A DNA stretch of 61,869 nt, counting the filler, from Dugesia japonica (lineage: Eukaryota), in assembly GCA_001938525.1 (NCBI GenBank). It is 6 parts of 6 records of this genome, joined end to end, with 100 filler letters (N's around TTAATTAATTAA, not from the genome) between each part and the next. Parts side by side here need not be neighbours in the genome. Positions count along the whole stretch, not along the records: positions 1 to 11,880 come from MQRL01489706.1; positions 11,981 to 20,382 come from MQRL01641616.1; positions 20,483 to 31,945 come from MQRL01646171.1; positions 32,046 to 40,772 come from MQRL01551412.1; positions 40,873 to 51,860 come from MQRL01608088.1; positions 51,961 to 61,869 come from MQRL01622383.1. The stretch is one strand, 5' to 3'. How positions within the stretch are numbered: position 1 is the stretch's first letter; each line of letters starts with the position of its first letter. The notes below the pieces were generated by a model. It was given only the letters and a program-made list of their open reading frames with translations, made no database searches and was not told the DNA's origin. Positions 1 to 61,869 of the stretch are shown here, piece after piece. Position numbers and translations under genes: made by a program.

Positions 1-503
1 AGATATCAATAGATATTAGGAATTTAGTCATTAAAAAACAATTATGAAATACAAGTATTTAAATATTAATATTTAGATATTTTTATTCCCTTTGGGTGAG
101 ATTATTAATTAATAATTATTTCCTCATAATATATATATTGCATTTCATTAATATTTCTTGTAATTTTAATAATTAATTCATCAAATACGGGGAAAATGAA
201 GAAAATGGAAGAGCAAATTTAATAAAAGAGGTTTGAATTTTATTAATAAATTTAATTTAGGAATGCTTACAGATATATGTGAAGAACAGAAATTTTTGAA
301 CGAAGAAAGAAAACCGATGCTCCCGGACTATATTGTTAACCAGTATATAGATGCTGAATTTTGCGAATCTGATTGTATCAGGTGCGCAAAGTTTAATCTA
401 ATGGTCTCTATGGAAATGCATCTTTTTAATAAAATTAACAAGATTTATTGCGTAAATATTTATTTCAATAAAACAACTCCAAGTTAACAATAAGTAAACA
501 AAT

Positions 504-955
504 TTAGATTTTCTTTGCAATATTTTTGACTTTTCATATAACTCCTACCGAATTAATTGATTTCTTATAGCCTTTAATCTCCCCTTGAATCATCGATTGG
601 TTGTTGTCTTTATATTGTTTTTCGTCTCTTTCCTTAAAACCTATATGAATAGTGTCATATACTCCAATTTGCCTGCTTAATATTGCAAACAGAGCTTCCA
701 CTATGTTTCCATCCTTCTCATGAATTCCAAATAGAAAGAGATTAAATTTAGATATTTTTATTGAAACTGGTTTCTAAAATAAAATATTAATTTATAAAAT
801 GTAATAAAAATAATTACATTTTACATATAAATAATTAAATAATAAATAATCAGAATCTTTAAAAAGAACAACTTGTAATTGAGGAAATCGGTAATTTTCC
901 ATAGTTCCACAGTTATTGTTGACAAGTTTTCCTTAGTGAGTGGTTTTACTTGCAT
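504..955 (-). pseudogene. Two-exon small gene of unknown family, paralogue of 60530-60966, with in-frame stops
   Basis: ATG at 955 reads MQVKPLTKENLSTITVELWK...; 44-bp GT-AG intron at 817-774; exon 2 reads KPVSIKISKFNLFLFGIHEKDGNIVEALF...SMIQGEIKGYKKSINSVGVI*KVK; TATA-like TATATAA about 45 nt upstream; aligns by eye with the 60530 copy. Confidence 0.6.
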
Positions 956-1214
956 TTTTGAGTTGTAAAAGTGATTAATGTTATGTAAACATTTGGTTAT
1001 ATACTAGCTGCAATACACACATACTTGTTATTTGTGAGTTCCTATTGGTAATTATTTGCTATCATTGATATAATTTGTTACTATTTCTTTTAACTGTTGC
1101 GATTAGTTAATATAAAATTAATATGATTTGATAATATTTGTTTTTTAATTGGTTACCGGGCTTATATAAACATGACTTGGTTTTCATAATAAATTTACAT
1201 TCTACAGAAGGAAA

Positions 1215-1716
1215 ATGAATTTCTTTAAAAATTTCGTTGAAAATCCTTATCAAAATGTATAAGTTATTAAACATATTGTTAAACAGGAAATATTAGTAAA
1301 TATAATTACCATTATTGATAACTAATCCNTGAATATTAATGAAGAAATAGAAGAAACAATCATTCAAGATGAACAAAAACCAGATGATNAAAATATAGAT
1401 GACGNATGTATAAAAAATACCAATATTTTTATGGTAAGAGTTTTATTTATTTATCCAACCTTATTAAATTTCTTTTCTAGAATTAGCGAAGCAGATATTA
1501 AATGAAAGGTTTCCAGAATTTCTTAATGACTGTATACTGGTGACTATGGAGTAATATTTTGATTATTTATTGCGAACAACAGCAATTGACATTGATCTTA
1601 TTATGAACGATTACATATTGTAACTTCAATTGGATTTGCTATGCAATTTAAACAAGACACTTTACGACATAATGAAGGAACATATTCTAAAGATGGCTAA
1701 AGAATTTGAAAACTAA
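1215..1716 (+). pseudogene. Decayed spliced gene of unknown function
   Basis: TATATAAA at 1163; ATG 1215 (MNFFKNFVENPYQN...NEEIEETIIQDEQKPDD); 47-bp intron gtaagag...ttttctag at 1434-1480; second exon ELAKQILNERFPEFLND...MKEHILKMAKEFEN*; several TAA stops and a frame slip. Confidence 0.4.
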
Positions 1717-1859
1717 TGTACTAATGTGCTAACAATAAATGTTTTATTGGATAGTTGTTTTGTCTTATTTACTTTTTAGTAGTAAATTAATGAATGTAAC
1801 AGGTATGAAATAGGAATGCAACATATATTCACTGAGAATCATTTGCCGGGGAATTCTTA

Positions 1860-2950
1860 TGATAATTACAATATGCATGCAATTTATATGACTATCTCTA
1901 TTACATGGCTACTATATAATTAATACCAGGTAACTATGCAAATAAACAATACATTATATGATTACTATGTAAATAATACACTATTAAACCATATAACACA
2001 TGGTTACTATGTAAAAACTACAAGGTAACTATACAAATAATATACTCGTAAACCTTATTTTACATGGTTAATATGTAAATAATATACTAATAAACCCTAT
2101 AACACAGAGTTACTATGAAAATAATATACTCACAAACCTTATACATTCATAAAAATACTTACTTATAAGGTATATTTACAGTAATTTTAAGTTATTTATA
2201 TGAAAATGTTCCACACTCATAATCCTTATTATACATAATTGCTATGTAAATTATGCATGGTAACTATGAAAATAATATACTCATAAACCCTTTATTACAC
2301 GTTTGGTATGCAAATAATACACTCATCAACCCTATAAACTCAATAACTACATACAAGCATAAAAATATTTTCTTATAAGTTTTTATATAGACTTATAAGT
2401 TATATATTGTAAGGTTCCATGAATTTATGATTTTTTTGAAAGAATTTCTATGTTTTTATCATTTTGTAAAGAAATGTTCTCAACTAATATGTTTTTTATA
2501 GAAAAATTGAATGACTTATACATTATTTATAAGAAAATCGCAACACCAATATGTTTTTTATAGAAAATGTCCTAGCTAATTTGTTTTGTAAGAAAGAAGT
2601 TCTGTTTTTATCATCTTATAAAGAAAGGTTTTATTTTTAAATATATATTTACATTTAAATATTACAAAGACACCCCTTTTTGAAACAATATACAGTAACT
2701 ATGTAAATAATACAAATAATACAGCTTTACTATGAAAATAATACATAAAATGTTTTTTTAAAAATTAATATTTTTAAAAATTTCATAATTCCAATTAAGA
2801 TAATATGAAATTAAGCTGAAAATAATATCGCTTAACTATGTAAATAATGCAGTGTAAGTATGTAAATCATACATAATACAAAAAAAAACTTTTAAATTAA
2901 TATTATTTAAAATTCATAATTACAATTAAGATAATATGAAATTAAGCAAT
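1860..2950. repeat. Degenerate tandem repeat (gtaactatgtaaataataca-like units) with a ~130-bp direct duplication (2694-2817 / 2832-2947)
   Basis: Recurrent ACTATGTAAATAATA motif; duplicated cataatt.caattaagataatatgaaattaagc. Confidence 0.75.
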
Positions 2951-3268
2951 CAATAAATATAAAAAATGTTGAGTTTATTTGCTCTATTTTCAATTTTTTT
3001 AATGCATATTTTTACTTCATATTTTCAAAGACCTCACTTCAATAATCTTAAAAGACTGTCATATAGTGAGAAAAGAAGATAGTTAGTCTGAGTGATAGTG
3101 ATTAAGAGTTGATATAACATTTTTTTAATTTAAAATACTATAACTATTTGAGTACATTTTAATCATCTGATGATCCTTTTTCTTCTTTACTTGAAACTTG
3201 GTAACCGTGCTTGCTCTTTGGTTTAATTGGATTCTTCTTCCTTTTGATAACCAACATTAAGATACATT

Positions 3269-3620
3269 AGTAGGTAGATTGTTGCGCACTGTATCACCCC
3301 TCTCAAAGTCAACTTTTTTCAAGGTCACTGATACACTATACATGATTGGGATTGGTCTGTGATCTAGTACACTCAATTCTGATTGTTGGAAAATTTGAAG
3401 GTCGATTTTTCAAGGTCAAATTGGCACAGTATCCTGCGATCTGATTGTTCAAAGTAGTTCAAGGTCAAAGTGATATAGTATACCGCGTTTTGATTGGTCG
3501 AAACATTTCAAGGTCAAAGTGAGTTAGTATCTAGTGATCTGATTGTTAGAATATTTCAAGGTCAAATGAAAGTAGGTCAAGCTCATTTTCATGACAACTA
3601 TTTGTAGGTCAATGTCAACT
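3269..3620 (+). mobile_element. AGTAG-terminus element end (Polinton/Maverick-like TIR?) with TCAAGGTCA/TGATTGG tandem array
   Basis: Starts AGTAGGTAGATTGTTGCGCACTGTATCACCCC, shared with 11279, 32730 (rc), 37795 and 60106; followed by ~50-60 bp units containing TTCAAGGTCA and TGATTG(G/T). Confidence 0.7.
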
Positions 3621-3749
3621 ATCATTCAGACATGTTTAATAATTACTCTAACCTTTAATCCTCGTTCAGACTTAATATTATTAATTTCCGCATTAACATT
3701 ATATACTTAACCCAACATCAGAATCAAAAAATAAAGATTATATCAGTTT

Positions 3750-5960
3750 ATGTCGTGATTTTCTTACAAAGACTAATGAAATTAAAGACATTAAGAATTG
3801 CCCAATTGCGATTGCATGCTTTGACATAAAAGATGCTTTTGGTAGTGTTCCACACTGTTAATTTTGGCATTGCTATAATATATTAAGGTTGAAAATGACT
3901 TTGCTAACATCCTAGAACTTCTATACTCTGATATATCTTCATTCTATACTTGTAGTTCAATAATCATAACAAATATTCTAATCAGGAGAGGAGTCAAACA
4001 AGGCTGCCCATTTATATATGATCTTATTTAATTTGGCTATCAATTCATCACTCCAATCAATTTCTGCATCCCGCACAATACCTTTTATGATAGGGTCATC
4101 AAAAATTCAGACTCTTTCATATGCTGATAATTTGGCACTCGTTGCAACTAATACTGAAGACCTTTATAAAATAATAAATATGGCAATATGAACTGCAAAA
4201 ATCATTGGATTTGAATTTTGACCTGCTAAATGGGCTTATCTTAAACTACCTCAAACCAACTTCACCAGCAAAATCTCTATAAATGATAAGAAAATAAAAA
4301 ATTAACTATAAAATAATTTTATCAATATTTTGGCATTCCGGTCGGAGACAGAAATGACCAAAGTCTTTATGAGACGATACAACAAGTCATTGATGATTTA
4401 ACAAAAAGTTCTGATTCAGACTTACTAGGAGGGCAGAAGCTAAAGAAATACAAAAGTATTCCTACATTCTAGACTCACATTTGGATTCAAAATGCGCGAA
4501 ATCTAGCGCGAAAATTAGTGCCAATAGCCTTCCACAGAATAATCCAAATGTTAGTAACAACAATATTAGTAAGGTTTGTTTCCAAGTTAGGCGCATATTA
4601 AATCTTTCGAAACGATCTGAAATTCTTTACTTCTACAATTCAACCGAAATTAGAGGAGCTGCTTGCGTCGATCTGTTGGATGAATATCAAACTCAATGTG
4701 TTGTGCAATATTTTAAATTACTTACCTCAAGATGCATGTACACAAACAAAATCAATATAGACTCCTTAAGTCTCGCAGCAAATTCAAGAATAAATTAACT
4801 AAACCCATCTCTAAATAAATGTTTCGAATGGATAAATGGGAAAAAACATTAAAAACCTCAAATGCCAAGAAAACGCACTTTACGCGAAAATGAACTGCAA
4901 TATAATTTTTCAAAAAGACTCATGATACAGATATATCGTTAAATGTACTTAATAAAAAAATAGTCCTTTATATGACCAACAAGACAAGAGGAACGTATGT
5001 TATTAATCATACATCTCGTAAAGAAATTTCAAATATCATTTACAACTTAGTCTTTGATTCATACCCTGAAAATGGGAAAAAAGCAAAGGAAGCAACTTGA
5101 TATTCACAGCTATTCAAATGAGCCCTATTATTAATTAAATGATTTTCAAAATTGACCTCAATGAATTTTAGTGGAATTTTATTCACAGTGCACTAACAAA
5201 CTCTCTATCAATACGTGGAAGATCCTTTTATGAAAAAAAACTGTCGGCGCTGTTTTACTGAAAATGAATCTTTATCACATGTTCTTCAAAAATGCAAAAT
5301 GAATCAAGCAATAGCAATTGAAAGACATAATGCTTGCCTTGATATTATTATCAGTAAACTTATAACCTCAGATGCTATTGTTGAGGTCAATAGAATAAAT
5401 AAATATATTTCGGATTCTAGCGAAAGAGTGGATGCTACAGTAACTAATGTTGAAAAAAAACAATATATCTAATTGATGTCAAATGCCCAATAGACTCCGA
5501 AAAGAATTTTGAAGAGTGTGACAAAAGAAATTTAGATAAATATGATCTACTAAACAATAAAGTNAAAATAGCGAAGCCTGACTTTAAAGTAGAATTACAT
5601 ACTTGCATAATTGGATCACTTGGCTCAATTCTAACCGCAACTATCTGAATTCTAGAAAAAATTATCGAAAACTAAAATTTAATAAAAAGAATATTAAAAG
5701 ATTGCTCCAAACCAAATATAACCTACTCAGCAGAAATATGGAAGTTCCACAAAACTGGCATTAGAAACAACAAAATAACTTCCAATATTGAAGAAAAGTA
5801 TATAAAGAATTGAAGAAACGTGTGTGAGTTCCATGTAGAAGCAAAAACAAGACTGTTTGTATATTCAAACTTGTTATATTTAATAAATTTTATTATTACT
5901 ACAAACTCAAACACTGAGGAGATTATTTCTTCGACTTACAAGTGAGCTTTTATAAAAAAA
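3750..5960 (+). mobile_element. 5'-truncated, decayed non-LTR retrotransposon with RT and C-terminal restriction-like endonuclease (R2/NeSL/R4-type)
   Basis: Translated motifs ACFDIKDAFGSVPH, RRGVKQGCP, LSYADNLAL (YADD), YQYFGIP; CCHC knuckle CRRC...HVLQKC; ERHN, SERVD, LIDVKCP, KYDLL, IIGSLGS; A-rich tail near 5955; many stops and frameshifts. Confidence 0.9.
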
Positions 5961-6614
5961 AATGAAACTTACCATGATTATAGTTATCTTCATCGAAGAA
6001 TAAATTAATATTACGTATTGAATTTTAAAAATTCTTATATTTTATAATAATTAAACTACCGAAAATAGTTTAATATTTAGTTTTTGTCTGTAAAATTTAT
6101 TTTCGTTTTTCCGAATTTTTTTAAAATTCAAACAAACTAATACAAAAATAAAACAACAACTGGTGTATAGATGAACATTTGTTTTCTAGATTTGTTTACA
6201 AATCAAATTATTCAGGCATATTTATGACACTTAATCAATATACGTGATTTAATATTTGTTTGTTTATTTATTTGTTTCGTGGGTTTACTTATATTGATCA
6301 TGAAATATTAACCAAATTCATTTCTTCTTGGAAATCAATACGACAAATCAACAATTTCGGTAAATACTCGATATATTCTTTACAAAACTTATATAAACTA
6401 TTAGTGATTTTAATTATTTATTCATAAATATTTTAAATTTGTTTAAAATTTCATAAATAAATAAATAAAATAAAAATAAATAATTAAAACATTTTTTAAA
6501 ACGAATTAATAAAAAAACAATAATGTTAGAGCGCATACTTCGATGAAAAACACAAAACAACCAGTAAATAAATGATTAATCGATATAAAAATTCAACAAA
6601 ATTAATAATATTTT

Positions 6615-6716
6615 AGTAGTGGGTTAGGGTAAACAATGGGCCACCTGTGAATGGGTTAGGGTAAACAATGGGCCACCTGTGAATGGGTTAGGGTAAAAAA
6701 TGGGCCACCTGTGAAT
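6615..6716 (+). repeat. AGTAGT followed by 3 x 32-bp tandem repeat GGGTTAGGGTAAACAATGGGCCACCTGTGAAT
   Basis: Three nearly perfect copies at 6621-6716. Confidence 0.9.
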
Positions 6717-6739
6717 GAAATTTATTAAAATTTATTAAA

Positions 6740-7260
6740 ATTGATCAAATTTGAGCAAATCTTTCTTTATTTTAATTTATTTAATCGGCATGCTCAATTT
6801 TAGCTAATTTTGCTAAGAAAATTGCACAATGGGGTTCAATTTGGTCAACTTTAGTAAAACACTTCCCCGGTAATGACAATTATAGTATATTTTTGGTCGG
6901 TTATGTTCAATTATGGACTATTTTTGAGCAATTTGGGCAATCTTTAGGGCAATAAACACTTTAGAAAAGTCGATTTTTGGTAAATGGTAGTCAAAGTTGT
7001 TTTTCTTAAGGATGAATTTGTTCAGATTTATCATCTGGATGTTCAATGTTTGTCGGTTTTGTTCGAATTTGGTCAATAATTTGCTCGAATTTGCTCACAA
7101 TAGTCGACTTTGGTCTTTTTTGGACAAATTTGGTCAAAATTTCGCTCGAAAAGGTCAAATTTGGTCAAGTTTGGTTGAATTTAGTCGACTCTGCTCAAAT
7201 ATTTGATCACAATAGTCAATTTTGGTTGAATTTAGGTTATTTTGTTTACATTTTCAAGTT
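6740..7260 (+). repeat. Degenerate TTGGTCAAATT-rich repeat, with an inverted homologue at 9620-9830 and a similar tract at 39780-40030
   Basis: tcgactctgctcaaatatttgatcacaatagtcaattt (~7185-7222) matches the reverse complement of ~9641-9678. Confidence 0.65.
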
Positions 7261-7479
7261 TTTAAATTCACGAAAATTTGGTGGAAAAAGTCATTTTGTT
7301 TAATTATTTAAATTAAATGAAAAGTTAATTAAGGTTTTCAAGGGAATTCGAGTGAAAAACCAAAAATTGCAAAACATTTTTAAACATTTCTATCTAGATT
7401 TTTACACTTATCAATTCAGAATGACCTCAATATAATTTCTAACCAGAAATACTTTTCGAATAATTTGAATAAATAATAA

Positions 7480-7920
7480 TAATAAAGAATAAAGCCACAT
7501 ACAAGAGGTCCACAAACGTTCCCGTTGGAATGAGCTCTCTTAGGTATTCTTGAGTAGAATTGGTTGATGATCGACATTTAATTCTCTGAAAGCGTTGCTA
7601 ATAGACTCAGTTATGAATAATTGGGTAAAGGATCTAAGATGATAGCTCTTTTTTTGTTACACGTGTAGAGAACCTAATGGCACTTGTTAATATTCTTATG
7701 TGAAAATGTTTCTGATGTTGTCAAGATTGATTTTTGGGTTTGCTTTCATCAAAGGAGTGCCCTCTTTGATTGTCATAATAGCGAAGCTACAGTTAGGAAT
7801 AGCTAAACAGTCTGGAATCCTAAGATGTTCTTCTATAAACCGATCAATTTGGCTGTCACTAAACCAAAACTTCTCCAAGTTTGGTGGTTTTTCTACAATC
7901 AGATGGTGTGGTGACGGCGT
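7480..7920 (-). pseudogene. Ulp1/C48-like cysteine protease relic, probably from a mobile element
   Basis: Across three frameshifts: WFSDSQIDRFIE ... NINKCH*VL (HW) ... ILDPL ... SNGNVCGPLVCGF, i.e. the His-Asp-Cys order of clan CE proteases. Confidence 0.65.
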
Positions 7921-8741
7921 TCTGATTGTAGAACCTGATTGTCAATTCATAGGATTAGCAGTGTGTGTCTCATAATTGTCATTAATAGTTGGAGAGTGTT
8001 TTCTTTTGTTTCCTCTAGATTTTATGATCCTCGAAGCGATAATGATTTATCAATATTTTTGAACAAATTTGATCATAAACCAGTCTATATGATAGAGACT
8101 TTTAAGCTGAGAATGACTGTAATAGCTAAAAATCGCCAATTTTTTGTTTGGTGCTGACGGAAATTTGATAAACCTGTGAGTTTTTTGTATAATTTTTGAA
8201 AATTTTCTCGACTTGTATTAAAACATAGATCATTAGATAGAGAATGTTTTCCTAATCGAGAATCTCATCACTTAAAATCATCAAACTTAATTTTGACGGG
8301 AAAACATCGAAAGAACTTTGTCAAACATGAATATAAAACTGAAAATAAACTGACATGAATATAAAAATTATTTTTATATAATTTCATCCAAATTTAATGA
8401 TTCAAGTACTATTCGATTCAGAATGTTTCACTGAACAATAATAAAGGTGGTAAAAGTTGAGAAAATAAATTATTTTGAAAAAGATTCACGTATTTTTAAT
8501 TCTCAAAAATTAATGAAAATTTTAAATTTGATAATTATAAAAATATAAATTATTTCAAATGTAAACAATAGACCTTCTATTCAATATCGAATATTTTGCT
8601 GATCAAGAATAATATCACCTAAAATTTCCAAGCTTATATATGATGAAAACCATCAAATAACACGTACTTAATATTGGTTGGTTGTAACTTATCATTTAAA
8701 ATATAAAAATATTTCAAATTTGAACATCAAAGTATGTATTG

Positions 8742-8805
8742 AGTAGTTCTCAAACTGTGGTACATGTACCACTGGTGGTACATTATAATATTTTACAGTG
8801 GTACA
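8742..8805 (+). mobile_element. hAT (Charlie/Buster-like) terminal fragment
   Basis: agtagttctcaaactgtggtacatgtaccactggtggtaca resembles CAGTGGTTCTCAAACT...GTAC...GTACCAC ends of Charlie/Buster elements; no partner end seen. Confidence 0.5.
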
Positions 8806-9254
8806 ATTTTTACAGAAAAAAATTAAATGAATGTCCAAAATGTATACTTATTTATATTTGATTGTAATGTAAAAGTTTCATTATGAATATAATTAAATAA
8901 TATAAATTTAAAGTGTTTTATTCTTTGATTATATACATTCCATTCAAGATTCATTAATTTTTAATGGCGGTAAATATATTTTTGTTTCATATTTATCTAT
9001 TACAAAATTTGAAAATTTTAAGAACTCCTAATCTATTTAATAGAAATTTTACGTTGAGTAAGAAAAATGTGGTTAAAAATCGTCAAACTTTTACCTTAAT
9101 AAAATAAATTGAAAAGCAAGTCATCATATGGAAATTGAAATTCATAACATTAAAATGGTAATTATTTAATTAATTATCTTTAATTTACTTATATAATTCC
9201 TAAAAATTCCCACTGTTTTATTAATTTTAAAACATTTTAATAATAATTTTATTT

Positions 9255-9540
9255 AATGTGTTGGCTATGAATTTCAAAGCGATTGAATAAAATTTCTGTG
9301 ATGAATTTTAATTAATTAATTCACAATGGTGTAATTTTTGATTAAGACAGTTCAATTTTATAAAATGTTTCAATTTGTAATTAAAGTATTGATTAATTTT
9401 AATTAGTGTGTTGTAATATTTAATGTGCTGGCTATGAATTTTAATGTGATTGAATAAAATTTTTATTATGAAATTTATAATTTTTATTCACGTTGGTGTA
9501 ATTTTGATAAATATGGTATAATTTTATTAAATATTTTCAT
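9255..9540. repeat. ~166-bp direct tandem duplication
   Basis: taatgtg(t/c)tggctatgaattt...gattgaataaaattt...tggtgtaatttt at 9255 and 9421. Confidence 0.75.
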
Positions 9541-10674
9541 TTTACATTAAACTGTAGAAAATTTTGATTATGAATTTAAAATTTTTAATGAATTTTTATT
9601 CTAGGCCAAGATTGTACCGTACTGATGAAAGGACTTGGTAAAATTGACCATTGTGCGCAAATATTTAAGCAGAGTCGATAAAATTTGTCCCAAAATCGAC
9701 AAAAACTTAACCAAATTCGAATAAATTCTTCACTGAATTCCACAAAAACCCACCAAAACTGACCATCCCGACAAAAATTTTTAACAAATTCGTACTTAAG
9801 CAAAAGATTGCTCGAATTGTTCTCCATTTATGAAACCGTCCGGCTGCCACTTATTCTGGTTGATGCAGTATTTCCTTTCTGGTAAATGATTTCAACACCA
9901 CGACAATGTTTTGAAAGGACTCATCGATCTTGTAAATTCTAAGGAAAGATTGTCTTACAAAATATGGTCTCCGGTCTGCAACAAGTAGTAGAACGGGACG
10001 GAGGCTTCACTTATAATCATACTTAGGTTTTTTATTTTTGATTTATTAAACCAATAAAACAAAAGCAGACATTACTTTTCGAACAACCTAAAGAAATAAT
10101 TTTAGATAAATTAATTAAAGTAAAATTCAATTTTTTGGAAAAATCAGTATTATTTAAACTATTAAAAATTTTACAATTTTGCGCTTTCTCAAATTTAAAA
10201 TTATCCAAATCTAAAAATAATTTCGTTTAAAATAAATTATAATAATAACCTTTAAAATTTAAAAGTAATCTTTACACTTGATAAAACCATATTAAAATTT
10301 TCCAAACCCTAACTTATCTTACATAAGAAAGTGTTGAATAGATTAGATCTCTCAAGTGATATTGTATGTAAACCATTTTTTATAAAAAAACATCAACACT
10401 TCCAAATGGATTGATCTGAGAGCAGTTTAAATTACATTAGAACGTCAAATGCCAGCCAATTATATATTTACAATAATTTATCTGACTTATTGTCATTTTC
10501 TGTTTTACAGTCACAAATTAAAAGTATAACCTTTAAAGGTTAGCAAACGAGTTTGTCAATGAAATCAATTGATGTTTATTTTTCTAATTTATTGCCTTTA
10601 TAGTAATTTCACTCAATCTCTTTAATTATTAAATTTATTGTTACAACTACTAATCCAAATCTGTTTATTAAATA

Positions 10675-11278
10675 TTAGGGGTGCAGAAAAGTAATGAGAA
10701 AATTTTATATTAAAATAAAAACTATTTTATTTATTAACAAAAAAACAATAAATCATTGATATAATTGTCATCATTGTTAATAACTCTTTGCCATCTATTC
10801 ATCAACTAATGAATCTCATTCAAAAAGAATTTGACTTCTTTTTCAACAAAATACTTACAGAGGTCCAATTTCATGTTTTCTAAACTTTTAAAAGTTTTAC
10901 CTCTTAAAGAAATGTTCGAGAAAACGTAAAAGGTAATAATCTGATGGGGTAATATCGCTAATATATAATGAATGTTGCAAAGATTCTTACCATAAATCTC
11001 TGATTTTGAAGTAAGTCATCTTTGAAATGTGCTGTGTTCCGTTATAATGGACAAAAAACGCCTTTTCTTTGCCAAAACAGATTTTAAAGTATCTAATAGT
11101 CTACAATAGAATTCACTGTTAATTGTTTGTCCCGATTCCTATAGCTGCCAATGCACTGGTTCTTTAAAATCCCATCAAACAGACAGTAATGCTTTTTTTG
11201 ATGAAAATTTGGATTTCGAGGCGGAAATGATTATTCACTAATATAACCATTGGTTTCCTTTATGTGAATTGTCATACA
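10675..11278 (-). mobile_element. Decayed mariner, 3' half, interrupted at 11279
   Basis: TA + TIR ttaggggtgcagaaaagtaatg at 10675; minus strand reads LYDNSHKGNQW, KKALLSV*WD, DITPSDYYLLR. Confidence 0.85.
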
Positions 11279-11710
11279 AGTAGATAGATAGTAGAGCACT
11301 GGATCAACCAATCGTCAAGGTCAAATTTTTTAAAGGTCAGTGATCTAGTATACTTGATTCTGATTGGTTTAAATAATTCAAGGTTGAATTTTTAAGGTCA
11401 GTGATCTAGTATACTGAATTTTGATTGGTGGAAAATCTCAAGGTCGAATGTTCAAAGTCAGTGATCAAGTATACTCGATTATGATTGGTTGAAATAATTC
11501 AAGGTGGAATTTTCAAGGTCAGTGATTTAGTATACTGGATTTTGATTGGTTGAAAATCTAAAGGTCAAATTCTCAAGGTCGAATGTTCAAGTTCAGGGAT
11601 CTAGTATACTCGATTCTGATTGGCTGAAAACTCAAGGTCAAAGTGATTTAATATACTCGATTTAGATTGGTTGAAATAATTCAAGGTGAATTTTCAAGGT
11701 CAGATTCATT
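11279..11710 (+). mobile_element. AGTAG-terminus element end with ~60-bp TCAAGGTCA/TGATTGG array, inserted in a mariner
   Basis: AGTAGATAGATAGTAGAGCACTGGATCAACC begins exactly where the mariner coding sequence stops; about 14 AAGGT(C)-type motifs and 6 GATTGG motifs. Confidence 0.75.
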
Positions 11711-11880
11711 GAATGTCAATATTTTTTTTGTGTAACTTATAAATTTTTATTTCTATTGAGTTACTCAATATAATTTACTCAGAAATTAGTTACTCATTTA
11801 GAAATTTTCTTTGTTTTATTTGCATTTTCTTTGCTTTACTTGCATTTCTATTGCATTTTCTTTATTTTAATTTAACCAAT

Positions 11881-11980
11881 NNNNNNNNNNNNNNNNNNNN
11901 NNNNNNNNNNNNNNNNNNNNNNNNTTAATTAATTAANNNNNNNNNNNNNNNNNNNNNNNNNNNNNNNNNNNNNNNNNNNN
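11881..11980. other. Artificial assembly linker (44N-TTAATTAATTAA-44N)
   Basis: Identical 100-bp structure occurs five times; the 12-mer has stops in all six frames. Confidence 0.95.
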
Positions 11981-12869
11981 TGTTGAAAAATTATTTAAAT
12001 AAAACAAGACATAATGATTATAGTTGCTAAATATTCAACAGAAATATTTAAAGAAAATTTCAAAATATTGAAATGTATTGATATGTAAACTGATACTTAT
12101 TTTAACGATTTCATCTTTTAAATAAATGTTTTATAAAAATTGATAAATTTAAAAATTATAATAAATAATTTATTCGTATTTACTTTTCAATGAAATATTT
12201 GTTCATAAATTTAAACAAACATCCATTTTTTTATTTACAACTATTAAAAATGTTTACTTGAGATATTTGTCTTGGTCCATTTAATTGTTTAAAGAAACTA
12301 TATTTGCATAAGTAATCTTTAGCTGTTATATATAAAATGTCAATTATTTTGTTTTTTCTAATTAAATTTCATCTGTATCATTTGTATAAAATCTTGTAAT
12401 TTTTATATCAAAAATATCCAGTAAACTTTACTACAATAATCTAATACTTTGCATGAAATGTTTAATATATTTGATATTTATATTTTCACAGCGTAACAAT
12501 ACTCAAACATAGTTGGTATCTGTTTGTAATTAACTCCTGCGTGAGTCTCGGCATCATTCCTCATAGAATGTTCACTCAGACAACATGATTATTTAATATC
12601 CAAACATTCAATATCAATAGATAATGAGAGATAAATAGTATTTTTTTTAAAAAAATGCCACATTTCTTTCCACATTCTAAGCATTTCCGTAATCTTACAA
12701 TGAAAATTTATAGTAGCAAATATAGAACGATCAATATATTAATAAGACTTCAATATTACTTACTAGGATCAATTTTCATCACCAACATGAGTAATAAACA
12801 TTTTCTTTATTCCTTAGCACGATATTCGGAGCGTTATATTTAAATCATTGATTTTTTCAAGATTAATCA

Positions 12870-13859
12870 TAAATCCCAACCAAGGTCCCTCAATTTTATC
12901 TGAGTCATCAAAAACATGTAATCTTGCCTTGTCATGGCTGAACACAACGTCCTTCTTATTGATCAATTCTGGCCGCTTTATTTCGATTGCCTGCTGTAAT
13001 CTTGTTAATTGTTGACAGTAAAGAACAGAGTCAACAGTTTGACCTGATTAAAGTGTTTCTTGGTAGATAATTCCTTTGTAATCCCACCAGATGTAGAGCA
13101 TGACCTTTCTTGGTGTCAATTTCGGCTTTGCCACGGTTTGTGGGGTCTCACCACGTTTTGTGCAAGATCGTTTTCTCACATTGTTCTCGTATTTGATTCA
13201 CTTTTTATCACACGTAATAAGGCGTTTCAAAAATGGATCGATAAATTTTTTTTCAGCAATGTTTGACATATTGAAATTCGGTCTATTAAAGTTTTCCGTG
13301 TTAAATCATGCGGAATCTAAACATCCAGTATCTTTTTTTTCTAAATGGTTAAAAACGGTTTGGTGATGAATACCGAGGTTTTCTGATATTTCACGGCTGC
13401 CTATATGTCTGTATTCCCCCACCTTCTGAATAATTTGATCGACCTTTTGACATGTTGGCGGGCCAGAACGAGGTGCGTCTTTGACGTCAAAATTTCCAGA
13501 GCGAAATCGATCGAACCATTCACGGACAGTTCTATCAGACACAGCATCTGCACCATAAACCGCAACAATTTTTTCGAAGCTTGGTTGTATTTTTGTCTTT
13601 CGTGAAAAAGAATTTCAAATTTATTCTTTATTTATGTTCATTTCTAAATATAAATAAATTTTTATTTATTAATAAAATGCCTAACTTCTTTNNNNNNNNN
13701 NNNNNNNNNNNNNNNNNNNNNNNNNNNNNNNNNNNNNNNNNTGTGATTATTAAATATATATAATTGAAATATTTAAACAAATAAAATATCAATAAAAATA
13801 TCTGTAGACGTTTTCGCCGCCTATTCACAAAATCGGCTGAAACCTTTTAGACAACATAA
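12870..13859 (-). mobile_element. Decayed mariner
   Basis: TIR (rc) ttatgttgtctaaaaggtttcagccga + TA; ORF fragments VREWFDRFRSGNFDVKDAPRSGPP and RPELINKKDVVFSHDKAR. Confidence 0.9.
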
Positions 13860-13919
13860 TATATACAATTGCATTATATACTATTGCAGATTTTCTATTA
13901 AAAAATATGATGAAGGAAA

Positions 13920-14130
13920 TTTATAGCAGATTCAATGAGCTGTTATTTGCGCAATGCAATCGTTCCTCGCTTTTCTTTAACATTGTTTCTTCAAGTCTAT
14001 TAAAGCCTTTCATGCTCATCAAATTCTTTTCGAATGGCATGAACTGGTTTGGTCCGACTCCAATCTTTTGTTTGTTGTCGGCTTTTAAAATTGTATCTTT
14101 TCTCTTCTAGTCTAGGTTTACTAATTTTCG
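13920..14130 (-). mobile_element. Ty3/Gypsy protease-region fragment
   Basis: Minus strand MSMKGFNRLEETMLKKSEERLHCANNSSL matches MSDERLHCANNST of the gypsy copies at ~28650 and ~49890. Confidence 0.7.
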
Positions 14131-14889
14131 AATAACATTCTTCTGGTATGAGGAACCTCAGCACACATTCAGTAGGGGATATTTGCGCACTGCCTCAAGG
14201 GGTGCAAACACCCACCCAGACGTAATCGGATTATTACATAAGTTATCCAATCAAAGTTCTTATATGGTAGCTTCTGACTTAGTGCCCATCCGTATAAATA
14301 TATAAACCAGACTTTCTAAACAATTAACCATAATAAATTTAATTTATTTAATAGCTATTCCATCCAAGTTCATTAAACACTATAAAATTAAATACAATCA
14401 ATAAACCAATTGTTGAAAATTATATGTAAAGTATGCCCCTGAGCAATAGGATTTTTTTCATTTTAGTCATAAATACATAGAAATGAAGTAAAAATTTCTA
14501 AAAATTACTAAAAGGATTTTTTTTAATTTTTAAGAGGAAAAAAGGAATGGAGAAAGCGGAGGTTCAAAAAGAGGGTAGGTGAGTTTTTTGCAGAGGTACA
14601 CGCAGAAATGCAGACAGTTGGTGAAGATGAAAGATAAATGATTATATTATTTTAGAAGTGTTTGAAAATAGTACAGAGTTTCTATGTAGTGTTCGAATAT
14701 CTTTTAGATTTTCAGAGAAGTGTCGGAATATTATAAAGAATTTTTGAGATATATTAAAAGTTTATACAGAATTTCAGAGAAGTGTTGGAAAATTATTCAA
14801 AATTTCCGAGTAGTTTGTGGAAATTAATAAAGATTTCACAAAAGTCATAAATTGTTATACGATGATAAAATATTTCATACTCTATTTAA

Positions 14890-15340
14890 CTATTAATAAA
14901 AGTTGTTACACATATTCGTTTGATGGGTACAAATCATCAATTCTTTGCAATAGTGTACTTAAAACTTGAATGTTATTTAGTCATATTTCAAAAGGAAATA
15001 TGTCTCCTATAGATTTGAAATAATTTTAATTAAAATTATTAATTAATTATATTAACATTTTAAATATATTTTGTTTCAATTCATAGTTTGCAAAAAAATG
15101 TAATCTTTTCAAATTTCAAAATTTATTATTCGTGTATATAAATCAAATCTTTCAGAAATTGTTCAATATTACAAAGAAAACATGTCGACAATTGTATACA
15201 TTCTATCTAGACCAGTACAAATAATTTAACTCGATACATCCATTAACCAAATACAGCCAATAAACCTATTACATTCAATGAACCCGATGCATTCATTAAA
15301 CCTATACATTCAATTCATTTACGTATTTGACTTACATATT
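14890..15340 (+). repeat. Dispersed ~450-bp non-coding repeat (copy 1)
   Basis: Collinear with 45643-46090 (aaaagttgttacaca...gggtacaa.tcatcaattc...acgtatttgacttaca); partial inverted copy at 61795-61869. Confidence 0.85.
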
Positions 15341-15579
15341 ATATTCAGTGCTGTTATTAATCTTAATATACTCGTTCAAGTTAAGCAATTCAATCACCTT
15401 ATTCATTGAATATGCTTAATTTGTCCCATTAGACATAAATCAATAAGCAAAAGTTACTACTTTCATTAAAATAAATACTAAGCTGATTCTAATGTTTACT
15501 GATGGTTAACATGATTCTATAGTCATAATTCATTTCATCATACAACTAATGATACAGGTAATCAAATAACATAGTTATA

Positions 15580-17060
15580 TAAAACTTTCTTCAAGGTAAA
15601 TACAGTAAATTAATCAATAAATCAATGAACACAGCAAAGTCTTTATGCGTCTGTATATGCAAAGCTAATGAATAGAGTAAACAGATAAGTACAGTAATCT
15701 AATTTGATAGAGTGAAACCAATGGCATACAGTAAAACCGATAAATAGAGTAAGCATAGTACAGTAAGCCAATGTGATAAAGTAAACTCCAAGTAATACAG
15801 TAAACTAATGTGTAACAGTGAAGCCAATGGTCCTAGTATAGCTCATGTGTAATAAAACCAGTATAATATAGTAAAGTCAATAAATATCCCACATAGTACC
15901 TGATCAAATCCAATTGTTCAAGTAAATTATTTGAGTTATTACTAATTTATTAATTGAACATATATCAAGTCTAATCATCTATACAATGATTTCATTAAAC
16001 CATGAATATATTGTAGTCGCCAACAAGCAAATTATTACCACTTTTGTACAAATTATTACCACGTATGTATGAATTAAGACCATTGATATGTAATTTACTT
16101 ATATCTATGCATATATTGTAGTCAACTATGAGCAAATTAACACCACCTATGTGTAAAATATAGCAAACTATGTACAAATTATTGAACATTGAGTAAATTA
16201 TAACCAATATGAATAAATTGTAGTCACAAATAAGCAAATTGTAACCAACTATTGTANATTGAAACATTAGTTTGAACTTTTTCAAGTCTAAATTTTATTT
16301 GAATAACTTTGTTTTATAAAATTTCTATAGATACTCACAAAATATATACTAAGTTCATAAGCAATTCCATTAAAATGTATAGACCCATAATTAAAATATA
16401 GCTTAATTTTATTAATATTTATTAAATTTCCATAATTCTCAGTAAAGTTAAAAAAATTTAATTAATTTCACTAAATTTCATCGAATATAATAGTTTTAAT
16501 AGACTTATAGTATTCATTAGATGTACTCTATTGTATTTGTTTCGTAGAGTTCATCAGCTGTATATAAACAGTAGACCAACGGTTATAGTAAAATCGTTGA
16601 AAGAAATGTAATAATATAGTCCAATTTTATTAAGATTTATTAAATTTCCATTTATTCCCTTAATTTATAAATTTTACAGAGTTTAAAAGGGGATATAGAA
16701 AACGAGTAAATAGAGTAAACAAGTGGATAAAATAAGTAAACGTGTACAGAAAACCGATGAGTTTAATTAAATCAATAGGCAAAGTAAGCCAGTGTGTCAC
16801 AGTAGACCAATGTGTTTCAATAAAGTCAATGTGACACAGTAAAGCAAATGTGTTACAGTAAATAAGTGTAATGTATTTTACTGTATTTTATTAAACCTAA
16901 ATAAGCCTATGTGTTTCAAGAAAACCAATGTGACAGTAAGCTCGCGTGTTTCAATAAAACTAATGTGACACAGTAAAACCCATGATATAAAGAGAGCAGA
17001 TTAGTACAGTAAGCCAATGTGTTTCTGTAAACCAATGAATAGATTAAGCAAATGAACATC
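15580..17060. repeat. Degenerate ~20-bp minisatellite tracts (cagtaaagccaatgtg-like; caaattattaccac-like)
   Basis: Periodic CAGTAAA/CCAATGTG at 15580-15890 and 16690-17060; CAAATT..ACCA units at 15990-16260. Confidence 0.65.
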
Positions 17061-17574
17061 TCACATTACATCTCATGCAATACTTTATCACAGTGTTTGA
17101 TTGAATCAGCAAATTATTTAATTTATTACAGTTATTTAATTTAATTTAAGATTATTAATGTAATTTAACCTAATTATGTTTAGATTAATTTGTACTATTA
17201 AGAATAATTGTGTGTAATTAATAAGTCTTGTAATTTAAATTTGTAGAATTTTATTGTTGTCAATAAATTTATTTTGTGAATTTTATAAATTTTTGAAAAT
17301 CAAAATTTTACATGTGTTCGATACAATAGCGATATTCTAATAGTTTTAATTTTTTATCAATGCAATTTTATTATTACTTTTATTTTTTTCAGTTTTTTAT
17401 ATGGAAATAGTTTGAAAATGTTTTTTACGTTTATTTTTTAAAAGTAAATCAAAATTTTTATTAAAAAATTATTAAAATTCGATATTTACTGAGAAAATCA
17501 TGAATTGAAAATAAAATGTAAAATTTTGAAATTTAATGAAAATGAATTAAAATTAACACATGAAATAAAATTAT

Positions 17575-18290
17575 TAGAATAAAGCATTTTTATACAGCAA
17601 ACCCTATATAAAAAATGTTCAGTCTTTTATTCTGAGTTTAAAAATACCAAATTTGTTTGACTATCCTATGTATTTTCGAGAAAAGATAATTTTCTATCTA
17701 AGGTGGGACATAGTAACCGATAATTTTCTATCTTTGGAACAAAGCATATTTCTACAGAAAACCCTATATATAATATGTTCAAAGTTTTATTTTGAATTGA
17801 ATGCTATTATTTTTAGATCCATAGGATAAGTATCGGTCGAGAAATTCATGGATCAAGGTCAACTGTTCCAGTGCTGACATACCTTTTATCTGGGAAACTA
17901 AAAATATTCATATAGCAAATCCTATAAGAAATATGTTCCTATTTTAATTTTGAGTTTAAAAATACCAATTTTGTTATTTTATTATAAGTATTTCTTAAAA
18001 ATGAATTTCCTCTCCTCGGTGCGACGTGGTTCCTGGGAATTTTCTATCTTTTGAACTAAATGTATTCTTGCTCCAAACCCTATACAAAATTTGTTTGAAA
18101 TTTTATTCTGAATTGAATGTTGTCATTTTCAATACAATATAATAAGTATTGACTGAGTAATTTATAAAACAAGGTCAATTGTGTTAGTGCTGACATACCA
18201 TTTCTGAGAGAACCAAGCATATTCATATAGCGAATACTATACAAAAATGTTCAATTTTAAATTCATAGTTCAACAATACCAAATTTAAAT
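17575..18290. repeat. ~160-bp satellite-like monomers in alternating A/B (~320-bp) arrangement
   Basis: Five monomer starts near 17580, 17740, 17900, 18058 and 18216; A units carry AATACCAA, B units carry GAATTGAATG...CAAGGTCAA...GTGCTGACATACC. Confidence 0.75.
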
Positions 18291-19279
18291 TGTACGATAA
18301 AAATTGACCAAAACATTTTGTATTGAAAATTCGAATTTTCGACATTCCCGAGCAAACATTCGACTGTTCCAACTTGAATTCGAAATTTGTTTTCACATAT
18401 TCGTAACGACCAATCAAAATGGTTCCATACTAAAACAGTCAAAACAATGAAATTAGTAAAACATTCGGTGGCGGGGGAGCGGGGTAACTGTACCAGTACT
18501 GACAAATCTGCCTACTATCTTTGTATGATATTTTATTTTTGTTTTTATAACCTAGTGAATTTTTATCGGCGTTCACGGATCTTTTGTGCTCCATAACCTT
18601 GTCTCAAGTACTCCACCAAATAATTACAATTAGAATTATTTTATCTATATAATTATTATTTGATTTGAATAAATGAAAAATTTGATATTTTGAAATCAAT
18701 ATTAATTATTTCTGATTCTCCGGGAAAGTTTCATGTAATTAAATGTGCCCCATCCTTAAAAGGTTAAGAACCACTTTTATAATCACTGCGAATTTAGAAA
18801 ATTTCAAAAATATAACTTCATAGTTTATTTTCCAAAAATATTTTCAATAAAAAAATTGCCAAAAAAAAATTTTTTTTATTTGAAAACAGCAAATCATTTT
18901 AAATGTAAAACTCACTGTTCATTCAAAACATATTGTCTAGTCAAATTTAATTGATCGAGTTCTGAAAGAATAAAGACTGATTCATTTACGAATATTAATT
19001 GAAACTAAGAATATATAGATTTAGATCAAAACTAATGGAAATCTAAAGTTAAGTAAATAACGTAACTGTCTAGCCTGTAATTTATCATATTTATTTATTT
19101 AAACGATTTCAAAAAAATTTTAGAATTATGATTTTTTGATATAATTTCCAATATTATAAAATAATAAATTATCGAAATAAAAATCTATTCTTAAAATAAA
19201 ATAAATTCATTTATTTAAATAAATTAATTATAATTTATATATTGTTATCCAGTTTTCAATCGACTAAGATAACTATATA

Positions 19280-20380
19280 CGAGGACAGTTCAATAAGGAT
19301 AGCATTAGTTTCACGAAACCTTTTAATTAATAAATAAAGACACTGAAAAGTGAAAATCTGGAATTTCAAATAAATTTTTAAATTTCTTTTAATTTAAGAC
19401 GCAGTTCAAACTTATCAATACCAAAATCCTTAGCCAACACTCGATAAAAATGAATTTCGAGTGATCATAACACATTGTTTCTTACACATTGATTCTTTTC
19501 TATCAATAGGAATGATACGTTGTGGCGGCATAACCACAGATGATTCTACTAGTTGTAGACATCCAAAGATATAACAACAACTGATATGATCCAAAAGATC
19601 CATAACATGATCCTGTATGACCACCGAATAAAATGCGCCAGATAGTCAAGGATATGAATTTTTCAATGGAATCAGTATTTGCAATTCTTTTTATAAATTT
19701 AGGACTAAAAGAATTATCGGCACGCTAACTAACAATTGACCAAAAACGTGAGCATATGCATAGTTTAGAGCAATGTTTGGCTCTGTTCAAATGCAATTTT
19801 TCGTCGTTTTATTAGTGTTAATGAAACTTAGAGCCACTTCTGCGCGCCTGAAATTAAAAATCAATAAGAGCTGGATGAAATCAGACGATCCAGCTTCAAT
19901 AATGGTTAATATTAACGCATCTGCTAGAGAAGTTATTGCTACTTTATTTTGTTACCATGATATAAAGAAAACGAATTATTGTAGATTATTATATTATATT
20001 ATTGATTCGCTTATATGAAGAAAATAATGTATTGACGGCCGCATATATTAAAGAAAAATGTGATGCTTCATCATAACAACGCACTGTCTCACATATCGCC
20101 TATTGCAATGGCAAAACCTCATGAAATACAGTTTCAACTGCAATCAAATTCATCATATTCATCAGATATAGCTCCATTTGATTTCTTATAGTTTTAGAAT
20201 TTAAAAAATGGCTTACAGGTAAAAAATTCAAATCAAATGCTGAAGTAATCCATGCCTATTTAAATGGTTAGGATAAATCATACTACAAAGAAGGAATCAA
20301 AAATTGAGAAAAGTTAGAGTAAATGTATGGAGCTCGGTGGAGATTATGTTGAAAAATAAACTTTGCTTTGAGTAAATATA
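19280..20380 (+). mobile_element. Decayed mariner (irritans-like)
   Basis: TA + cgaggacagttcaataag TIR; fragments SAREVIATLF, VMLHHNNA, SYSSDIAPFDF, GDYVEK*. Confidence 0.85.
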
Positions 20381-20382
20381 CT

Positions 20383-20482
20383 NNNNNNNNNNNNNNNNNN
20401 NNNNNNNNNNNNNNNNNNNNNNNNNNTTAATTAATTAANNNNNNNNNNNNNNNNNNNNNNNNNNNNNNNNNNNNNNNNNNNN
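20383..20482. other. Artificial assembly linker
   Basis: 44N-TTAATTAATTAA-44N. Confidence 0.95.
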
Positions 20483-20869
20483 TTAATATTATAAGTTGAG
20501 AAGAATTGTTATACTAATAAATTGTTTATGTTATTCTATTGTTTATTTGTTATCAATTTGTAAAAATGTAAATGTTAATTTTGTTTTGTTCAAACTAAAT
20601 TTAATAATATTTTCTTTAATTTTATAATTTCTTTAATCAATTTTTCATGTAATGTTTTCATTTTCCCAAACACGAAATTTCGGAGTTAATCAAAGAGAAT
20701 TACATTTTCAGATTGTCTCATTCTCTCACAATGTGACAAATTGTGATTGGAAGTGTTGAATTGTGATATTGTAACCATCGATATTATGATTGTTGACTTT
20801 TAATATTAGTCATTGTTTTTCATTATGAAACAACTCCTAAACCAGAAGAAAATAATTATAATTTATTGG

Positions 20870-21800
20870 TTTAAAAAATGCATTATTTGACATGTAGAAA
20901 TGTACAATTATTTTTTACAACAAGCAGAAATAAACATTATTTTTGTATCGGGTGTATGAATTGTTTTGTTGATTTCCAAAACATGAAAATCACTCTTTTC
21001 AAAATAATTATTACAAAAAAATGCCTTTTGTAGTTTATGGTGATTTTGAAAGTTGGACAGACAGAAATACTAAAAGACAAAAGCATTTATCTCTTGGAAT
21101 TTATGTAGTTAGTATATATCATATTTTAAATGAATACAAAGAATTTCATGGTTAAAATATTCATGAACAATTAGTTTGAATTTTTAAATCACCTAAATAA
21201 TAAATTAAATGATTTTAAAGAAAATAAATTAATTAAAGAGTTTAATGCGGTAGAGTTAACTTACCCTGATTTTTCAGAAAAAACTAAATGTAGATATTGG
21301 TGATAAAATATAAACTCAACTGAAAGGAACCCTATGTTAGATCATGATCATTTCGATGATGATTATAGAGGATTTGCTCATAAATAATGATATCTACAAG
21401 ATAAATCTGTAAAAAGATTATTTATTTTATTTTATTTTCACATTGCTTCAGGTTATGATAAATATTTAATTATCAAAGAATTATTAGCAAAATATCCACA
21501 TAAAGTAAAACGAATAATTCGTCATAGCGATAAAGTTTATATTTCATTTCAAAATGAAAATATTAGATTTCTTTATTCATAAAGATTATGTCCAGCTACA
21601 TCAATTTATACAATTTATAAATTATTAACTCAATCATCAAACTATAATTATTTGAGATTTAGAACCAAAGAAGATATCATTTCCTTATGAATATGTAAAA
21701 GGAGAAAATATACAACAAATAATTCAATTATTAAAATCAGATAATATTCCAACTCTACAAGATTTTTTCAATACTCTTCAAAATCAAAAAATAACCAAAC
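20870..21800 (+). mobile_element. Polinton/Maverick/adintovirus-type protein-primed DNA polymerase B relic (exonuclease part with EndoVII-like insert)
   Basis: FCIGCMNCF, MPFVVYGDFES, LDHDHFDDDYRGFAH, FHIASGYDKYLIIKELL, IRFLYS, ISFPYEY in the order known for Polinton pPolB. Confidence 0.85.
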
Positions 21801-21869
21801 AATAGTGTTAGATGAGTTTTGAGAACTCATCGGATTGTCAACATCAAAAGTCAACTACATAAAATTTAT

Positions 21870-22160
21870 TAAAATGAAAATGGATCTAATTATTTGTGAA
21901 TAAATTATTCCGGCATAAACGTTTAATTTGTGCTGATTTTGATTATATCGTACTCCTGTATCTACAATTTTGTAAATTCAAAGCGCCATTCAAGGTAAAT
22001 GTCGCTTCATCTGAAAACAGGACATTATTCTTGAAATAGTTGATATATTTGGGATAGGTCTACCAATGAACGTTTCTACGAATTCAACTTGAATTTCTGT
22101 AAGAGTTTTCCCATTACTTTGCTATTTAACTATCTCTATTTTTTCAATAACTGTATACAT
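21870..22160 (-). mobile_element. Internally deleted rosa-like Tc1/mariner fragment
   Basis: MYTVIEKIEIV...RPIPNISTISR, VLFSDEATFTLNGALNLQNCRY, KLNVYAGII. Confidence 0.75.
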
Positions 22161-22373
22161 AATTTTGTATATTTACTAATTAATAATTACTATTACATGT
22201 TAAAAACATCGCCATATTTAAATATTGTTTAAATATTCAAAATGTTTAGTTGTGAGTTTATATTTGCAAACTGTTCAAAATAAAAAATTTAGACAAGGAA
22301 TACGAAAATGAAAGCAAAACGGAGCTCGTCAAATCAAAGGAAATTCCGGTAAATTATTATTATTATTAGTATT

Positions 22374-25300
22374 TGTGGTGAATTCAAAAGATTTTGAAGA
22401 ATATAATTTGAACCTATTTTATTTGAATAAATATTATTTTGGTAATTTATCATCAGGAACAGACCTTAGTATATTTTTATTAAATTTATCAAATGCTGTG
22501 AAGTTTGTGATAAAGGAGTGGAAAACTAACAAGCACCAATATTATGAGTCACGATTCAGGCGCTATAAAACGAGACGCCATATTGCTTCTTTTTTGACGA
22601 AACTGTAGTTTAAGAAAAGCATTAAAAATATTTTGTACGTGAATCAGTTGAGTGTGACGAATTCAACAAAACAGAATACATATGTGCAGGTTATAAAGAT
22701 AAACTAGCAAATTTAGATATCCTGTCAGCTAATTTGATATTGTCTGTTGACAAAGACGGAAAGATTCCTATAAGACTTTACACTGATTCCGAAAGAAAAA
22801 TTCATAAAGGCACAAAAATGGGTAGCTTAGAAATCTGGGTAGAAAAAAGTGAGTTCATCAGAAAATACAAAGTAGACGTGTCTTATTGATTGATCGAATT
22901 GAAAAAGATGACATTCATTATATACCTAAAAAAAGGTTAGGAGAATATTATTAATGCTAACATATTTAGTAAATGCGATACAGATATTGGTCATTGAAAA
23001 AAACTAAAGCATTGCATTATCACTAAAGAAGAAGCGCCGATCGCTGTTCAATCTAGACGAATACCGATATGACTTGATAATAAAGTTGATAATTTAGTTG
23101 CAGATTTATTGAAAAAAGAGAGATAATCCGGAAAAGTGAATGCCTGTGGAATGTACGTTTAGTATGTATCACTAAAGCCAATGTTGACAAGATTATGTGT
23201 TGATTACCGACAGTTACACTAAGTCACAATCATACCAATATATCCAATTTTAGAAAGTTATCAGCTTTGTTATGCAAAGATATTTAGACTTATCTAATGC
23301 ATTTATAATGTCGAGGTAAATGAGGCGGATAAACAGAAATTAGCATTCTCTACTAGGTGGAGCCGTATGAATTTAATAGAATGCCATTTCAGCAACATTT
23401 CAACAACTTACGCATCTGATATTTCAAAATAAAAAATAAGAACAAGGCTTTATTTATCTAGGTGATATTTTGATATTTGGAAACTCGTATGAACAATATT
23501 TTAGTCGATTGGAAGTAGTTTTAGCTAGAATCAAAGAATCGGAAGTTAAATTAAAATCTGATAAATGTAATTTTTGCTGGAATTCTATATCTGAAACATA
23601 GAATTACAGCAGAAGTTATAATCAGATCCAATAAAGATAGAAAAATTTGAAATTGGTCAAAACTAAGGTAGTACTAAATTCTACATTCATTTATAGCTTT
23701 CTGTAACTATTATAGAAAATTTTTAAAAGATTTTGCGTATGTTTTTCAACCTTTAGAAACTATAATGAAACAAGACAAACAAAAAATAAATGGGAAAAAT
23801 ATCAAAAAAAGTAATTTGAGATTCTGAGGGAAAATAAGCATTTAAAGCAGGTTCTTCGAACAACAGCCCCAGTTCTAGATTATCCTCTGAGAGAAGGTAT
23901 GTTCATATTAGACAGAGATACAAGTCATAGTCATATTGGAGGAATCTTAAGCCAAGTTCAAAATTGAAATGAAAAAGTTATCGCATATACGTCGAAGAAG
24001 CTGACAAATTCAGAAATGAAATATTATGTTAGTTTTAAAGAATTATTAGATGTCTATGTTTTTGTGAAACAATTTAGGCATGATTTATTGGGGAAGAAGT
24101 TTCAAAATAGGAACCGATCATAAAGCATTATTGTGACGAAAAAGTTTGAAAAATCCAAATACATCACAGTATTTTACTTGAATCACGGAATTAGATGAAT
24201 ATGATTTTGATATTGAACACCGATCTAGTAGATTACACATAAGCACAGAATATATGAACCAAACGGAATGTGAACAAGGTTAACTCAGACATGATTTTCC
24301 CAAAAAAACTAAGATTTATGAAATTGATCGAAAAATTAAATCTTGAGAAGTCAATTTTTCGAGTTTTAAAAAATTATTTCAAGTCTCAAAGAAAATGGAA
24401 ATAATGGAATATTATGAGCCATCTATGATTTAAAAAGACGAAGGAATTAATTCTGAATTATTATGATTGAAAGAATATGAGTGAAGATATAAAAACCTTT
24501 ATTGATAAGTGCATTGCATGTATAACTCGAAAAAATGGAATAATTTCAAACTACATTCTTGAGAAACGTTTTGTAGCTAATGAAGCATTTGAAAGGATAT
24601 GCATAGATATCACCGGACCATTACCAGAATGTAATCGATATAGATATATTTTAGGAATGATAGATGTCCTCTCAAGATATATCATGTTAATCTCTCTTAA
24701 GGCATCAGATCGAGACAAGAAATCAATAAATTATTTAAAATATTGATCGATATCTTTGTAATGTAAACATTTATTCACTCCGACAATGGAAATCATTTTA
24801 AAAACCACTTTTTGGAAAATATTTGTAAAGTTCTTAAAATAAATCAAACCTTTGCAAGTCCATACTATCATCAAGGAAATGGGTTGGTAAAAAGACATTT
24901 TAGAACTAAAAAAGATAGAATTTATGCAACCAGCTTGAAATTTCTCAAAATTGGATAGATGCCATTCCATTCGTTGAAATGGGTATGAGAATAACAAAAT
25001 ATGAAACAAATAATTATTTTCCTTTTGAAATCGCTTTTGCCAAACAATTTCAAGCTTATTCAAATAATGAACAATTCAACTCTAAAATTCTTGATCAATA
25101 TTGAGAAACTATTAGAGTAAATTTAGAAAGATCAAATCAAAATTTGAAATCAAAAGAGAATGTAATTATTAATAATAATCATGAAATAAAAATTAGCGAT
25201 ATGGTAATGTTCAAGGCAGAAAAGAAAGGAATGTTAAAGAAGCTATATAAAATACCATGTCAAGTTACGGAAATATTAGTATGCGATAATATAAGAATGA

Positions 25301-25577
25301 GTTACAAAGGGAAAACGCTAATTCGTAATGTTAATTAAATGAAAAGATAAGTTCAATAAGTTCACAACAATTAACAAGCGAGAAACAAGGAAGAAGAGAT
25401 CCTACAAGAGAAAGACGTAAAACCAACAAGATTCCGGCAATGCGAATGATAAAAAGAGGGATGTGATATAATATAAAAAGGAATTGTTAAAATTTTCAGA
25501 TTTTAAAGAAGACCTAAGATTATGTTTTGAACCTGTTTTATTTGAATAAATATTTTTTTAGTAATTTACCGTTACCA
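22374..25577 (+). mobile_element. Decayed Ty3/Gypsy element (family A): LTR remnant, PR-RT-RH-IN, PPT, 3' LTR
   Basis: SGTDLSIF, LDLSNAF, IYLGDILIFG, FILDRDTSH, FERICIDITGPL, IHSDNG; PPT aaaaagaggga then TG at 25462; 22374-22455 is homologous to the 25462-25577 segment (ttgaacct.ttttatttgaataaatatt). Confidence 0.9.
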
Positions 25578-27099
25578 TTTAAATACTAGGATAATTTGAC
25601 ATAGTAGAATTTACCTTAAAATCATTAATCCAATGCTTTAGCGATTTGTCAATAGTATAAATAAATATTAAATCATTCAATCTAGAAATAAACATGGTTA
25701 ATTATAAGGAGTAGTACTTGTGAATGCATAATTTTGGTAACATTGCCGTATGGTATATCCATTGTAATGAGGAACTCGGTGATATTATTCGAGCCTTATA
25801 TAATTTCAATGAAAACATTGGACATTTTAAAGAAATTTTAAAAACGATATTATGAAAACAAATAACTGCTTAAAAACAAGTTTCAGCTCTGCCAAACTTT
25901 CTTCAGACTAGCAGCTACAGTTTTTGACATAGATCACGGTTATATCAAATTATTTCTAATAAAAAGTTTCTTTTTCTACACAAAGCTTCTTATTATCAGC
26001 ATTTGTATTGAATTATTTTTTAATTAACATTATTGAATCAAAACTAACCGGCTTATCCAAGCTTAGAGAAAGATGTTTATTTCTCATTGAATATTGTATT
26101 GACTAGTGCAAATGTAATAAAATAAATATTTCAGAATTTAAGTTGAAAAGAATCAAGAAATGATTACAAATAAAAGTTCAAGAGTAATTTTATTAAATAA
26201 GAAACATTAAAGAATGTTATAAAAATAATTCTAGATGAATTAAAACAAAAGTACAATTGTTTTTAGTATTTTAACAAATTATATAATATTATAATATTAT
26301 AAATATTATGGTCATTGTCANNNAAATAAAACTATATATGTAAAGTATTATTAGATAGATTTTTGCAATTAAAGTAATAGTATTAGTATCATTGTTATTA
26401 TCATAAGGTATGAAAATTTTAGAAATCATCAATTAAATGTAAAAGTATAGTGACTTCTTATTATTATCATTGAGAATATTATTAATAAAGGGATGTATGA
26501 TAATCATAATTAATACGATATTATTAGAATATCAAAATTTATAATTATAATAATAACATAATTATATCTACAAGCTATCGGTAAAGAAATGAACTTAAAA
26601 AATAAATAATTTATTGAACTTTAAAATTAAAACTCGGAACAGTGAGTCAATTAAAATTTAAAATGAATAACAACACCTACCACGTCAATTGAAGAAAAAT
26701 TCACACAACCATAACAAACTCTAAAACATTAATAGCAAGTATAGTTGAGGCCTGATTCTCCGCAGCAACAATCTAAAATCCAAATGGCAATTTCAATAAA
26801 CGATTCACTGATTTTTTGGTTGGTGCTCGCAGTAAGCAACGAGGCCCACCTGAAGTCAAAATAATATTTAACAGAAAATGTTGAGCTAAAAAATATTCAT
26901 TTAAAATAAAAGCTTCGATCAAAAAAATCTTTCTACGGTTTTTTTTCAGAAATTGACTTTTTTAATTTATTGAAGATTTCAGTTTATAATAGTAATCATT
27001 TTTGAATTAATTTTTTTTATTAAATTATAATTGGTTAATTTTAATTCTTATTTTATATTTAATTTAATTATTATAAATTATATTTATTTTATGATTGTA

Positions 27100-28035
27100 T
27101 TCTTTGATTAGTATTTCTTCATGTTTTTTTCTATGAAGTGTAGAAATGTAGCTTGTTCCTAGTGATTTCATGTAATGTGATATAGTTCTGTTGAAAGTTT
27201 ATGTTTGTGTTGAAAGTATTTAAAGAAATCACTTTCTTTTTGTTTCATATGTTCCTGAACTCTTGTTCGGATGGTTCTGCATGTTTCACCTACATATGTT
27301 TCTATACAAATGGTGCATATTATTTTGTAAGTGATATTTTTCTTATTGCATATATTTCTACCATCACAAATGCATTTGGGACCACAAAACATTTGTCTTG
27401 GTTTATGTAATTGGATGACCAAAGGTGGTTGCGTTTTGAATATAATTCTTGGATTGTGTTTGAGTTTAGAATTTTTTATTAAACTCTCCATGATTTGTAT
27501 ATATTTCTCATTATTAAAACATAATTTAATAACAGTGTTTGTTTTTGGTTTGATTTGATTTTGTTTTGTATTTAAAGATAAATATTTCGATATAATTTTA
27601 TTTGGATANNNNNNNNNNNNNNNNNNNNNNNNNNNNNNNNNNNNNNNNNNNNNNNNNNTGGATAGCCATTATTTAAAAATTTATTTTTTATCAACTTGAG
27701 AGAGATCGATTTCATTTCTTCATTTGAAGATAATCTCTCAGCTCGAATTATTTCATCTTTAATTATACCGATTTTCTGGTTGATGGTATTATGACTACTC
27801 CAAGGTAATATATATCCACTGTGAAATGGTTTCATATATAATTAGGTAATTAATATTTTACAAGGTTTCATTTGAATTAAAGTGTCTAGAAAAGGAATCT
27901 GAAAGTCAATAAATTTCTCTAAAGTGAATTTAATGTTATCATTTATACTTCTGGCTAATTTTAGAATGTTTTCTAAAAGAGAATTAGTTACAAAGAAAAT
28001 ATCATCTATGTATCTTGTCATAAAACAGGACATAT
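27100..28035 (-). mobile_element. Penelope-like element fragment (RT thumb plus GIY-YIG endonuclease), possibly Naiad-type
   Basis: RYIDDIF, IKFTLE, IPFLD, KPFHSG, CGPKCIC...ICNKKNITYKIICTICIETYVGETCRTIRTRVQEH. Confidence 0.9.
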
Positions 28036-28039
28036 AATT

Positions 28040-30337
28040 CGAGATTGTCTAAATAAAAAAACAACAAAAGGTTTTGGTTGTGAAAATGTTGGCCATATTA
28101 TAAGGTAATGTCAAGAAGTGACATGTAAACGATGTAGTAATGGGGGACATAAGGCAGATGAGTGCTACGCAAATTTGAAAAGGAAAAGAACAAATGATAA
28201 GTTTATTACTGCAGAAAGATCAAGAAACCGATATAATCGAGTAGATGCGATTAAAGATGAAGATGTCAATACAAACGATGGATTTAAAGAAGTGTATAAA
28301 AGTCATTCTGAAAGGCAGGGCTCCACCAGTAGAAGAGTTGGTTGGAGCCATCCATTTTTAAATGAAGTTAGTAATTATCAAGGGGTCGAAAAGTGAGATG
28401 ATATAGGAAAAGTTACAGAAAAAGTATACAGGTTTTTATAGACGGAAACGTTTGCGAATGATAGAAAAATAGAATGGGTTGGAACAGTTGAAGCAGGAAA
28501 GAAAACAAATATACAAAAAACAAGGCAGACTAAGTGTTACGGTATCAATTCAAATAAATAAAGTTGAACGTTTTTTAGATATAGTAGCTATAATTAAAGT
28601 TATGAGTTTGAGTTGTTTTAATAAATTACGAGACGTTCATTTATAAATGAGTGATGAAAGATTGCATTGTGCAAATAATAGTACACTTGAACTTGTTGGA
28701 AAAGTTAGACCTGGATTGATAATTGATGAAGTTTGCAAAGAGATTAATCTTTTAGTTAATGAAAGAGTAACACCAGTTCTGATAAGATGAATCAATATGC
28801 AGAAGATCTTTAGATACCAGCTTATGCAAAAGGTTGATAGCAAAACGTATGAAACGTCGAAAATTACATTTGCAATATTGAAGCAAAATTCGGAAAGCAA
28901 ATTAAAATAAGAGAGCCATTGATAAGAGCCTTAAATACTTTGAAGATTAAAGAAGATCAACGGTTATTGAAAATAATTGGAAGTAAAGAAGATGCTTCCA
29001 TGTCAGATAAATGAGATGTTGGACGTACTTATCCAACATAATACAAAATAATCACAAGTGGTGAACCAATCAATGTAAAACCGTACAGGCAACCAATGAA
29101 CTTAGAATCTACAATTGAAGAAGCTATCTACAACCTTTTTGAGAAATATATTATCTGGAAATCCAACTTTCCATGGAATACTCCATTGATTTATGTTAGA
29201 AAAAAAGAAAGGACATAAAAGTATGTTTGGACGTAATACAATTAAATGCAGCAACAAAAAACCAAGCTTTTACTATGACTAATGTCGATGAAATGCAAGA
29301 CATGTTAGATGTAGCCAAATATTTCAATTCAATAAATTTGGAAAATGTATACTATCAAGTAGAGCTCAAAGAAGAATCTCAAGAAAAAATGGCGTTTTCA
29401 AGGAAGCGTGGACAATATTGTTTTAAAAGAATGTAATTTGGCATCGCAGCAGCACGAGGGACATATCAGAAGATAGTTTGAAGTTGTGAAATTTCTCAGA
29501 AGATCAAAGTAGTGATGACAGCAAATAAACAAAAGACAAAGAAATTAGAAGCTACCAATTTGTTTGAAGTCATATTTACAAATATATGTGGGCCAATGCG
29601 GGAAACAAGTGGACAAAAAAATATATTCTTGGAGTAATCTGGTAGTACAGTAAATTTCTGGTTCTTATACCATTGCCTAGACAAGACGAGGAAACAATAC
29701 GAAAGCTATTTTTGAAAAGTGGATATTGAGATTTAAATGTTCCAGAGAAATAAGACTGGATTGTGGAAAAGCTTTTGAATTAAACGTTATGAGAGATTTT
29801 CTACTGAAGTTAAATATTAAAGTTGGATTTTCGAGATATTTTATTTGAGATCGTATTTGAAAAGAAGCTTACCAGAGAAAAATGGAATGATTCACATGTT
29901 TCAGATAAAACTAAAGAAAACACTTCAGATAGAAATACAAATAGAGAATTCAAAGTTGGCGATTTTTTACTCATCAAGATAGAAACAAGAAATAAAAGTC
30001 AAGACAGATTTGAAGAACCTTATCGAATAATTGAAAGAATTCACAAAAAGCAGTATGCGGTACAAGGAGAAAATGGACAGCGATTAGAATGAAATGTGGA
30101 AAACTTCTGAATTTTTCTGAAGAAGAAAAATTTCTGAAGAAGAATGATATAAGAAAATAATTATTATTTAATATTTTTAGCCAAAAGGAAGTGAGTTAAT
30201 TTGATAATAAATTTGAATCAGTTCTTTTCAAGGATAATTATTTCCAAATAGCAGAGTTGTAGTAGTACAAAAAATAATGTCTCAAAATATTAGTTTTGAT
30301 TTACAAAACGAATTACCATTTGAAGATTTATCTAACA
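28040..30337 (+). mobile_element. Internally deleted Ty3/Gypsy element (family B) with 3' LTR at 30148-30337
   Basis: Gag knuckle CKRCSNGGHKADEC, PR, partial RT and IN, collinear with the 49300-52340 copy; ~190-bp LTR shared with 48372 and 54569. Confidence 0.9.
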
Positions 30338-30456
30338 ATAATAATAATAATAATAATAATAATAGAAATAATATAAAAATTTTTTTGTTTATTAGTAAAA
30401 TTTTACTTTGTATAATTATTCACTTTTTTAAAAGGTTTAACTATTGATCTGTGAAT

Positions 30457-30878
30457 AAAAAAAATTAAATATTTTCAAAATTACGAAAATACACTAAGCG
30501 TAGATCAAAAAAGTTTCAAAAAAATGTTTCTTTTTAAAATGTTTATTAAAGTAACAAAACCTTTCAAAATAAAACGTTTTTTATTCACAAATATATGTTT
30601 ACTAATGCGGGAAACAAGTGGACAAAAAAATAAATTTTTGGAATAATCGAGTAGTACAGTAAATATCTGGTTCTTATACCATTGCCTAGACAAAATGAAG
30701 AAACAATACAAAAAACTGAAGAGGATAATTTCGAAAATTTTGAGAAAAATGAAAAACGTTTATTTTGAAAAGGTTTTTGTTACTTTAATAAAAATTTTCA
30801 AAAGAAAAATTTGTTTTTAAAACTTTTTTGATCTACGCTTTGTGTATTTTCGTATTTTTGAAAATATTTAATTTTTTT
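30457..30878. mobile_element. Foldback/MITE-like element with ~125-bp inverted arms enclosing a gypsy integrase fragment
   Basis: 30457-30581 is the near reverse complement of 30751-30878 (tacgaaaatacactaagcgtagatcaaaaaag / cttttttgatctacgctttgtgtattttcgta); the core 30583-30710 duplicates 29574-29700. Confidence 0.8.
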
Positions 30879-31519
30879 AAATAATAATAATAATATTATT
30901 AATAATCTGATTTTTTTACCTTCAAATTCATTTAAATTAATTTCTATAAAATTCGAATTTGATATGGTATAATATTCTTCAATATGTTTAAAAGAAGTGA
31001 TATTTTTTAAAATGATAATAATTATTTAAGCTTTCAAAATAATAATATTTTAAATTCTTATATTTGTTTTTATATTTACTCTTAAAACTTTTTAACGAAG
31101 AATTAATTAAATTTATTTGTTTTTAAAAACTAAAAGAACATTAGCGACTTTTTTATAAAAATAAAAGAACGTCATTTAATAAAATTTTTATTTGTTGCAA
31201 TTAATTTTGATGGGATAGCCGTTATTATCAGACAATTAATGATTATTAAAAGAAACTATTCATAAAGTTTTAATGACTATATTATTTCAATAAATAATCA
31301 ATAAAATAATTTTAACAGTGATGTTTAATTCTACATTGGAGCATTAATTTTAGAATTCAATGCACTTCGCTAAAAAAGCTTCACACATCACTCTCTCCCA
31401 GTACACAAATTCAATACACAAGATTTTAAAATCAAAAAAACTCTAATTTATACCTTTTTTTTCGATGCTTAACAATATTACTATTTCCACTATTTTGACT
31501 ATGCTCTTGAACTCCGTCA

Positions 31520-31750
31520 TCTCTGTAAAAGGATTCAAAAACATAGTCAGTTAAGTAGTCGCAGTAATATTTCTGAACACAATATTCAATGTAAATGTGT
31601 TATAAATATTAATAATTTTAAAATTATTTGCAGAAATTTTAAAGATTATTGGGAAAGAATCGTGTGCGAAGCATTTGTGATTAGATCATATGATCCAAAA
31701 ATTAATATTCAAACTGGTGTCAATGAATCTATATTGAATGTATTTAATTA
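31520..31750 (+). mobile_element. Penelope-like GIY-YIG C-terminal fragment
   Basis: KRIQKH...SNISEH...FKIIC...RIVCEAFVIRSYDPKINIQ. Confidence 0.7.
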
Positions 31751-31945
31751 ATTGAAATTTTATTGAGACTATTACATAATCGATTGCATAATGTGTGACT
31801 TAAGTATATATACTCTATTCTTCGTTTCGTTATTACTGCAGGGTAATATAAACATCGTGAGTAGGTGGTTCCGCGGTAACCGGCTCAGATAATTGACAGT
31901 TCACCTCACACCTCTTTGTGTAAACAACAATAGGTGTGAAATCTC

Positions 31946-32045
31946 NNNNNNNNNNNNNNNNNNNNNNNNNNNNNNNNNNNNNNNNNNNNTTAATTAATTA
32001 ANNNNNNNNNNNNNNNNNNNNNNNNNNNNNNNNNNNNNNNNNNNN
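31946..32045. other. Artificial assembly linker
   Basis: 44N-TTAATTAATTAA-44N. Confidence 0.95.
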
Positions 32046-32085
32046 AAAAAAAATAATTTAAAAAAAAAAAAAATTAAAAAAAAAA

Positions 32086-32240
32086 TTTTCTTCAAAAAAA
32101 AATTTCTCGTCAAAAAAAAAATTCTTGTCGAAAAATTCTCGTCAAAAAAATTCTCGTCAAAAAAAAAAATTCTCGTCAAAAAAAAAAATTCTCGTCAAAA
32201 AAAATTTTCGTCAAAAAAAAATTCTCGTCAAAAAAAAATT
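32086..32240. repeat. Tandem repeat ATTCTCGTC(A)n, about 8-9 units
   Basis: Directly visible. Confidence 0.9.
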
Positions 32241-32245
32241 CTTTA

Positions 32246-32730
32246 CCCTCCCCCCCCCGGGCGGGGTGTTCTATGAAAATAGTTCTTTGTTAAAATGGAC
32301 TTAGAAAATTTTTCGATAAAAAGTATGACTCCTGATCTATGATNNNNNNNNNNNNNNNNNNNNNNNNNNNNNNNNNNNNNNNNNNNNNNNNNNTGAAAAT
32401 AGTTCTTTGTTAAAATGGACTTAGAAAATTTTTCGATAAAAAGTATGACTCCTGATCTATGATTTTCATTTTTTGTTAAGTGAACATAAAAAAATTTTGA
32501 AAAAAAAAATTTTTAAATTTAACCAAAATTTGCATGAGTCATCGGCTTTGTCTTATTCATCGATGACTCATCTTTAGGCTTCTATGAGTCATACCGATGA
32601 CTCATCGATGACTCATCGTCTTTGTCTCGAGTCAACGATGACTCACACCTATGACTCATCATCACAGATATATTATTTCTTCTTCGGCGGGGGGGGAGGG
32701 GGTGATCTAGTGTGGTACTATCTACCTACT
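32246..32730 (-). mobile_element. AGTAG-terminus element end (reverse orientation) with TGA(C/G)TCA cluster
   Basis: Reverse complement of 32701-32730 is AGTAGGTAGATAGTACCACACTAGATCACC; 7 perfect TGA(C/G)TCA at 32535-32658; inverted C-run/G-run pair at ~32246 and ~32688-32700. Confidence 0.7.
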
Positions 32731-33965
32731 GACATTCTATAAATATTCTTTAAGTGAGGTCTATGAAAATATGAAATGAAAATTTGCATTAAAACCGATT
32801 AGAAAATAGACCACTTATGGCTAAATAGGGGTAGATATAGCTAGAATTAGCTAAATAGTGGTAAATGATAGAAGATGGTGGGAAATAAGTGAAAATATAG
32901 CCAAATTTGGCTAAATATGAGTATACCAGGAAAATAAAGGGTAAATGATGAAAAATGATGAAAGTAGCTGGAAATGGTGGAAAATAAAGAAGAATTGATA
33001 AAATGTAGACAAATTAAGCATATTAAATGACTATGTATCGAATAAATGCAGTATAATTACGACTACGCTAGCTCTATTATGTCCAAACTCATATTTTATA
33101 ATGGTAAATCTTCTATTTTTTTAAAAAGTTTTTCTATGATAAAGAGAACAAAGACTTACTGAATTGTTTTCCCACTTCTAAATGTTCTACTCCAACTCTA
33201 CTCTGGTCTTCTCTCACTTAATATCTATCTCAAACTTTCTACTAGTTTTTCGCACTCTTTATTGGCCTCCTCTTTCACTTGCTGGTCTTATTCGACAATT
33301 CACTAGTCTTCTCTCACACTCGCTGACTTTCTCTCACTCGAATCTGGTCTTTTACCATTATAATATGGTCTTCTCTCACATTTTATTATTAAACTTGATT
33401 ATTTATTATCACACTAAAAAAAAGTTCATCACAATAAAATTTTACGTCAAAATTTCAAGGTGTCCTCTTCACTTCCTCAGCAGAACATTAATGATTCATT
33501 TCTTATTTTCAATATATTTTGAATTAAATCAGTAACCATTTAAAACTCAATTTTAAAATTCTATACATTTATAATTGTAAAATTGGTTTTATGTGATTTT
33601 ACTCAATTCTATCACTTCACACAAACATGAAAAGTTATTGATTTATATCACAATATAAGCTTAGACTTCATATATAAACGTACATTTTCGATAATACAAT
33701 AATGTCACCTATAATCAACAGATTTTTCGATATTATGATACGTGCAATTTAAGAAAATTCTTTTGAAAATTATTTTGGAAATAATAAAAATTTATTGATT
33801 TTTCGCTAAACACAACACTTGATTTGGCCTATATAAATATGTGAGAATGTATAAACTGCTGATATTACTAATTCGATTTTATCGATTAACCAATGAGAAC
33901 TATTGTTTCCTTTACACATATAACGTGCTTAATTTAAATGATTGATTATTGTTCAAGGTAATTCA

Positions 33966-34274
33966 ATGTATTTTCTTTTAACAGTCCTATTTTTTATCAA
34001 TGCTTACACAAATCACATTTCTGGGGAAGATCGTATAAAAGGTTATTTGAATAATAGTTTGGATGTAAATGTTAATTCTAAAAACCCCAAATTGATTTCA
34101 TATAATATTCCTGTTTGTAAAGAGGTATTAAATCATTTAAAATATTTTATTAAAAATAATATTACAGAAAAAACTTTTACGAATCGAATTTGAAACAAAA
34201 TTGAAAATAAATGAAATTGTTACAGTTAAAAGCCTATCTGATGAAAGTGTATTCGAATTAGAAAATAAGTACAA
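33966..34274 (+). CDS. Candidate first exon of a secreted protein, frameshifted at an A-run
   Basis: TATATAAA near 33830; signal-peptide-like MYFLLTVLFFINAYTNHISG; reading continues in a shifted frame (LLRIEFETKLKINE...ENKY) to a GTGAGT donor at 34275. Confidence 0.3.
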
Positions 34275-35234
34275 GTGAGTATAATAAATAAACCTAAAAA
34301 TTATATGTAATTGTTAAAAAATTATTTTGATAAATAAATTAAAAGATAAATTAAATAATTAAAGTGAAATGAATTATAAAATCTCTTAAACTCCATTTAA
34401 ATATATATTTTTATACAAAATGTTTCGACAGATACAATAGATAATCAAACTCGTTTTCAACAACAAATAACAAAAAAAAATTTCAAAAAATTATTTAACA
34501 AGCAAAGAACAAAGTTGCTGTTCTTTTTCTTTTGTTTTTTAATATTTAAACCGAATATTAAATTTTTAAAATTCTTCCGAATAATAATACGGAATATGTA
34601 ATAGGTAACTAAACTTATCTATCTTGTCTGGGTCTTTGATAACACTTTCACAATTTAATTTATTATCATTATTATTTACAATTATTATCATAATCTAATA
34701 AGGTTATAAACATGTAAGATAATAAATCTTGAACCACTTTAGGCTTGTGCTCTCATCATGTATATCGATTTAAATGTAATGGGTTCCCGTCATCTTTGAT
34801 CCAGAGTACAAGAAAATAGTCAAAGTAGTTAAATAGTAATGTTTAGATGAGTTTGGAGTACTCATTGGATCATCAATATCAAAATTCCAAGATGAAAATT
34901 TATTCAAAAACAAAACTATAAACATAAATTTGCTTTTTTCAAACAAATTTAAAAATTCATATTCAAAAACAGAAAATATCAAATATCAGCAATTGTTAAA
35001 TTTTTTAATTTTAAAATTTTAATAATATCAAATTTTAAAATACAGTAAACTTATCAATTTCATTTAAATATTTTAATACACATTCAAAATTTCTTATTCC
35101 CTAGTTGTACAAAATTAAATTTTAAAAATTTATTTTATAATTTATTTTACTAATACAAAACTAAATGAAAGTCTGATTTTATTAATTTCCGCTTTAAAAT
35201 ACAAAAATTTAAATCTGTTTAAAAAACTATCCTA

Positions 35235-36010
35235 TATCCCACTTTTTAGGAATTTTTTTAATCTTCTTTACGTCTCTTTCAAGATTTTTCCGTTTGCATC
35301 TTCCAGGATGTTACGTCTGTCGTGCATATTCCTCTTGATCTTATAGGGTCCTTCATAACGATCTTCGTTCTTGTTGCAATTTTCACGAAGACCTCATCAC
35401 CGACATTTAATTGTCTTTTGATTAGTATCTCTGCTTCTTGATCTTTGTGTACTATTGGAGTATTTGTTTCGTACCATTTTTCTCTGCTTATTCTCTTCCT
35501 ATATACAATTTAGCAGGGCCTTTTCCTATGATCTTCTGTTTTGTATCATTTAAGGTAAATTCTTTATCTGACAATACATCCGCCCAATCTGAGATTTTCC
35601 TTTCTTTTAGTGTTGCATTTATCACACGTTGCTACCTTTTCTGCTCCAGTATGACATAAAAAATGATGTATTTTCATAATAACTTCTTCTACTTTATCAT
35701 TAGATATCCATGTTCCTTCATCATTTTCACCAAATTTCCTTTGTTTCTCTTGAATATCCATTGTATTTAACATCCTTGTTTTTCATTTTTCACTCTTGGA
35801 ATTTTCCTGTGACATTAGACATTGTACACATGCATCGCATTTACATCTTGACAATATATCCGCATTTATGTGAAACAATCCTTTTCTATATTCCAATTTT
35901 ATATCTAATAATTAATTTATCCAGGTTTTAAACTGTGATATGATTGGTTTCTTGGTATTCAGCATAAAGGTGATAGCCTAATGATATGTTCCTATATAAG
36001 TATTATTTGA
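35235..36010 (-). mobile_element. Ty3/Gypsy (family B-related) RH/IN 3' fragment with PPT
   Basis: ITFMLNTKKPITSQF, IHHFLCHTGAEKV, EDRYEGPYKI; PPT aaaaagtggga followed by TATAGG. Confidence 0.8.
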
Positions 36011-36369
36011 AATTAATAAAATCGTTGTAAATTGCCATTTGGATTTTTTTAAAGTCAATATATTCGCCATTTTGAATTTGTTTTAGTATTTTATTGATTT
36101 AATAAATTTTTAATAAATGTAATAGTTATAAAACTCATATACCACTCAGATGCAACACTTATACACTAAAAATCACAAGTCTGAAAATTTTAAATAAGTT
36201 TCTCACATAAAAATAAGTTTTTAAAACTCAATATAGTCGCCATTTTGAATTTTGAAAACTTGACATAGCCATTATTTTAAATTTTCATTGATTTTTTAAA
36301 ATATGCATTAGATAGGCAACTGAGAGCAACTCAGATACAACACACATACAATGAAATTCACATGCCTAT

Positions 36370-36650
36370 AAATTTTAGACTGTACCATACCTTGCAAAAT
36401 ATCAAACCTGCTCCATACTATGCTAAATATAGAGGCTCCCCATGATTAATATAGTGTCTCTCAATGAAAATTATCAAGACTGCCCATACCATGCAAAAAT
36501 ACAGGGACTGCTCATATCATGTAAATTATTAAGACTGCCCGATATCTTGTAATAATATATAGACTACCCATGCCATGTAAAATATAGAGACTTCCTCATC
36601 TTTTGCAAAATATCAAGACTGTTTAATCTCCTACATAAATATAAAGTCTT
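36370..36650. repeat. Degenerate ~30-bp tandem repeat (aaaatat..agactgcccata-like)
   Basis: About 8-9 recognisable units. Confidence 0.65.
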
Positions 36651-37289
36651 TGCAAAAAAATTAAATTAAATATAATTAAATTTAATTAAATTGAATAAAA
36701 AATTTCACCAGGCAAAAATTTTTTTTTAATTTCCCGCCAAAAATTTTTAAAAATATCAAAACTCCCCTATTACCTGTTCAAAAAGTATTAAAAACAACCC
36801 GTCCATGTTCAAATATACTTAAAAAATACACAGAATTCTCAAAAATACCACTACTTTCTAATAATTTTTCAATTTAACCAAAATACAGCATTTTTACTGT
36901 AAACAAAGATTTCAAAAGATTATGACGTCATAACCACTGGGCAGAAAAATTTCAAATAAATCTTTAAAGTTCCGATAATTAATTTTCTTTCAATGCATAC
37001 CACTCTCCCCCTTCCGAAAAATTATTTTAACGCTCTTTTACTACTTACGAAAATCAGCCAATCAAATTCAACCACAACCAATAAGAAATAAAGTCATAAT
37101 TGACATCCAAACTATTCTAAATTACATTACATCTCTAACAACCCATCTCCCTACATATTCCATCAACTAACAACAAACTTATTCAACATCAAAAAACACT
37201 CCACGATAACTCATTCGTATGTGACGTGGCGCCGCTACCCTTCTAGCAAAATCCATCCATCCAACATCATAAGTCCTTTAGACAATGTA

Positions 37290-37474
37290 TAGACCGAAAC
37301 TTTAAAACAAAATTTTTACTTTATTTTTAAATCGTCATTTAAAATTTTAAACAAAATACTTATTCGTTATTTAAATTTTCATCTACAATTAAAATCTTTC
37401 TAAATAAAATATTTTAAGAAAAATGATCATTAACCATACAAAAATTTCAACTCACTTTTCAAAACATACTCACA
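37290..37474 (-). repeat. Dispersed repeat starting TGTGAGTATGTTTTGAAAAGTGAGTTGAAATTTT, abutting (TAT)n; second copy at 43758-43990
   Basis: First ~35 nt identical between the two copies; both border TAT microsatellites. Confidence 0.8.
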
Positions 37475-37499
37475 ATTATTAATATTATTATTATTATTA

Positions 37500-37547
<48 letters not shown>

Positions 37548-37597
37548 NNNNNNNNNNNNNNNNNNNNNNNNNNNNNNNNNNNNNNNNNNNNNNNNNN

Positions 37598-37637
<40 letters not shown>

Positions 37638-37806
37638 GTGAGGCATATATACCTCAGAATTTCCTAAATTTGTACCTAACATAATAAAGAAAATTATTTA
37701 TAATAGATTTATTAAAGTACAATTAAAATTAAATATACAAGGTTTAAAATAATTGTTACCAGATAAAATTTACAATTTAATAAGATTTAATACAAGTAAG
37801 TGGATA

Positions 37807-39457
37807 CCGTGTTTTCCTTATTAAAAAACACTGCATTCTATTTCCAGCTTTTCAAAAATTTATAAAAATAGATACATAAAAATTAGAAAGAATGTTTATA
37901 ATTATTTTGTTTATTGTAAATGTAATAAAAACTATTTATAATTTTATTAATTATAATGTCATTTATTCATCAATCACCAATGCATCGTCTTGTTCTTCGA
38001 AAAGGGCATCTGTCATCACTTGTATCATATTTTGGCTATTAACAAGAGGACCGAACTTTACATGCTTCATTATTGCCGAATCCTTCCTTGATTCACTCGG
38101 ATGCATATATGAAGCAATCAACGCATTGTTAACTACTTCAGGTGTTATTTTATCCCAGGGATTTTTAATCCATGTCGTGAATTCATCAAGACTTGGCTTG
38201 ATAGGATTTCCTCTTACATTTAATCATTAATTTCGTTTCTAAGATAAATCTTGAATGGATGGTTAATTACCAAATCAAGACTTTGAAGATATGCCGTAAG
38301 GCCAGATGGTACTATAATAGAATCGTTCTCTCTAATGCGCAAATGTTTTTTCATGCTCTTTTTACGATGAGTGGATGCGGAGTCCCAAACAAGAAGATGT
38401 CTAATGTTGTTAAAAATCCTAATTTGAGATTTCTGTCCAACCATTGTTTGATAATATCTTGAGTTGCCCAGCCTTTCTCGCTTTCAACAATATCGATACC
38501 ATTAATACTGGAAATTCTATTCTTTTTTCCTTTAGAAATGGTCATCGGTGTAACTTCTATACCATCACGCCTTTTTGCCAAAATAGATTTAACTCTAAAT
38601 GACTCATACCCGCAATATAAATAGAACTTTTTCTCTTCATGTCAACTGTTCTTTGATTGATATCACTATAATATAATGTTGTTTCATCCATGCATATAAT
38701 ATTAGAATTACTGTAGTTTGCTAAATTCGTATCTTCAATAAACTTGTTGTAAGACAAATTTCGTGCAACAACCTGCTCATCTTAAATTTTAAACAGGGTT
38801 GTTGGTGCACGCAAAGACAAATGAAATCTCTTCATTAGGTTAGAAAGCCAAGGACTCGCCTTAAACCCACTTTCACATGTCTTCGCAAGTTGAAATGCAA
38901 ATGCCTGGATATATCCGCGACTCACTATGAATCCACAGCTGCGTTTGTCTACAATCATGTCGAAGATATTGTCTTTCAGTTCTTCAANNNNNNNNNNNNN
39001 NNNNNNNNNNNNNNNNNNNNNNNNNNTATACTGATAACCCAAATGTTCCTCTTCGAATTCACTATTCCATTTGAAATTAGTCTGATATGAATGTTATTCT
39101 CTTTTGATACTCCAGAAAGTGACTTAGGTTCAAGTTGGCTGACAATCTCTTTTTTATACTCAATGCTATATGATTTTCTTCTCCCGGTCTTTAATTAAGG
39201 CTTGGTAATATAAACTTTTTAAATAATGAGCTATATAAAATTTATTGGCAATCGATTTTAGAAGAAAAATCTATAAAATACATTATGTTGTCTTTTCAAC
39301 TTTTGTCAAGATGGCTCATCGACATTATTTTGCTCCTTTGAATACTAGTAATTATTGAAATTCTTTATTAAAATCTATAACGCCTTCTATTCGGGCACTG
39401 CTTTCTATTTCCAAATATTATAAAACTAGCTACTGCCTTCAAATAGGGAAAACACGG
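37807..39457 (-). mobile_element. Full-span decayed pogo/Tigger-type transposon
   Basis: TIRs CCGTGTTTTCC / GGAAAACACGG with TA on both sides; CENP-B-type HTH (FKASPWLSNLMKRF), IICMDET, LLVWDSASTH, GLTAYLQSLDLVINHPFK. Confidence 0.92.
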
Positions 39458-40772
39458 TAGTAGCACAGAGAGTCGAGGTGTGCGCGAACCCCTCGGATTA
39501 GTGATGTAATTTTTGTGATTATCCGTAATTTGATAGTTTAATCTATGATGTAATTAATACATCGGAAATTGATTCCATCAATTAAATTTATTGTGTAATG
39601 TTTAATCTTTTAATTTTTTTATGTAATTTTTAATAATTAATTTTAATTGGTAAGATTTTTTCAAGCTTTTAAGGCGGTAAAATATTTTATAATGATTTTA
39701 GTTGGCAAAGGTTTTTCAAGCTTTTTAATCGGCAATTTTTTTTCAGACTTTTTTAAGCAATAATAATTTTGCGTAATTTTTGGGTGAATTTGTCGAATAT
39801 TTCCTCAAGATTGGTCAGTTTAGGTAATGTTTGGATGATTCAGTCAAATATGTCATTAATCTGGTTGATTTTGCTTCATTTTTTTGCGATTTTGTCAATT
39901 TCTTCGTTGTTTAAGTGAAGTTGACTTATTTTTGGACGACTAGATCAAATATTTTCTCGATTTGGGTAGTTCTTGAATAATTCGGTCAAATAGATCCTCG
40001 GAAATGGTTAATTTGGTTGATTTGGTAAAAATTTTCCTCAGCATTGGTTTTAATTAACTTTTAAAAGGTAATTTTGAAAATAAATTAGATTCAATGTATC
40101 TTTATGGTTAAAATTATATTAGCAAATTTATTAAGAATATAAAATTTTGAAATGATTTGTAACTTTTTATTGATTATATTGCAAATAAGATTGATTAAAT
40201 AAAATCAAATATTATGGATTTAATAAGTTTCAAATAATTTTGAGAAGAATATCTAAAACATTAATTTTAAGTGTAAAATACAGTGGTTTTAATCTTTTTA
40301 AAATAATAAGTGAAATTTAAGCTTTTACAATTTTAAAGATGAAAAAACCTTTAGAATTTTTATTTTTAATTAAACTGTTACAATAGTAGATTGATAGTGG
40401 TGCATAAGAACAGCACACATTCATTTACTCCCCGTGACGTTATGAAATTTAATCCTAATGCATTTAGTTAGGAATTTAATATTGAGTCATAAATTGCATC
40501 ATTAGGTAACTATTACATTACTGTTTTTAAATTTCTCTGTGTATTTAGTTGGGAAAACCTTTTGCAAACAAATTATGTCATGAGATTAATTTCATTGTCG
40601 AAATTTTATGTAATAGGATTAACTGTTTTCAAATTTTTCTGATATATTTAGTTGGGAAATTCTTTTAGTCTTTTTAGGTTGTAACTGTTTTTAAGTTTTC
40701 CCTGTGCATTTAGTTGGGAAAATTTTCTTTATAGGCTTTTGGTAATTTTTGAGAGAATTTGGTTTATCATTT

Positions 40773-40872
40773 NNNNNNNNNNNNNNNNNNNNNNNNNNNN
40801 NNNNNNNNNNNNNNNNTTAATTAATTAANNNNNNNNNNNNNNNNNNNNNNNNNNNNNNNNNNNNNNNNNNNN
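40773..40872. other. Artificial assembly linker
   Basis: 44N-TTAATTAATTAA-44N. Confidence 0.95.
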
Positions 40873-41660
40873 TATTTATATTTTTCATATTTTTTTTGTA
40901 AAAAGAATATAATTTATGCAATCGATTTGAATTATAGAAATAATAAAGTGCGTTTAAAAGTGGCCAATTTAATATTGCTATTTATATTTTAAAAAATTTT
41001 ATTTATTTGATTTTAATTTGGNNNNNNNNNNNNNNNNNNNNNNNNNNNNNNNNNNNNNNNNNNNNNNNNNNNNNNNNNNNNNNNNNNNNNNNNNNNNNNN
41101 NNNNNNNNNNNNNNNNNNNNNNNNNNNNNNNNNNNNNNNNNNNNNNNNNNNNNNNNNNNNNNNNNNNNNNNNNNNNNNNNNNNNNNNNNNNNNNNNNNNN
41201 NNNNNNNNNNNNNNNNNNNNNNNNNNNNNNNNNNNNNNNNNNNNNNNNNNNNNNNNNNNNNNNNNNNNNNNNNNNNNNTATTATGAAATTTCAATAAAAT
41301 AATTTTAAATGCTATTTAGAATCCGTCAACTGAACATTAATTTTAGCACTCTCTTTCAATAATTAATAAATTTACTGCAAGATTTTTAAATCAGAAAACC
41401 CTAAAGAATTTATACATTTTCTTTGATTCTGAAAAATACTATCCTCTTAGGACTCTGGTGTAGTGATGACGTGAAGTCTCTCCAAACAAAAGCCAAAATG
41501 CAAAGATATTTTAAATATATAAGTTGTATCCTGATCTCATAAGGTTATAAATACGTTCAATAATAAATCTATAACATCGATTAAATTGAATTTGTTTCTT
41601 TGTTTGATTATTTTTAACAGATAAATTAATTATTTATTTCTTTTATCATTATTAAATTAG

Positions 41661-43684
41661 ATTCAAAATAATTGGTTTTTCGATGAATCTTCAATTAATG
41701 ATCAAAGCTTTGTTAAACCAGATTTACAATTTGTAGAAACAGGTAAAAATTATTGTTGTTATACAAATTTATAGTTTTTCATTTATTTAGCAACAAAATT
41801 TCTTGAAGAAATCGAAAGGTTAAATGAGCTTTCATTAACTAATCCCATTAATAAGTTCAAAGTAAATTATTATATTTTTATGGAATTGCAATTATTGCGA
41901 GAATAATTATTGGACGTAACCATTGATCGTTTTTCAGAATTCATTTAATATAAAAGCTTTGATTAAAGGTTTTCTTGTTTTTGATAATAATTCTAATTTT
42001 GGACTTTGCCTTCATCAGGAATTGACTTTGCTGATAATAAGAATTATTATCAAAAACTCAAAAAAAGAAAATTTGATCAAAGATTTTATTTTAATAAATT
42101 GTTATAATTTATATTATAAATTAATTTTAATTGGTTAACAAAATTGTTTACAGACCAAACAGTTGCCAATTCATGAAGCTTGCAAAAAAGGAGATATTGA
42201 GAATGTGAAAATATATCTAATAGACAAATCAAATAAAGATGCTTCCGATATGGTAATTTTATACTTGAATTTCTTTGAATAAATCTTTATAACAATAAGT
42301 TACAAATGACCCCGATTCTTTGCGCATGCAAATTTGGTCAGTTAGAGATCGTTAAGTTATTACTGGAGGAAAATTGTGATTTTGAAATATATGATGCTGT
42401 AGAATATTTTTTGAAATTTAATTGGTAATAACTTTCATAAAAGTTCAAAAAGCGACCAATCCATTATGCTTGTGAACGAGGTGATGTGGAAATAGTGGAG
42501 ATTTTATTGAATTATAAATGCGATTTTGAAATTGGTGATGGGGTAAATTTTGAGAATTTATTAATTTTGTTTGACTGTTTGAACATTTAGCAAAGTTTAT
42601 TCCCAATCCATTATGCTTGTAGAAACGAACATGTTGATGTTGTCAAGATGTTACTGAAACGGAATTGTGATATTACAAAAAAAGACTTTGTATTGCGTTT
42701 TTGTATAATTCAATAAATGAAATTTCTTTATAGCAAAACCGACAACCAATTCATTATGCATGTAGTCGAGGTAATCCTGAAATTGTTCGTTTACTGTTAC
42801 ACGGAAAGAATCTAGAAGAACCTGACATGGTAATAAAATATCTATTTATGACCATAGTAAAAACCTTTTTAAACCAATTCTTCTAGTAAAAGTAAAATAT
42901 TTGATAAATAATAAATTTGCGAGTTACCAAAATTTAATTACATATAAATTGTATTTTCTATTTTCTTAGATAAATTTTCAAAACGCAAAATATTTTTTTG
43001 CATCAGTATTGGTCGTTTTTCTTCGTCTTCCACTATCAATTTTATGTTCTTAATTTCCAGTTGCTCCGTAATCTTTAAGAAATGTATTGACTGACGATTG
43101 AACTTCCACCATTTTCATTGCTATTTCTCTTTCAGATAAACCGCAATCTGAATATGCTACAATTTGTCCTTTTGAAAATTAGTTAGCTTTGTCATTGATA
43201 TAATTCCATCTAAATGCCACATCTAATCTATTTAAATTTACGCAAAACAATACAAAATACTTATTCAATTTATTTGATTTTATCAATCTTACAAGAAATC
43301 TATACGAAGTTTTGTTATTTAAAGTAATTTGTCTTATTTGATAATGATTAGATTTTATTTGTGCGTCTTTTATATTTAATAACTTCTTGTTACGCAGTTG
43401 TTGAGGTTAAGGTATGTGGACTTAAAAATTTTTGTTGAATACTGATTTATTGATTTTTTAAAAACTTGCAANNNNNNNNNNNNNNNNNNNNNNNNNNNNN
43501 NNNNNNNNNNNNNNNNNNNNNNNNNNNNNNNNNNNNNNNNNNNNNNNNNNNNNNNNNNNNNNNNNNNNNNNNNNNNNNNNNNNNNNNNNNNNNNNNNNNN
43601 NNNNNNNNNNNNNNNNNNNNNNNNNNNNNNNNNNNNNNNNNNNNNNNNNNNNNNNNNNNNNNNNNNNNNNNNNNNNNNNNNNNN

Positions 43685-43731
<47 letters not shown>

Positions 43732-46277
43732 ATTTTTATTATTATTATTATTATTATTGTGAGTATGTTTTGAAAAGTGAGTTGAAATTTTTGTGCTTAT
43801 GTTGGAAATTATTTTCTTAACATCTTTTATTTAAAAATTGAAAGTCACAAATTAATTAAGAAATTAAAGTAAATTAAATTAAAGTTTTTGTACAAAAATT
43901 ATAATTAGTTTAAAGATTAATTTAAATATTTTTATACACAATTTATTGTAGATTTTTAGAAATGAAAATTTTGTTTTAAAATTTCGGAAGAATTTTTAAT
44001 GATATTTTAATAGCAAATGATTATTTTCTTTAAATTTTCGAATTATTTTAAATGAAAGTTTTAATCTAAAATTTTAAATTTATTAAAAAATAATTTCTAA
44101 TTAAAACAGTTTTAATTTGTTTGGAAAACCAAATAATGACGGATATAGTTTTGTTTTGTGAATATATATTTTATGTAAACGAGTTTTGACATTAATTATC
44201 AGGTGAATGTTTCAAACTCATCTAAAAATTATTATTATTATTATTGATTCTCATATATTATTACTATTTCCTTGTTTCCGCTTTTATTCCTTTTGTTTTA
44301 TGTTAAGTTTTGTTTAATCATCGTGTTTTCTATTTCTTTTAATTATTCTTTAATCAATTTTTATTATTAATAATTTCCACAAATATTTCTCTTTCTATTT
44401 TATTATGTTTTATTATCCAACTGGTTTTATGATTTTCCGTAATTTGAAGTGAAACTTTTCGCACTTTTAAATAGTGCCTTTCTTAATTTAATATTTTGTG
44501 TATGTTCTTTGGCTGTTCTAGCCCAAAATTTTTAATGGATTTTAAATAAGTTATAGACAATGTCCAAGAACGAAACACTGAATTTTTTATCATGTTCCTC
44601 CTATACTCATGATCACAAGAACAATTTGTGGTAACATATAAGGTAGTATCAGTTTTCTTTCTGTTGATTTCAGTCTCATAATGCCATGTAGCAAACGGAC
44701 ACAGTAAACAATTTTTAAGTTGTTGATTTCGCAGACAATTGGTAAAATTTTGGTTGATAAAGGAAAAAAGGTTGATACCATGTTGAATAATTCTGAACCT
44801 AATAACACTTTGTCAAACTTTGCTGAGCTATTTATTTTTATCGATTCCTTATTCTGAAGGGTTTAAAAAGTTTAAGTATTTTACGTCACAAAAACTTTTT
44901 AATAGTTTTCTTAATAAATCCATACTCCAATTCGTTTGTGTTCTAACCTTGTTTAGCAATTTAAATGTAATGATTGTAATGGCGCATACATTGAATAGAC
45001 TGCACGTTATCTCTGTACAAGAGTCCAAGAGCCCAATAGTATTGGTGATGATAGTAATATTGCTGGTCATAAATAAAAACATTAATGTAATGCAAATGTT
45101 TACATTTCAAATTTAAAATTTTTGTCTAAACAATTTAAAAATTATTGAGTGAAAGTGTTACATAAGACGTTAATGATTACATTTTTTTAATCTAAGCATT
45201 AATGTACAGACAGCTCTTTCGACTAAATTAATAAAAAAAATTTATAAGTTTTAGGTTTTGTTTTTACTTTATAGGTTTTGATTTTTTAATAAAATTTCAA
45301 AATAAAACAAAAAAAATCTAATTTTTATTATAGGTTTTGAAATTTCAATAAATATTTTAAATTAATAAATATCATAATTAGAAAATTGGAAAAAAAATTC
45401 CAAAAGAAAAGTTTGGATTTTTATAGATTCTAAAATTTCAATAAAGGCTTAAATTTCATAACATTTTATAAGCAAAAAAGTTTTAAAAAGTTTTTAAATT
45501 TTTAATTATTGCCATTTAATATTCAGTATAATTGTTTAAATCTTTTTTTAAATAATACAAACTGAATAATCACATATTTTTCATTTTATCTAACGCTGGT
45601 GATTGAATTTCCTTTGTAATCATGCATTTGTCTTCCTTTGAATTATTAAAAGTTGTTACACAAATTTGTTTTATGGGTACAAGTCATCAATTCTTGACAA
45701 TAGAGTACTTAAAACTTAAATGCTTTTTAATCATATTTCAGAAATAAGCCTACTATAGATACACGTATTTAATTAATTTTAATTAAAATTATTCATTAAT
45801 TGTATTAAAATCTTAAATATACCTTGTTTAAATTCATTGTTTGCAATAAATGTAATTTTTTCAAATTTCCCAAATTTTTTAATCGTATCTACAAGTCAAA
45901 TCCTTTAGAATTTGTTCGATCTGACAAAGGAAAATGTGAAAACACTTGTATACCGTTTATTTAGACCAATACAAATCATTAAATCCGATACATTCATTAA
46001 CTCAGTACAGTCAATAAACCTAGTACATTCAATGAACCCGATACATTCATTAAAGCTATACATTCAGTTCATTACGTATTTGACTTACAGTAAAGTTTTA
46101 TTTTAAATGGCGTTATATATTTTTTAGCAAAANNNNNNNNNNNNNNNNNNNNNNATTATTATTATTACAATTTGGAAAATTGAAATATATTTTATTTAGT
46201 GCAATTTATATCCTATCCATTATGCTGGCGGATTCAAATTAATGAACGCATTTATTGATAATGAATATTTGACAAAC
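41661..46277 (+). CDS. Ankyrin-repeat protein gene, partial; exons 41661-41742, 41791-41861, 42154-42252, 42300-42398, 42444-42542, 42591-42689, 42734-42829, 46200-46277
   Basis: All introns GT-AG with compatible phases and no stops. Exons read TKQLPIHEACKKGDIENVK..., MTPILCACKFGQLEIVKLLL..., RPIHYACERGDVEIVEILL..., FPIHYACRNEHVDVVKMLL..., QPIHYACSRGNPEIVRLLL..., YPIHYAGG. Start and stop not found. Confidence 0.9.
42975..43215 (-). mobile_element. Tc1/Tc3-like transposase N-terminal HTH fragment, intronic
   Basis: GQIVAYSDCGLSEREIA...SSVNTFLK...SGRRRKTT. Confidence 0.75.
45643..46090 (+). repeat. Dispersed ~450-bp repeat (copy 2), intronic
   Basis: Collinear with 14890-15340. Confidence 0.85.
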
Positions 46278-46960
46278 GTGAGTTGGATTTTTATTCGATA
46301 TTATCATTTTAATTAGTTCTGATTCTTGATTGTGTAATATTCTGTATCTTATGTCTGAGTACAATTGATATAATTATATGCAAATGGACAATGATATATG
46401 TAATTAGNCAGTGAAAAGTGAGAAATTAGCGCTCTTAATCATGGCTGACAGGTAACCCCCTCTGGTCAGCCAATTTTGATTGGCCAACTCACTTTAACTC
46501 ATCAACCTTATTTTTGACTCGTCGACTCATCTGGACCGACTTAACTTATTTTGATTGAAGTTTTAACCTACAATGTTAATATTAATTTACTGGCGACCAC
46601 AGCTTTGCTGTGATTTTTGATCGGCCACACTAGCGAAGCTGTGATATATCTGACTAGTTGATATAGGTATCATCAGCAAAATNNNNNNNNNNNNNNNNNN
46701 NNNNNNNNNNNNNNNNNNNNNNNNNNNNNNNNNNNNNNNNNNNNNNNNNNNNNNNNNNNNNNNNNNNNNNNNNNNNNNNNNNNNNNNNNNNNNNNNNNNN
46801 NNNNNNNNNNNNNNNNNNNNNNNNNNNNNNNNNNNNNNNNNTTTCATTATTATTATTATTAATATCCTTAATATTATTATTCATTTAATGTTTTTTTGGT
46901 TTTTTGAGATTAATTATTTTGAATCAATCTCAAAAAAACAAATTTTGATCGAAGCTTTTA

Positions 46961-48262
46961 CAGGGGGTTCCAATTTAAGGTTATATTTTAAATTTTCAAT
47001 AACAGAAGCTAAAGATATGAAATGTAGCAATATATTTATTTACAATGATAGTACATATATTCCGGTTTAGCAATGAAAAATAATGACATGCAAGTGACCT
47101 CCTGCTGCTGCATAGCAAGCACCCATTCTTTTACAAATGTTTTTTATGACATTTTGGCACAACTGGAGCTTAATTTCACCAATTTCATAGATGATGTTCT
47201 CCTTAAGTTCAACAATTGTTTGAGGGTCGCTAATATACACTTTTTCCTTAAAAAAATCCGAAAAGAAAAAATCTAGAAGCGTTAGATCGCAGGATCTGGG
47301 TGGCCAATTGATGTTTGCATTTCGAGAAATTAATCTTTCACCAAATCGTTCTCTTAAAAGGGTAATTGATTCTTTTGACGTAGGAGATGTGGCACCATCC
47401 TGTTGAAACCACATGTTCCGGTTATCCATACCTTTCAATTTATGAAACAAACACTTTCCAATCATATTTCGATATCGAGCTCCGGCAACTGTTACAGAAT
47501 TCCCAGCTTCATTCTCACAAAAAAGGACCGATAACCCCACCCGCCCATAAACCACACCAAACATTTNCCTTTTGTGAATAAAATTGTTTATGTAGTATTT
47601 CATGTGAGTTTTCATTGCCACAAATTCTATAATTCTGCGTGTTCACAAATTCTCCTATTTCAAAATATGCTTCGTTGCTAAAGATCACTTTTTGGAAAGA
47701 TATTTCATTTTCATGTATATTTTCAATGACCCATTTACTGAATTTACGGCGTATTACAAAGTCTGTCGACTTTATTTTTTGAGTTATTTGAATCTTGAAT
47801 GCCTTAAAATGAAGATCCTCATGCATAATTCTGAATAACGTCGTTCTTGGAATGGATAGTTGATGTGAACGATGATGTATTGACGTTTTTGGTTTCTCAC
47901 TCACACTACAGCTTATGGCTGCAATATTTGTTTCCGAGCGACCACTTTTATGATATTCTCGGCGTCGTTCATCTTTCATCGAGCTACTCTTTATAAATTG
48001 TTTGATAACTTTTTGAATTGTCACATGTGACGGCCACTTTCTCTTCCATATTCAGACTTAAATTTTCTGCGAACTTCAGCATAACTTTCGCCGTATTTAA
48101 AATAATTTTTTACCATAAATACTTTTTTTTCAATGGTATAACGATTCATTTTTAAAAACCATATGAATTACTTTTGTTTATTCAAAAATTATTGATTTAA
48201 TAAAACAAAACAGAAATAAATGGAATTAAATTTAAAATGTAACCTTAAATTGGAACACCCTG
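46961..48262 (-). mobile_element. Full-length rosa-type (DD41D) Tc1/mariner transposon, frameshifted
   Basis: TIR CAGGG(G/T)GTTCCAATTTAAGGTTA at both ends with TA flanks; ATG at 48149; FSNEA, WFQQDGA, WPPRSCDLTLLDF with 41 residues between the second and third D. Confidence 0.93.
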
Positions 48263-48371
48263 TATTTTAAATGAATTCTTAAAAACAATCAATGGTTACG
48301 GCTAACAATTATTTTTGCATTAATTGTAATTGTAAAATTATTATTATTATCATTATTTTTATTATTACCAT

Positions 48372-51300
48372 TATGAGGAAATAATTATTATTTAATATTT
48401 TTAGCCAATAGAAATTGAGTTAATTCAGTACTATGTTTCAATCAGTTCTTTTCAATAATAATTATTTATAAATAACATAGTTTGTAGCAGTAAAATAAAT
48501 GATGTCTCAAAATATTAGTTTTGATTTGGAAAATGAAATACCAATTGAAGATTTACCTAATATGGTAGCAGCGGTAAATACCGATTTCGTTACAGAGAGG
48601 TTATTGCCGAAAGTTTTCTGTAGAGGAGATGATATTGAGAAATTCATCAAGCGGTATAAATTGTATTTTGAAGCTAAAAAAACACCCATCTGAAACAACA
48701 GGAGAGATTAGTCTCTTGTATGTAAGATGAAGATTTGTTGGAAGAATATGCAAAGACGTTGAAAATATTTGAAAGATTTCAGGCGCGTTTACGTATGACA
48801 TTTAAGAAAGAGAAAGATGTTATCAAAGATTTTAAAATTGTATTAACTACAGGCTGGGAGATGAAGAAATTCAAGTTTATTTTAAAAATGTAAAAGATTT
48901 AGTGGAAAGATTATTTACCAAAAAAGATTTTACAAAAGGCAAAATGGTAGCAAAGATGCTAGTATATTGTTCAGATAAAAACAAAATTGAAGAAGAAGTG
49001 ACTTTGTGGAAAAGAAAGAATATAGAAGAAATTGAAGAAATAATGACGTTAGTAAATTGAGTTGATGAAGGTAGAAGTTACGCGAGAGTTACAAATCGAA
49101 ATTATCAAAAACCATTAAATCATACAGTGAATAGACATGTGGAGCAAAGAAAGGTAAAAAAATGTCGAATGTTGGTCATGTCATACGATTGATCATACTA
49201 AAGCAAATTGTCCTACTAAAAAAGTGGTGGAGTGTTGGACTTATCATAAAACAAGACATATAAGTCAAGATTGTCCAAATAAAAACCAACAAAATGTTTT
49301 GGATGTGGAAAGGTTGGCCATATTAGAAGGTTATGTCAAGAAGTGAGGTGTAAACNNNNNNNNNNNNNNNNNNNNNNNNNNNNNNNNNNNNNNNNNNNGA
49401 AAAGAACAAGTGAGAAGTTTGTGACTGCAGAAAGATCAAGAAACCGATATAATCGAGTACATGCGATTGAAGATGAAGATGACAGTACAAACGATGTATA
49501 TGAGGTAGTATATGAAAGTGATTCCGAAAGGCAGTACCCAAAAAGCAGGGCTCCACCAGTAGAGAAGTTGGTTGAAACCATTTTTTGTTAAATGAAGTTA
49601 GTATTTATCATCAAGGGGTCGAAAAGTGGGATGATATAGGAAAAGTTACAAAAAAAGTATACAGGTTTTTAAAGAAGGAAAGTTTTGCGGATGATAGACA
49701 AGTAGAATGGGTTGGAACAGTTGAAGCCAAAAAGAAAAAAATATTTCGTACCATAAATTGCAAGGCAGACCAAGTGTTACAGTATCAATTCAAAGAAATA
49801 AAGTAAATGTCTATTAGATACAGAGACTATAATTAACGTTATGAGTTTGAGTTGATTTAATAAATTACGAGAAGGAAATTTAGAAATGAGTGATGACAGA
49901 TTGCGTTGTGCAAACAATAGTATACTTGAAATTGTTGGAAAAGTTAGAACTGGAGTGATAATTGATGAAGTTTGCAAAGAGATTACTTTCTTAGTTGCTG
50001 AAAGAGTAACACCAGATCTAATAAAAGGAATAGATATGCAGATGATTTTTGAATAACAGCTTATTAAAAATATTGATAGCAAAACGGATGAAAAAGTCGA
50101 AAATTACATTTGTAATATTGAAGCTAAATTTCGGAGACAAATTAAAAAAGGAGAGCGATTGACAATAGCTTTAAATATTTTGAAGATTTAAGAGGATCAA
50201 CGGTTATTGAAAATAATTGAAAGTAAAGAATGGTAGATAAATGGGATGTAGAACGCACTCATCTGCCAAGACACAAAATAATCCCAAGTGGTGAACCTAT
50301 CAATGTAAAACCGTATAGACAAACAATGAACTCAGAATCTAAAATTGAAGAAGCTATCCAAAACCTTTTCGAGAATAATATTATCCGAAAATGCAACTCT
50401 CCATGGAATACCCNNNNNNNNNNNNNNNNNNNNNNNNNNNNNNNNNNNNNNNNNNNNNNNTTGGATTTCAGACAATTGAATGCAGTAACGAAAAGACAAG
50501 CCTTTCCTATGCCTAATGTCGATGAAATGCTGAACCAGGTAGATACAGCCAAATATTTCAGTTCAATAAATTTGGAAAATCTATACTATCAAGTAGAGCT
50601 TGAAGAAGAATCTTAAGAAAAAACGGCGTTTTCAACGAAACACCGACAATATTGTTTTAATAGAATGTCATTTGGTATCGCAGCGGCACCAGGGACATTT
50701 CAGAAGATGATGACAAAAGTGGTTGGCGGAATCAATGGAGTCATGGTTTATCTTGATGATATCCTGATATTTACGAGCAATAAAGATCAACACTATAAAG
50801 TAATCGAAAGAGTATTGGCGGAAATAATGAAGGCTGATCTAAGAATTAATCCGGAGAAGTGTCAGTTTCTTCAAAGCGAAATCAAGTTTCTTGGACACAT
50901 AATAGCAGGGATAAGAACATTTGGTAAACATAACTGTGTGATGAAGTTACGAAGTTTCTTAGGAATTTGTAATTATTACAGAAAGGTTTTAGAAAACTAC
51001 ACAAGAAAGTCAAAGATATTAGAGCAGTTGTGTAGCAGACCAAGCAACAAGAAATTAGAATGGACAGATGAAATAAACGATACTTTTGAGGGTCNGAAGA
51101 AATCTCTAATGACTGTACCAATATTGTGTTTTCCAGACATAAACAAAGAATTTATATTAGATACAGATGCCAGTTTCGATACATTTAGGACAGTATTATC
51201 ACAGAGAGACAAAGAAAGAAGAGAAGGAGTTGTTGCCTATGGATCCCACTCAATGACGAGTCACGTAAAGGGATACTACATTACACGAAAGGAGTTATTA

Positions 51301-52340
51301 GCTGTTTATTATTTCTGTATGCATTTCAAAAATTACTTGTACGGTAGAAGATTTACTCTTAGAACAGATCATAAAGCTCTAACTTTCATAATGACGACAA
51401 AGAAACCAATTACGTCGTATTTCCAGACATGGATTAATTATCTAAGCAGTTTAGATATGGTTTTGGAATAAAGAAAAGGAATTCAACATGCTAATGCAGA
51501 TGTTATCTAGACAAAGATGTGAGGTATGTGTACAGTGTCAAATGTCACATGAAAATGACAAGAAAGGAAGATTAAAACGAGANTACTGAACATAATTGAA
51601 AAGGAAAAAGAAGATCAATTAAACATTTCTAAGGAAACAGATTTGATAAAGAAAATGAAAATTCCGGATGACAAACTACATGAAACAATAGAAGAAATAC
51701 ATAAAGTATTATGTCATGCAGGTGTTGAAAAGGTGTACGAATATATGAGAAACAAATATATTGCAAAGTATTTGTGGAGCCAAATTCAGAAGATAGTTCG
51801 TAGTTGTGAAATTTGTCAGAAGACCAAAGTAGTGACAACACCAACTAAAGAGAAGACAAANNNNNNNNNNNNNNNNNNNNNNNNNNNNNNNNNNNNNNNN
51901 NNNNTTAATTAATTAANNNNNNNNNNNNNNNNNNNNNNNNNNNNNNNNNNNNNNNNNNNNAATGATAAATAAAAAAAAAATTGTAATAATAATAATTTTC
52001 TAGTCCATATCATCATAACACAAATGGCCAAATCGAGAGTCAGTTTAGAACTTCGAGGGATATGATTAATACAACGCTTAAATAAAGAAAAATTTCAGAT
52101 TGGGCATATGTATTACCAGAAATAAAATTTACCTTAAATGCTACAAAACAGAGAACTATCAGGAAAAGCACTGCTGAAATCGTATTTTGGAAGAGAATTA
52201 GCAGAGAAAAATGGTATGAAACCAATACCCAAAGAGTGCACAGAGAGCAAGAAGAAGAAATATTGACCAAAAGACAATTANAGATCGGTGATGAGGTCTT
52301 AGTGAAAGCTGAAACAAGAAACAAGAGCCAAGATCGTTTG
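48372..52340 (+). mobile_element. Near-complete decayed Ty3/Gypsy element (family B): LTR 48372-48562, PBS 48563, gag, PR, RT, RH, IN
   Basis: PBS TGGTAGCAGCG; CCHC knuckles; CLLDT; VYLDDILIF; FILDTDAS; HKVLCH...CEIC; the integrase C-terminal part (SPYHHNTNGQIE) lies beyond the linker and may be another copy. Confidence 0.92.
51861..51960. other. Artificial assembly linker
   Basis: 44N-TTAATTAATTAA-44N. Confidence 0.95.
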
Positions 52341-53037
52341 ATTTTTCCGGTTTTGAATATGAATTTTTAAATTTGTTTGTTTAATTAACTAATGATGTCA
52401 TAATTTTATATTAATAAACCGTTGTAATGAATTTGAATTCTGATGTTAATGATTCGATGAGTTTTCNNNNNNNNNNNNNNNNNNNNNNNNNNNNNNNNNN
52501 NNNNNNNNNNNNNNNNNNNNNNNNNNNNNNNNNNNNNNNNNNNNNNNNNNNNNNNNNNNNNNNNNNNNNNNNNNNNNNNNNNNNNNNNNNNNNNNNNNNN
52601 NNNNNNNNNNNNNNNAATTAATAATTGTATCTCAAGATGAGATAAATAATTATTTCTCGAAACATGTAATATATTTTGAAATGGAGTTTCAGAGGTTTTA
52701 TTAACATATTGCCATTTCAGATTACAAATAGAATTATTGCTAGAATAATTTTTGGACAATTAAGTATTTATCGTATTTTTAAAGTTTTAATAAATTAAAA
52801 AGCTTAGATGAAAATGTTTTTATTGTTACGAGTTCCGAAAAAGAATCATTTTTCATTTATGGAAAATTCTAATCGTTGTCATATTTATTTTTATCACAGC
52901 ATTCCAATCAATATTAAACATTTAATTGTCAGTAATTTTATTAGTTACGTATTTTTATTTTTTCTTTTAATTTAATTTATTATCAATATTTTTCCTTTAA
53001 AATGAAATTACAAATCTCTATTTATTAATCATTTCAG

Positions 53038-56000
53038 ATTCAATGTGGACTGGATCACTCATTAGTTCTTACGGATAAAGGACGAGTATATTCCTGTGGT
53101 CTTGGTACTGATGGTCAAACAGGCTTACAAACATATGAAAATGTTTTCAGATTTAATGAAATTTCATTTCCTGAGTCCTCAATCGTAATCAAGTAATTAC
53201 ATTAAAATAACACAAAATATCTTTGATAAATAAAAAATTTCAATAATAAATTATGAATAAAATAAAATTACATTTGAGAAATAATTATTGAAAAACACTA
53301 AATAACGTTTTTAATAAATAAATATTAATGATTTCTTGCAATCTGATTGGTTGCCTACAATATTAGGTCGTTAAGTATTAGGTCCTTAGTTTGACAATCG
53401 ATATCTTTTAATATTTTACCTTGAAAATTATTTGCTTTCGTTTGAATGTTAAAATACGTCATCAACTTTTGATATTTCCAATTTATCAAAAACTATGTCA
53501 CATTAATATCGATTATAAACATTTAATTATTAAATTTTAATAAAATAGGATTTAGATTCTAGAATTTTAGTAAAATATAAAAAGTCTCTTGCAGTACTCT
53601 TGGATTTCATCGCGGCACACAGTTTGTGACACACTGTTCTAAATGAATTTGCAATGTGTAATACAATAACAACAACNNNNNNNNNNNNNNNNNNNNNNNN
53701 NNNNNNNNNNNNNNNNNNNNNNNNNNNNNNNNNNNNNNNNNNNNNNNNNNNNNNNNCAAAATCGCAATTTCTGAATCGCAGGTATCTTGAGATAAAGTAA
53801 AACCATAATATGCTTCCAAAATTAGACGATAGCTTCCAACTGGAGTTTTCTTTAGGTTGAATAATAACAAGACAAAATAAAAAACTACTTTTTTCTCTAA
53901 AATAGCTAAATCAATAATCAATACTTGCTCTATTTGAATTTATAATGATTGCAAATTCACTTTTGTTTAAATTAAGTTATTGTTTTATCTGAAGAAGAAA
54001 TTAATTTATTAAAATTTGGACCCAATTTTAGTATTAGAAAACGAATTGATAATTTTCAATTGCAATCAAAAATCGAGTCCTTTTTTAACTATTATTTGAA
54101 CACACACAAAAATAAATTTTGTCTAAAAATATTAGTTGTGATTTGGAACATGAATTATCTTTTAAGCACGTTTCAATTTCCGATTATATTGTCTTCTTAG
54201 ATCAAATTTTAAGAAACGATGGATATGTTAAAAAATTGGGCACATCTTTTATCGGAAATAGAATTTGCAGAAGACGACTGGTAAGAGCCCGGCTGAGATC
54301 GTATTGAGAAAGAAAATTAGCAGAGAAAAGTAGTACGAGTCAGAAGTTTCAGAAAGAACTAAAGAAAACATTTGAGAAGTGACTACTAATAGAAAATTCA
54401 AAATAGGAGAATATGTCCTCATCAAGGTAGAAACAAGAAATAAAAGTCAATACAGATTTGTATGTCCTTATCGAGAAAATTCACGAAAGACGGTATGCAG
54501 TACGGAGAAAATGGACAGCGATTAGAAATAAATGTGGAAAAACTTAGAAAGTTTCTTAAGAAAGAGGATATAAGGAAATAATTATTATTTAATAATTTCT
54601 GCCAATAGAAAGCGATTAAATTGAATATTAATATTTAATTAATTCTATCAACTATAGTTATCTAATCAGTTATCTGTTTAAGTAGTGAAATAAATTATGC
54701 CTAAAAATATTAGTTGTGATTTAGAAAATAAATTATCAATTTAAGATTTACCTAACATGGTATTCGTATTATTTTCGAATATGAGTTCCATCGTGGAACC
54801 AATGCAAAGCAAACAGTTCGGAACATAAACGAAGTGTGANNNNNNNNNNNNNNNNNNNNNNNNNNNNNNNNNNNNNNNNNNNNNNNNNNNNNNNNNNNNN
54901 NNNNNNNNNNNNNNNNAAGCCTCGTAGGCGACCTCAGACGAATGATAATCTGAAAGTTTTAGTTACTCTCAAATTAGCGACAAAGTTCAACGTTTCCATT
55001 CCAATAATATTAAATTGTTTTTACATGAAATTCTGACAGGAGATGAGAGTCCCAAACGCTAGAAATCATGGATTGATCCGAGTCAAGATTCAAAACAGAC
55101 TGCAAAGCAAAATTGTTTTGGAAAGAAAGCAATGCTCCGCGTTTGGTGGGATTAAAAGGGTATGGTATATTATTATCTTCTAAAACAAGGTGAAACTATT
55201 AAATCTGATCTCTATAAAAAGAATAATGGAGCTGAACAATTGTTTGATTACCAAATGTTCAGAATGGACCAAAAGACATGGTAAAGTTATTTTTTTCAAT
55301 GACAACGCACCGTCATATACTTCAAAAGGAGTAAAAAACACGTTTAAAGATCTAGCCTGGAAAGTACTCACCCACCCGCCATACTCACAAGATCTTGTTC
55401 CATTAGATTTTTATCTGTTCCGATCAATGGCACATGGACTTGCTGAGCAGCAATTTAAAACCTACGTAGATGTCCAAAAATAAGTCTCTGAATGGTTCGC
55501 CTCGAAACAAGAAAAATTCTTTTGGGACGGCATCCACAAGTTACCTGAAAGATGGGAGAAATTTGTAGTTAATAATGGTAATTTCTTTGAATAAAATATT
55601 TTTATGAATCTTTTAAAATTTTCGTGTATTGTTTTTCAAAAAAATCTGCATTACTTTCCCGTACACCTAATAATAGACTAGTTAAAACTTATTGGCAAAG
55701 TCATAAAGTAAGGCCGATGAGTTCCATATGAATTAAGTGACCAGCAGAAAAGAAATTGTCTAGAGGCTTTTTTAGTGTCGCGATATAAATGCGAACCTTT
55801 CTTCAACGTATTGAGACATGTGATGAAAAAAGGATTTCATTTTATCGACGTCTATGCAATTATATAAAATATTTAGTGACTTCTATGCAATTTTATAAAA
55901 TATTTAGTGACTTCTATGCAATTTTATAAAATATTTAGTGACTTGTTCGCAATTATATAAAATATTTAGTGACTTCTATGCAATTTTATAGTAAAAAATA

Positions 56001-59000
56001 GTATGCGGAGGAACATATTTGAGCAAATCTTACGTTTTTTCCATTGTGCAAATAATAATTTGTCAAATATAATTGATAACACGGGGAAATTGCTGCCGTT
56101 AATTACTGGAAATAAAAGAATTGCCATGAAAATTTTATATCAGAACCACAGTTATCATGTGACGAGTGTATTTATACGAGGAAAGCCTATTAGGACGAGG
56201 TATAAGGTATGGTGCATGAATACTGTATCAGGATATCTAGTAGATTTTGACAAGTATCAAGGAAAAAATTTTACAAAAAATGAAAAATATGAAAAAGATT
56301 TTGGTGCGATATGATAAAACAGATAATTTTGTCGTAAACATTCCTAACGATAAGAAGAGAAAATGTGATGATCTAACTTGTCCGTCAATCATAAGAACCA
56401 TGTGTAAAAAATGAAATATCGGTTTATAAACTGTTTTGAAATTTATCATTTAAGGAATTATTTTTTTTTTGTATATTTATACATATTTTGTCTATTTTTG
56501 TGCAATAAAATTAAAGATTATATGTTATTTATGTATGACTATCAATAAACATATAAAGTAGCTGAAGTGCTTAGCGTTGCCATATGGCAACGTCTTATAT
56601 CTTTGGCTAAAACATATTTTTTCGCAAAAACCCCATATTCTTTCTAAACAGATGTAACTAATATTTATTTAAAAGGAAATTTCAAATTTCAAAAAAAAAT
56701 TTAATTCAAGTTATTAAGGGTTAAATATCATCAATTCTTGATATTAAATTATTTTTAAATTATACTTTTTGATGGANNNNNNNNNNNNNNNNNNNNNNNN
56801 NNNNNNATATTTTGAACTTTTATAATTGATGTTACAATTCTACATTGATAGAAAAATTTCCTGTTGTGCTGACACTAATTTGTCCCTAACAAATGATAAT
56901 CGAATTTTCGGATGGGGAAACAACGAATATGGCCAATTGTTTGAACATATAAATGAAATTCAAATTAATCAACCAACTGAATTAATATTTGACAATAGTG
57001 AAGAAGTTCAAGATGTTTTAGCATTAGGCTCATTTTGTTTAGTTGTTACCAACACCGATAAAGTAATTATTTCAATTATAANNNNNNNNNNNNNNNNNNN
57101 NNNNNNNNNNNNNNNNNNNNNNNNNNNNNNNNNNNNNNNNNNNNNNNNNNNNNNNNNNNNNNNNNNNNNNNNNNNNNNNNTAGTATTGTATGTTGCAATC
57201 ATAATCAATTAGTTTCATTTCACGATTATGATTTTAGAACTAAGAAGGACGATAAATTATATTTGTAGTTAATACGTTCACTGTCATACCAGTTAAATAC
57301 AACTCGGATTAATGTTATGCTTAATACGACTACGTAGAAAAGCGGCGCAAGAAACGAGCGAAGGCTTAAGAAATTCTTTAAGTTATATGAAAAAATTAAA
57401 ACTGAAAAGGTGAAAATAATTTGATATTTCAAAGTAATAAGCTATTCTATTTAAATTGTCCAAGGTCGTCATGGTTCCATAAATTTATAATTATACTTAA
57501 AGACGATATTCAATTGGTCGTTCTTGTATTTATCTGCTTGTGACTGTCTAATCTTTATTTAAGACAGAATGCATGAAAAAAGAAATTTGGTGTGCCTGCA
57601 GACTAAAAAACGTTTGCGAATCACTGGTCTAAAGCCTGAACTGAATCGTTAAATTTTCAACTCATTATCAATTAAATCTTACTTTAAAGAATTCTATTTT
57701 ATATCGAAAAACGTAATCATTTTAAAATATTTTAAATTAAATGTATTTATTCAGTCTCTATTGTTTGAACAAAGATTAATGCGATTATACTGAATATAAG
57801 ATGACTATAAATTCTTAATTTTAAAAATTCTTAGTTATTAAATTTTTTAAAAATTTTTAAATACAAAATTATTTTATAATCTAATAAAACATTTTTACAA
57901 TAATATTTTATTAAAGTTACTATTTAATTCTATAGTAATTTTAATAACATATAATAAAAAAATTTATTATTAGATTATAAAATAATTTTGTATTTAATAA
58001 TTTTTAAAAAATTTAATAACTAGGAATTTTTAAAATTAAGATTTATAACCATCTTATATTCAGTATAATCGCATTAATCTTTGTTTAAATGTATTTGTTT
58101 AATCAATTCAAAAAATAAACATAAATTTAAATCTATATTATAAAAATAATAATCGCTGTAAAATGTTTTTTATTCATAGCAGTCACCAGCCTCAATAACT
58201 TTCTTCATTTTTTCAATAGATGCATTCAAGGCTTTACCCATTGGAATATTTATGAATTTTGGTAGATCACTATTTAGAAATGTTCTTATTTCATAAATAT
58301 GTTTAAAATCTGTAAGACTTCTCTCCAGTCTTTTAAAAAAATAATTGTCACAAATATTTATATCTGGTGAATATGGTGATTAACGAAGAGGTTTTACGTT
58401 TTTAGAGTCTAAGAATTCAATAGTATCGTGAGCAATATGTGATCGAGCGTTGTCATGCATAAGATACATATTTTGTGGAGAAAACTTTAATGAGATTTTG
58501 AAGAAATTGAATATCTCAGAATTGATCATTTCATTCCGTTCTAATATTTCAAATTAAAGGTACCACCTTTGTGAAATAGCAATAATGACCATTTACTTAT
58601 TTCCCATCGTTGATCTGACAGGAGTCTGAGTAGNNNNNNNNNNNNNNNNNNNNNNNNNNNNNNNNNNNNNNNNNNNNNNNNNNNNNNNNNNNNNNNNNNN
58701 NNNNNNNNNNNNNNNNNNNNNNNNNNNNNNNNNNNNNNNNNNNNNNNNNNNCTTTTTTTGTAATAAACCAATTAATTCATTACATCGATCAACACGAAGA
58801 GTTTTGTTGCCATCTGCAAGAACATGAGATACCCATGTTGTGTGATACCATAGAACCTCTAGATCTTCTCGAATTACACGTTGAACCATCTAATGGGTTA
58901 TTTGCAAATATTCGGATATTTCGTCAATAGTCATACTACCATATTCTTCTCTACACCTTTTAACATGATCAACGTTCCTCGCTTTTTCTTCTTCCACTTC

Positions 59001-59510
59001 CTTTCTGACGCTGAAAGGTTTATCTTTCTCCAGTACGAAATTGTCTCATAAGTCTTATAATTTGAATAACACTTATATATATCTGAAGCAATGCTTTATG
59101 AAGGATCTCATAAACCTCATAAAAAAATTTATTTGATAATTTGTAATAAAAAAAATAAAATATCACGATTTGTTTATTTTTATATTTTTGAAATATATTT
59201 ATTTCATAATCAGATAATGGCTTGGGGATTTGGAAAATTCAATGACCACGCAACAGCATATAGATATCCAACAGAAGTACAATTAATTGGAAATAATGGG
59301 GAAATTGTAAAAGAAAAGATAATTAAAATTCGAGGATCTGTTCATTATGCTGTGTTGATGACTATATCGGGTAGAATGTTTGTTGTTAGCAATTATCCAA
59401 GAGATAAGCGGAGCATAAATTCAGATAGATTTGTATCAAATGAAGTTATATTTCCTAGACCTGTTATTGATTTCTGCAGTGGTTCTGATAGTATTTTCTA
59501 CTCTATGTGA
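53038..59510 (+). CDS. RCC1L: RCC1-like protein (RCC1L/WBSCR16 orthologue), 3' exons 53038-53192, 56852-57062, 59214-59510
   Basis: Phase-compatible GT-AG splicing gives CGLDHSLVLTDKGRVYSCGLGTDGQTGL...IFGWGNNEYGQL...QINQP...IMAWGFG...VIDFCSGSD*, matching recalled RCC1L motifs (CGQDHSLFLTDKGEVYSCGWGADGQTGL, LFGWGNSEYLQL). 5' exons not found. Confidence 0.85.
53600..53900 (-). mobile_element. Mariner N-terminal fragment, intronic
   Basis: LLLFNLKKTPVGSYRLILEAY...LSQDTC resembles the mariner N-terminal HTH. Confidence 0.6.
53975..54100 (+). mobile_element. Penelope-like N-terminal fragment
   Basis: LSEEEINLLKFGPNFSI motif typical of PLE N-termini. Confidence 0.55.
54119..54762 (+). mobile_element. 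Gypsy family B 3' end: IN tail, PPT, LTR 54569-54757, then TGGTA
   Basis: FKIGEYVLIKVETRNKSQ; PPT aagaaagagga; LTR homologous to 30148 and 48372. Confidence 0.85.
54763..55670 (+). mobile_element. Decayed mariner, intronic
   Basis: IFEYEFHRGTNA, KAMLRVWWD, NDNAP, HPPYSQDLVPLDFYLFRSM; TIR ttactttcccgtacacctaa + TA. Confidence 0.9.
55850..55992. repeat. 31-bp tandem repeat GACTTCTATGCAATTTTATAAAATATTTAGT, about 4.5 copies
   Basis: Directly visible; a second short mariner fragment (VPYELSD, RIETCDEK) precedes it at 55675-55845. Confidence 0.9.
56003..56724 (+). mobile_element. Internally deleted piggyBac (PGBD3-like) with right end
   Basis: MRRNIFEQILRFFH, FIRGKPIRTRYKVW, Cys-rich tail; subterminal palindrome CGTTGCCATATGGCAACG; terminus AAGGG-TTAA at 56716-56724. 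Confidence 0.88.
57768..58085. mobile_element. MITE-like foldback with ~125-bp inverted arms
   Basis: aacaaagattaatgcgattatactgaatataagatg ... catcttatattcagtataatcgcattaatctttgtt. Confidence 0.85.
58170..59050 (-). mobile_element. Decayed mariner, intronic
   Basis: WVSHVL, LMHDNARSH, SPYSPDINICD. Confidence 0.85.
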
Positions 59511-59952
59511 ATAAATTGGCAATAGTTGTATTAAATATCACTTGAAAAAGCAAATGTCAACATTTGATATGCATTTTAGAGATAAAATGTAAAAGAATAC
59601 TATTTTATGTGGCTCACAGTAACTTTTACGGGGAATGATTCATTTGTAAATCATTTAATAAAATTTCTTTTTGAACTTTNNNNNNNNNNNNNNNNNNNNN
59701 NNNNNNNNNNNNNNNNNNNNNNNNNNNNNNNNNNNNNNNNNNNNNNNNNNNNNNNNNNNNNNNNNNNNNNNNNNNNNNNNNNNNNNNNNNNNNNNNNNNN
59801 NNNNNNNNNNAGAGTAATTGTTGGACATAACCATTGATCGTTTTTCAGAATTCATTTAAAATAAAAGCTTTTAATAAAAAAAAATTTTGATTGAAGCTTT
59901 TATTTTAAATGAATTATCATTATTATCATTATTATCATTATTATCATTATTA

Positions 59953-59984
<32 letters not shown>

Positions 59985-60105
59985 GTTATTATTAATATTA
60001 TTATTATTATTATAAGATAAATTAGTAATAATATCTAGAAGGATAAAATAATTATGTGAATAAAAATTACCAACGAGGTGGTCATTAATCACTATTTCTA
60101 GTTGT

Positions 60106-60315
60106 AGTAGGTAGATAGTGGCGCATTGATTTTTCAATTAAGACCACCCCCGGGCATAAAAATTTAAAAGAAAATTAAAAACGGGCATAAAAAATTTAAA
60201 AGAAATTTAAAAACTGGCATAAAAATGTAAAAGAAAATAAAAAACGGGCATAAAAATGTAAAAGAAATTAAAAAACGGGCATAAATTTTAAAAGAAATTT
60301 AAAAATGGGCATAAA
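60106..60315 (+). mobile_element. AGTAG-terminus element end with 6 x ~31-bp GGGCATAAAAA tandem array
   Basis: AGTAGGTAGATAGTGGCGCA...CACCCC, then units at 60151, 60182, 60214, 60245, 60276 and 60306. Confidence 0.7.
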
Positions 60316-60529
60316 GTTGGTGATAATATTCAATGAAAATCAATTTTACAATTTAAATCAATATTAATTTGATATAATTGAATTTAAAAGAGCTTAATTT
60401 AAATTAAATATGATTCGATTGTTCTAGAATCGATTGTTTAAATGCATATATGTAATTAATAAATACACACCTATTCTAAAACCTATATAAACAGAATATT
60501 TAATTAATTATTTATTATTTCAACTGAGA

Positions 60530-60966
60530 ATGCCAGTAACTCTTACCATGGAAAATTCGTCTAAACTAAAATTCGAATTTGAAAAACCAAGAAATTACTT
60601 CAAGCATGAGATGATTTTCTAAAAGAAATCAATAAATTATACTTTTCAAGTAAGATTTAATTTGCTTATTACTTTTTTAATACTTTTATTCAGGATCCAG
60701 TAAAAGTAAAACCTTGTATTTAGGATTTGTACATATCTGAAATCAGTGACAAAGATCAAAAGACTCTTAATGAATTATTCGTAAGAATTAATGGAAACGT
60801 AAAAATTGAAGATGCTACATTTATTAAATCTAAAGAAGAAAATGTTCAAGAAAGTAAATCAATCATTACAGTTGAAATTATTGGTTATAAGAAATTGGAT
60901 GATATAATAAAACCAATTTGGAAAGTTAAATCAACTGAAAAGTGTGAGGATAATTTTATTGAATAA
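60530..60966 (+). pseudogene. Two-exon small gene of unknown family, paralogue of 504-955
   Basis: TATATAAA at 60484; ATG 60530 (MPVTLTMENSSKLKFEFEK); 44-bp intron 60650-60693; exon 2 DPVKVKPCI*DLYISEISDKDQKTLNELF...SIITVEIIGYKK...IWKVK; single frame with two stops. Confidence 0.6.
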
Positions 60967-61141
60967 ATATTAGTGTAATTAATAGACTTATCCTAATAAT
61001 TTCTAAGTTGTTTAATAACTTTTATAAAACAGAAAAGTTTATTTAATTCAATTCACTGTTATGCGATGATCTGGTGATTGTTTTGTGCAACAATTGGCAA
61101 CTGAAATTATAATATTAAAATGAATAATTTAAGCAATAAAA

Positions 61142-61720
61142 TTACTTAAAGTATTTGGATCTCTTTCTAATAATACTTATAATACTAATAATAATTATAA
61201 TAATAATAATACTAATAATACTAATAATACTTGTCTTAATAATAAGTACTAAAGCTTTTAGTTTGATATTCATTTGAACTTTATTTATTGATTCGGGACT
61301 TGAATAACTTAAATCGCCAGTGAACTCTTTAATTAATGCTTCTTTTTCTAACATATAAAACTCATTTACAACAGTTGAAAACTTAAGTTCATGAAATTTA
61401 ACTAAATTATCCATTAGAAATGACATGTTTTCCAATGAATCTGGATTAAATTTTAATTTATCCATTAATTCTAATCTTCTAAGTATTACAAGACTATCTA
61501 AGAATTGGATTTGAATAAGAGCTTGTAGACCACTTTGTAATGTTTTTTCTAATTTATGACGATAAAGAATAATTTAATTGTTTGATATTTCCTCCATAGC
61601 ATCGATAAATGGGTCAAAATTGAATAAATTTGTCAGATTATTAGCAACATCTACTTTACATTTGTTGAGATAATCTTAATAATTCAACGATAAACAGCCT
61701 TTAGTCTCTGAAATATTTTA
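61142..61720 (-). pseudogene. Decayed ORF of unknown function, tail-to-tail with the 60530 gene
   Basis: The 107-aa ORF extends upstream in frame through two TAA (DYLNKCKVDVANNL...LQIQFLDSLV-like segment); no recognisable domain. Confidence 0.35.
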
Positions 61721-61869
61721 GATTGCTACTTGATCTTTACACATATTTTAAAACTTAGTCTTTATTTGTATTTATAATTTTTAAACCAAGTCGAATTATT
61801 TTTGAAATTTGAAAATTTGACATTTATTGCAAACAATGAATTTAAACAAGATTTATTTAAAATGTTAAT

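Follow-up and report, generated by a model that had tools for sequence, protein, structure and literature searches.

What kind of gene is the small, putatively spliced gene, here called gene A, that is present as two divergent copies in this stretch of Dugesia japonica DNA, and is it carried by mobile elements? An initial annotation of the window (the whole stretch of DNA analysed, 61,869 nucleotides including filler) had drawn the copies on opposite strands and proposed that they are cargo of elements ending in AGTAG. We identified both copies at the positions and on the strands where they had been placed:

504..955, minus strand: gene A copy 1, decayed; exon 1 at 955-818, a 44-nt GT-AG segment with a doubtful donor at 817-774, exon 2 at 773-504
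60530..60966, plus strand: gene A copy 2, decayed, genomically high-copy; exon 1 at 60530-60649, a 44-nt phase-0 GT-AG intron at 60650-60693, exon 2 at 60694-60966

Gene A is a small, probably two-exon gene in many genomic copies

Gene A spans about 130 codons in two predicted exons and has many genomic copies. The homology proposed for the two copies in the window is real. With in-frame stops read as X, the exon 2 pair gave a Smith-Waterman score of 92 against a shuffle maximum of 63 (0 of 10,000 shuffles reached 92), and tblastn within the window aligned exon 2 at 31% over 86 aa (E 2.1e-7). The exon 1 pair scored 45, which 4 of 10,000 shuffles reached, and both exons combined scored 120 against a shuffle maximum of 67. 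BLASTP restricted to the stop-free parts returned no alignment of copy 1 with copy 2, which places the two close to the limit of what plain BLAST can detect. A gene A profile built without copy 1 recovered that copy at 40.4 bits (E 1.3e-14), and no third copy was found in the window.

The gene A family is old, spanning six lineages via five unnamed database proteins at 24–44% identity. Pfam, PHROGs, NCBIfam, PDB sequences and the ESM Atlas gave no informative match, the best PHROG match being to one 48-position unknown family (E 0.001–0.006, 2/6 family members scanned). A single-protein database search returned only the query itself, both metagenome contig scans for genomic context were empty, and viral contig scans yielded nothing for gene A, for the neighbouring gene B or for a polymerase fragment. 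We found no account of the family in the literature; Repbase or Dfam may already contain the element.

Each copy contains two in-frame stops (823-821 and 536-534 in copy 1; 60620-60622 and 60721-60723 in copy 2), and therefore neither is intact. Relatives do not share the stop in exon 1 of copy 2: this codon differs in 14/14 RNA reads and in more than 99% of DNA depth. An alternative genetic code was considered for these stops and rejected because they are of three kinds, because one of them is absent from relatives, and because frameshifts as well as stops disrupt the mobile-element genes of the window. Among the coding differences shown, which are a biased subset, 8 of 22 were synonymous against 18% expected (P 0.036).

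The intron was reported as identical in position, length (44 bp) and phase (0). Both copies allow a 44-nt phase-0 GT-AG segment to be drawn, but only the acceptor is in register, since the donors sit 46 (copy 1) and 40 (copy 2) codons from the ATG. In copy 1 a stop at codon 45 lies just ahead of the donor, and the last 45 nt of the drawn exon 1 have a GC fraction of 0.09, compared with 0.07 in the intron and 0.33 in the rest of exon 1. Because of this stop and this intron-like AT-richness, the true donor of copy 1 was probably located further upstream and has since been lost. The shared length is weak evidence because introns of this size are usual locally: a further five frame-consistent ones in the window measure 47, 45 (or 54), 48, 44 and 47 nt. 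The candidate intron is thus GT-AG, AT-rich and host-sized. RNA reads of relatives cross it unspliced (14–18 reads at four intron positions in run X22, first mate mostly on the plus strand), and no RNA joint was present among the 15 of 44 joints listed. The deepest contig over the intron lacks one intron letter. Each DNA run also contained one intron-less genomic form of gene A, which suggests past transcription and retroposition.

The TATA element reported about 45 nt upstream of both genes was confirmed, in a window that contains 51 TATATAA-type words:

997..1003, minus strand: TATA-like word of copy 1, beginning 48 nt before the ATG
60484..60490, plus strand: TATA-like word of copy 2, beginning 46 nt before the ATG

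Terminal motifs and contig depth around copy 2

The following AGTAG-type ends and associated array were identified in the window:

60106..60127, plus strand: AGTAG-type end upstream of copy 2; contig depth rises in its bin
60151..60315, plus strand: subterminal array after the 60106 end, 5.3 copies of a 31-bp unit
14171..14192, plus strand: AGTAG-type end matching the end at 3269 in 19/23 columns
3269..3290, plus strand: AGTAG-type end followed by a 49-bp array
11279..11300, plus strand: AGTAG-type end followed by a 61-bp array
32709..32730, minus strand: AGTAG-type end facing left
40385..40406, plus strand: AGTAG-type end
18495..18516, minus strand: weaker AGTAG-type end facing left, matching four other ends in 13–16 of 22 letters

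The window contains five to seven copies of the end motif. The bare AGTAG word is nearly uninformative (73 matches against 56 expected), whereas the 20-letter motif, with up to 3 mismatches allowed, occurred five times (counting the reference) and never in 50 shuffles. In context scans of other contigs it had a single match, judged to be chance. The ends share about 22 letters and are not long inverted repeats, and the far end of the copy 2 element is located outside the window. No fixed flank (TTAA, TA or other) precedes the ends. The best candidate target-site duplication joins the ends at 3269 and 32730, whose 6-bp flanks agree in 5/6 letters, from 22 pairs tried and with assembly gaps between them.

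The distance of about 200 bp from an AGTAG end to copy 2 requires correction: its ATG lies 424 bp from the 60106 end, the distance being about 215 bp when measured from where the 31-bp array stops. Copy 2 is the first gene inside this end and reads inward from its TATA-like promoter. Depth summed over contigs from the two DNA runs (2,251 and 2,348 contigs), which is not a copy number, was 10–34 in the flank outside the end (60025-60100), 844 and 556 in the bin containing the end, 21,900–41,400 over the array, 142–2,705 where it dips in the spacer, and 1,620–32,500 over copy 2, with the rise seen in both runs. The depth rises in the bin with the 60106 end and is still high over copy 2, and gene A is therefore part of a high-copy element. 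Contigs bridging 60144-60372, 60304-60375 and 60370-60454 join end, array, spacer and promoter stepwise; none of those listed runs singly from the end to gene A. A 161-letter contig covering both exons and the intron had a depth of 867, most listed pieces having 10–15.

The assignment of gene A as cargo of AGTAG-ended elements accordingly stands for copy 2, with its depth step, high depth and bridging contigs, but not for copy 1, upstream of which this type of end is missing. With one of two copies starting 424 bp inside an end, the chance of at least one of two genes starting within 500 bp inside one of five to seven ends is 4–6%.

Neighbouring genes and polymerase remnants

Both copies are followed by convergent orphan frames, and remnants of protein-primed polymerases are found elsewhere in the window:

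200..487, plus strand: reading frame of no known family, tail-to-tail with copy 1, ending 17 bp from its stop; no family match
1209..1776, plus strand: decayed gene adjacent to copy 1 and divergent from it, containing a 47-nt GT-AG segment (1434-1480)
1903..2950, no strand: arrays of degenerate tandem repeats (42-bp and other units) upstream of copy 1
61060..61597, minus strand: gene B, convergent neighbour of copy 2, with the unnamed relative P0007
14241..14297, minus strand: protein-primed DNA polymerase B fragment of 19 codons, 70 bp inside the 14171 end (i-E 2.7e-5)
20821..21657, plus strand: decayed protein-primed DNA polymerase B with an endonuclease VII-like insertion, Polinton type (i-E 4.3e-11 and 8.6e-6)

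The arrays upstream of copy 1 may represent subterminal repeats from an element that has lost its end. Gene B is a second multi-copy orphan gene converging on copy 2. Its relative P0007 matches two segments separated by a local microsatellite, 61597-61250 (82%) and 61170-61060 (54%), and covers the 3' flank of gene A as well as gene B.

Two of the three polymerase profile matches lie beyond the motif with which the reference proteins had been retrieved. Neither gene A copy has a protein-primed polymerase in its own element within the window, off which both elements run. Four further reference-locus profiles, labelled by eye, and Pfam gave no match to an integrase, packaging ATPase, protease or capsid gene of this type, the integrase matches in the window belonging to Ty3 elements. 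The Pfam searches comprised a read-through scan of 48001-61869 and 20483-21984 only, stop-free frames of at least 68 aa in 1-48000 except for three repeat frames close to 32050, and, among the 222 stop-free frames of the window below that length, 93.

In the accessible parts of the literature, vertebrate Mavericks end in (AGT)2 or (AG)3 and create 6-bp target duplications, and their intact genes are intronless (PMC8097293), unlike gene A with its drawn intron. As far as the available portions of three reports on animal Polintons/Mavericks extend (PMC8097293, PMC11161782, PMC8502044), the elements in the window resemble them in a 5'-AG end close to (AGT)2, and the window also contains protein-primed polymerase remnants with an endonuclease insertion and one near-match 6-bp flank. 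All seven ends start with AGTAG, which is five of the six letters of (AGT)2; they differ from these elements in the sixth letter and in sharing only about 22 letters. A further difference is that no relatives of gene A or gene B were present among the proteins of 14 polymerase-motif viral loci.

Judged from these sequence features, the AGTAG-ended elements can be grouped near Polintons/Mavericks. We consider that gene A is probably a resident cargo or accessory gene of large, high-copy, AGTAG-ended mobile DNA elements with repeat-rich subterminal regions, most likely Polinton/Maverick derivatives. A protein-primed polymerase would replicate such an element starting at its ends and an integrase would insert it, with these enzymes provided either in cis or in trans, and because of this gene A would have spread passively. 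Live copies would be expressed by host RNA polymerase II and the spliceosome, whereas the two copies in the window would represent dead insertions that decayed separately.

Alternative origins, fold and significance

Two other origins were weighed against this reading. In the first, which appears unlikely, a cut-and-paste DNA transposon that has short terminal repeats and subterminal arrays would carry gene A as its second, accessory gene, and the polymerase remnants would be unrelated neighbours. Kolobok, PIF/Harbinger, MuDR and Zisupton are transposons with accessory genes that provide a model for such an origin, and spliced accessory genes are usual in cut-and-paste transposons. The short similarity of the ends, beyond which their tandem arrays differ, and the lack of a Polinton core gene linked to either copy would also fit, but the copy 2 element contains no transposase within the window, a polymerase fragment lies just inside one AGTAG-family end, and the fixed flank is missing. 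In the second, which we regard as quite unlikely, gene A would be a multigene family of the host, specific to its lineage and rich in pseudogenes, which the copy 2 element captured on one occasion or simply inserted next to. The host-like TATA word, the host-sized intron, the lack of an end motif at copy 1 and the intron-less form in each DNA run are consistent with a host family. Against this, depth rises in the bin with the element end and remains high through the gene, the spacer and the 3' flank, two runs gave only 147 RNA reads, none of them at 99% or more, and no named relative was found among 1.84 billion representatives.

The remaining alternative concerns exon 2, which had been compared to the NLIIxGIxE domain of LINE ORF1. 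Copy 1 alone resembles the quoted motif, and the strand-helix start of exon 2 would be compatible with such a domain. The motif is not conserved, its G being present in 2/7 and its final E in 1/7 aligned members, and searches of Pfam and of solved structures, with E values up to 10 allowed, matched gene A to no ORF1 family or structure. Neither copy is followed by a reverse transcriptase, and a scan for ORF1-like reference proteins gave 9 loci that by eye were not ORF1. Two AlphaFold models, of exon 2 only, had low mean confidence (pLDDT 56 and 61), and both end in a beta-hairpin with pLDDT 70–83, where the LINE ORF1 domain has a helix. We consider a degenerate ORF1-type RNA-binding domain very improbable. 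In four fold searches with the two models, no known structure matched (best Z values 2.4 and 2.6; Foldseek E values 0.41 and 1.6), which indicates neither a new fold nor a difference.

Exon 2 is predicted to form a helix and a long beta-hairpin with conserved aromatic and lysine residues. Based on these models, we tentatively suggest that the gene A protein may be a small, basic, nucleic-acid-binding helper of element replication; a host-directed effector would be about as possible. In the accessible parts of their descriptions (PMC11886824, bioRxiv 10.1101/2021.03.25.437074), PRD1 P12 and Bam35 SSB, which bind single-stranded DNA, are, like gene A, small and tied to what in the case of gene A would be a protein-primed replicon. 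The predicted hairpin with its aromatic and basic residues is comparable by analogy only; no match in sequence or fold to gene A was obtained, and the genes of these proteins are intronless. An OB-fold-like protein of this kind would have a five-stranded barrel.

A closer parallel in gene placement is provided by nematode Mavericks, which, in the available part of the report, carry intron-bearing cargo genes within 2–5 kb beside the left terminal repeat, including wasp proteases and krma kinases (bioRxiv 10.1101/2022.07.12.499685). The passengers of nematode Mavericks transfer genes from one species to another, and a toxin is among them. The cargo in the cited report resembles gene A in that an intron-bearing gene lies just inside an element end (copy 2; copy 1 is without an end), most copies are incomplete or pseudogenised, and the family is only partly beside Maverick genes (20–23% in nematodes). 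The gene A protein is unrelated, much smaller, and without a known domain or a host relative found; its apparent copy number is far higher, and no long terminal repeat or integrase was seen beside it.

A more far-reaching proposal, which we consider distinctly improbable, would combine these features into a very large, old radiation of Polinton-derived elements that have lost long terminal repeats and core genes and carry a set of spliced orphans instead: genes A and B, perhaps joined by the divergent gene and an ankyrin gene. Gene A would then encode a conserved helper from a new family that binds single-stranded DNA during protein-primed replication.

Both copies of gene A in the window are dead. 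If the assignment of gene A as Polinton/Maverick-derived cargo is true, it would be a second, unrelated intron-bearing Maverick cargo family, in another AT-rich animal-like genome, where it has been amplified to many copies while remaining recognisable as a protein across six deep lineages, which would make cargo slots general, and gene A would be a marker for elements without recognisable core genes. If its protein aids replication, it would be a factor that we did not find described for Polintons in the literature.

Gene A, its relatives and its intron

The initial annotation described two homologous copies of a small two-exon gene, here gene A, and their positions and strands were borne out; a neighbouring gene B is listed after them:

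504..955 (-), gene A, copy 1
60530..60966 (+), gene A, copy 2
61060..61597 (-), gene B, converging on copy 2

The homology noticed by eye was likewise confirmed. With stops read as X for tblastn and alignment scoring, exon 2 of copy 2 retrieved copy 1 (E 2.1e-7, 31% over 86 aa), the next match having an E of 2.2. The alignment score of the exon 2 pair (92) was equalled in 0/10,000 shuffles (maximum 63), and that of the exon 1 pair (45) in 4/10,000. The stop-free parts of the two copies gave no BLASTP alignment, and the window contained no third copy. Two in-frame stops interrupt each copy (823-821 and 536-534 in copy 1; 60620-60622 and 60721-60723 in copy 2), and both are presumably dead.

Exon 2 identified five proteins at E up to 0.001 among 1.84 billion representatives, one at 89% (P0001) and four at 38–49% (P0002-P0005). 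All are unnamed, derive from contigs of 764–1,460 bases and start inside exon 2, as would be expected if a prokaryotic gene caller had met a spliced gene. Leave-one-out profiles recovered every member (40–78 bits; copy 1, 40.4 bits), and the six lineages share 24–44% pairwise identity. Gene A is an old, multi-copy gene family. Scans of Pfam, PHROGs, NCBIfam, PDB sequences and the ESM Atlas gave it no name, and the accessible portions of PMC8502044, PMC6431247, PMC3014272 and bioRxiv 10.1101/2024.01.15.575659 contained nothing on it. Two exon 2 models (mean pLDDT 56 and 61) both show a single helix plus an extended beta-hairpin at the C-terminus; four fold searches with them returned no match. 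The suggested likeness of exon 2 to LINE ORF1 failed on motif conservation and context. A role as a nucleic-acid-binding helper is a tentative suggestion of fairly low probability.

The two copies had also been described as sharing a 44-bp intron at an identical position. The acceptor is homologous in both, but the donors are out of register (46 vs 40 codons from the ATG). Because an in-frame stop comes just before the donor of copy 1, and the final 45 nt of its supposed exon 1 are as AT-rich as the intron, its true donor probably lay upstream. Two lengths of 44 carry little weight, as five further introns elsewhere in the window are 44–48 nt long. At 84% likeness, 132 reads mapped from RNA run X22 and 15 from X21; none were 99% alike and four were 95–99% alike, and the reads therefore represent relatives. 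Four intron positions were covered by 14–18 X22 reads, mostly with the first mate on the plus strand, which would be antisense if the library had the common stranded design. Of 44 joints 15 were listed, none of them from RNA. Each DNA run yielded one contig joining 60620 to 60695; the X1 contig has 27 letters inserted at the joint, so that on balance the intron and three more letters are missing. This inexact intron-less genomic form hints at past splicing. The intron argument was overstated.

Mobile ends and copy number

The window also contains a set of candidate element ends:

3269, 11279, 14171, 18516, 32730, 40385 and 60106, AGTAG-type ends

Bare AGTAG occurs near chance (73 observed, 56 expected). 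The 20-letter end motif occurs five times at up to three mismatches and in 0 of 50 shuffles; two weaker ends bring the number to seven. These ends have about 22 letters in common and unrelated flanks, and several are followed by differing tandem arrays.

Over 60025-61160, two DNA runs gave 2,251 and 2,348 contigs. Summed contig depth, which is not copy number, began at 10–34 (first two bins), reached 844 and 556 where the bin takes in the 60106 end, and stood at 21,900–41,400 over the 31-bp array, 142–2,705 over the spacer and 1,620–32,500 over copy 2. One contig spanning exon 1, intron and exon 2 had a depth of 867 against 10–15 for most listed pieces, which implies near-identical copies in the tens and a total probably in the hundreds. 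Contigs bridge end and spacer (60144-60372), array and spacer (60304-60375) and spacer and promoter (60370-60454); none of those listed runs from the 60106 end through to gene A. The exon 1 stop of copy 2 is absent from relatives in RNA (14/14 reads) and in DNA depth (3,977/3,986 and 6,736/6,774). Synonymous changes made up 8/22 coding differences shown, a selected subset of rows, against 18% expected (P 0.036). P0007, an unnamed relative of gene B, aligns with gene B and also with the 3' flank of gene A, indicating that the two genes travel together.

Copy 1 had no end motif upstream. It lies in a tight cluster: a convergent frame stops 17 bp from it on one side, and on the other is a divergent gene whose intron measures 47 nt. 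Copy 1 is oriented away from tandem arrays at 1903-2950. This site may be a subterminal region that has lost its end.

Other features of the window

The window (GC about 25%) is gapped and crowded with decayed Ty3, mariner, piggyBac-like, pogo-like, GIY-YIG and non-LTR reverse transcriptase elements. Its short introns and complement of repeats would be in keeping with a flatworm. Further observations were:

3700-5800 (+), decayed non-LTR reverse transcriptase whose C-terminus looks, by eye, like a restriction-like nuclease; it has inserted some 400 bp inward of the 3269 end
6615-6717, AGTAGT, then three near-identical 32-bp units with a TTAGGG-like word; possibly an end of a different type
14892-15336, 45642-46089 and 61794-61869, a common segment (83–88% alike) tying copy 2's element to two other sites, one within 14171-18516, which has AGTAG-type ends on both sides
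27171-27841 (-), GIY-YIG frame, and 31473-31748 (+), fragment; we take both to resemble Penelope-type retroelements
32274-32343 and 32394-32463, identical 70-bp copies flanking a gap of 50 N; an artefact of overlapping assembly pieces is the probable cause
42139-42883 (+), ankyrin-repeat gene whose exons each encode a single repeat and whose introns measure 44–48 nt, 1.7 kb inside the 40385 end with two assembly gaps between; it may be another cargo gene or may belong to the host
53035-59507 (+), RCC1-repeat gene in the flank outside the 60106 end, split by Ty3-related, mariner and piggyBac-like fragments
57764-58089, near-perfect (90%) 326-bp palindrome, probably a miniature inverted-repeat element
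61051-61126, maximum of DNA contig depth (85,000–92,000) with loose read ends before 61090 in all runs, pointing to another very common repeat or a junction of element types

Polymerase remnants and the carrying element

Frames at 20875-21850 have, by eye, the look of a protein-primed polymerase. A motif scan gave 14 viral loci, of which 12 carry ORFs of 857–1,377 aa; among six of these ORFs scanned, two matched DNA_pol_B_2 and five Endonuclease_7. Endonuclease insertions are present in polinton polymerases, according to the accessible part of PMC11161782. The polymerase profile from these loci matched the window at:

20821-21657 (+), i-E 4.3e-11
20979-21206, i-E 8.6e-6
14297-14241 (-), i-E 2.7e-5, 70 bp inside the 14171 end

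The latter two matches fall outside the motif used to fetch the loci. Direct Pfam and phage searches with the longer remnant gave no match or only weak ones, nothing in the window matched four other profiles from reference viral loci, and the 14 loci contained no relative of gene A or gene B. The segments 20821-21657 and 14241-14297 are decayed remnants of Polinton-type protein-primed DNA polymerase B that direct Pfam scans missed, the shorter placed as in an internally deleted element.

These remnants adjoin ends that share the motif of 60106, or sit between such ends. The 3269/32730 ends, one pair around both, have 6-bp flanks matching at 5/6 positions, the best of 22 pairs, which is only suggestive of a target duplication. 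The available text of PMC8097293 describes (AGT)2 or (AG)3 termini, 6-bp duplications and intronless genes in vertebrate Mavericks, whereas gene A has a putative intron. In nematode Mavericks, intron-bearing cargo adjoins the left repeat (bioRxiv 10.1101/2022.07.12.499685, in the part accessible), and copy 2 similarly lies just inside an end.

The proposal that gene A is cargo of AGTAG-ended elements was largely right: one of the two copies, copy 2, lies just inside a mobile end, and copy 1 lacks the motif. Gene A probably resides in this mobile family, and Polinton ancestry of the family is somewhat favoured. Gene A would be copied within the element by protein-primed replication followed by integration, and in live copies the TATA-like promoter would drive transcription and the host would splice the transcript. 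By analogy, gene A seems to work like a Maverick cargo gene, the place of the carrying element among Polintons being unproven by long repeats, target duplications or linked core genes. It would represent a new protein family within a known kind of arrangement.

What the first reader, a model, noticed from the sequence alone, without database searches (positions are those of the whole stretch)
3269..60315. Recurring AGTAGGTAGATAGT terminus defines an unannotated mobile-element family with exchangeable subterminal motif arrays
Seen: the same ~20-30 nt end (consensus AGTAGGTAGATAGT..C.CA, often followed by CACCCC) occurs at 3269(+), 11279(+), 32730(-) and 60106(+), and at 37795(+) once the pogo is removed; 6615 has a shorter AGTAGT start. 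Most copies are followed by a different GC-richer tandem array in otherwise very AT-rich DNA. Knowledge: Polinton/Maverick TIRs begin 5'-AG with short terminal repeats and contain tandem repeats, and a Polinton-type pPolB relic lies in this window (20870-21800). Inference: these are ends of diverse Polinton-like or non-autonomous derivative elements that keep a common replication/integration end but swap regulatory arrays. No complete element with both ends lies inside one segment.
Basis: partly seen in the sequence, partly recalled or inferred. Interest (0 to 1): 0.85.

Follow-up and report, generated by a model that had tools for sequence, protein, structure and literature searches.

The report
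Decayed Polinton-type transposon ends
The repeated 23-base motif is real and most likely marks the leftover ends of several old Polinton/Maverick elements (virus-like giant transposons), a known kind of end; the idea that these ends swap their neighbouring repeat arrays is not shown.

Summary
The motif is real: 6 hits against 0.29 expected. 18516 is doubtful; 6615 is not a copy. It behaves as an insertion end, cutting a mariner transposase and a Ty3-like relic. Polinton link: a 24-codon protein-primed polymerase fragment lies 55 bases inside the 14171 end, and AGTAGG//CCTACT with 6-bp duplications is a published Maverick end. The larger polymerase relic is real but lies in a segment without the motif. 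No end pair, inverted repeat or target duplication was found. The arrays are not all different (3269 and 11279 are homologous) nor all GC-rich, and exchange is not shown; faster turnover of arrays than of ends explains the data. One oddity: 3269 and 32730 share an outer 84-bp block but differ inside. Verdict: probable decayed Polinton ends, known kind, interest 0.27.

The parts
3269..3300 (+). Conserved element end (AGTAGG start)
3303..3566 (+). Subterminal array of TCAAGGTCA/GATTGG-bearing units (about 49 bp), homologous to the 11279 array; a non-LTR retrotransposon relic follows from about 3700
   Evidence: RVT_1 E 4e-7
11279..11310 (+). Conserved element end (AGTAGA start) that cuts a mariner transposase; interior runs off the segment after 602 bases
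11310..11703 (+). Subterminal array, alternating 14-16 and 45-49 bp units (period about 61)
10675..11278 (-). Mariner relic cut by the 11279 end: the Pfam DDE match begins at profile position 2, three bases from the junction
   Evidence: PF01359 E 8e-13
14171..14217 (+).
   Evidence: 24.9 bits, 0 of 60 shuffles; E 2e-4 to the Ty3-like copy at 28599
14226..14297 (-). 24-codon fragment of a Polinton-type protein-primed DNA polymerase (motif A region), 55 bases inside the 14171 end
   Evidence: 62% identity, E 1.7e-4; 15.3 bits; reversed control 4.6; 15 shuffles, best 8.7; not found by Pfam or the word-indexed search
18470..18516 (-). Doubtful end facing 14171; no shared inverted repeat or target duplication with it; degenerate 158/316-bp repeats at 17574-18286 lie inside
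   Evidence: 9 of 60 shuffles
32699..32730 (-). Conserved element end (exact 14-mer); interior runs off the segment after 685 bases
32534..32660 (-). Inner array of 11-bp units with seven TGASTCA words
32077..32242 (-). Outer A/T-rich array of 16-19 bp units
37795..39490 (+). Element end split by a pogo (37807-39457, TA on both sides); A/T-rich 28-bp repeat at 39577-39653
40385..40416 (+).
60106..60147 (+). Conserved element end (exact 14-mer)
60151..60315 (+). 31-bp array, GC 0.21; a 5-of-6 match to the left flank lies at its far edge; host-like coding DNA follows
2980..3061 (+). Block X, copy 1: ends 207 bases outside the 3269 end
32730..32813 (-). Block X, copy 2: abuts the 32730 end, sharing its first A
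20830..21802 (+). Broken N-terminal half of a Polinton-type protein-primed polymerase (stops and frame changes); in a segment with no copy of the motif
6615..6717 (+). AGTAGT start plus 32-bp array; not a copy of this motif, possibly an end of another element

Best explanation
These are left-over terminal-inverted-repeat ends of several old, decayed Polinton/Maverick lineages or their deleted derivatives. SHOWN: a conserved end of about 23 bases starting with AGTAG, a sharp outer boundary that cuts other transposons, GC-richer DNA and usually a tandem array just inside, and one end joined to a polymerase fragment. INFERRED from what is published for Mavericks: the short repeat at the tip (AG at positions 1-2 and 4-5) serves jumping-back initiation by the protein-primed polymerase, and the end is what the integrase inserts, leaving a 6-bp duplication. 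That double use keeps the first 23-32 bases conserved across families, while the inner part of the inverted repeat gains, changes and loses tandem units within each lineage. The other end of each copy is lost by deletion or lies beyond a contig break. The copies are now inert; nothing here could move without proteins from an intact element elsewhere.
For: Motif far above chance. Conservation starts abruptly: positions 1-5 invariant in 6 of 6 ungapped copies, outer positions mixed. 11279 cuts a mariner at the start of its DDE domain; 14171 abuts a Ty3-like relic; block X stops at the 32730 start. Polymerase fragment 55 bases inside 14171; chance of lying within 130 bases inside one of 8 starts is about 0.017. 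In the vertebrate Maverick table 21 of the 29 rows seen with an AGTAGG start end in CCTACT, 13 of these with identical 6-bp duplications, one only 2,085 bp long with no gene detected (30 of 37 places shown). In the one homologous pair the end is better conserved (25 of 32) than the array (68%), and the array differs by local unit duplication. 3 of 8 ends face a contig break within 700 bases, p 0.014, as long repeated interiors would cause.
Against: No paired end, inverted repeat or target duplication for any of 9 starts tested; the one convergent pair fails both. No integrase, ATPase, protease or capsid match in the interiors scanned, although the same scan also missed the real polymerase relic. 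The linking fragment is only 24 codons, was not found by Pfam or the word-indexed search, and could be a neighbour into which a short element inserted. Only 6 bases could be compared with published ends. Seven to eight ends in 60 kb is far denser than the median 8 Mavericks per vertebrate genome. Host-like coding DNA follows 60106 within about 400 bases, so that copy is very short. In both junctions with a comparator (11279, 32730) the first A could belong to the target.
Confidence: 0.68

Rival explanations
1. One reading: one mobile family of Polinton-dependent elements keeps a common end and exchanges subterminal arrays by recombination at the conserved end.
For: 3269 and 32730 share the outer block X (54 of 64 identical) and the most similar first 32 bases (26 of 32) yet have unrelated arrays; random placement gives such a pairing in 0.8% of trials, a test chosen after seeing it. 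Arrays are rich in words that resemble transcription-factor sites: 9 of 10 YCAAGGTCA words lie in the 3269/11279 arrays, 7 of 12 TGASTCA sites in the 32730 array (factor names recalled).
Against: The ends are about equally alike whatever the array. Copy 1 of X is separated from the end by 207 unique bases, which fits two insertions into one repeated target as well; X mismatches lean to one codon position (6, 1, 3), as in coding DNA. Any tandem array multiplies whatever words it holds. No two copies share a body and differ only in the array.
Confidence: 0.12
2. Ends of a foldback-type cut-and-paste transposon (Galileo/FB or Mutator-like) with internally repeated inverted repeats that bind transposase; the polymerase fragment is only a neighbour.
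For: Galileo's long inverted repeats hold tandem repeats that expand, contract and are proposed to be secondary transposase sites (PMC3573991 passages). High copy density suits such elements. No Polinton gene in most interiors.
Against: The AG start matches published Maverick ends over 6 bases; other superfamilies start otherwise (recalled, not tested). No transposase linked to any end was found. Flanks show no fixed target. The polymerase fragment lies inside an end.
Confidence: 0.13
3. A one-ended or asymmetric element (Helitron/Helentron-like, rolling-circle), with internal arrays; block X or an array edge would be the other end.
For: Only one kind of end is seen. At 60106 a 5-of-6 match to the left flank lies at the far edge of the array, 1 such case in 7 tested. 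X abuts an end head to tail.
Against: No X copy lies downstream of any start. Read on the other strand the end is CTACT, not the CTRR end recalled for Helitrons, and no fixed A/T or TT target is seen. No Rep-helicase match in the parts scanned. The near-duplication is within reach of chance.
Confidence: 0.05

Closest known systems
Polinton/Maverick elements with AGTAGG//CCTACT ends (tuatara and axolotl fossils, Barreat and Katzourakis 2021, PMC8097293 supplementary table)
   Same: First six bases AGTAGG in 5 of 8 starts here (AGTAGA in 2, AGTAAG in 1); decayed copies, some without detectable genes; polymerase of the Polinton type in the same genome.
   Different: The table gives only 6 terminal bases, so positions 7-23 could not be compared. 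No pair of ends or 6-bp duplication seen here. Density here (7-8 ends in 60 kb of short scaffolds) is much higher than reported per genome. The host here is a 27% GC eukaryote, not identified.
Canonical (AGT)2 and (AG)3 Maverick ends (PMC8097293 section 7; Kapitonov and Jurka 2006, recalled, not held)
   Same: AG start with a short terminal repeat suited to jumping-back initiation; 6615 starts with AGTAGT.
   Different: The sixth base is G or A rather than T, followed by two more RTAG-like steps and a GCAC-like box at 18-21.
Galileo and other foldback-type transposons (PMC3573991)
   Same: Conserved tip with variable tandem repeats inside the inverted repeat; solo-end and chimeric copies.
   Different: P-type transposase, no polymerase; no such transposase is linked to these ends.

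Membership tests
Polinton/Maverick | 5'-AG start with short terminal repeat (AGTAGT, AGAGAG or listed variant) | tested here: met
   AGTAG invariant in 7 of 7 aligned copies; AGTAGG//CCTACT listed for Mavericks
Polinton/Maverick | Matching inverted repeat (46-1,447 bp in vertebrates) at the other end | tested here: inconclusive
   No partner end in any segment; 14171+/18516- share no inverted repeat, but 18516 is doubtful and 3 of 8 interiors are cut within 700 bases by contig ends
Polinton/Maverick | 6-bp target-site duplication | tested here: inconclusive
   0 of 9 starts have their 6-bp flank repeated after a matching end; one recurrence after a bare CT for 18516. No complete element to test
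Polinton/Maverick | Protein-primed B-family DNA polymerase within the element | tested here: met
   As a 24-codon fragment inside 1 of 8 ends only; not confirmed. Larger relic unlinked
Polinton/Maverick | Retroviral-type integrase | tested here: inconclusive
   No Pfam match in interiors scanned; the scan also missed the real polymerase relic, and interiors are truncated
Polinton/Maverick | Packaging ATPase, adenovirus-type protease, major and minor capsid proteins | tested here: inconclusive
   Same scans, no match, same low sensitivity
Polinton/Maverick | Length about 13-25 kb for intact elements | not testable with these tools
   Segments are 8.4-11.9 kb; genome not available
A described Repbase/Dfam family | Full match of end and arrays to a deposited consensus | not testable with these tools
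   No repeat library is offered; supplements searched held no usable sequence
Foldback-type cut-and-paste (Galileo/P, Mutator) | Transposase between long internally repeated inverted repeats; 7-9 bp duplication | tested here: inconclusive
   No linked transposase in the interiors scanned; only 6-mer duplications were scanned
Helitron/Helentron | TC start, CTRR end, A/T or TT target (recalled) | tested here: not met
   End reads CTACT on the other strand; outer base mixed T, A, C
Kolobok or Tc1/mariner | TTAA or TA directly outside the end (recalled) | tested here: not met
   0 of 9 flanks end in TTAA or TA

The most novel reading that the evidence does not exclude
A very abundant class of short, gene-less parasites of Polintons (about one end per 8 kb here) that keep only a 23-base replication and integration origin and exchange cassettes of transcription-factor-site arrays by recombination at that origin; 3269 and 32730, with the same outer block and different arrays, would be a fossil of one exchange. 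Such elements would scatter ready-made enhancer arrays through the genome. A phrase search for non-autonomous Polintons or Mavericks returned 1 paper, about Tlr1; gene-less short copies do occur in the tuatara table.
Probability: 0.12. Interest if true: 0.65.

Novelty: new member of a known kind. Interest (0 to 1): 0.27.

Why it matters
If the best reading holds, the value is practical: a 23-base probe that finds the ends of many diverged Polinton families in this genome and defines which terminal bases stay conserved beyond the published six, a lead for the still untested Polinton origin and integrase site. It changes no concept. If the bolder reading held, Polintons would have MITE-like parasites that spread arrays of factor-binding sites, which specialists would find new.

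Tried and rejected
1) 6615 and 34824 as copies: background scores. 2) 14171/18516 as one element: no inverted repeat, no duplication, flanks not halves of one gene. 3) 6615 paired with ACTACT at 10646-10651: flanks differ; an inverted similarity 7000-7223 / 9640-9805 exists but gives no end. 4) A shared T-rich interior between 37795 and 6615: not above null, 26 of 60. 5) More copies of block X: none. 6) Pfam scans of interiors and flanks: no Polinton gene; segment 5, most of segments 3 and 6 and parts of 1, 2 and 4 were not scanned with Pfam, only with my polymerase profile. 7) Word-indexed protein searches for the relic, the fragment and an RCC1 exon: no hits; the host stayed unidentified. 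8) A protease-like reading of 7480-7940(-), by eye: no Pfam, PDB or named Atlas support. 9) Atlas search of the gene piece at 60724-60963: no usable hit. 10) Rfam: 0 matches. 11) Prokaryotic genomes: 6 exact hits of an 18-base pattern, at or below the roughly 17 expected at even composition (my estimate), not followed. 13) Kapitonov and Jurka 2006 is not held; the adintovirus supplement is cut before any sequence; bioRxiv supplements could not be seen. These may hold invertebrate Polinton ends that match more fully.
Full report
SETTING. The window is six unrelated segments of 8.4-11.9 kb joined by 100-base spacers, from a eukaryote of about 27% GC rich in decayed transposons. Links between segments mean only 'same genome'. 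The host was not identified (one search found nothing).

1. OBSERVATION. The 14-mer with up to two mismatches occurs 6 times against 0.29 expected. Each of the four intact copies passes leave-one-out scoring, 0 of 40 shuffles. The 37795 copy is split by a pogo at 37807-39457 with TA on both sides; scored without it, 2 of 100 shuffles reach it. A gapped profile trained on the four adds 14171+ and 40385+ (0 of 60 shuffles each), leaves 18516- doubtful (9 of 60) and rejects 6615 and 34824 (60 of 60). An ungapped nucleotide HMM was less sure of the new copies (E 0.07 for 40385, 0.74 for 14171). Positions 1-5, 9-11 and 20 are invariant in six ungapped copies and the outer flank is mixed. Arrays begin within 150 bases inside 4 of 8 ends against 4.5% background. 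Two details of the finding fail: the 3269 and 11279 arrays are the same family (68%, E 1e-26), and three of six measured arrays are A/T-rich; the GC-rich part is the first 60 bases.

2. IT IS AN INSERTION END. At 11279 the outer flank is a mariner whose Pfam DDE match starts at profile position 2, three bases from the junction (E 8e-13); the front of the transposase is gone. At 14171 the flank is a Ty3-like relic. At 32730 the flank is an 84-bp block X that also occurs at 2980-3061 and stops at the motif. At 11279 and 32730 the first A could equally belong to the target; its invariance argues that it belongs to the element (inference).

3. LINK TO POLINTONS. The relic at 20830-21802 is a broken N-terminal half of a protein-primed polymerase: 110 hits; of 12 long hits tested, 6 match PF03175 and 11 match PF02945. 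It lies in segment 3, which has no motif copy, so it is weak support. Using those hits as queries revealed a second piece: 24 codons at 14226-14297 on the minus strand, 62% identical to the motif A region of P0006, 55 bases inside the 14171 end. A profile of six long hits gives it 15.3 bits against 4.6 for the reversed window and at most 8.7 in 15 local shuffles. Against this: Pfam and the word-indexed search did not find it, and no more polymerase follows it. In print, vertebrate Mavericks end in (AGT)2 or (AG)3 with 6-bp duplications, and these repeats are expected to serve jumping-back initiation (PMC8097293). Its supplementary table lists AGTAGG 37 times; of 29 rows seen, 21 pair it with CCTACT and 13 of those have identical 6-bp flanks, in tuatara and axolotl. 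Five of the eight starts here begin AGTAGG.

4. WHAT IS MISSING. No start has a partner end with a duplicated flank (0 of 9). The convergent 14171/18516 pair shares no inverted repeat. Pfam scans of the interiors found no integrase, ATPase, protease or capsid, but the same scan missed the real relic, so this is inconclusive. Three of eight ends face a contig break within 700 bases (p 0.014). The 60106 copy is followed within about 400 bases by host-like coding DNA paralogous to 513-1004, so it is a short remnant.

5. EXCHANGE OF ARRAYS. Outside the 3269/11279 pair, similarity between copies stops by base 32 (two further pairs scored just above their nulls, 36 and 33, against 113 for the real pair). 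The three best ends are equally alike (25, 26, 25 of 32). In the homologous pair the end is better kept than the array, whose period differs (49 against 61) through a duplicated 14-16 bp sub-unit. Slow ends with fast arrays in separate lineages explain this without exchange; such turnover is described for Galileo. The one hint for exchange is block X outside both 3269 and 32730 (post hoc p 0.008); a 207-base unique spacer in one copy makes two insertions into a repeated target equally possible. The arrays hold words like nuclear-receptor, CCAAT and AP-1 sites (names recalled), but function is untested.

6. MECHANISM. Shown: conserved end, insertion boundary, arrays, one polymerase fragment. 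Inferred: terminal repeat as protein-primed origin, integrase substrate with 6-bp duplication, selection on about 23-32 bases, later decay by deletion and nested insertion (pogo, non-LTR element). Confidence 0.68; rivals 0.13 (foldback-type), 0.12 (exchange model), 0.05 (one-ended element).

7. LITERATURE SEEN. PMC8097293: sections 7 and 8, passages, supplement rows. Passages only: PMC10748475 (supplement search 46), PMC8502044 (supplement cut), PMC3014272, PMC5753468, PMC5499653, bioRxiv 10.1101/2025.02.07.637071 (74), PMC6431247, PMC3573991. Listings only for the rest of ten searches. Kapitonov and Jurka 2006 is recalled. I do not claim that the family is absent from Repbase or Dfam; they could not be searched.

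8. VERDICT. A real feature, most likely decayed Polinton/Maverick ends of several families: works like a Polinton end, membership probable but unproven for lack of a paired end. New member of a known kind; interest 0.27. Boldest reading not excluded: abundant gene-less Polinton parasites with exchangeable arrays, probability 0.12, interest 0.65.

Noticed in passing
11881-11980, 20383-20482, 31946-32045, 40773-40872, 51861-51960: Artificial 100-base spacers (44 N, a 12-base word, 44 N) join six unrelated segments.
   Followed up: yes
60496-60966(+) and 492-1004(-): Two paralogous gene-like pieces, 28% identical, apparently with short introns; no Pfam or Atlas name.
   Followed up: partly
7480-7940(-): By eye resembles a Ulp1-type cysteine protease relic inside the stretch that starts at 6615; not supported by Pfam or PDB, Atlas gives only unnamed clusters at 0.95.
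   Followed up: partly
7000-7223 and 9640-9805: Inverted similarity (71-87%) around the stretch starting at 6615, hinting at a separate symmetric element whose right end was not found.
   Followed up: partly
21808-21874(+), 34832-34953(+), 44110-44236(-): A three-copy dispersed repeat; one copy starts right where the polymerase relic ends, another sits next to the chance 14-mer hit at 34824.
   Followed up: partly
14892-15336, 45642-46089, 61794-61869: Three-copy repeat (83-87%) with an internal 17-bp array; unclassified.
   Followed up: no
57764-58089: A 326-bp near-perfect palindrome (90%), MITE-like, with a partial copy at 45484-45575.
   Followed up: no
28014-30713, 35362-35991, 48372-52326, 54108-54762: Several decayed copies of an LTR retrotransposon of Ty3 type (78-88% alike); the family name is by eye from the translations.
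   Followed up: no
3700-5950(+): Non-LTR retrotransposon relic (RVT_1 E 4e-7) inserted just after the 3269 array.
   Followed up: partly
52930-59510 and 42170-42830: Host genes broken up by repeats: an RCC1-repeat gene (Pfam) and an ankyrin-like gene (by eye).
   Followed up: partly
1903-2354, 2683-2947, 15671-17054, 36464-36621, 55841-55990: Further tandem arrays not preceded by the motif; arrays are common in this genome.
   Followed up: no
about 1100-1430(-): DC_STAMP Pfam match (E 2e-6) in a stop-ridden frame, probably due to composition.
   Followed up: no
32274-32343 and 32394-32463: Identical 70-base stretch on both sides of a 50-N gap, probably an assembly overlap artefact.
   Followed up: no
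17851-17861, 18171-18180: The TCAAGGTCA-like word of the 3269/11279 arrays also appears in the repeats inside 18516, on the opposite strand relative to that end.
   Followed up: no

Follow-up and report, generated by a model that had tools for sequence, protein, structure and literature searches.

A high-copy minisatellite-bearing repeat family with nuclear-receptor-like and Y-box-like strings in Dugesia japonica looks like ordinary transposon-type DNA

The array and its surroundings

The window analysed here is a stretch of 61,869 nucleotides of Dugesia japonica DNA, filler included. A preliminary description had placed at 11279–11710 an array of ~60-bp units holding nuclear-receptor half-sites and CCAAT boxes. 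Tandem Repeats Finder and registration of the units confirm such an array, with a period of 61 and with (T)CAAGGTC(A) strings and a TGATTGG in each unit. Of that span, the array is real but the first 35 nt (11279–11314) are a non-repeated head, homologous from its first base to that of a second, sister copy in the window. We refer to the sister as copy A and to the present feature as copy B, and give the parts of both without strand.

By eye and by unit register, array B occupies 11315–11703 and consists of ~6.5 tandem units of 47–74 nt, in every one of which a single TGATTGG accompanies one to three (T)CAAGGTC(A) strings. Tandem Repeats Finder reports 11315–11580 at period 61 (4.4 copies, 81% matches, score 339); it further detects a double unit of 121 nt, with a score of 411, and at 11553–11595 a 14-nt period nested within the larger one. 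Four modules make up the unit: a variable linker, TTGAAAWWWT; one to three 14-nt repeats of the TCAAGGTCGAATTT type; GTGATCTAGTATACT, which holds an imperfect 16-nt palindrome; and CGATTCTGATTGG. The head opens with an (RTAG)n-like terminal run, GTAG ATAG ATAG TAG, and goes on with GAGCACTGGATCAACC..., at a position where the family majority, taken from contig loose ends and from the majority letters at 11310/11311, is GCGCACTGTAYCACCCC. The idea that the head is an inverted unit was rejected: TCAACCAATC of copy B matches the inverse of GATTGGTTGA exactly, yet AA is replaced by CC in the family majority, and because of these two bases we take the inverse match to be specific to this copy.

Copy B closes with a short tail of uncertain assignment at 11704–11717, where summed contig depth falls; local alignments of this tail with the right module of copy A and with the mariner-like flank were no better than shuffles. 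The sequence to its right, 11718–11803, is AT-rich and has a summed contig depth of 69,000–109,000, with a ratio between two DNA runs that differs from that of array B. It represents either another abundant repeat or DNA of low complexity. A 15-nt period (AGTTACTCAAAATA) runs within it, and a 20-nt period follows at 11804–11847.

To the left, on the minus strand at 10677–11279, lies the translated C-terminal half of a decayed transposase with many stops and an ITR-like end at 10677, which we take to be mariner-like, partly from motifs known in that group. Its frame (...YDNSHKGNQW..., minus strand) reaches 11279, and the remnant is cut just after the ...YDN... region. Pfam PF01359 (Transposase_1) matches 11019–11138 weakly (E 0.0014, below the curated cutoff), and a PDB search with pieces of the mariner gave no useful match. 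The family of this remnant has tens to a few hundred times the depth of unique sequence. The clean junction reported earlier is borne out, its position moving from 11278/11279 to 11279/11280 (±1), and summed contig depth rises ten-fold at 11279. An insertion into a mariner had also been proposed. Copy B does abut a truncated mariner-like remnant, but no target-site duplication was detected, and in the 163 nt that remain to its right within this piece the sequence is not mariner and the mariner does not resume.

Further repeats occur in the window. Long inverted arms at 6890–7260 and 9590–9810 (46 nt at 87%, with flanking similarity) carry a periodic 10–11-nt motif of the TTTGGTCAAA type, which contains GGTCAA. 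The ORF fragments in the ~2.3 kb between them gave no match in Pfam, and the whole, 6890–9810, resembles a DNA transposon whose long terminal inverted repeats are themselves repetitive. Three copies (98%) of a 32-nt unit, TGGGTTAGGGTAAACAATGGGCCACCTGTGAA, at 6620–6717 are unusually GC-rich and young for an AT-rich region. A minisatellite at 1922–2340 and 2683–2873 consists of 2.6 copies, at 80%, of a 42-nt unit and of scattered 32–57-nt relatives with the core ACTATGTAAATAATA, and a very AT-rich direct repeat of 89 nt (82% identity) occupies 9250–9338 and 9417–9505, 167 nt apart.

A sister copy, a common terminus and an abundant family

A related array had been noticed at 3300–3620, and it too is real: Tandem Repeats Finder and registration place array A at 3301–3566. 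The program reports 3408–3566 (period 49, 3.3 copies), and the array extends from 3301 in units of 31–62 nt, mostly 49, usually with one TCAAGGTCA each. GATTGT stands in place of GATTGG in three of the six units, so that these have no CCAAT. The head of copy A lies at 3269–3300 (GTAG GTAG ATTGTT GCGCACTGTATCACCCC), and a right module beginning GAAAGTAGGTCAAGCTCATTTTCATGAC... follows the array at 3567–3650, its right limit being uncertain (at most ~3696). Both arrays are the seat of the recurrent strings. CAAGGTCA occurs nine times in the window against 0.17 expected, all nine within arrays A and B, as do seven of the eight occurrences of TGATTGG (1.67 expected). Copy A has five YCAAGGYCA and four ATTGG; copy B has four YCAAGGYCA, seven TNAAGGTCA and six ATTGG.

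With nhmmer the two copies align from their first base (3269 and 11279–80, E 5e-28), in agreement with pairwise alignment, and share ~290 nt of homology including the ~35-nt head, two copies thus lying within 12 kb. The aligned heads read GTAG GTAG ATTGTT GCGCACTGTATCACC in copy A and GTAG ATAG ATAG TAG AGCACTGGATCAAC in copy B, the terminal run differing in repeat number (GTAG GTAG against GTAG ATAG ATAG TAG). On the minus strand the copies end in ...CAATCTACCTAC and ...CTACTATCTATCTAC, that is, in (CTAY)n-like runs of 2–4 repeats and no poly(A). The left flanks are unrelated, that of copy B being the mariner-like remnant. The right sides differ as well: copy B stops within ~15 nt of its last unit, and copy A continues into GAAAGTAGGTCAAGCTCATTTTCATGAC... 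The left terminus is therefore common to the two copies and the right side is not (n = 2).

Directly after the right module of copy A, at 3697–5790 (+), begins a 5'-truncated, decayed non-LTR retrotransposon of the restriction-like-endonuclease group, with a CCHC finger and an RHN motif after the reverse transcriptase. Its portion at 3805–5759 maps to residues 875–1528 of a 1537-residue protein with Peptidase_C48 and RVT_1 domains, as in NeSL-type elements. A HMMER search with this LINE returned relatives at no more than 51% identity on unrelated Logan/ENA contigs, and the repeat was present in none of them. Word searches with the LINE, the mariner and a further ORF gave no candidate locus, and exact matching of 10 ORFs gave no entry in the collection. 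We rejected the possibility that the array is the 5' UTR or the target of this LINE, since the LINE is 5'-truncated and nothing array-like follows its 3' end.

To estimate the abundance of the family, Logan contigs from two DNA runs of this organism, each belonging to a separate study, were aligned to 10600–11880 at 85% identity or more. Summed word depth was about 10–18 for unique contigs, about 500–4,000 over the mariner remnant, about 45,000 over the head (X1) and 15,000–312,000 over array B, so that the pile-up on the array in the contigs of the two runs is 1,000 to 30,000 times the depth of unique sequence. More than 100 distinct contigs cover many positions of array B, and many contig joints skip whole numbers of units. 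A pile-up of this size marks the family as dispersed and high in copy number, with a minisatellite body of variable length and a single sharp terminus. As an order of magnitude only, summed depth not being copy number, the figures suggest heads in the thousands and units in the tens of thousands. The array had been described as transposon-borne; this holds in that a dispersed, transposon-like family lies next to a truncated mariner-like remnant, while a simple insertion into a mariner gains no support.

Contig loose ends recover the head of the family (...GCGCACTGTACCACCCC...), and some copies contain short units that have no AAGGTCA module, for example ...TGATTGGT-CAAT-GGATCTAGTATAC. Comparison of the loose ends at 11389 and 11645 with copy A brought out the sequence that follows arrays elsewhere (GAAAGTAGATCCAGGTTATTTCC... 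and GCTCATTATAATT...), which resembles the right module of copy A; the first ~30 nt of that module resemble the post-array sequence of other genomic and transcribed copies. Taken together, the loose ends and joints indicate a dispersed family of three parts, namely a fixed head, a minisatellite of variable length and a further conserved module. A family-majority 20-mer of the unit had no match in viral, metagenome and prokaryote genome collections, and no paper containing the unit strings was found in the literature.

Such depth could also be that of a dispersed satellite or minisatellite fragment spread by recombination or extrachromosomal circles, the head then being the edge of a larger duplicated segment. 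The very high summed depth and a variable unit structure with a 121-nt higher-order period would be in keeping with that origin, but the two copies start at the same base beside unrelated flanks, and the non-repeated head and the right module recur in other copies. The arrays are also short: copies A and B in the window have 5–7 units bounded by a head, and the long homogeneous head-to-tail arrays of a classical satellite were not encountered there, although such arrays may exist elsewhere in the genome. We consider a satellite fragment very unlikely.

Conservation of the motif strings and transcription

The extended half-site of NR5A and ERR receptors is YCAAGGYCA or TNAAGGTCA, and the Y-box, of CCAAT type, is CTGATTGGYY. 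Judged by string matching, the repeated strings do correspond to the extended nuclear-receptor half-site, as had been proposed, and the family-majority unit to a full Y-box, CTGATTGGTT. Each unit might be read as a functional transcription factor-binding monomer, with NR5A/ERR at TCAAGGTCA and NF-Y at CTGATTGGTT, in which case the array would be either the element's own plus-strand 5' promoter or enhancer, or a co-opted host enhancer or sink. The family-majority unit combines a perfect Y-box with TCAAGGTCA, and TCAAGGT(C) is the most recurrent word common to the two diverged arrays (14 occurrences), both of which favour such a role. Hundreds of motifs are known, however, and some match is to be expected in any 61-nt unit.

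Conservation was measured against the family-majority unit, assembled from the units of the window and the contig majority letters; it rests on 12 units, which are few and not independent. In copy B, mismatch amounts to 7.6% in the two TCAAGGTC[A/G] nuclear-receptor motifs, 10.4% in the Y-box CTGATTGG and 15.7% in the linkers, and is lowest (5.5%) in the palindromic block GTGATCTAGTATACT, which is not a motif. The motifs are no better kept than all other columns together (p = 0.39); against the linkers alone they give p = 0.08, and the palindromic block against the linkers gives p = 0.03. Departures of copy B from a clear family majority are not depleted in the motifs either, 3 of the 10 positions shown falling in AAGGTC against about 4 expected. 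The unit thus has several conserved blocks, of which the best kept is not one of the proposed factor sites.

The earlier suggestion that the motifs are better conserved than the spacers is not upheld by these values, nor by the missing CCAAT in half of the copy A units. In copy B the motifs appear to mutate much as the spacers do, with the reservation that the units compared are few and non-independent. In array A, the proximal TCAAGGTCA is the best-kept block (2.6% mismatch), which would suit binding monomers, but the spacing between the two motifs varies (20–23 nt), and the short family units have no nuclear-receptor motif. Because the motif strings of copy B decay like the rest of the unit, we infer that no host enhancer is being maintained at this locus. 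With nuclear-receptor-like and Y-box-like strings that are no better preserved than their surroundings in the unit, the stretch looks like ordinary transposon-type repeat DNA and not like a host enhancer.

Low-level transcription of the family is a point in favour of promoter monomers. Of the 13.6 million reads in a paired oligo-dT library, 589 match, and since 84% of the matching reads run on into unlike sequence, they derive from other copies. First mates fall on the plus strand 3–6 times more often over the array and about equally over the mariner, which suggests RNA from the minus strand by the convention of most stranded kits, although the convention of this library may differ. The RNA also carries letters that are rare in DNA: T>C at 11677 is found in 60 of 66 RNA reads and in 7 of 4,320 of the DNA depth, and G>C at 11596 in 42 of 46 and in 203 of 64,271, respectively. 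Variants at 11558 and 11585 are likewise rare in DNA, and 11679 is another position at which the RNA reads of the family have DNA-rare letters. Variants that are near single-copy in DNA indicate that the RNA comes from a single locus, or from a few, at other places in the genome, and for most of the family no expression was detected.

This silence of most copies speaks against monomers that function as binding sites, as does the absence of any pile-up of RNA read starts over the array, and we regard a functional role of the units in factor binding as quite unlikely. Mouse L1 has arrays of promoter monomers in its 5' UTR, and Alu has DR2 nuclear-receptor sites. The Dugesia family resembles these in offering tandem units or dispersed copies with factor motifs, which could spread regulatory sites. 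It differs from L1 monomers in that neither a start-site pile-up over the array nor motif-specific constraint was found, and its abundance suits a short non-autonomous element better than the 5' ends of full-length LINEs.

Element class and relation to known repeats

Our leading interpretation, a tentative one, is that copy B is a dead member of a non-autonomous mobile element family of very high copy number, in which the motifs are inherited and decaying, and that it most likely corresponds to a minus-strand retroposon in its 3' region. Such an element would possess a short conserved head at its one true terminus and a minisatellite of variable length, with a conserved module past the array in the more complete copies. 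Slippage or unequal exchange would add and remove units of the minisatellite, which are nested and measure 14, about 36, 49 and 61 nt. With modest confidence, we would assign the element to the 3' region of a non-LTR retroposon, either a SINE or a LINE 3' UTR, read on the minus strand. The left end (...CAGTGCGC..(CTAY)n-3' on that strand) would then be an invariant 3' terminus that bears a short tetranucleotide tail of variable length, and 5' truncation of copies would account for the differing right ends. The nuclear-receptor-like and Y-box-like strings would be ancestral features of the unit, inherited by every copy.

We infer this mechanism of mobility, and with it the polarity of the element, from the asymmetric ends, the tetranucleotide-like run that varies in number and the strand bias of the RNA. 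In stringent-type non-LTR retroposons, comprising CR1/L2-type LINEs and their SINEs, the 3' end is a short microsatellite tail and not poly(A), and these tails differ in repeat number between insertions. Judged by copies A and B, the Dugesia family would share with CR1/L2-type 3' ends a fixed terminus in a short variable repeat, a variable opposite end, one-strand-biased RNA and the lack of terminal inverted repeats. In contrast to CR1/L2-type elements, no partner LINE, conserved 3' stem-loop or target-site duplication was found, and a 61-nt minisatellite that fills the visible element is unusual. Minus-strand hairpins next to the tail were not better than shuffles (z-scores −0.6 to −1.0), no LINE with the same tail was identified, and the neighbouring NeSL-type LINE is unrelated and on the opposite strand. 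Flank-to-flank alignments were no better than shuffles, a weak test for a target-site duplication given the uncertain right ends, and the similarity of the two right tails was not above that of shuffles. ARAGORN found no tRNA gene, an A/B-box tRNA-like head as in tRNA-derived SINEs was not observed, and Rfam gave no match at E up to 1. Runs of T4 occur inside the units on both strands.

A DNA or rolling-circle origin has to be weighed against the retroposon. The array could form the central tandem repeats of a non-autonomous element mobilised in trans by a transposase, whether Helentron-derived (HINE/DINE-1-like), foldback-like or MITE-like. HINEs have a left flank with a mostly 4-nt microsatellite, a satDNA-like array and a right flank of ~60 nt, with no target-site duplication and a very high copy number (PMC7492417). 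Copy A resembles this layout of microsatellite, array and right flank, its tetranucleotide-like run preceding the array and a conserved module, known also from other copies, following it, with no target-site duplication detected; in addition, the 16-nt imperfect palindrome of each unit could bind a dimeric protein. Copy B, however, has no right module. Subterminal inverted repeats and a 3' palindrome are absent from both copies: inverted pairs number 0 in copy A, those in copy B are unit-internal palindromes and a copy-specific 10-mer, and none joins head and right side in either copy. The microsatellite-like run stands at the very terminus, with nothing upstream in copy B, and the flanking bases are A| and not T|T. 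We therefore regard a transposase-mobilised element of this kind as unlikely. A classical DNA transposon with terminal inverted repeats, or a MITE, gained no support, as neither such repeats nor a target-site duplication were found in copies A and B.

The closest parallel among Helentrons is Cg_HINE of Crassostrea gigas, which belongs to the HINE/DINE-1 non-autonomous Helentrons (PMC7492417). Like the Dugesia family, it is abundant and dispersed, with a variable satDNA-like array between conserved flanks and a short eroded 4-nt microsatellite before the array. The two differ in the terminal features listed above, namely the subterminal inverted repeats, the 3' palindrome, the T|T target and the position of the microsatellite-like run. 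In the Tetris foldback of Drosophila virilis (PMC4079207; reviewed in PMC9659126), tandem repeats internal to the transposon are reported to seed satellites. Tetris-type elements share with the present family tandem repeats of variable number inside a mobile element, and differ by long inverted terminal arrays, which this family does not have and which the element at about 6890–9810 in the same window does.

It is well documented that mobile elements can harbour tandem repeats, spread them and at times give rise to satellites (PMC7492417, PMC4079207, PMC9659126), and the Dugesia family is, as far as checked, a new case. For annotation, what had been put forward as a homotypic enhancer belongs to a repeat family that ranks among the most abundant in the genome. 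Motif scans will return thousands of similar arrays, which should be treated as one family and not as independent regulatory finds.

NR5A/NR6A-type receptors act in gonads. Monomers of young copies, in which TCAAGGTCA, a perfect Y-box CTGATTGGTT and the conserved 16-nt palindrome occur together, might conceivably serve the element as a promoter or enhancer driven by these factors, that tissue being one possible setting, and thousands of such arrays could rewire or titrate factors, an outcome that strikes us as highly improbable. If young copies do bind NR5A/ERR and NF-Y, the family would be a case of transposon-spread regulatory modules. Independently of this, it clearly illustrates how a mobile element can bear a minisatellite at its end, and satellite DNA might arise from it.

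Follow-up and report, generated by a model that had tools for sequence, protein, structure and literature searches.

The cluster of AP-1 sites at 32535..32658 lies in a stretch that is best explained as the outermost ~700 bp, at one end, of a DNA element present in many copies in an A+T-rich animal genome and having AG termini like those of Maverick/Polinton elements. Other ends with the same terminus carry arrays of different motifs in the same position. The window, by which we mean the whole stretch of DNA that was analysed (61,869 nucleotides of Dugesia japonica, filler included), is made up of six A+T-rich draft contigs in which remains of mariner, Penelope-like, gypsy-like and DDE elements abound. 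The parts of the end that concern us here, and the repeat adjoining it, are the following.

32046..32242, no strand assigned: A-rich array of about ten 16-19-bp units with the core TTCTCGTC, cut by the contig start
32246..32266, plus strand: C-run then G-run, left arm of an inverted pair
32274..32343, no strand assigned: second identical copy of the 70-bp unit (100% self match), before a 50-N gap
32394..32463, no strand assigned: unit of ~70 bp, which other copies have in tandem and where the stretch reaches its greatest depth, recognised from depth, a variant at 32452 and joints from 32460 to 32402/32396
32535..32658, no strand assigned: AP-1 array 72-189 bp from the terminus, in which seven sites are perfect TGA(C/G)TCA and one is CGAGTCA
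32686..32702, plus strand: G-run between the core and the AP-1 array, right arm of the inverted pair
32697..32730, minus strand: terminal core, starting AGTAG at 32730, common to the ends at 3269, 11279 and 60106 and, more weakly, 18516
32731..33119, plus strand: flanking high-copy repeat, outside the element and the target of its insertion, found in uninterrupted form in three of three contig sets and at 3061-2997

The element interior is absent, as the contig (32046-40772) begins within the A-rich array. The two 70-bp copies on either side of the 50-N gap are probably a collapsed tandem array, and G-runs precede the 70-bp unit in other copies too (loose ends before 32418). The G-run at 32686..32702 is one that we would liken to a GC-box. 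The original prediction, in which an inverted pair brackets the AP-1 cluster, stands as regards the letters of the two arms, which are present at 32246-32257 and 32689-32700, but not as regards their position, the left arm being ~280 bp further to the left than described and beyond the 50-N gap; the true arm-to-arm distance is not fixed, because the same 70 bp repeats on both sides of that gap. The C-run/G-run pair was also considered as the ends of a nested element, and rejected since the flanks do not match. An A-rich stretch elsewhere in the contig (36695-36760), with a TTTCCCGCC motif that we take to be E2F-like, resembles the TTCTCGTC units of 32046-32242.

A recount confirmed seven perfect copies of TGA(C/G)TCA, which we take to be the AP-1 consensus, at 32535, 32564, 32585, 32598, 32609, 32639 and 32652, together with CGAGTCA at 32628 and the span of 124 bp for the seven; clustered sites of this consensus, a feature of AP-1 enhancers, are present. 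Read on the plus strand the heptamers are TGAGTCA twice and TGACTCA five times, and six of the seven sites extend to the full nine-letter ATGA(C/G)TCAT. The sites are in mixed orientation with unlike spacers, and the array is not a simple tandem repeat, Tandem Repeats Finder (TRF) giving just a weak 11-bp period (score 50, 68% matches). The whole window holds 12 copies of TGA(C/G)TCA against 5.83 expected, just five of them outside the array, and in 100 order-3 Markov simulations the largest cluster within 124 bp was of one site (90 times) or two (10 times) and never more; the seven-site cluster is far above chance expectation. If A/T microsatellites and the A-rich array of the element are left aside, no other 7-mer family reaches seven copies per 124 bp.

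The AGTAG terminus at 32730, on the minus strand, was confirmed, and the proposal that the cluster is carried by an element end is supported by a sharp boundary at this position, by a depth thousands-fold above that of the flank, and by the occurrence, in other copies, of AP-1 cores set in different spacers. These observations come from the alignment of three contig sets and one raw RNA run (four of the 24 runs listed) to 32394-33293. Forty-five RNA reads diverge right behind 32730 into mixed flanks (agreement 0.44), and in each of the three contig sets the repeat from ~32731 continues elsewhere into different upstream sequence (loose letters before 32733), which represents an empty site; an uninterrupted copy of the same repeat lies within the window at 3061-2997. 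Since the flanking repeat is found without the element and reads diverge at 32730, an AGTAG-ended element has been inserted into another repeat. The same repeat (2997-3061, 32731-32794) adjoins two of the five ends in the window, once directly and once at ~200 bp, which could reflect a preference for insertion there or, the repeat being high-copy, simply chance.

The summed contig depth of the unique part (33144-33293) is 9-12, relative to which the AP-1 sites (32544-32663) stand at about 1,700-20,000-fold, the terminal bin at 5,300-9,500-fold and the 70-bp unit at about 60,000-114,000-fold, figures that give an order of magnitude only and are not copy numbers. Because this depth is thousands-fold over the unique flank, the AP-1 cluster is a feature of a repeat family and not a single-copy enhancer. 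Other copies differ from the one in the window. Joints place the 70-bp unit in tandem, and the near-site at 32446 is a perfect AP-1 site in 79-90% of the contig depth and in 11 of 11 RNA reads. Loose ends and joint inserts contain TGACTCA or TGAGTCA in spacers that have no counterpart in the window copy, and one joint variant has TAAGTCA in place of a perfect site. A lack of AP-1 sites in other copies had been named in advance as the observation that would count against the prediction; what we see in them is intact cores within new spacers, and none of the substitutions among the 40 of 193 listed falls inside the seven heptamers, which suggests that the heptamers are conserved across copies.

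It might be supposed that this region is simply unstable, so that neutral minisatellite turnover amplified a chance AP-1 palindrome in copies that are mostly silenced, and the sites are idle. Some tandem array is present at each of the ends, the 70-bp unit is satellite-like at the depth given above, the AP-1 array is without enrichment in the RNA run, and the fold of the 347-bp strand is better than that of every one of 100 shuffles (z -4.0), as would favour slippage and inversion. We nonetheless regard idle turnover as unlikely, given that the seven cores are perfect, and six of them extend to the 9-mer, while the spacers are unlike, and that other copies keep intact cores in new spacers. Spacer identity is 0.74 at 1-3 bp from the AP-1 cores and 0.47 at 4-12 bp, for cores that were picked as perfect.

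A 14-letter end motif occurs four times in the window (32730, 3269, 11279 and 60106) against 0.005 expected, and a more divergent AGTAG end is present at 18516. The original prediction overlooked the other motif arrays that occupy the same position in these sister ends.

3269-3620, 11279-11720 and 60106-60320, plus strand: further AGTAG ends, each with its own motif array
17650-18516, minus strand: further AGTAG end with its own motif array
40385: weak AGTAG end

The ends at 3269 and 11279 are followed by 49- and 61-bp arrays that contain TCAAGGTCA and GATTGG, and the end at 60106 by a 31-bp array that contains GGGCATAAA; we take these motifs to be nuclear-receptor half-sites and CCAAT boxes. 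None of the four other ends contains an AP-1 site. Within the 2.7 kb inside the five ends, in regions that were drawn after the arrays had been seen and are to be compared with 57 kb outside, lie all 10 copies of TCAAGGYCA in the window, six of the seven copies of GGCATAAA and seven of the 12 AP-1 heptamers. The 10-mer GTGATCTAGT is distributed differently: it occurs at 32702 within the terminal core and recurs in the arrays at 3269 and 11279, and all four of its exact copies are inside ends. Mainly because the motifs split in this way, we would read the shared motif as the site of an element protein and the family-specific motifs as sites for host factors. Just inside the 60106 end are two ORFs, 61142-61573 (minus strand) and 60540-60966 (plus strand), the first of which has three relatives of 201-236 aa with 64-80% identity but belongs to no Pfam family, and is possibly an element gene.

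The division of motifs between ends bears on a different explanation of the array, namely that its palindromic units are iterons or subterminal repeats bound by an element-encoded protein and resemble AP-1 sites by coincidence. The transposase-binding sites of hAT and CACTA elements are typically short repeats that lie near the terminus in both orientations and are unevenly spaced, and a similar cluster is found in a phage-like contig, where there is no AP-1. The same motif forms clusters in five unrelated viral contigs, three of them simple coding repeats within reading frames (two of the three at the same locus) and the other two as follows.

L032, 3001-3112: six TGA(C/G)TCA at 21-bp spacing in both orientations, in an ORF before a primase gene; phage-like and iteron-like
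L035, 2963-3064: five AP-1-like sites in an intergenic stretch of a giant-virus bin

The phage-like contig, which has primase and NinB neighbours, lends some weight to an incidental match, and since it has a similar cluster AP-1 function is not proven by the motif alone. Against this, the four other ends that share the core lack AP-1 sites altogether, and the family-shared 10-mer with its four exact copies inside ends is a better candidate for the site of an element protein, so we judge it improbable that the AP-1 units serve that purpose. In 21 Maverick-like viral loci, mostly without intact ends, there is at most one AP-1 site per 300 bp.

The class of the element can be indicated, but we describe it as Maverick-like rather than as a Maverick, as the contig supplies one flank only and contains no second end, target duplication or linked genes; facing pairs of ends are absent from all six contigs of the window. 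The hAT, Academ and Tc1-type elements whose ends we take to be CAG or TAG were set aside because there is no fixed pyrimidine before the AG (the outer bases are C, T, A, T and T), although with four of the five outer bases being pyrimidines this rejection leans on the divergence behind 32730. Vertebrate Mavericks end in (AGT)2 or (AG)3, with 6-bp duplications and terminal inverted repeats (TIRs) of 46-1,447 bp (PMC8097293), and in all five ends of the window AGTAG followed by G or A matches five of the six letters of the (AGT)2 motif, the sixth being different. Helitrons, which have 5'-TC and CTRR-3' termini and a GC hairpin 10-12 nt inside (PMC2817418), do not correspond to an end reading CTACT on the plus strand and AG on the minus strand, and no such hairpin was seen by eye 10-12 nt inside the end; nor does the AG/CT terminus agree with the TG...CA or TGTNR of LTR retrotransposons and Ginger elements (PMC2836005). 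The terminal motif gave no matches in scans of metagenome and prokaryote collections, and a looser form of it matched six viral loci, of which L006 was inspected and, being inside a coding-looking stretch, was taken as chance.

The window also contains a polymerase relic.

About 20990-21850, plus strand: decayed DNA polymerase of the protein-primed Maverick type, interrupted by stops and frameshifts, on a different contig from the AP-1 end

This relic has 152 relatives at E<=0.001 (best 7.6e-13), and among 14 long matches chosen from the 150 relatives listed, Endonuclease_7 is present in all 14 and DNA_pol_B_2 in eight; it is also matched by the PolB ORFs of nine of the 21 Maverick-like viral loci. 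A Pfam search with the relic itself gave no match and a word-based search with it found nothing. A short weak match to the PolB ORFs of three Maverick-like loci at 14244-14297 (minus strand) is possibly a second relic. Lizard Mavericks number fewer than 10 copies (PMC3014272), beside which the thousands of apparent copies here are unusual for a Maverick; Mavericks have been reported as expanded in Dugesia (10.64898/2025.12.11.693146), and Schmidtea Polintons as silenced by piRNA (PMC8532177). The accessible portions of PMC11410931 and PMC6431247 contain nothing further on element ends.

A last alternative is that the element supplied a wound or stress enhancer which the host has co-opted at this locus to drive a neighbouring gene. 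There is precedent in LTR10, whose AP-1 arrays act as enhancers, with motif number tracking binding (PMC466953). We consider co-option here highly improbable, however, as the sequence is multi-copy and inserted in another repeat, and as the 8 kb to the right has just transposon relics as its recognisable content (one DDE_1 match among the seven ORFs of the contig that were scanned), the left side being missing. No host gene was recognised to the right of the element in the contig among the 49 ORFs listed, a search that small exons may escape. The RNA run contributed 260 reads, 259 of them partial, on both strands and none with at least 99% identity to this copy, and no start site was seen over the array in this one run, in which mean depth was at most 11 per bin. 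The RNA over the array is read-through from other copies, with no sign of activity at this copy. A search of Rfam gave three matches, all under the gathering score. Elsewhere in the window there are host genes with short introns in 42150-42830, 53020-53200 and 56826-59510, with ankyrin-like (by eye) and RCC1-like exons, and, at 57764-58089 and 30458-30878, MITE- or fold-back-like inverted repeats, which are long and have short spacers.

The explanation that we favour, and to which we would give an even chance, is that of a Maverick/Polinton-like end built like an adenovirus inverted terminal repeat (ITR), in which a shared core is followed by an array that is a candidate for recruiting host bZIP proteins. 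In such an end the shared core of ~30 bp and the 10-mer GTGATCTAGT would be bound by replication or integration proteins of the element itself, while the AP-1 array, which probably grew as a palindromic GATGACTCATC unit underwent short duplications and inversions, would be a docking platform for host bZIP factors of the Jun/Fos/ATF type. Docking of this kind could serve the element as an enhancer or as an origin helper, comparable to the neighbours of the adenovirus core origin. Sister families with arrays that we take to be nuclear-receptor-like and CCAAT-like may each be tuned to a different cell state. The stress or wound responsiveness of the original prediction would plausibly follow from this arrangement, as a consequence and not as a finding. 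Several observations count against the explanation: the deviating sixth letter of the terminus, the position of the polymerase relic on another contig, the sparse AP-1 sites of the Maverick-like viral loci, the high apparent copy number, the clusters in unrelated viral contigs, the low RNA depth and missing start site over the array, and the TAAGTCA variant. More tentatively still, as a possibility that we think will probably not hold in full, families of these elements share a terminal origin and swap homotypic host-factor cassettes (AP-1, or nuclear-receptor and CCAAT) that tune them to cell state, with thousands of AP-1 cassettes and ~100,000 AP-1-bearing tandem units spread through a (probably regenerating) animal, such that injury could switch the element on and its copies act as a pool of wound enhancers or a sink for Jun/Fos.

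To our knowledge little has been established of how Mavericks are activated in the host. If families that share an end do swap host-factor arrays, then the trigger of each could be read from its end and would be open to testing, and in an animal with an AP-1 wound response thousands of cassettes would confound, or feed, the enrichment of motifs in chromatin data on regeneration; should the sites be neutral, or serve an element protein, then the end is like that of any transposon. Arrays of AP-1 sites at the ends of mobile elements, and sites for host factors that follow a terminal origin, are both already known kinds of arrangement. We found no report in the open-access literature of AP-1 or family-specific motif arrays in Maverick ends, and no literature match to the letters of this end or array.

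The end described here resembles the TIRs of Maverick/Polinton elements in its sharp, AG-starting terminus, the first five letters of which are as in (AGT)2 (PMC8097293, PMC6431247); the range of 46-1,447 bp for those TIRs would accommodate it, and a Maverick-type PolB relic is present in the same window. It differs from them in the sixth letter, in a far higher apparent copy number and in its motif arrays, which the accessible portions of those sources do not describe. The resemblance to the adenovirus ITR is one of architecture: both have a terminal core and then host transcription-factor sites that vary between lineages, although in adenoviruses these are single NF-I and NF-III sites with a shown role in replication (PMC6410123), whereas here they are homotypic arrays of putative sites. 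The AP-1 VNTRs of LTR10A/F in human endogenous retroviruses similarly place many AP-1 motifs in a tandem-prone terminal repeat of a mobile element, but with regular units of 28-30 bp and support from ChIP and CRISPR (PMC466953), while the end in Dugesia has a non-TG terminus, mixed orientation and irregular spacers. Finally, the Polinton TIR-derived repeats at C. elegans eri-6/7 are likewise end sequences apart from full elements with putative transcription-factor sites, and differ in their low copy number and in that the accessible part of their description mentions no AP-1 array (10.1101/2024.01.15.575659).
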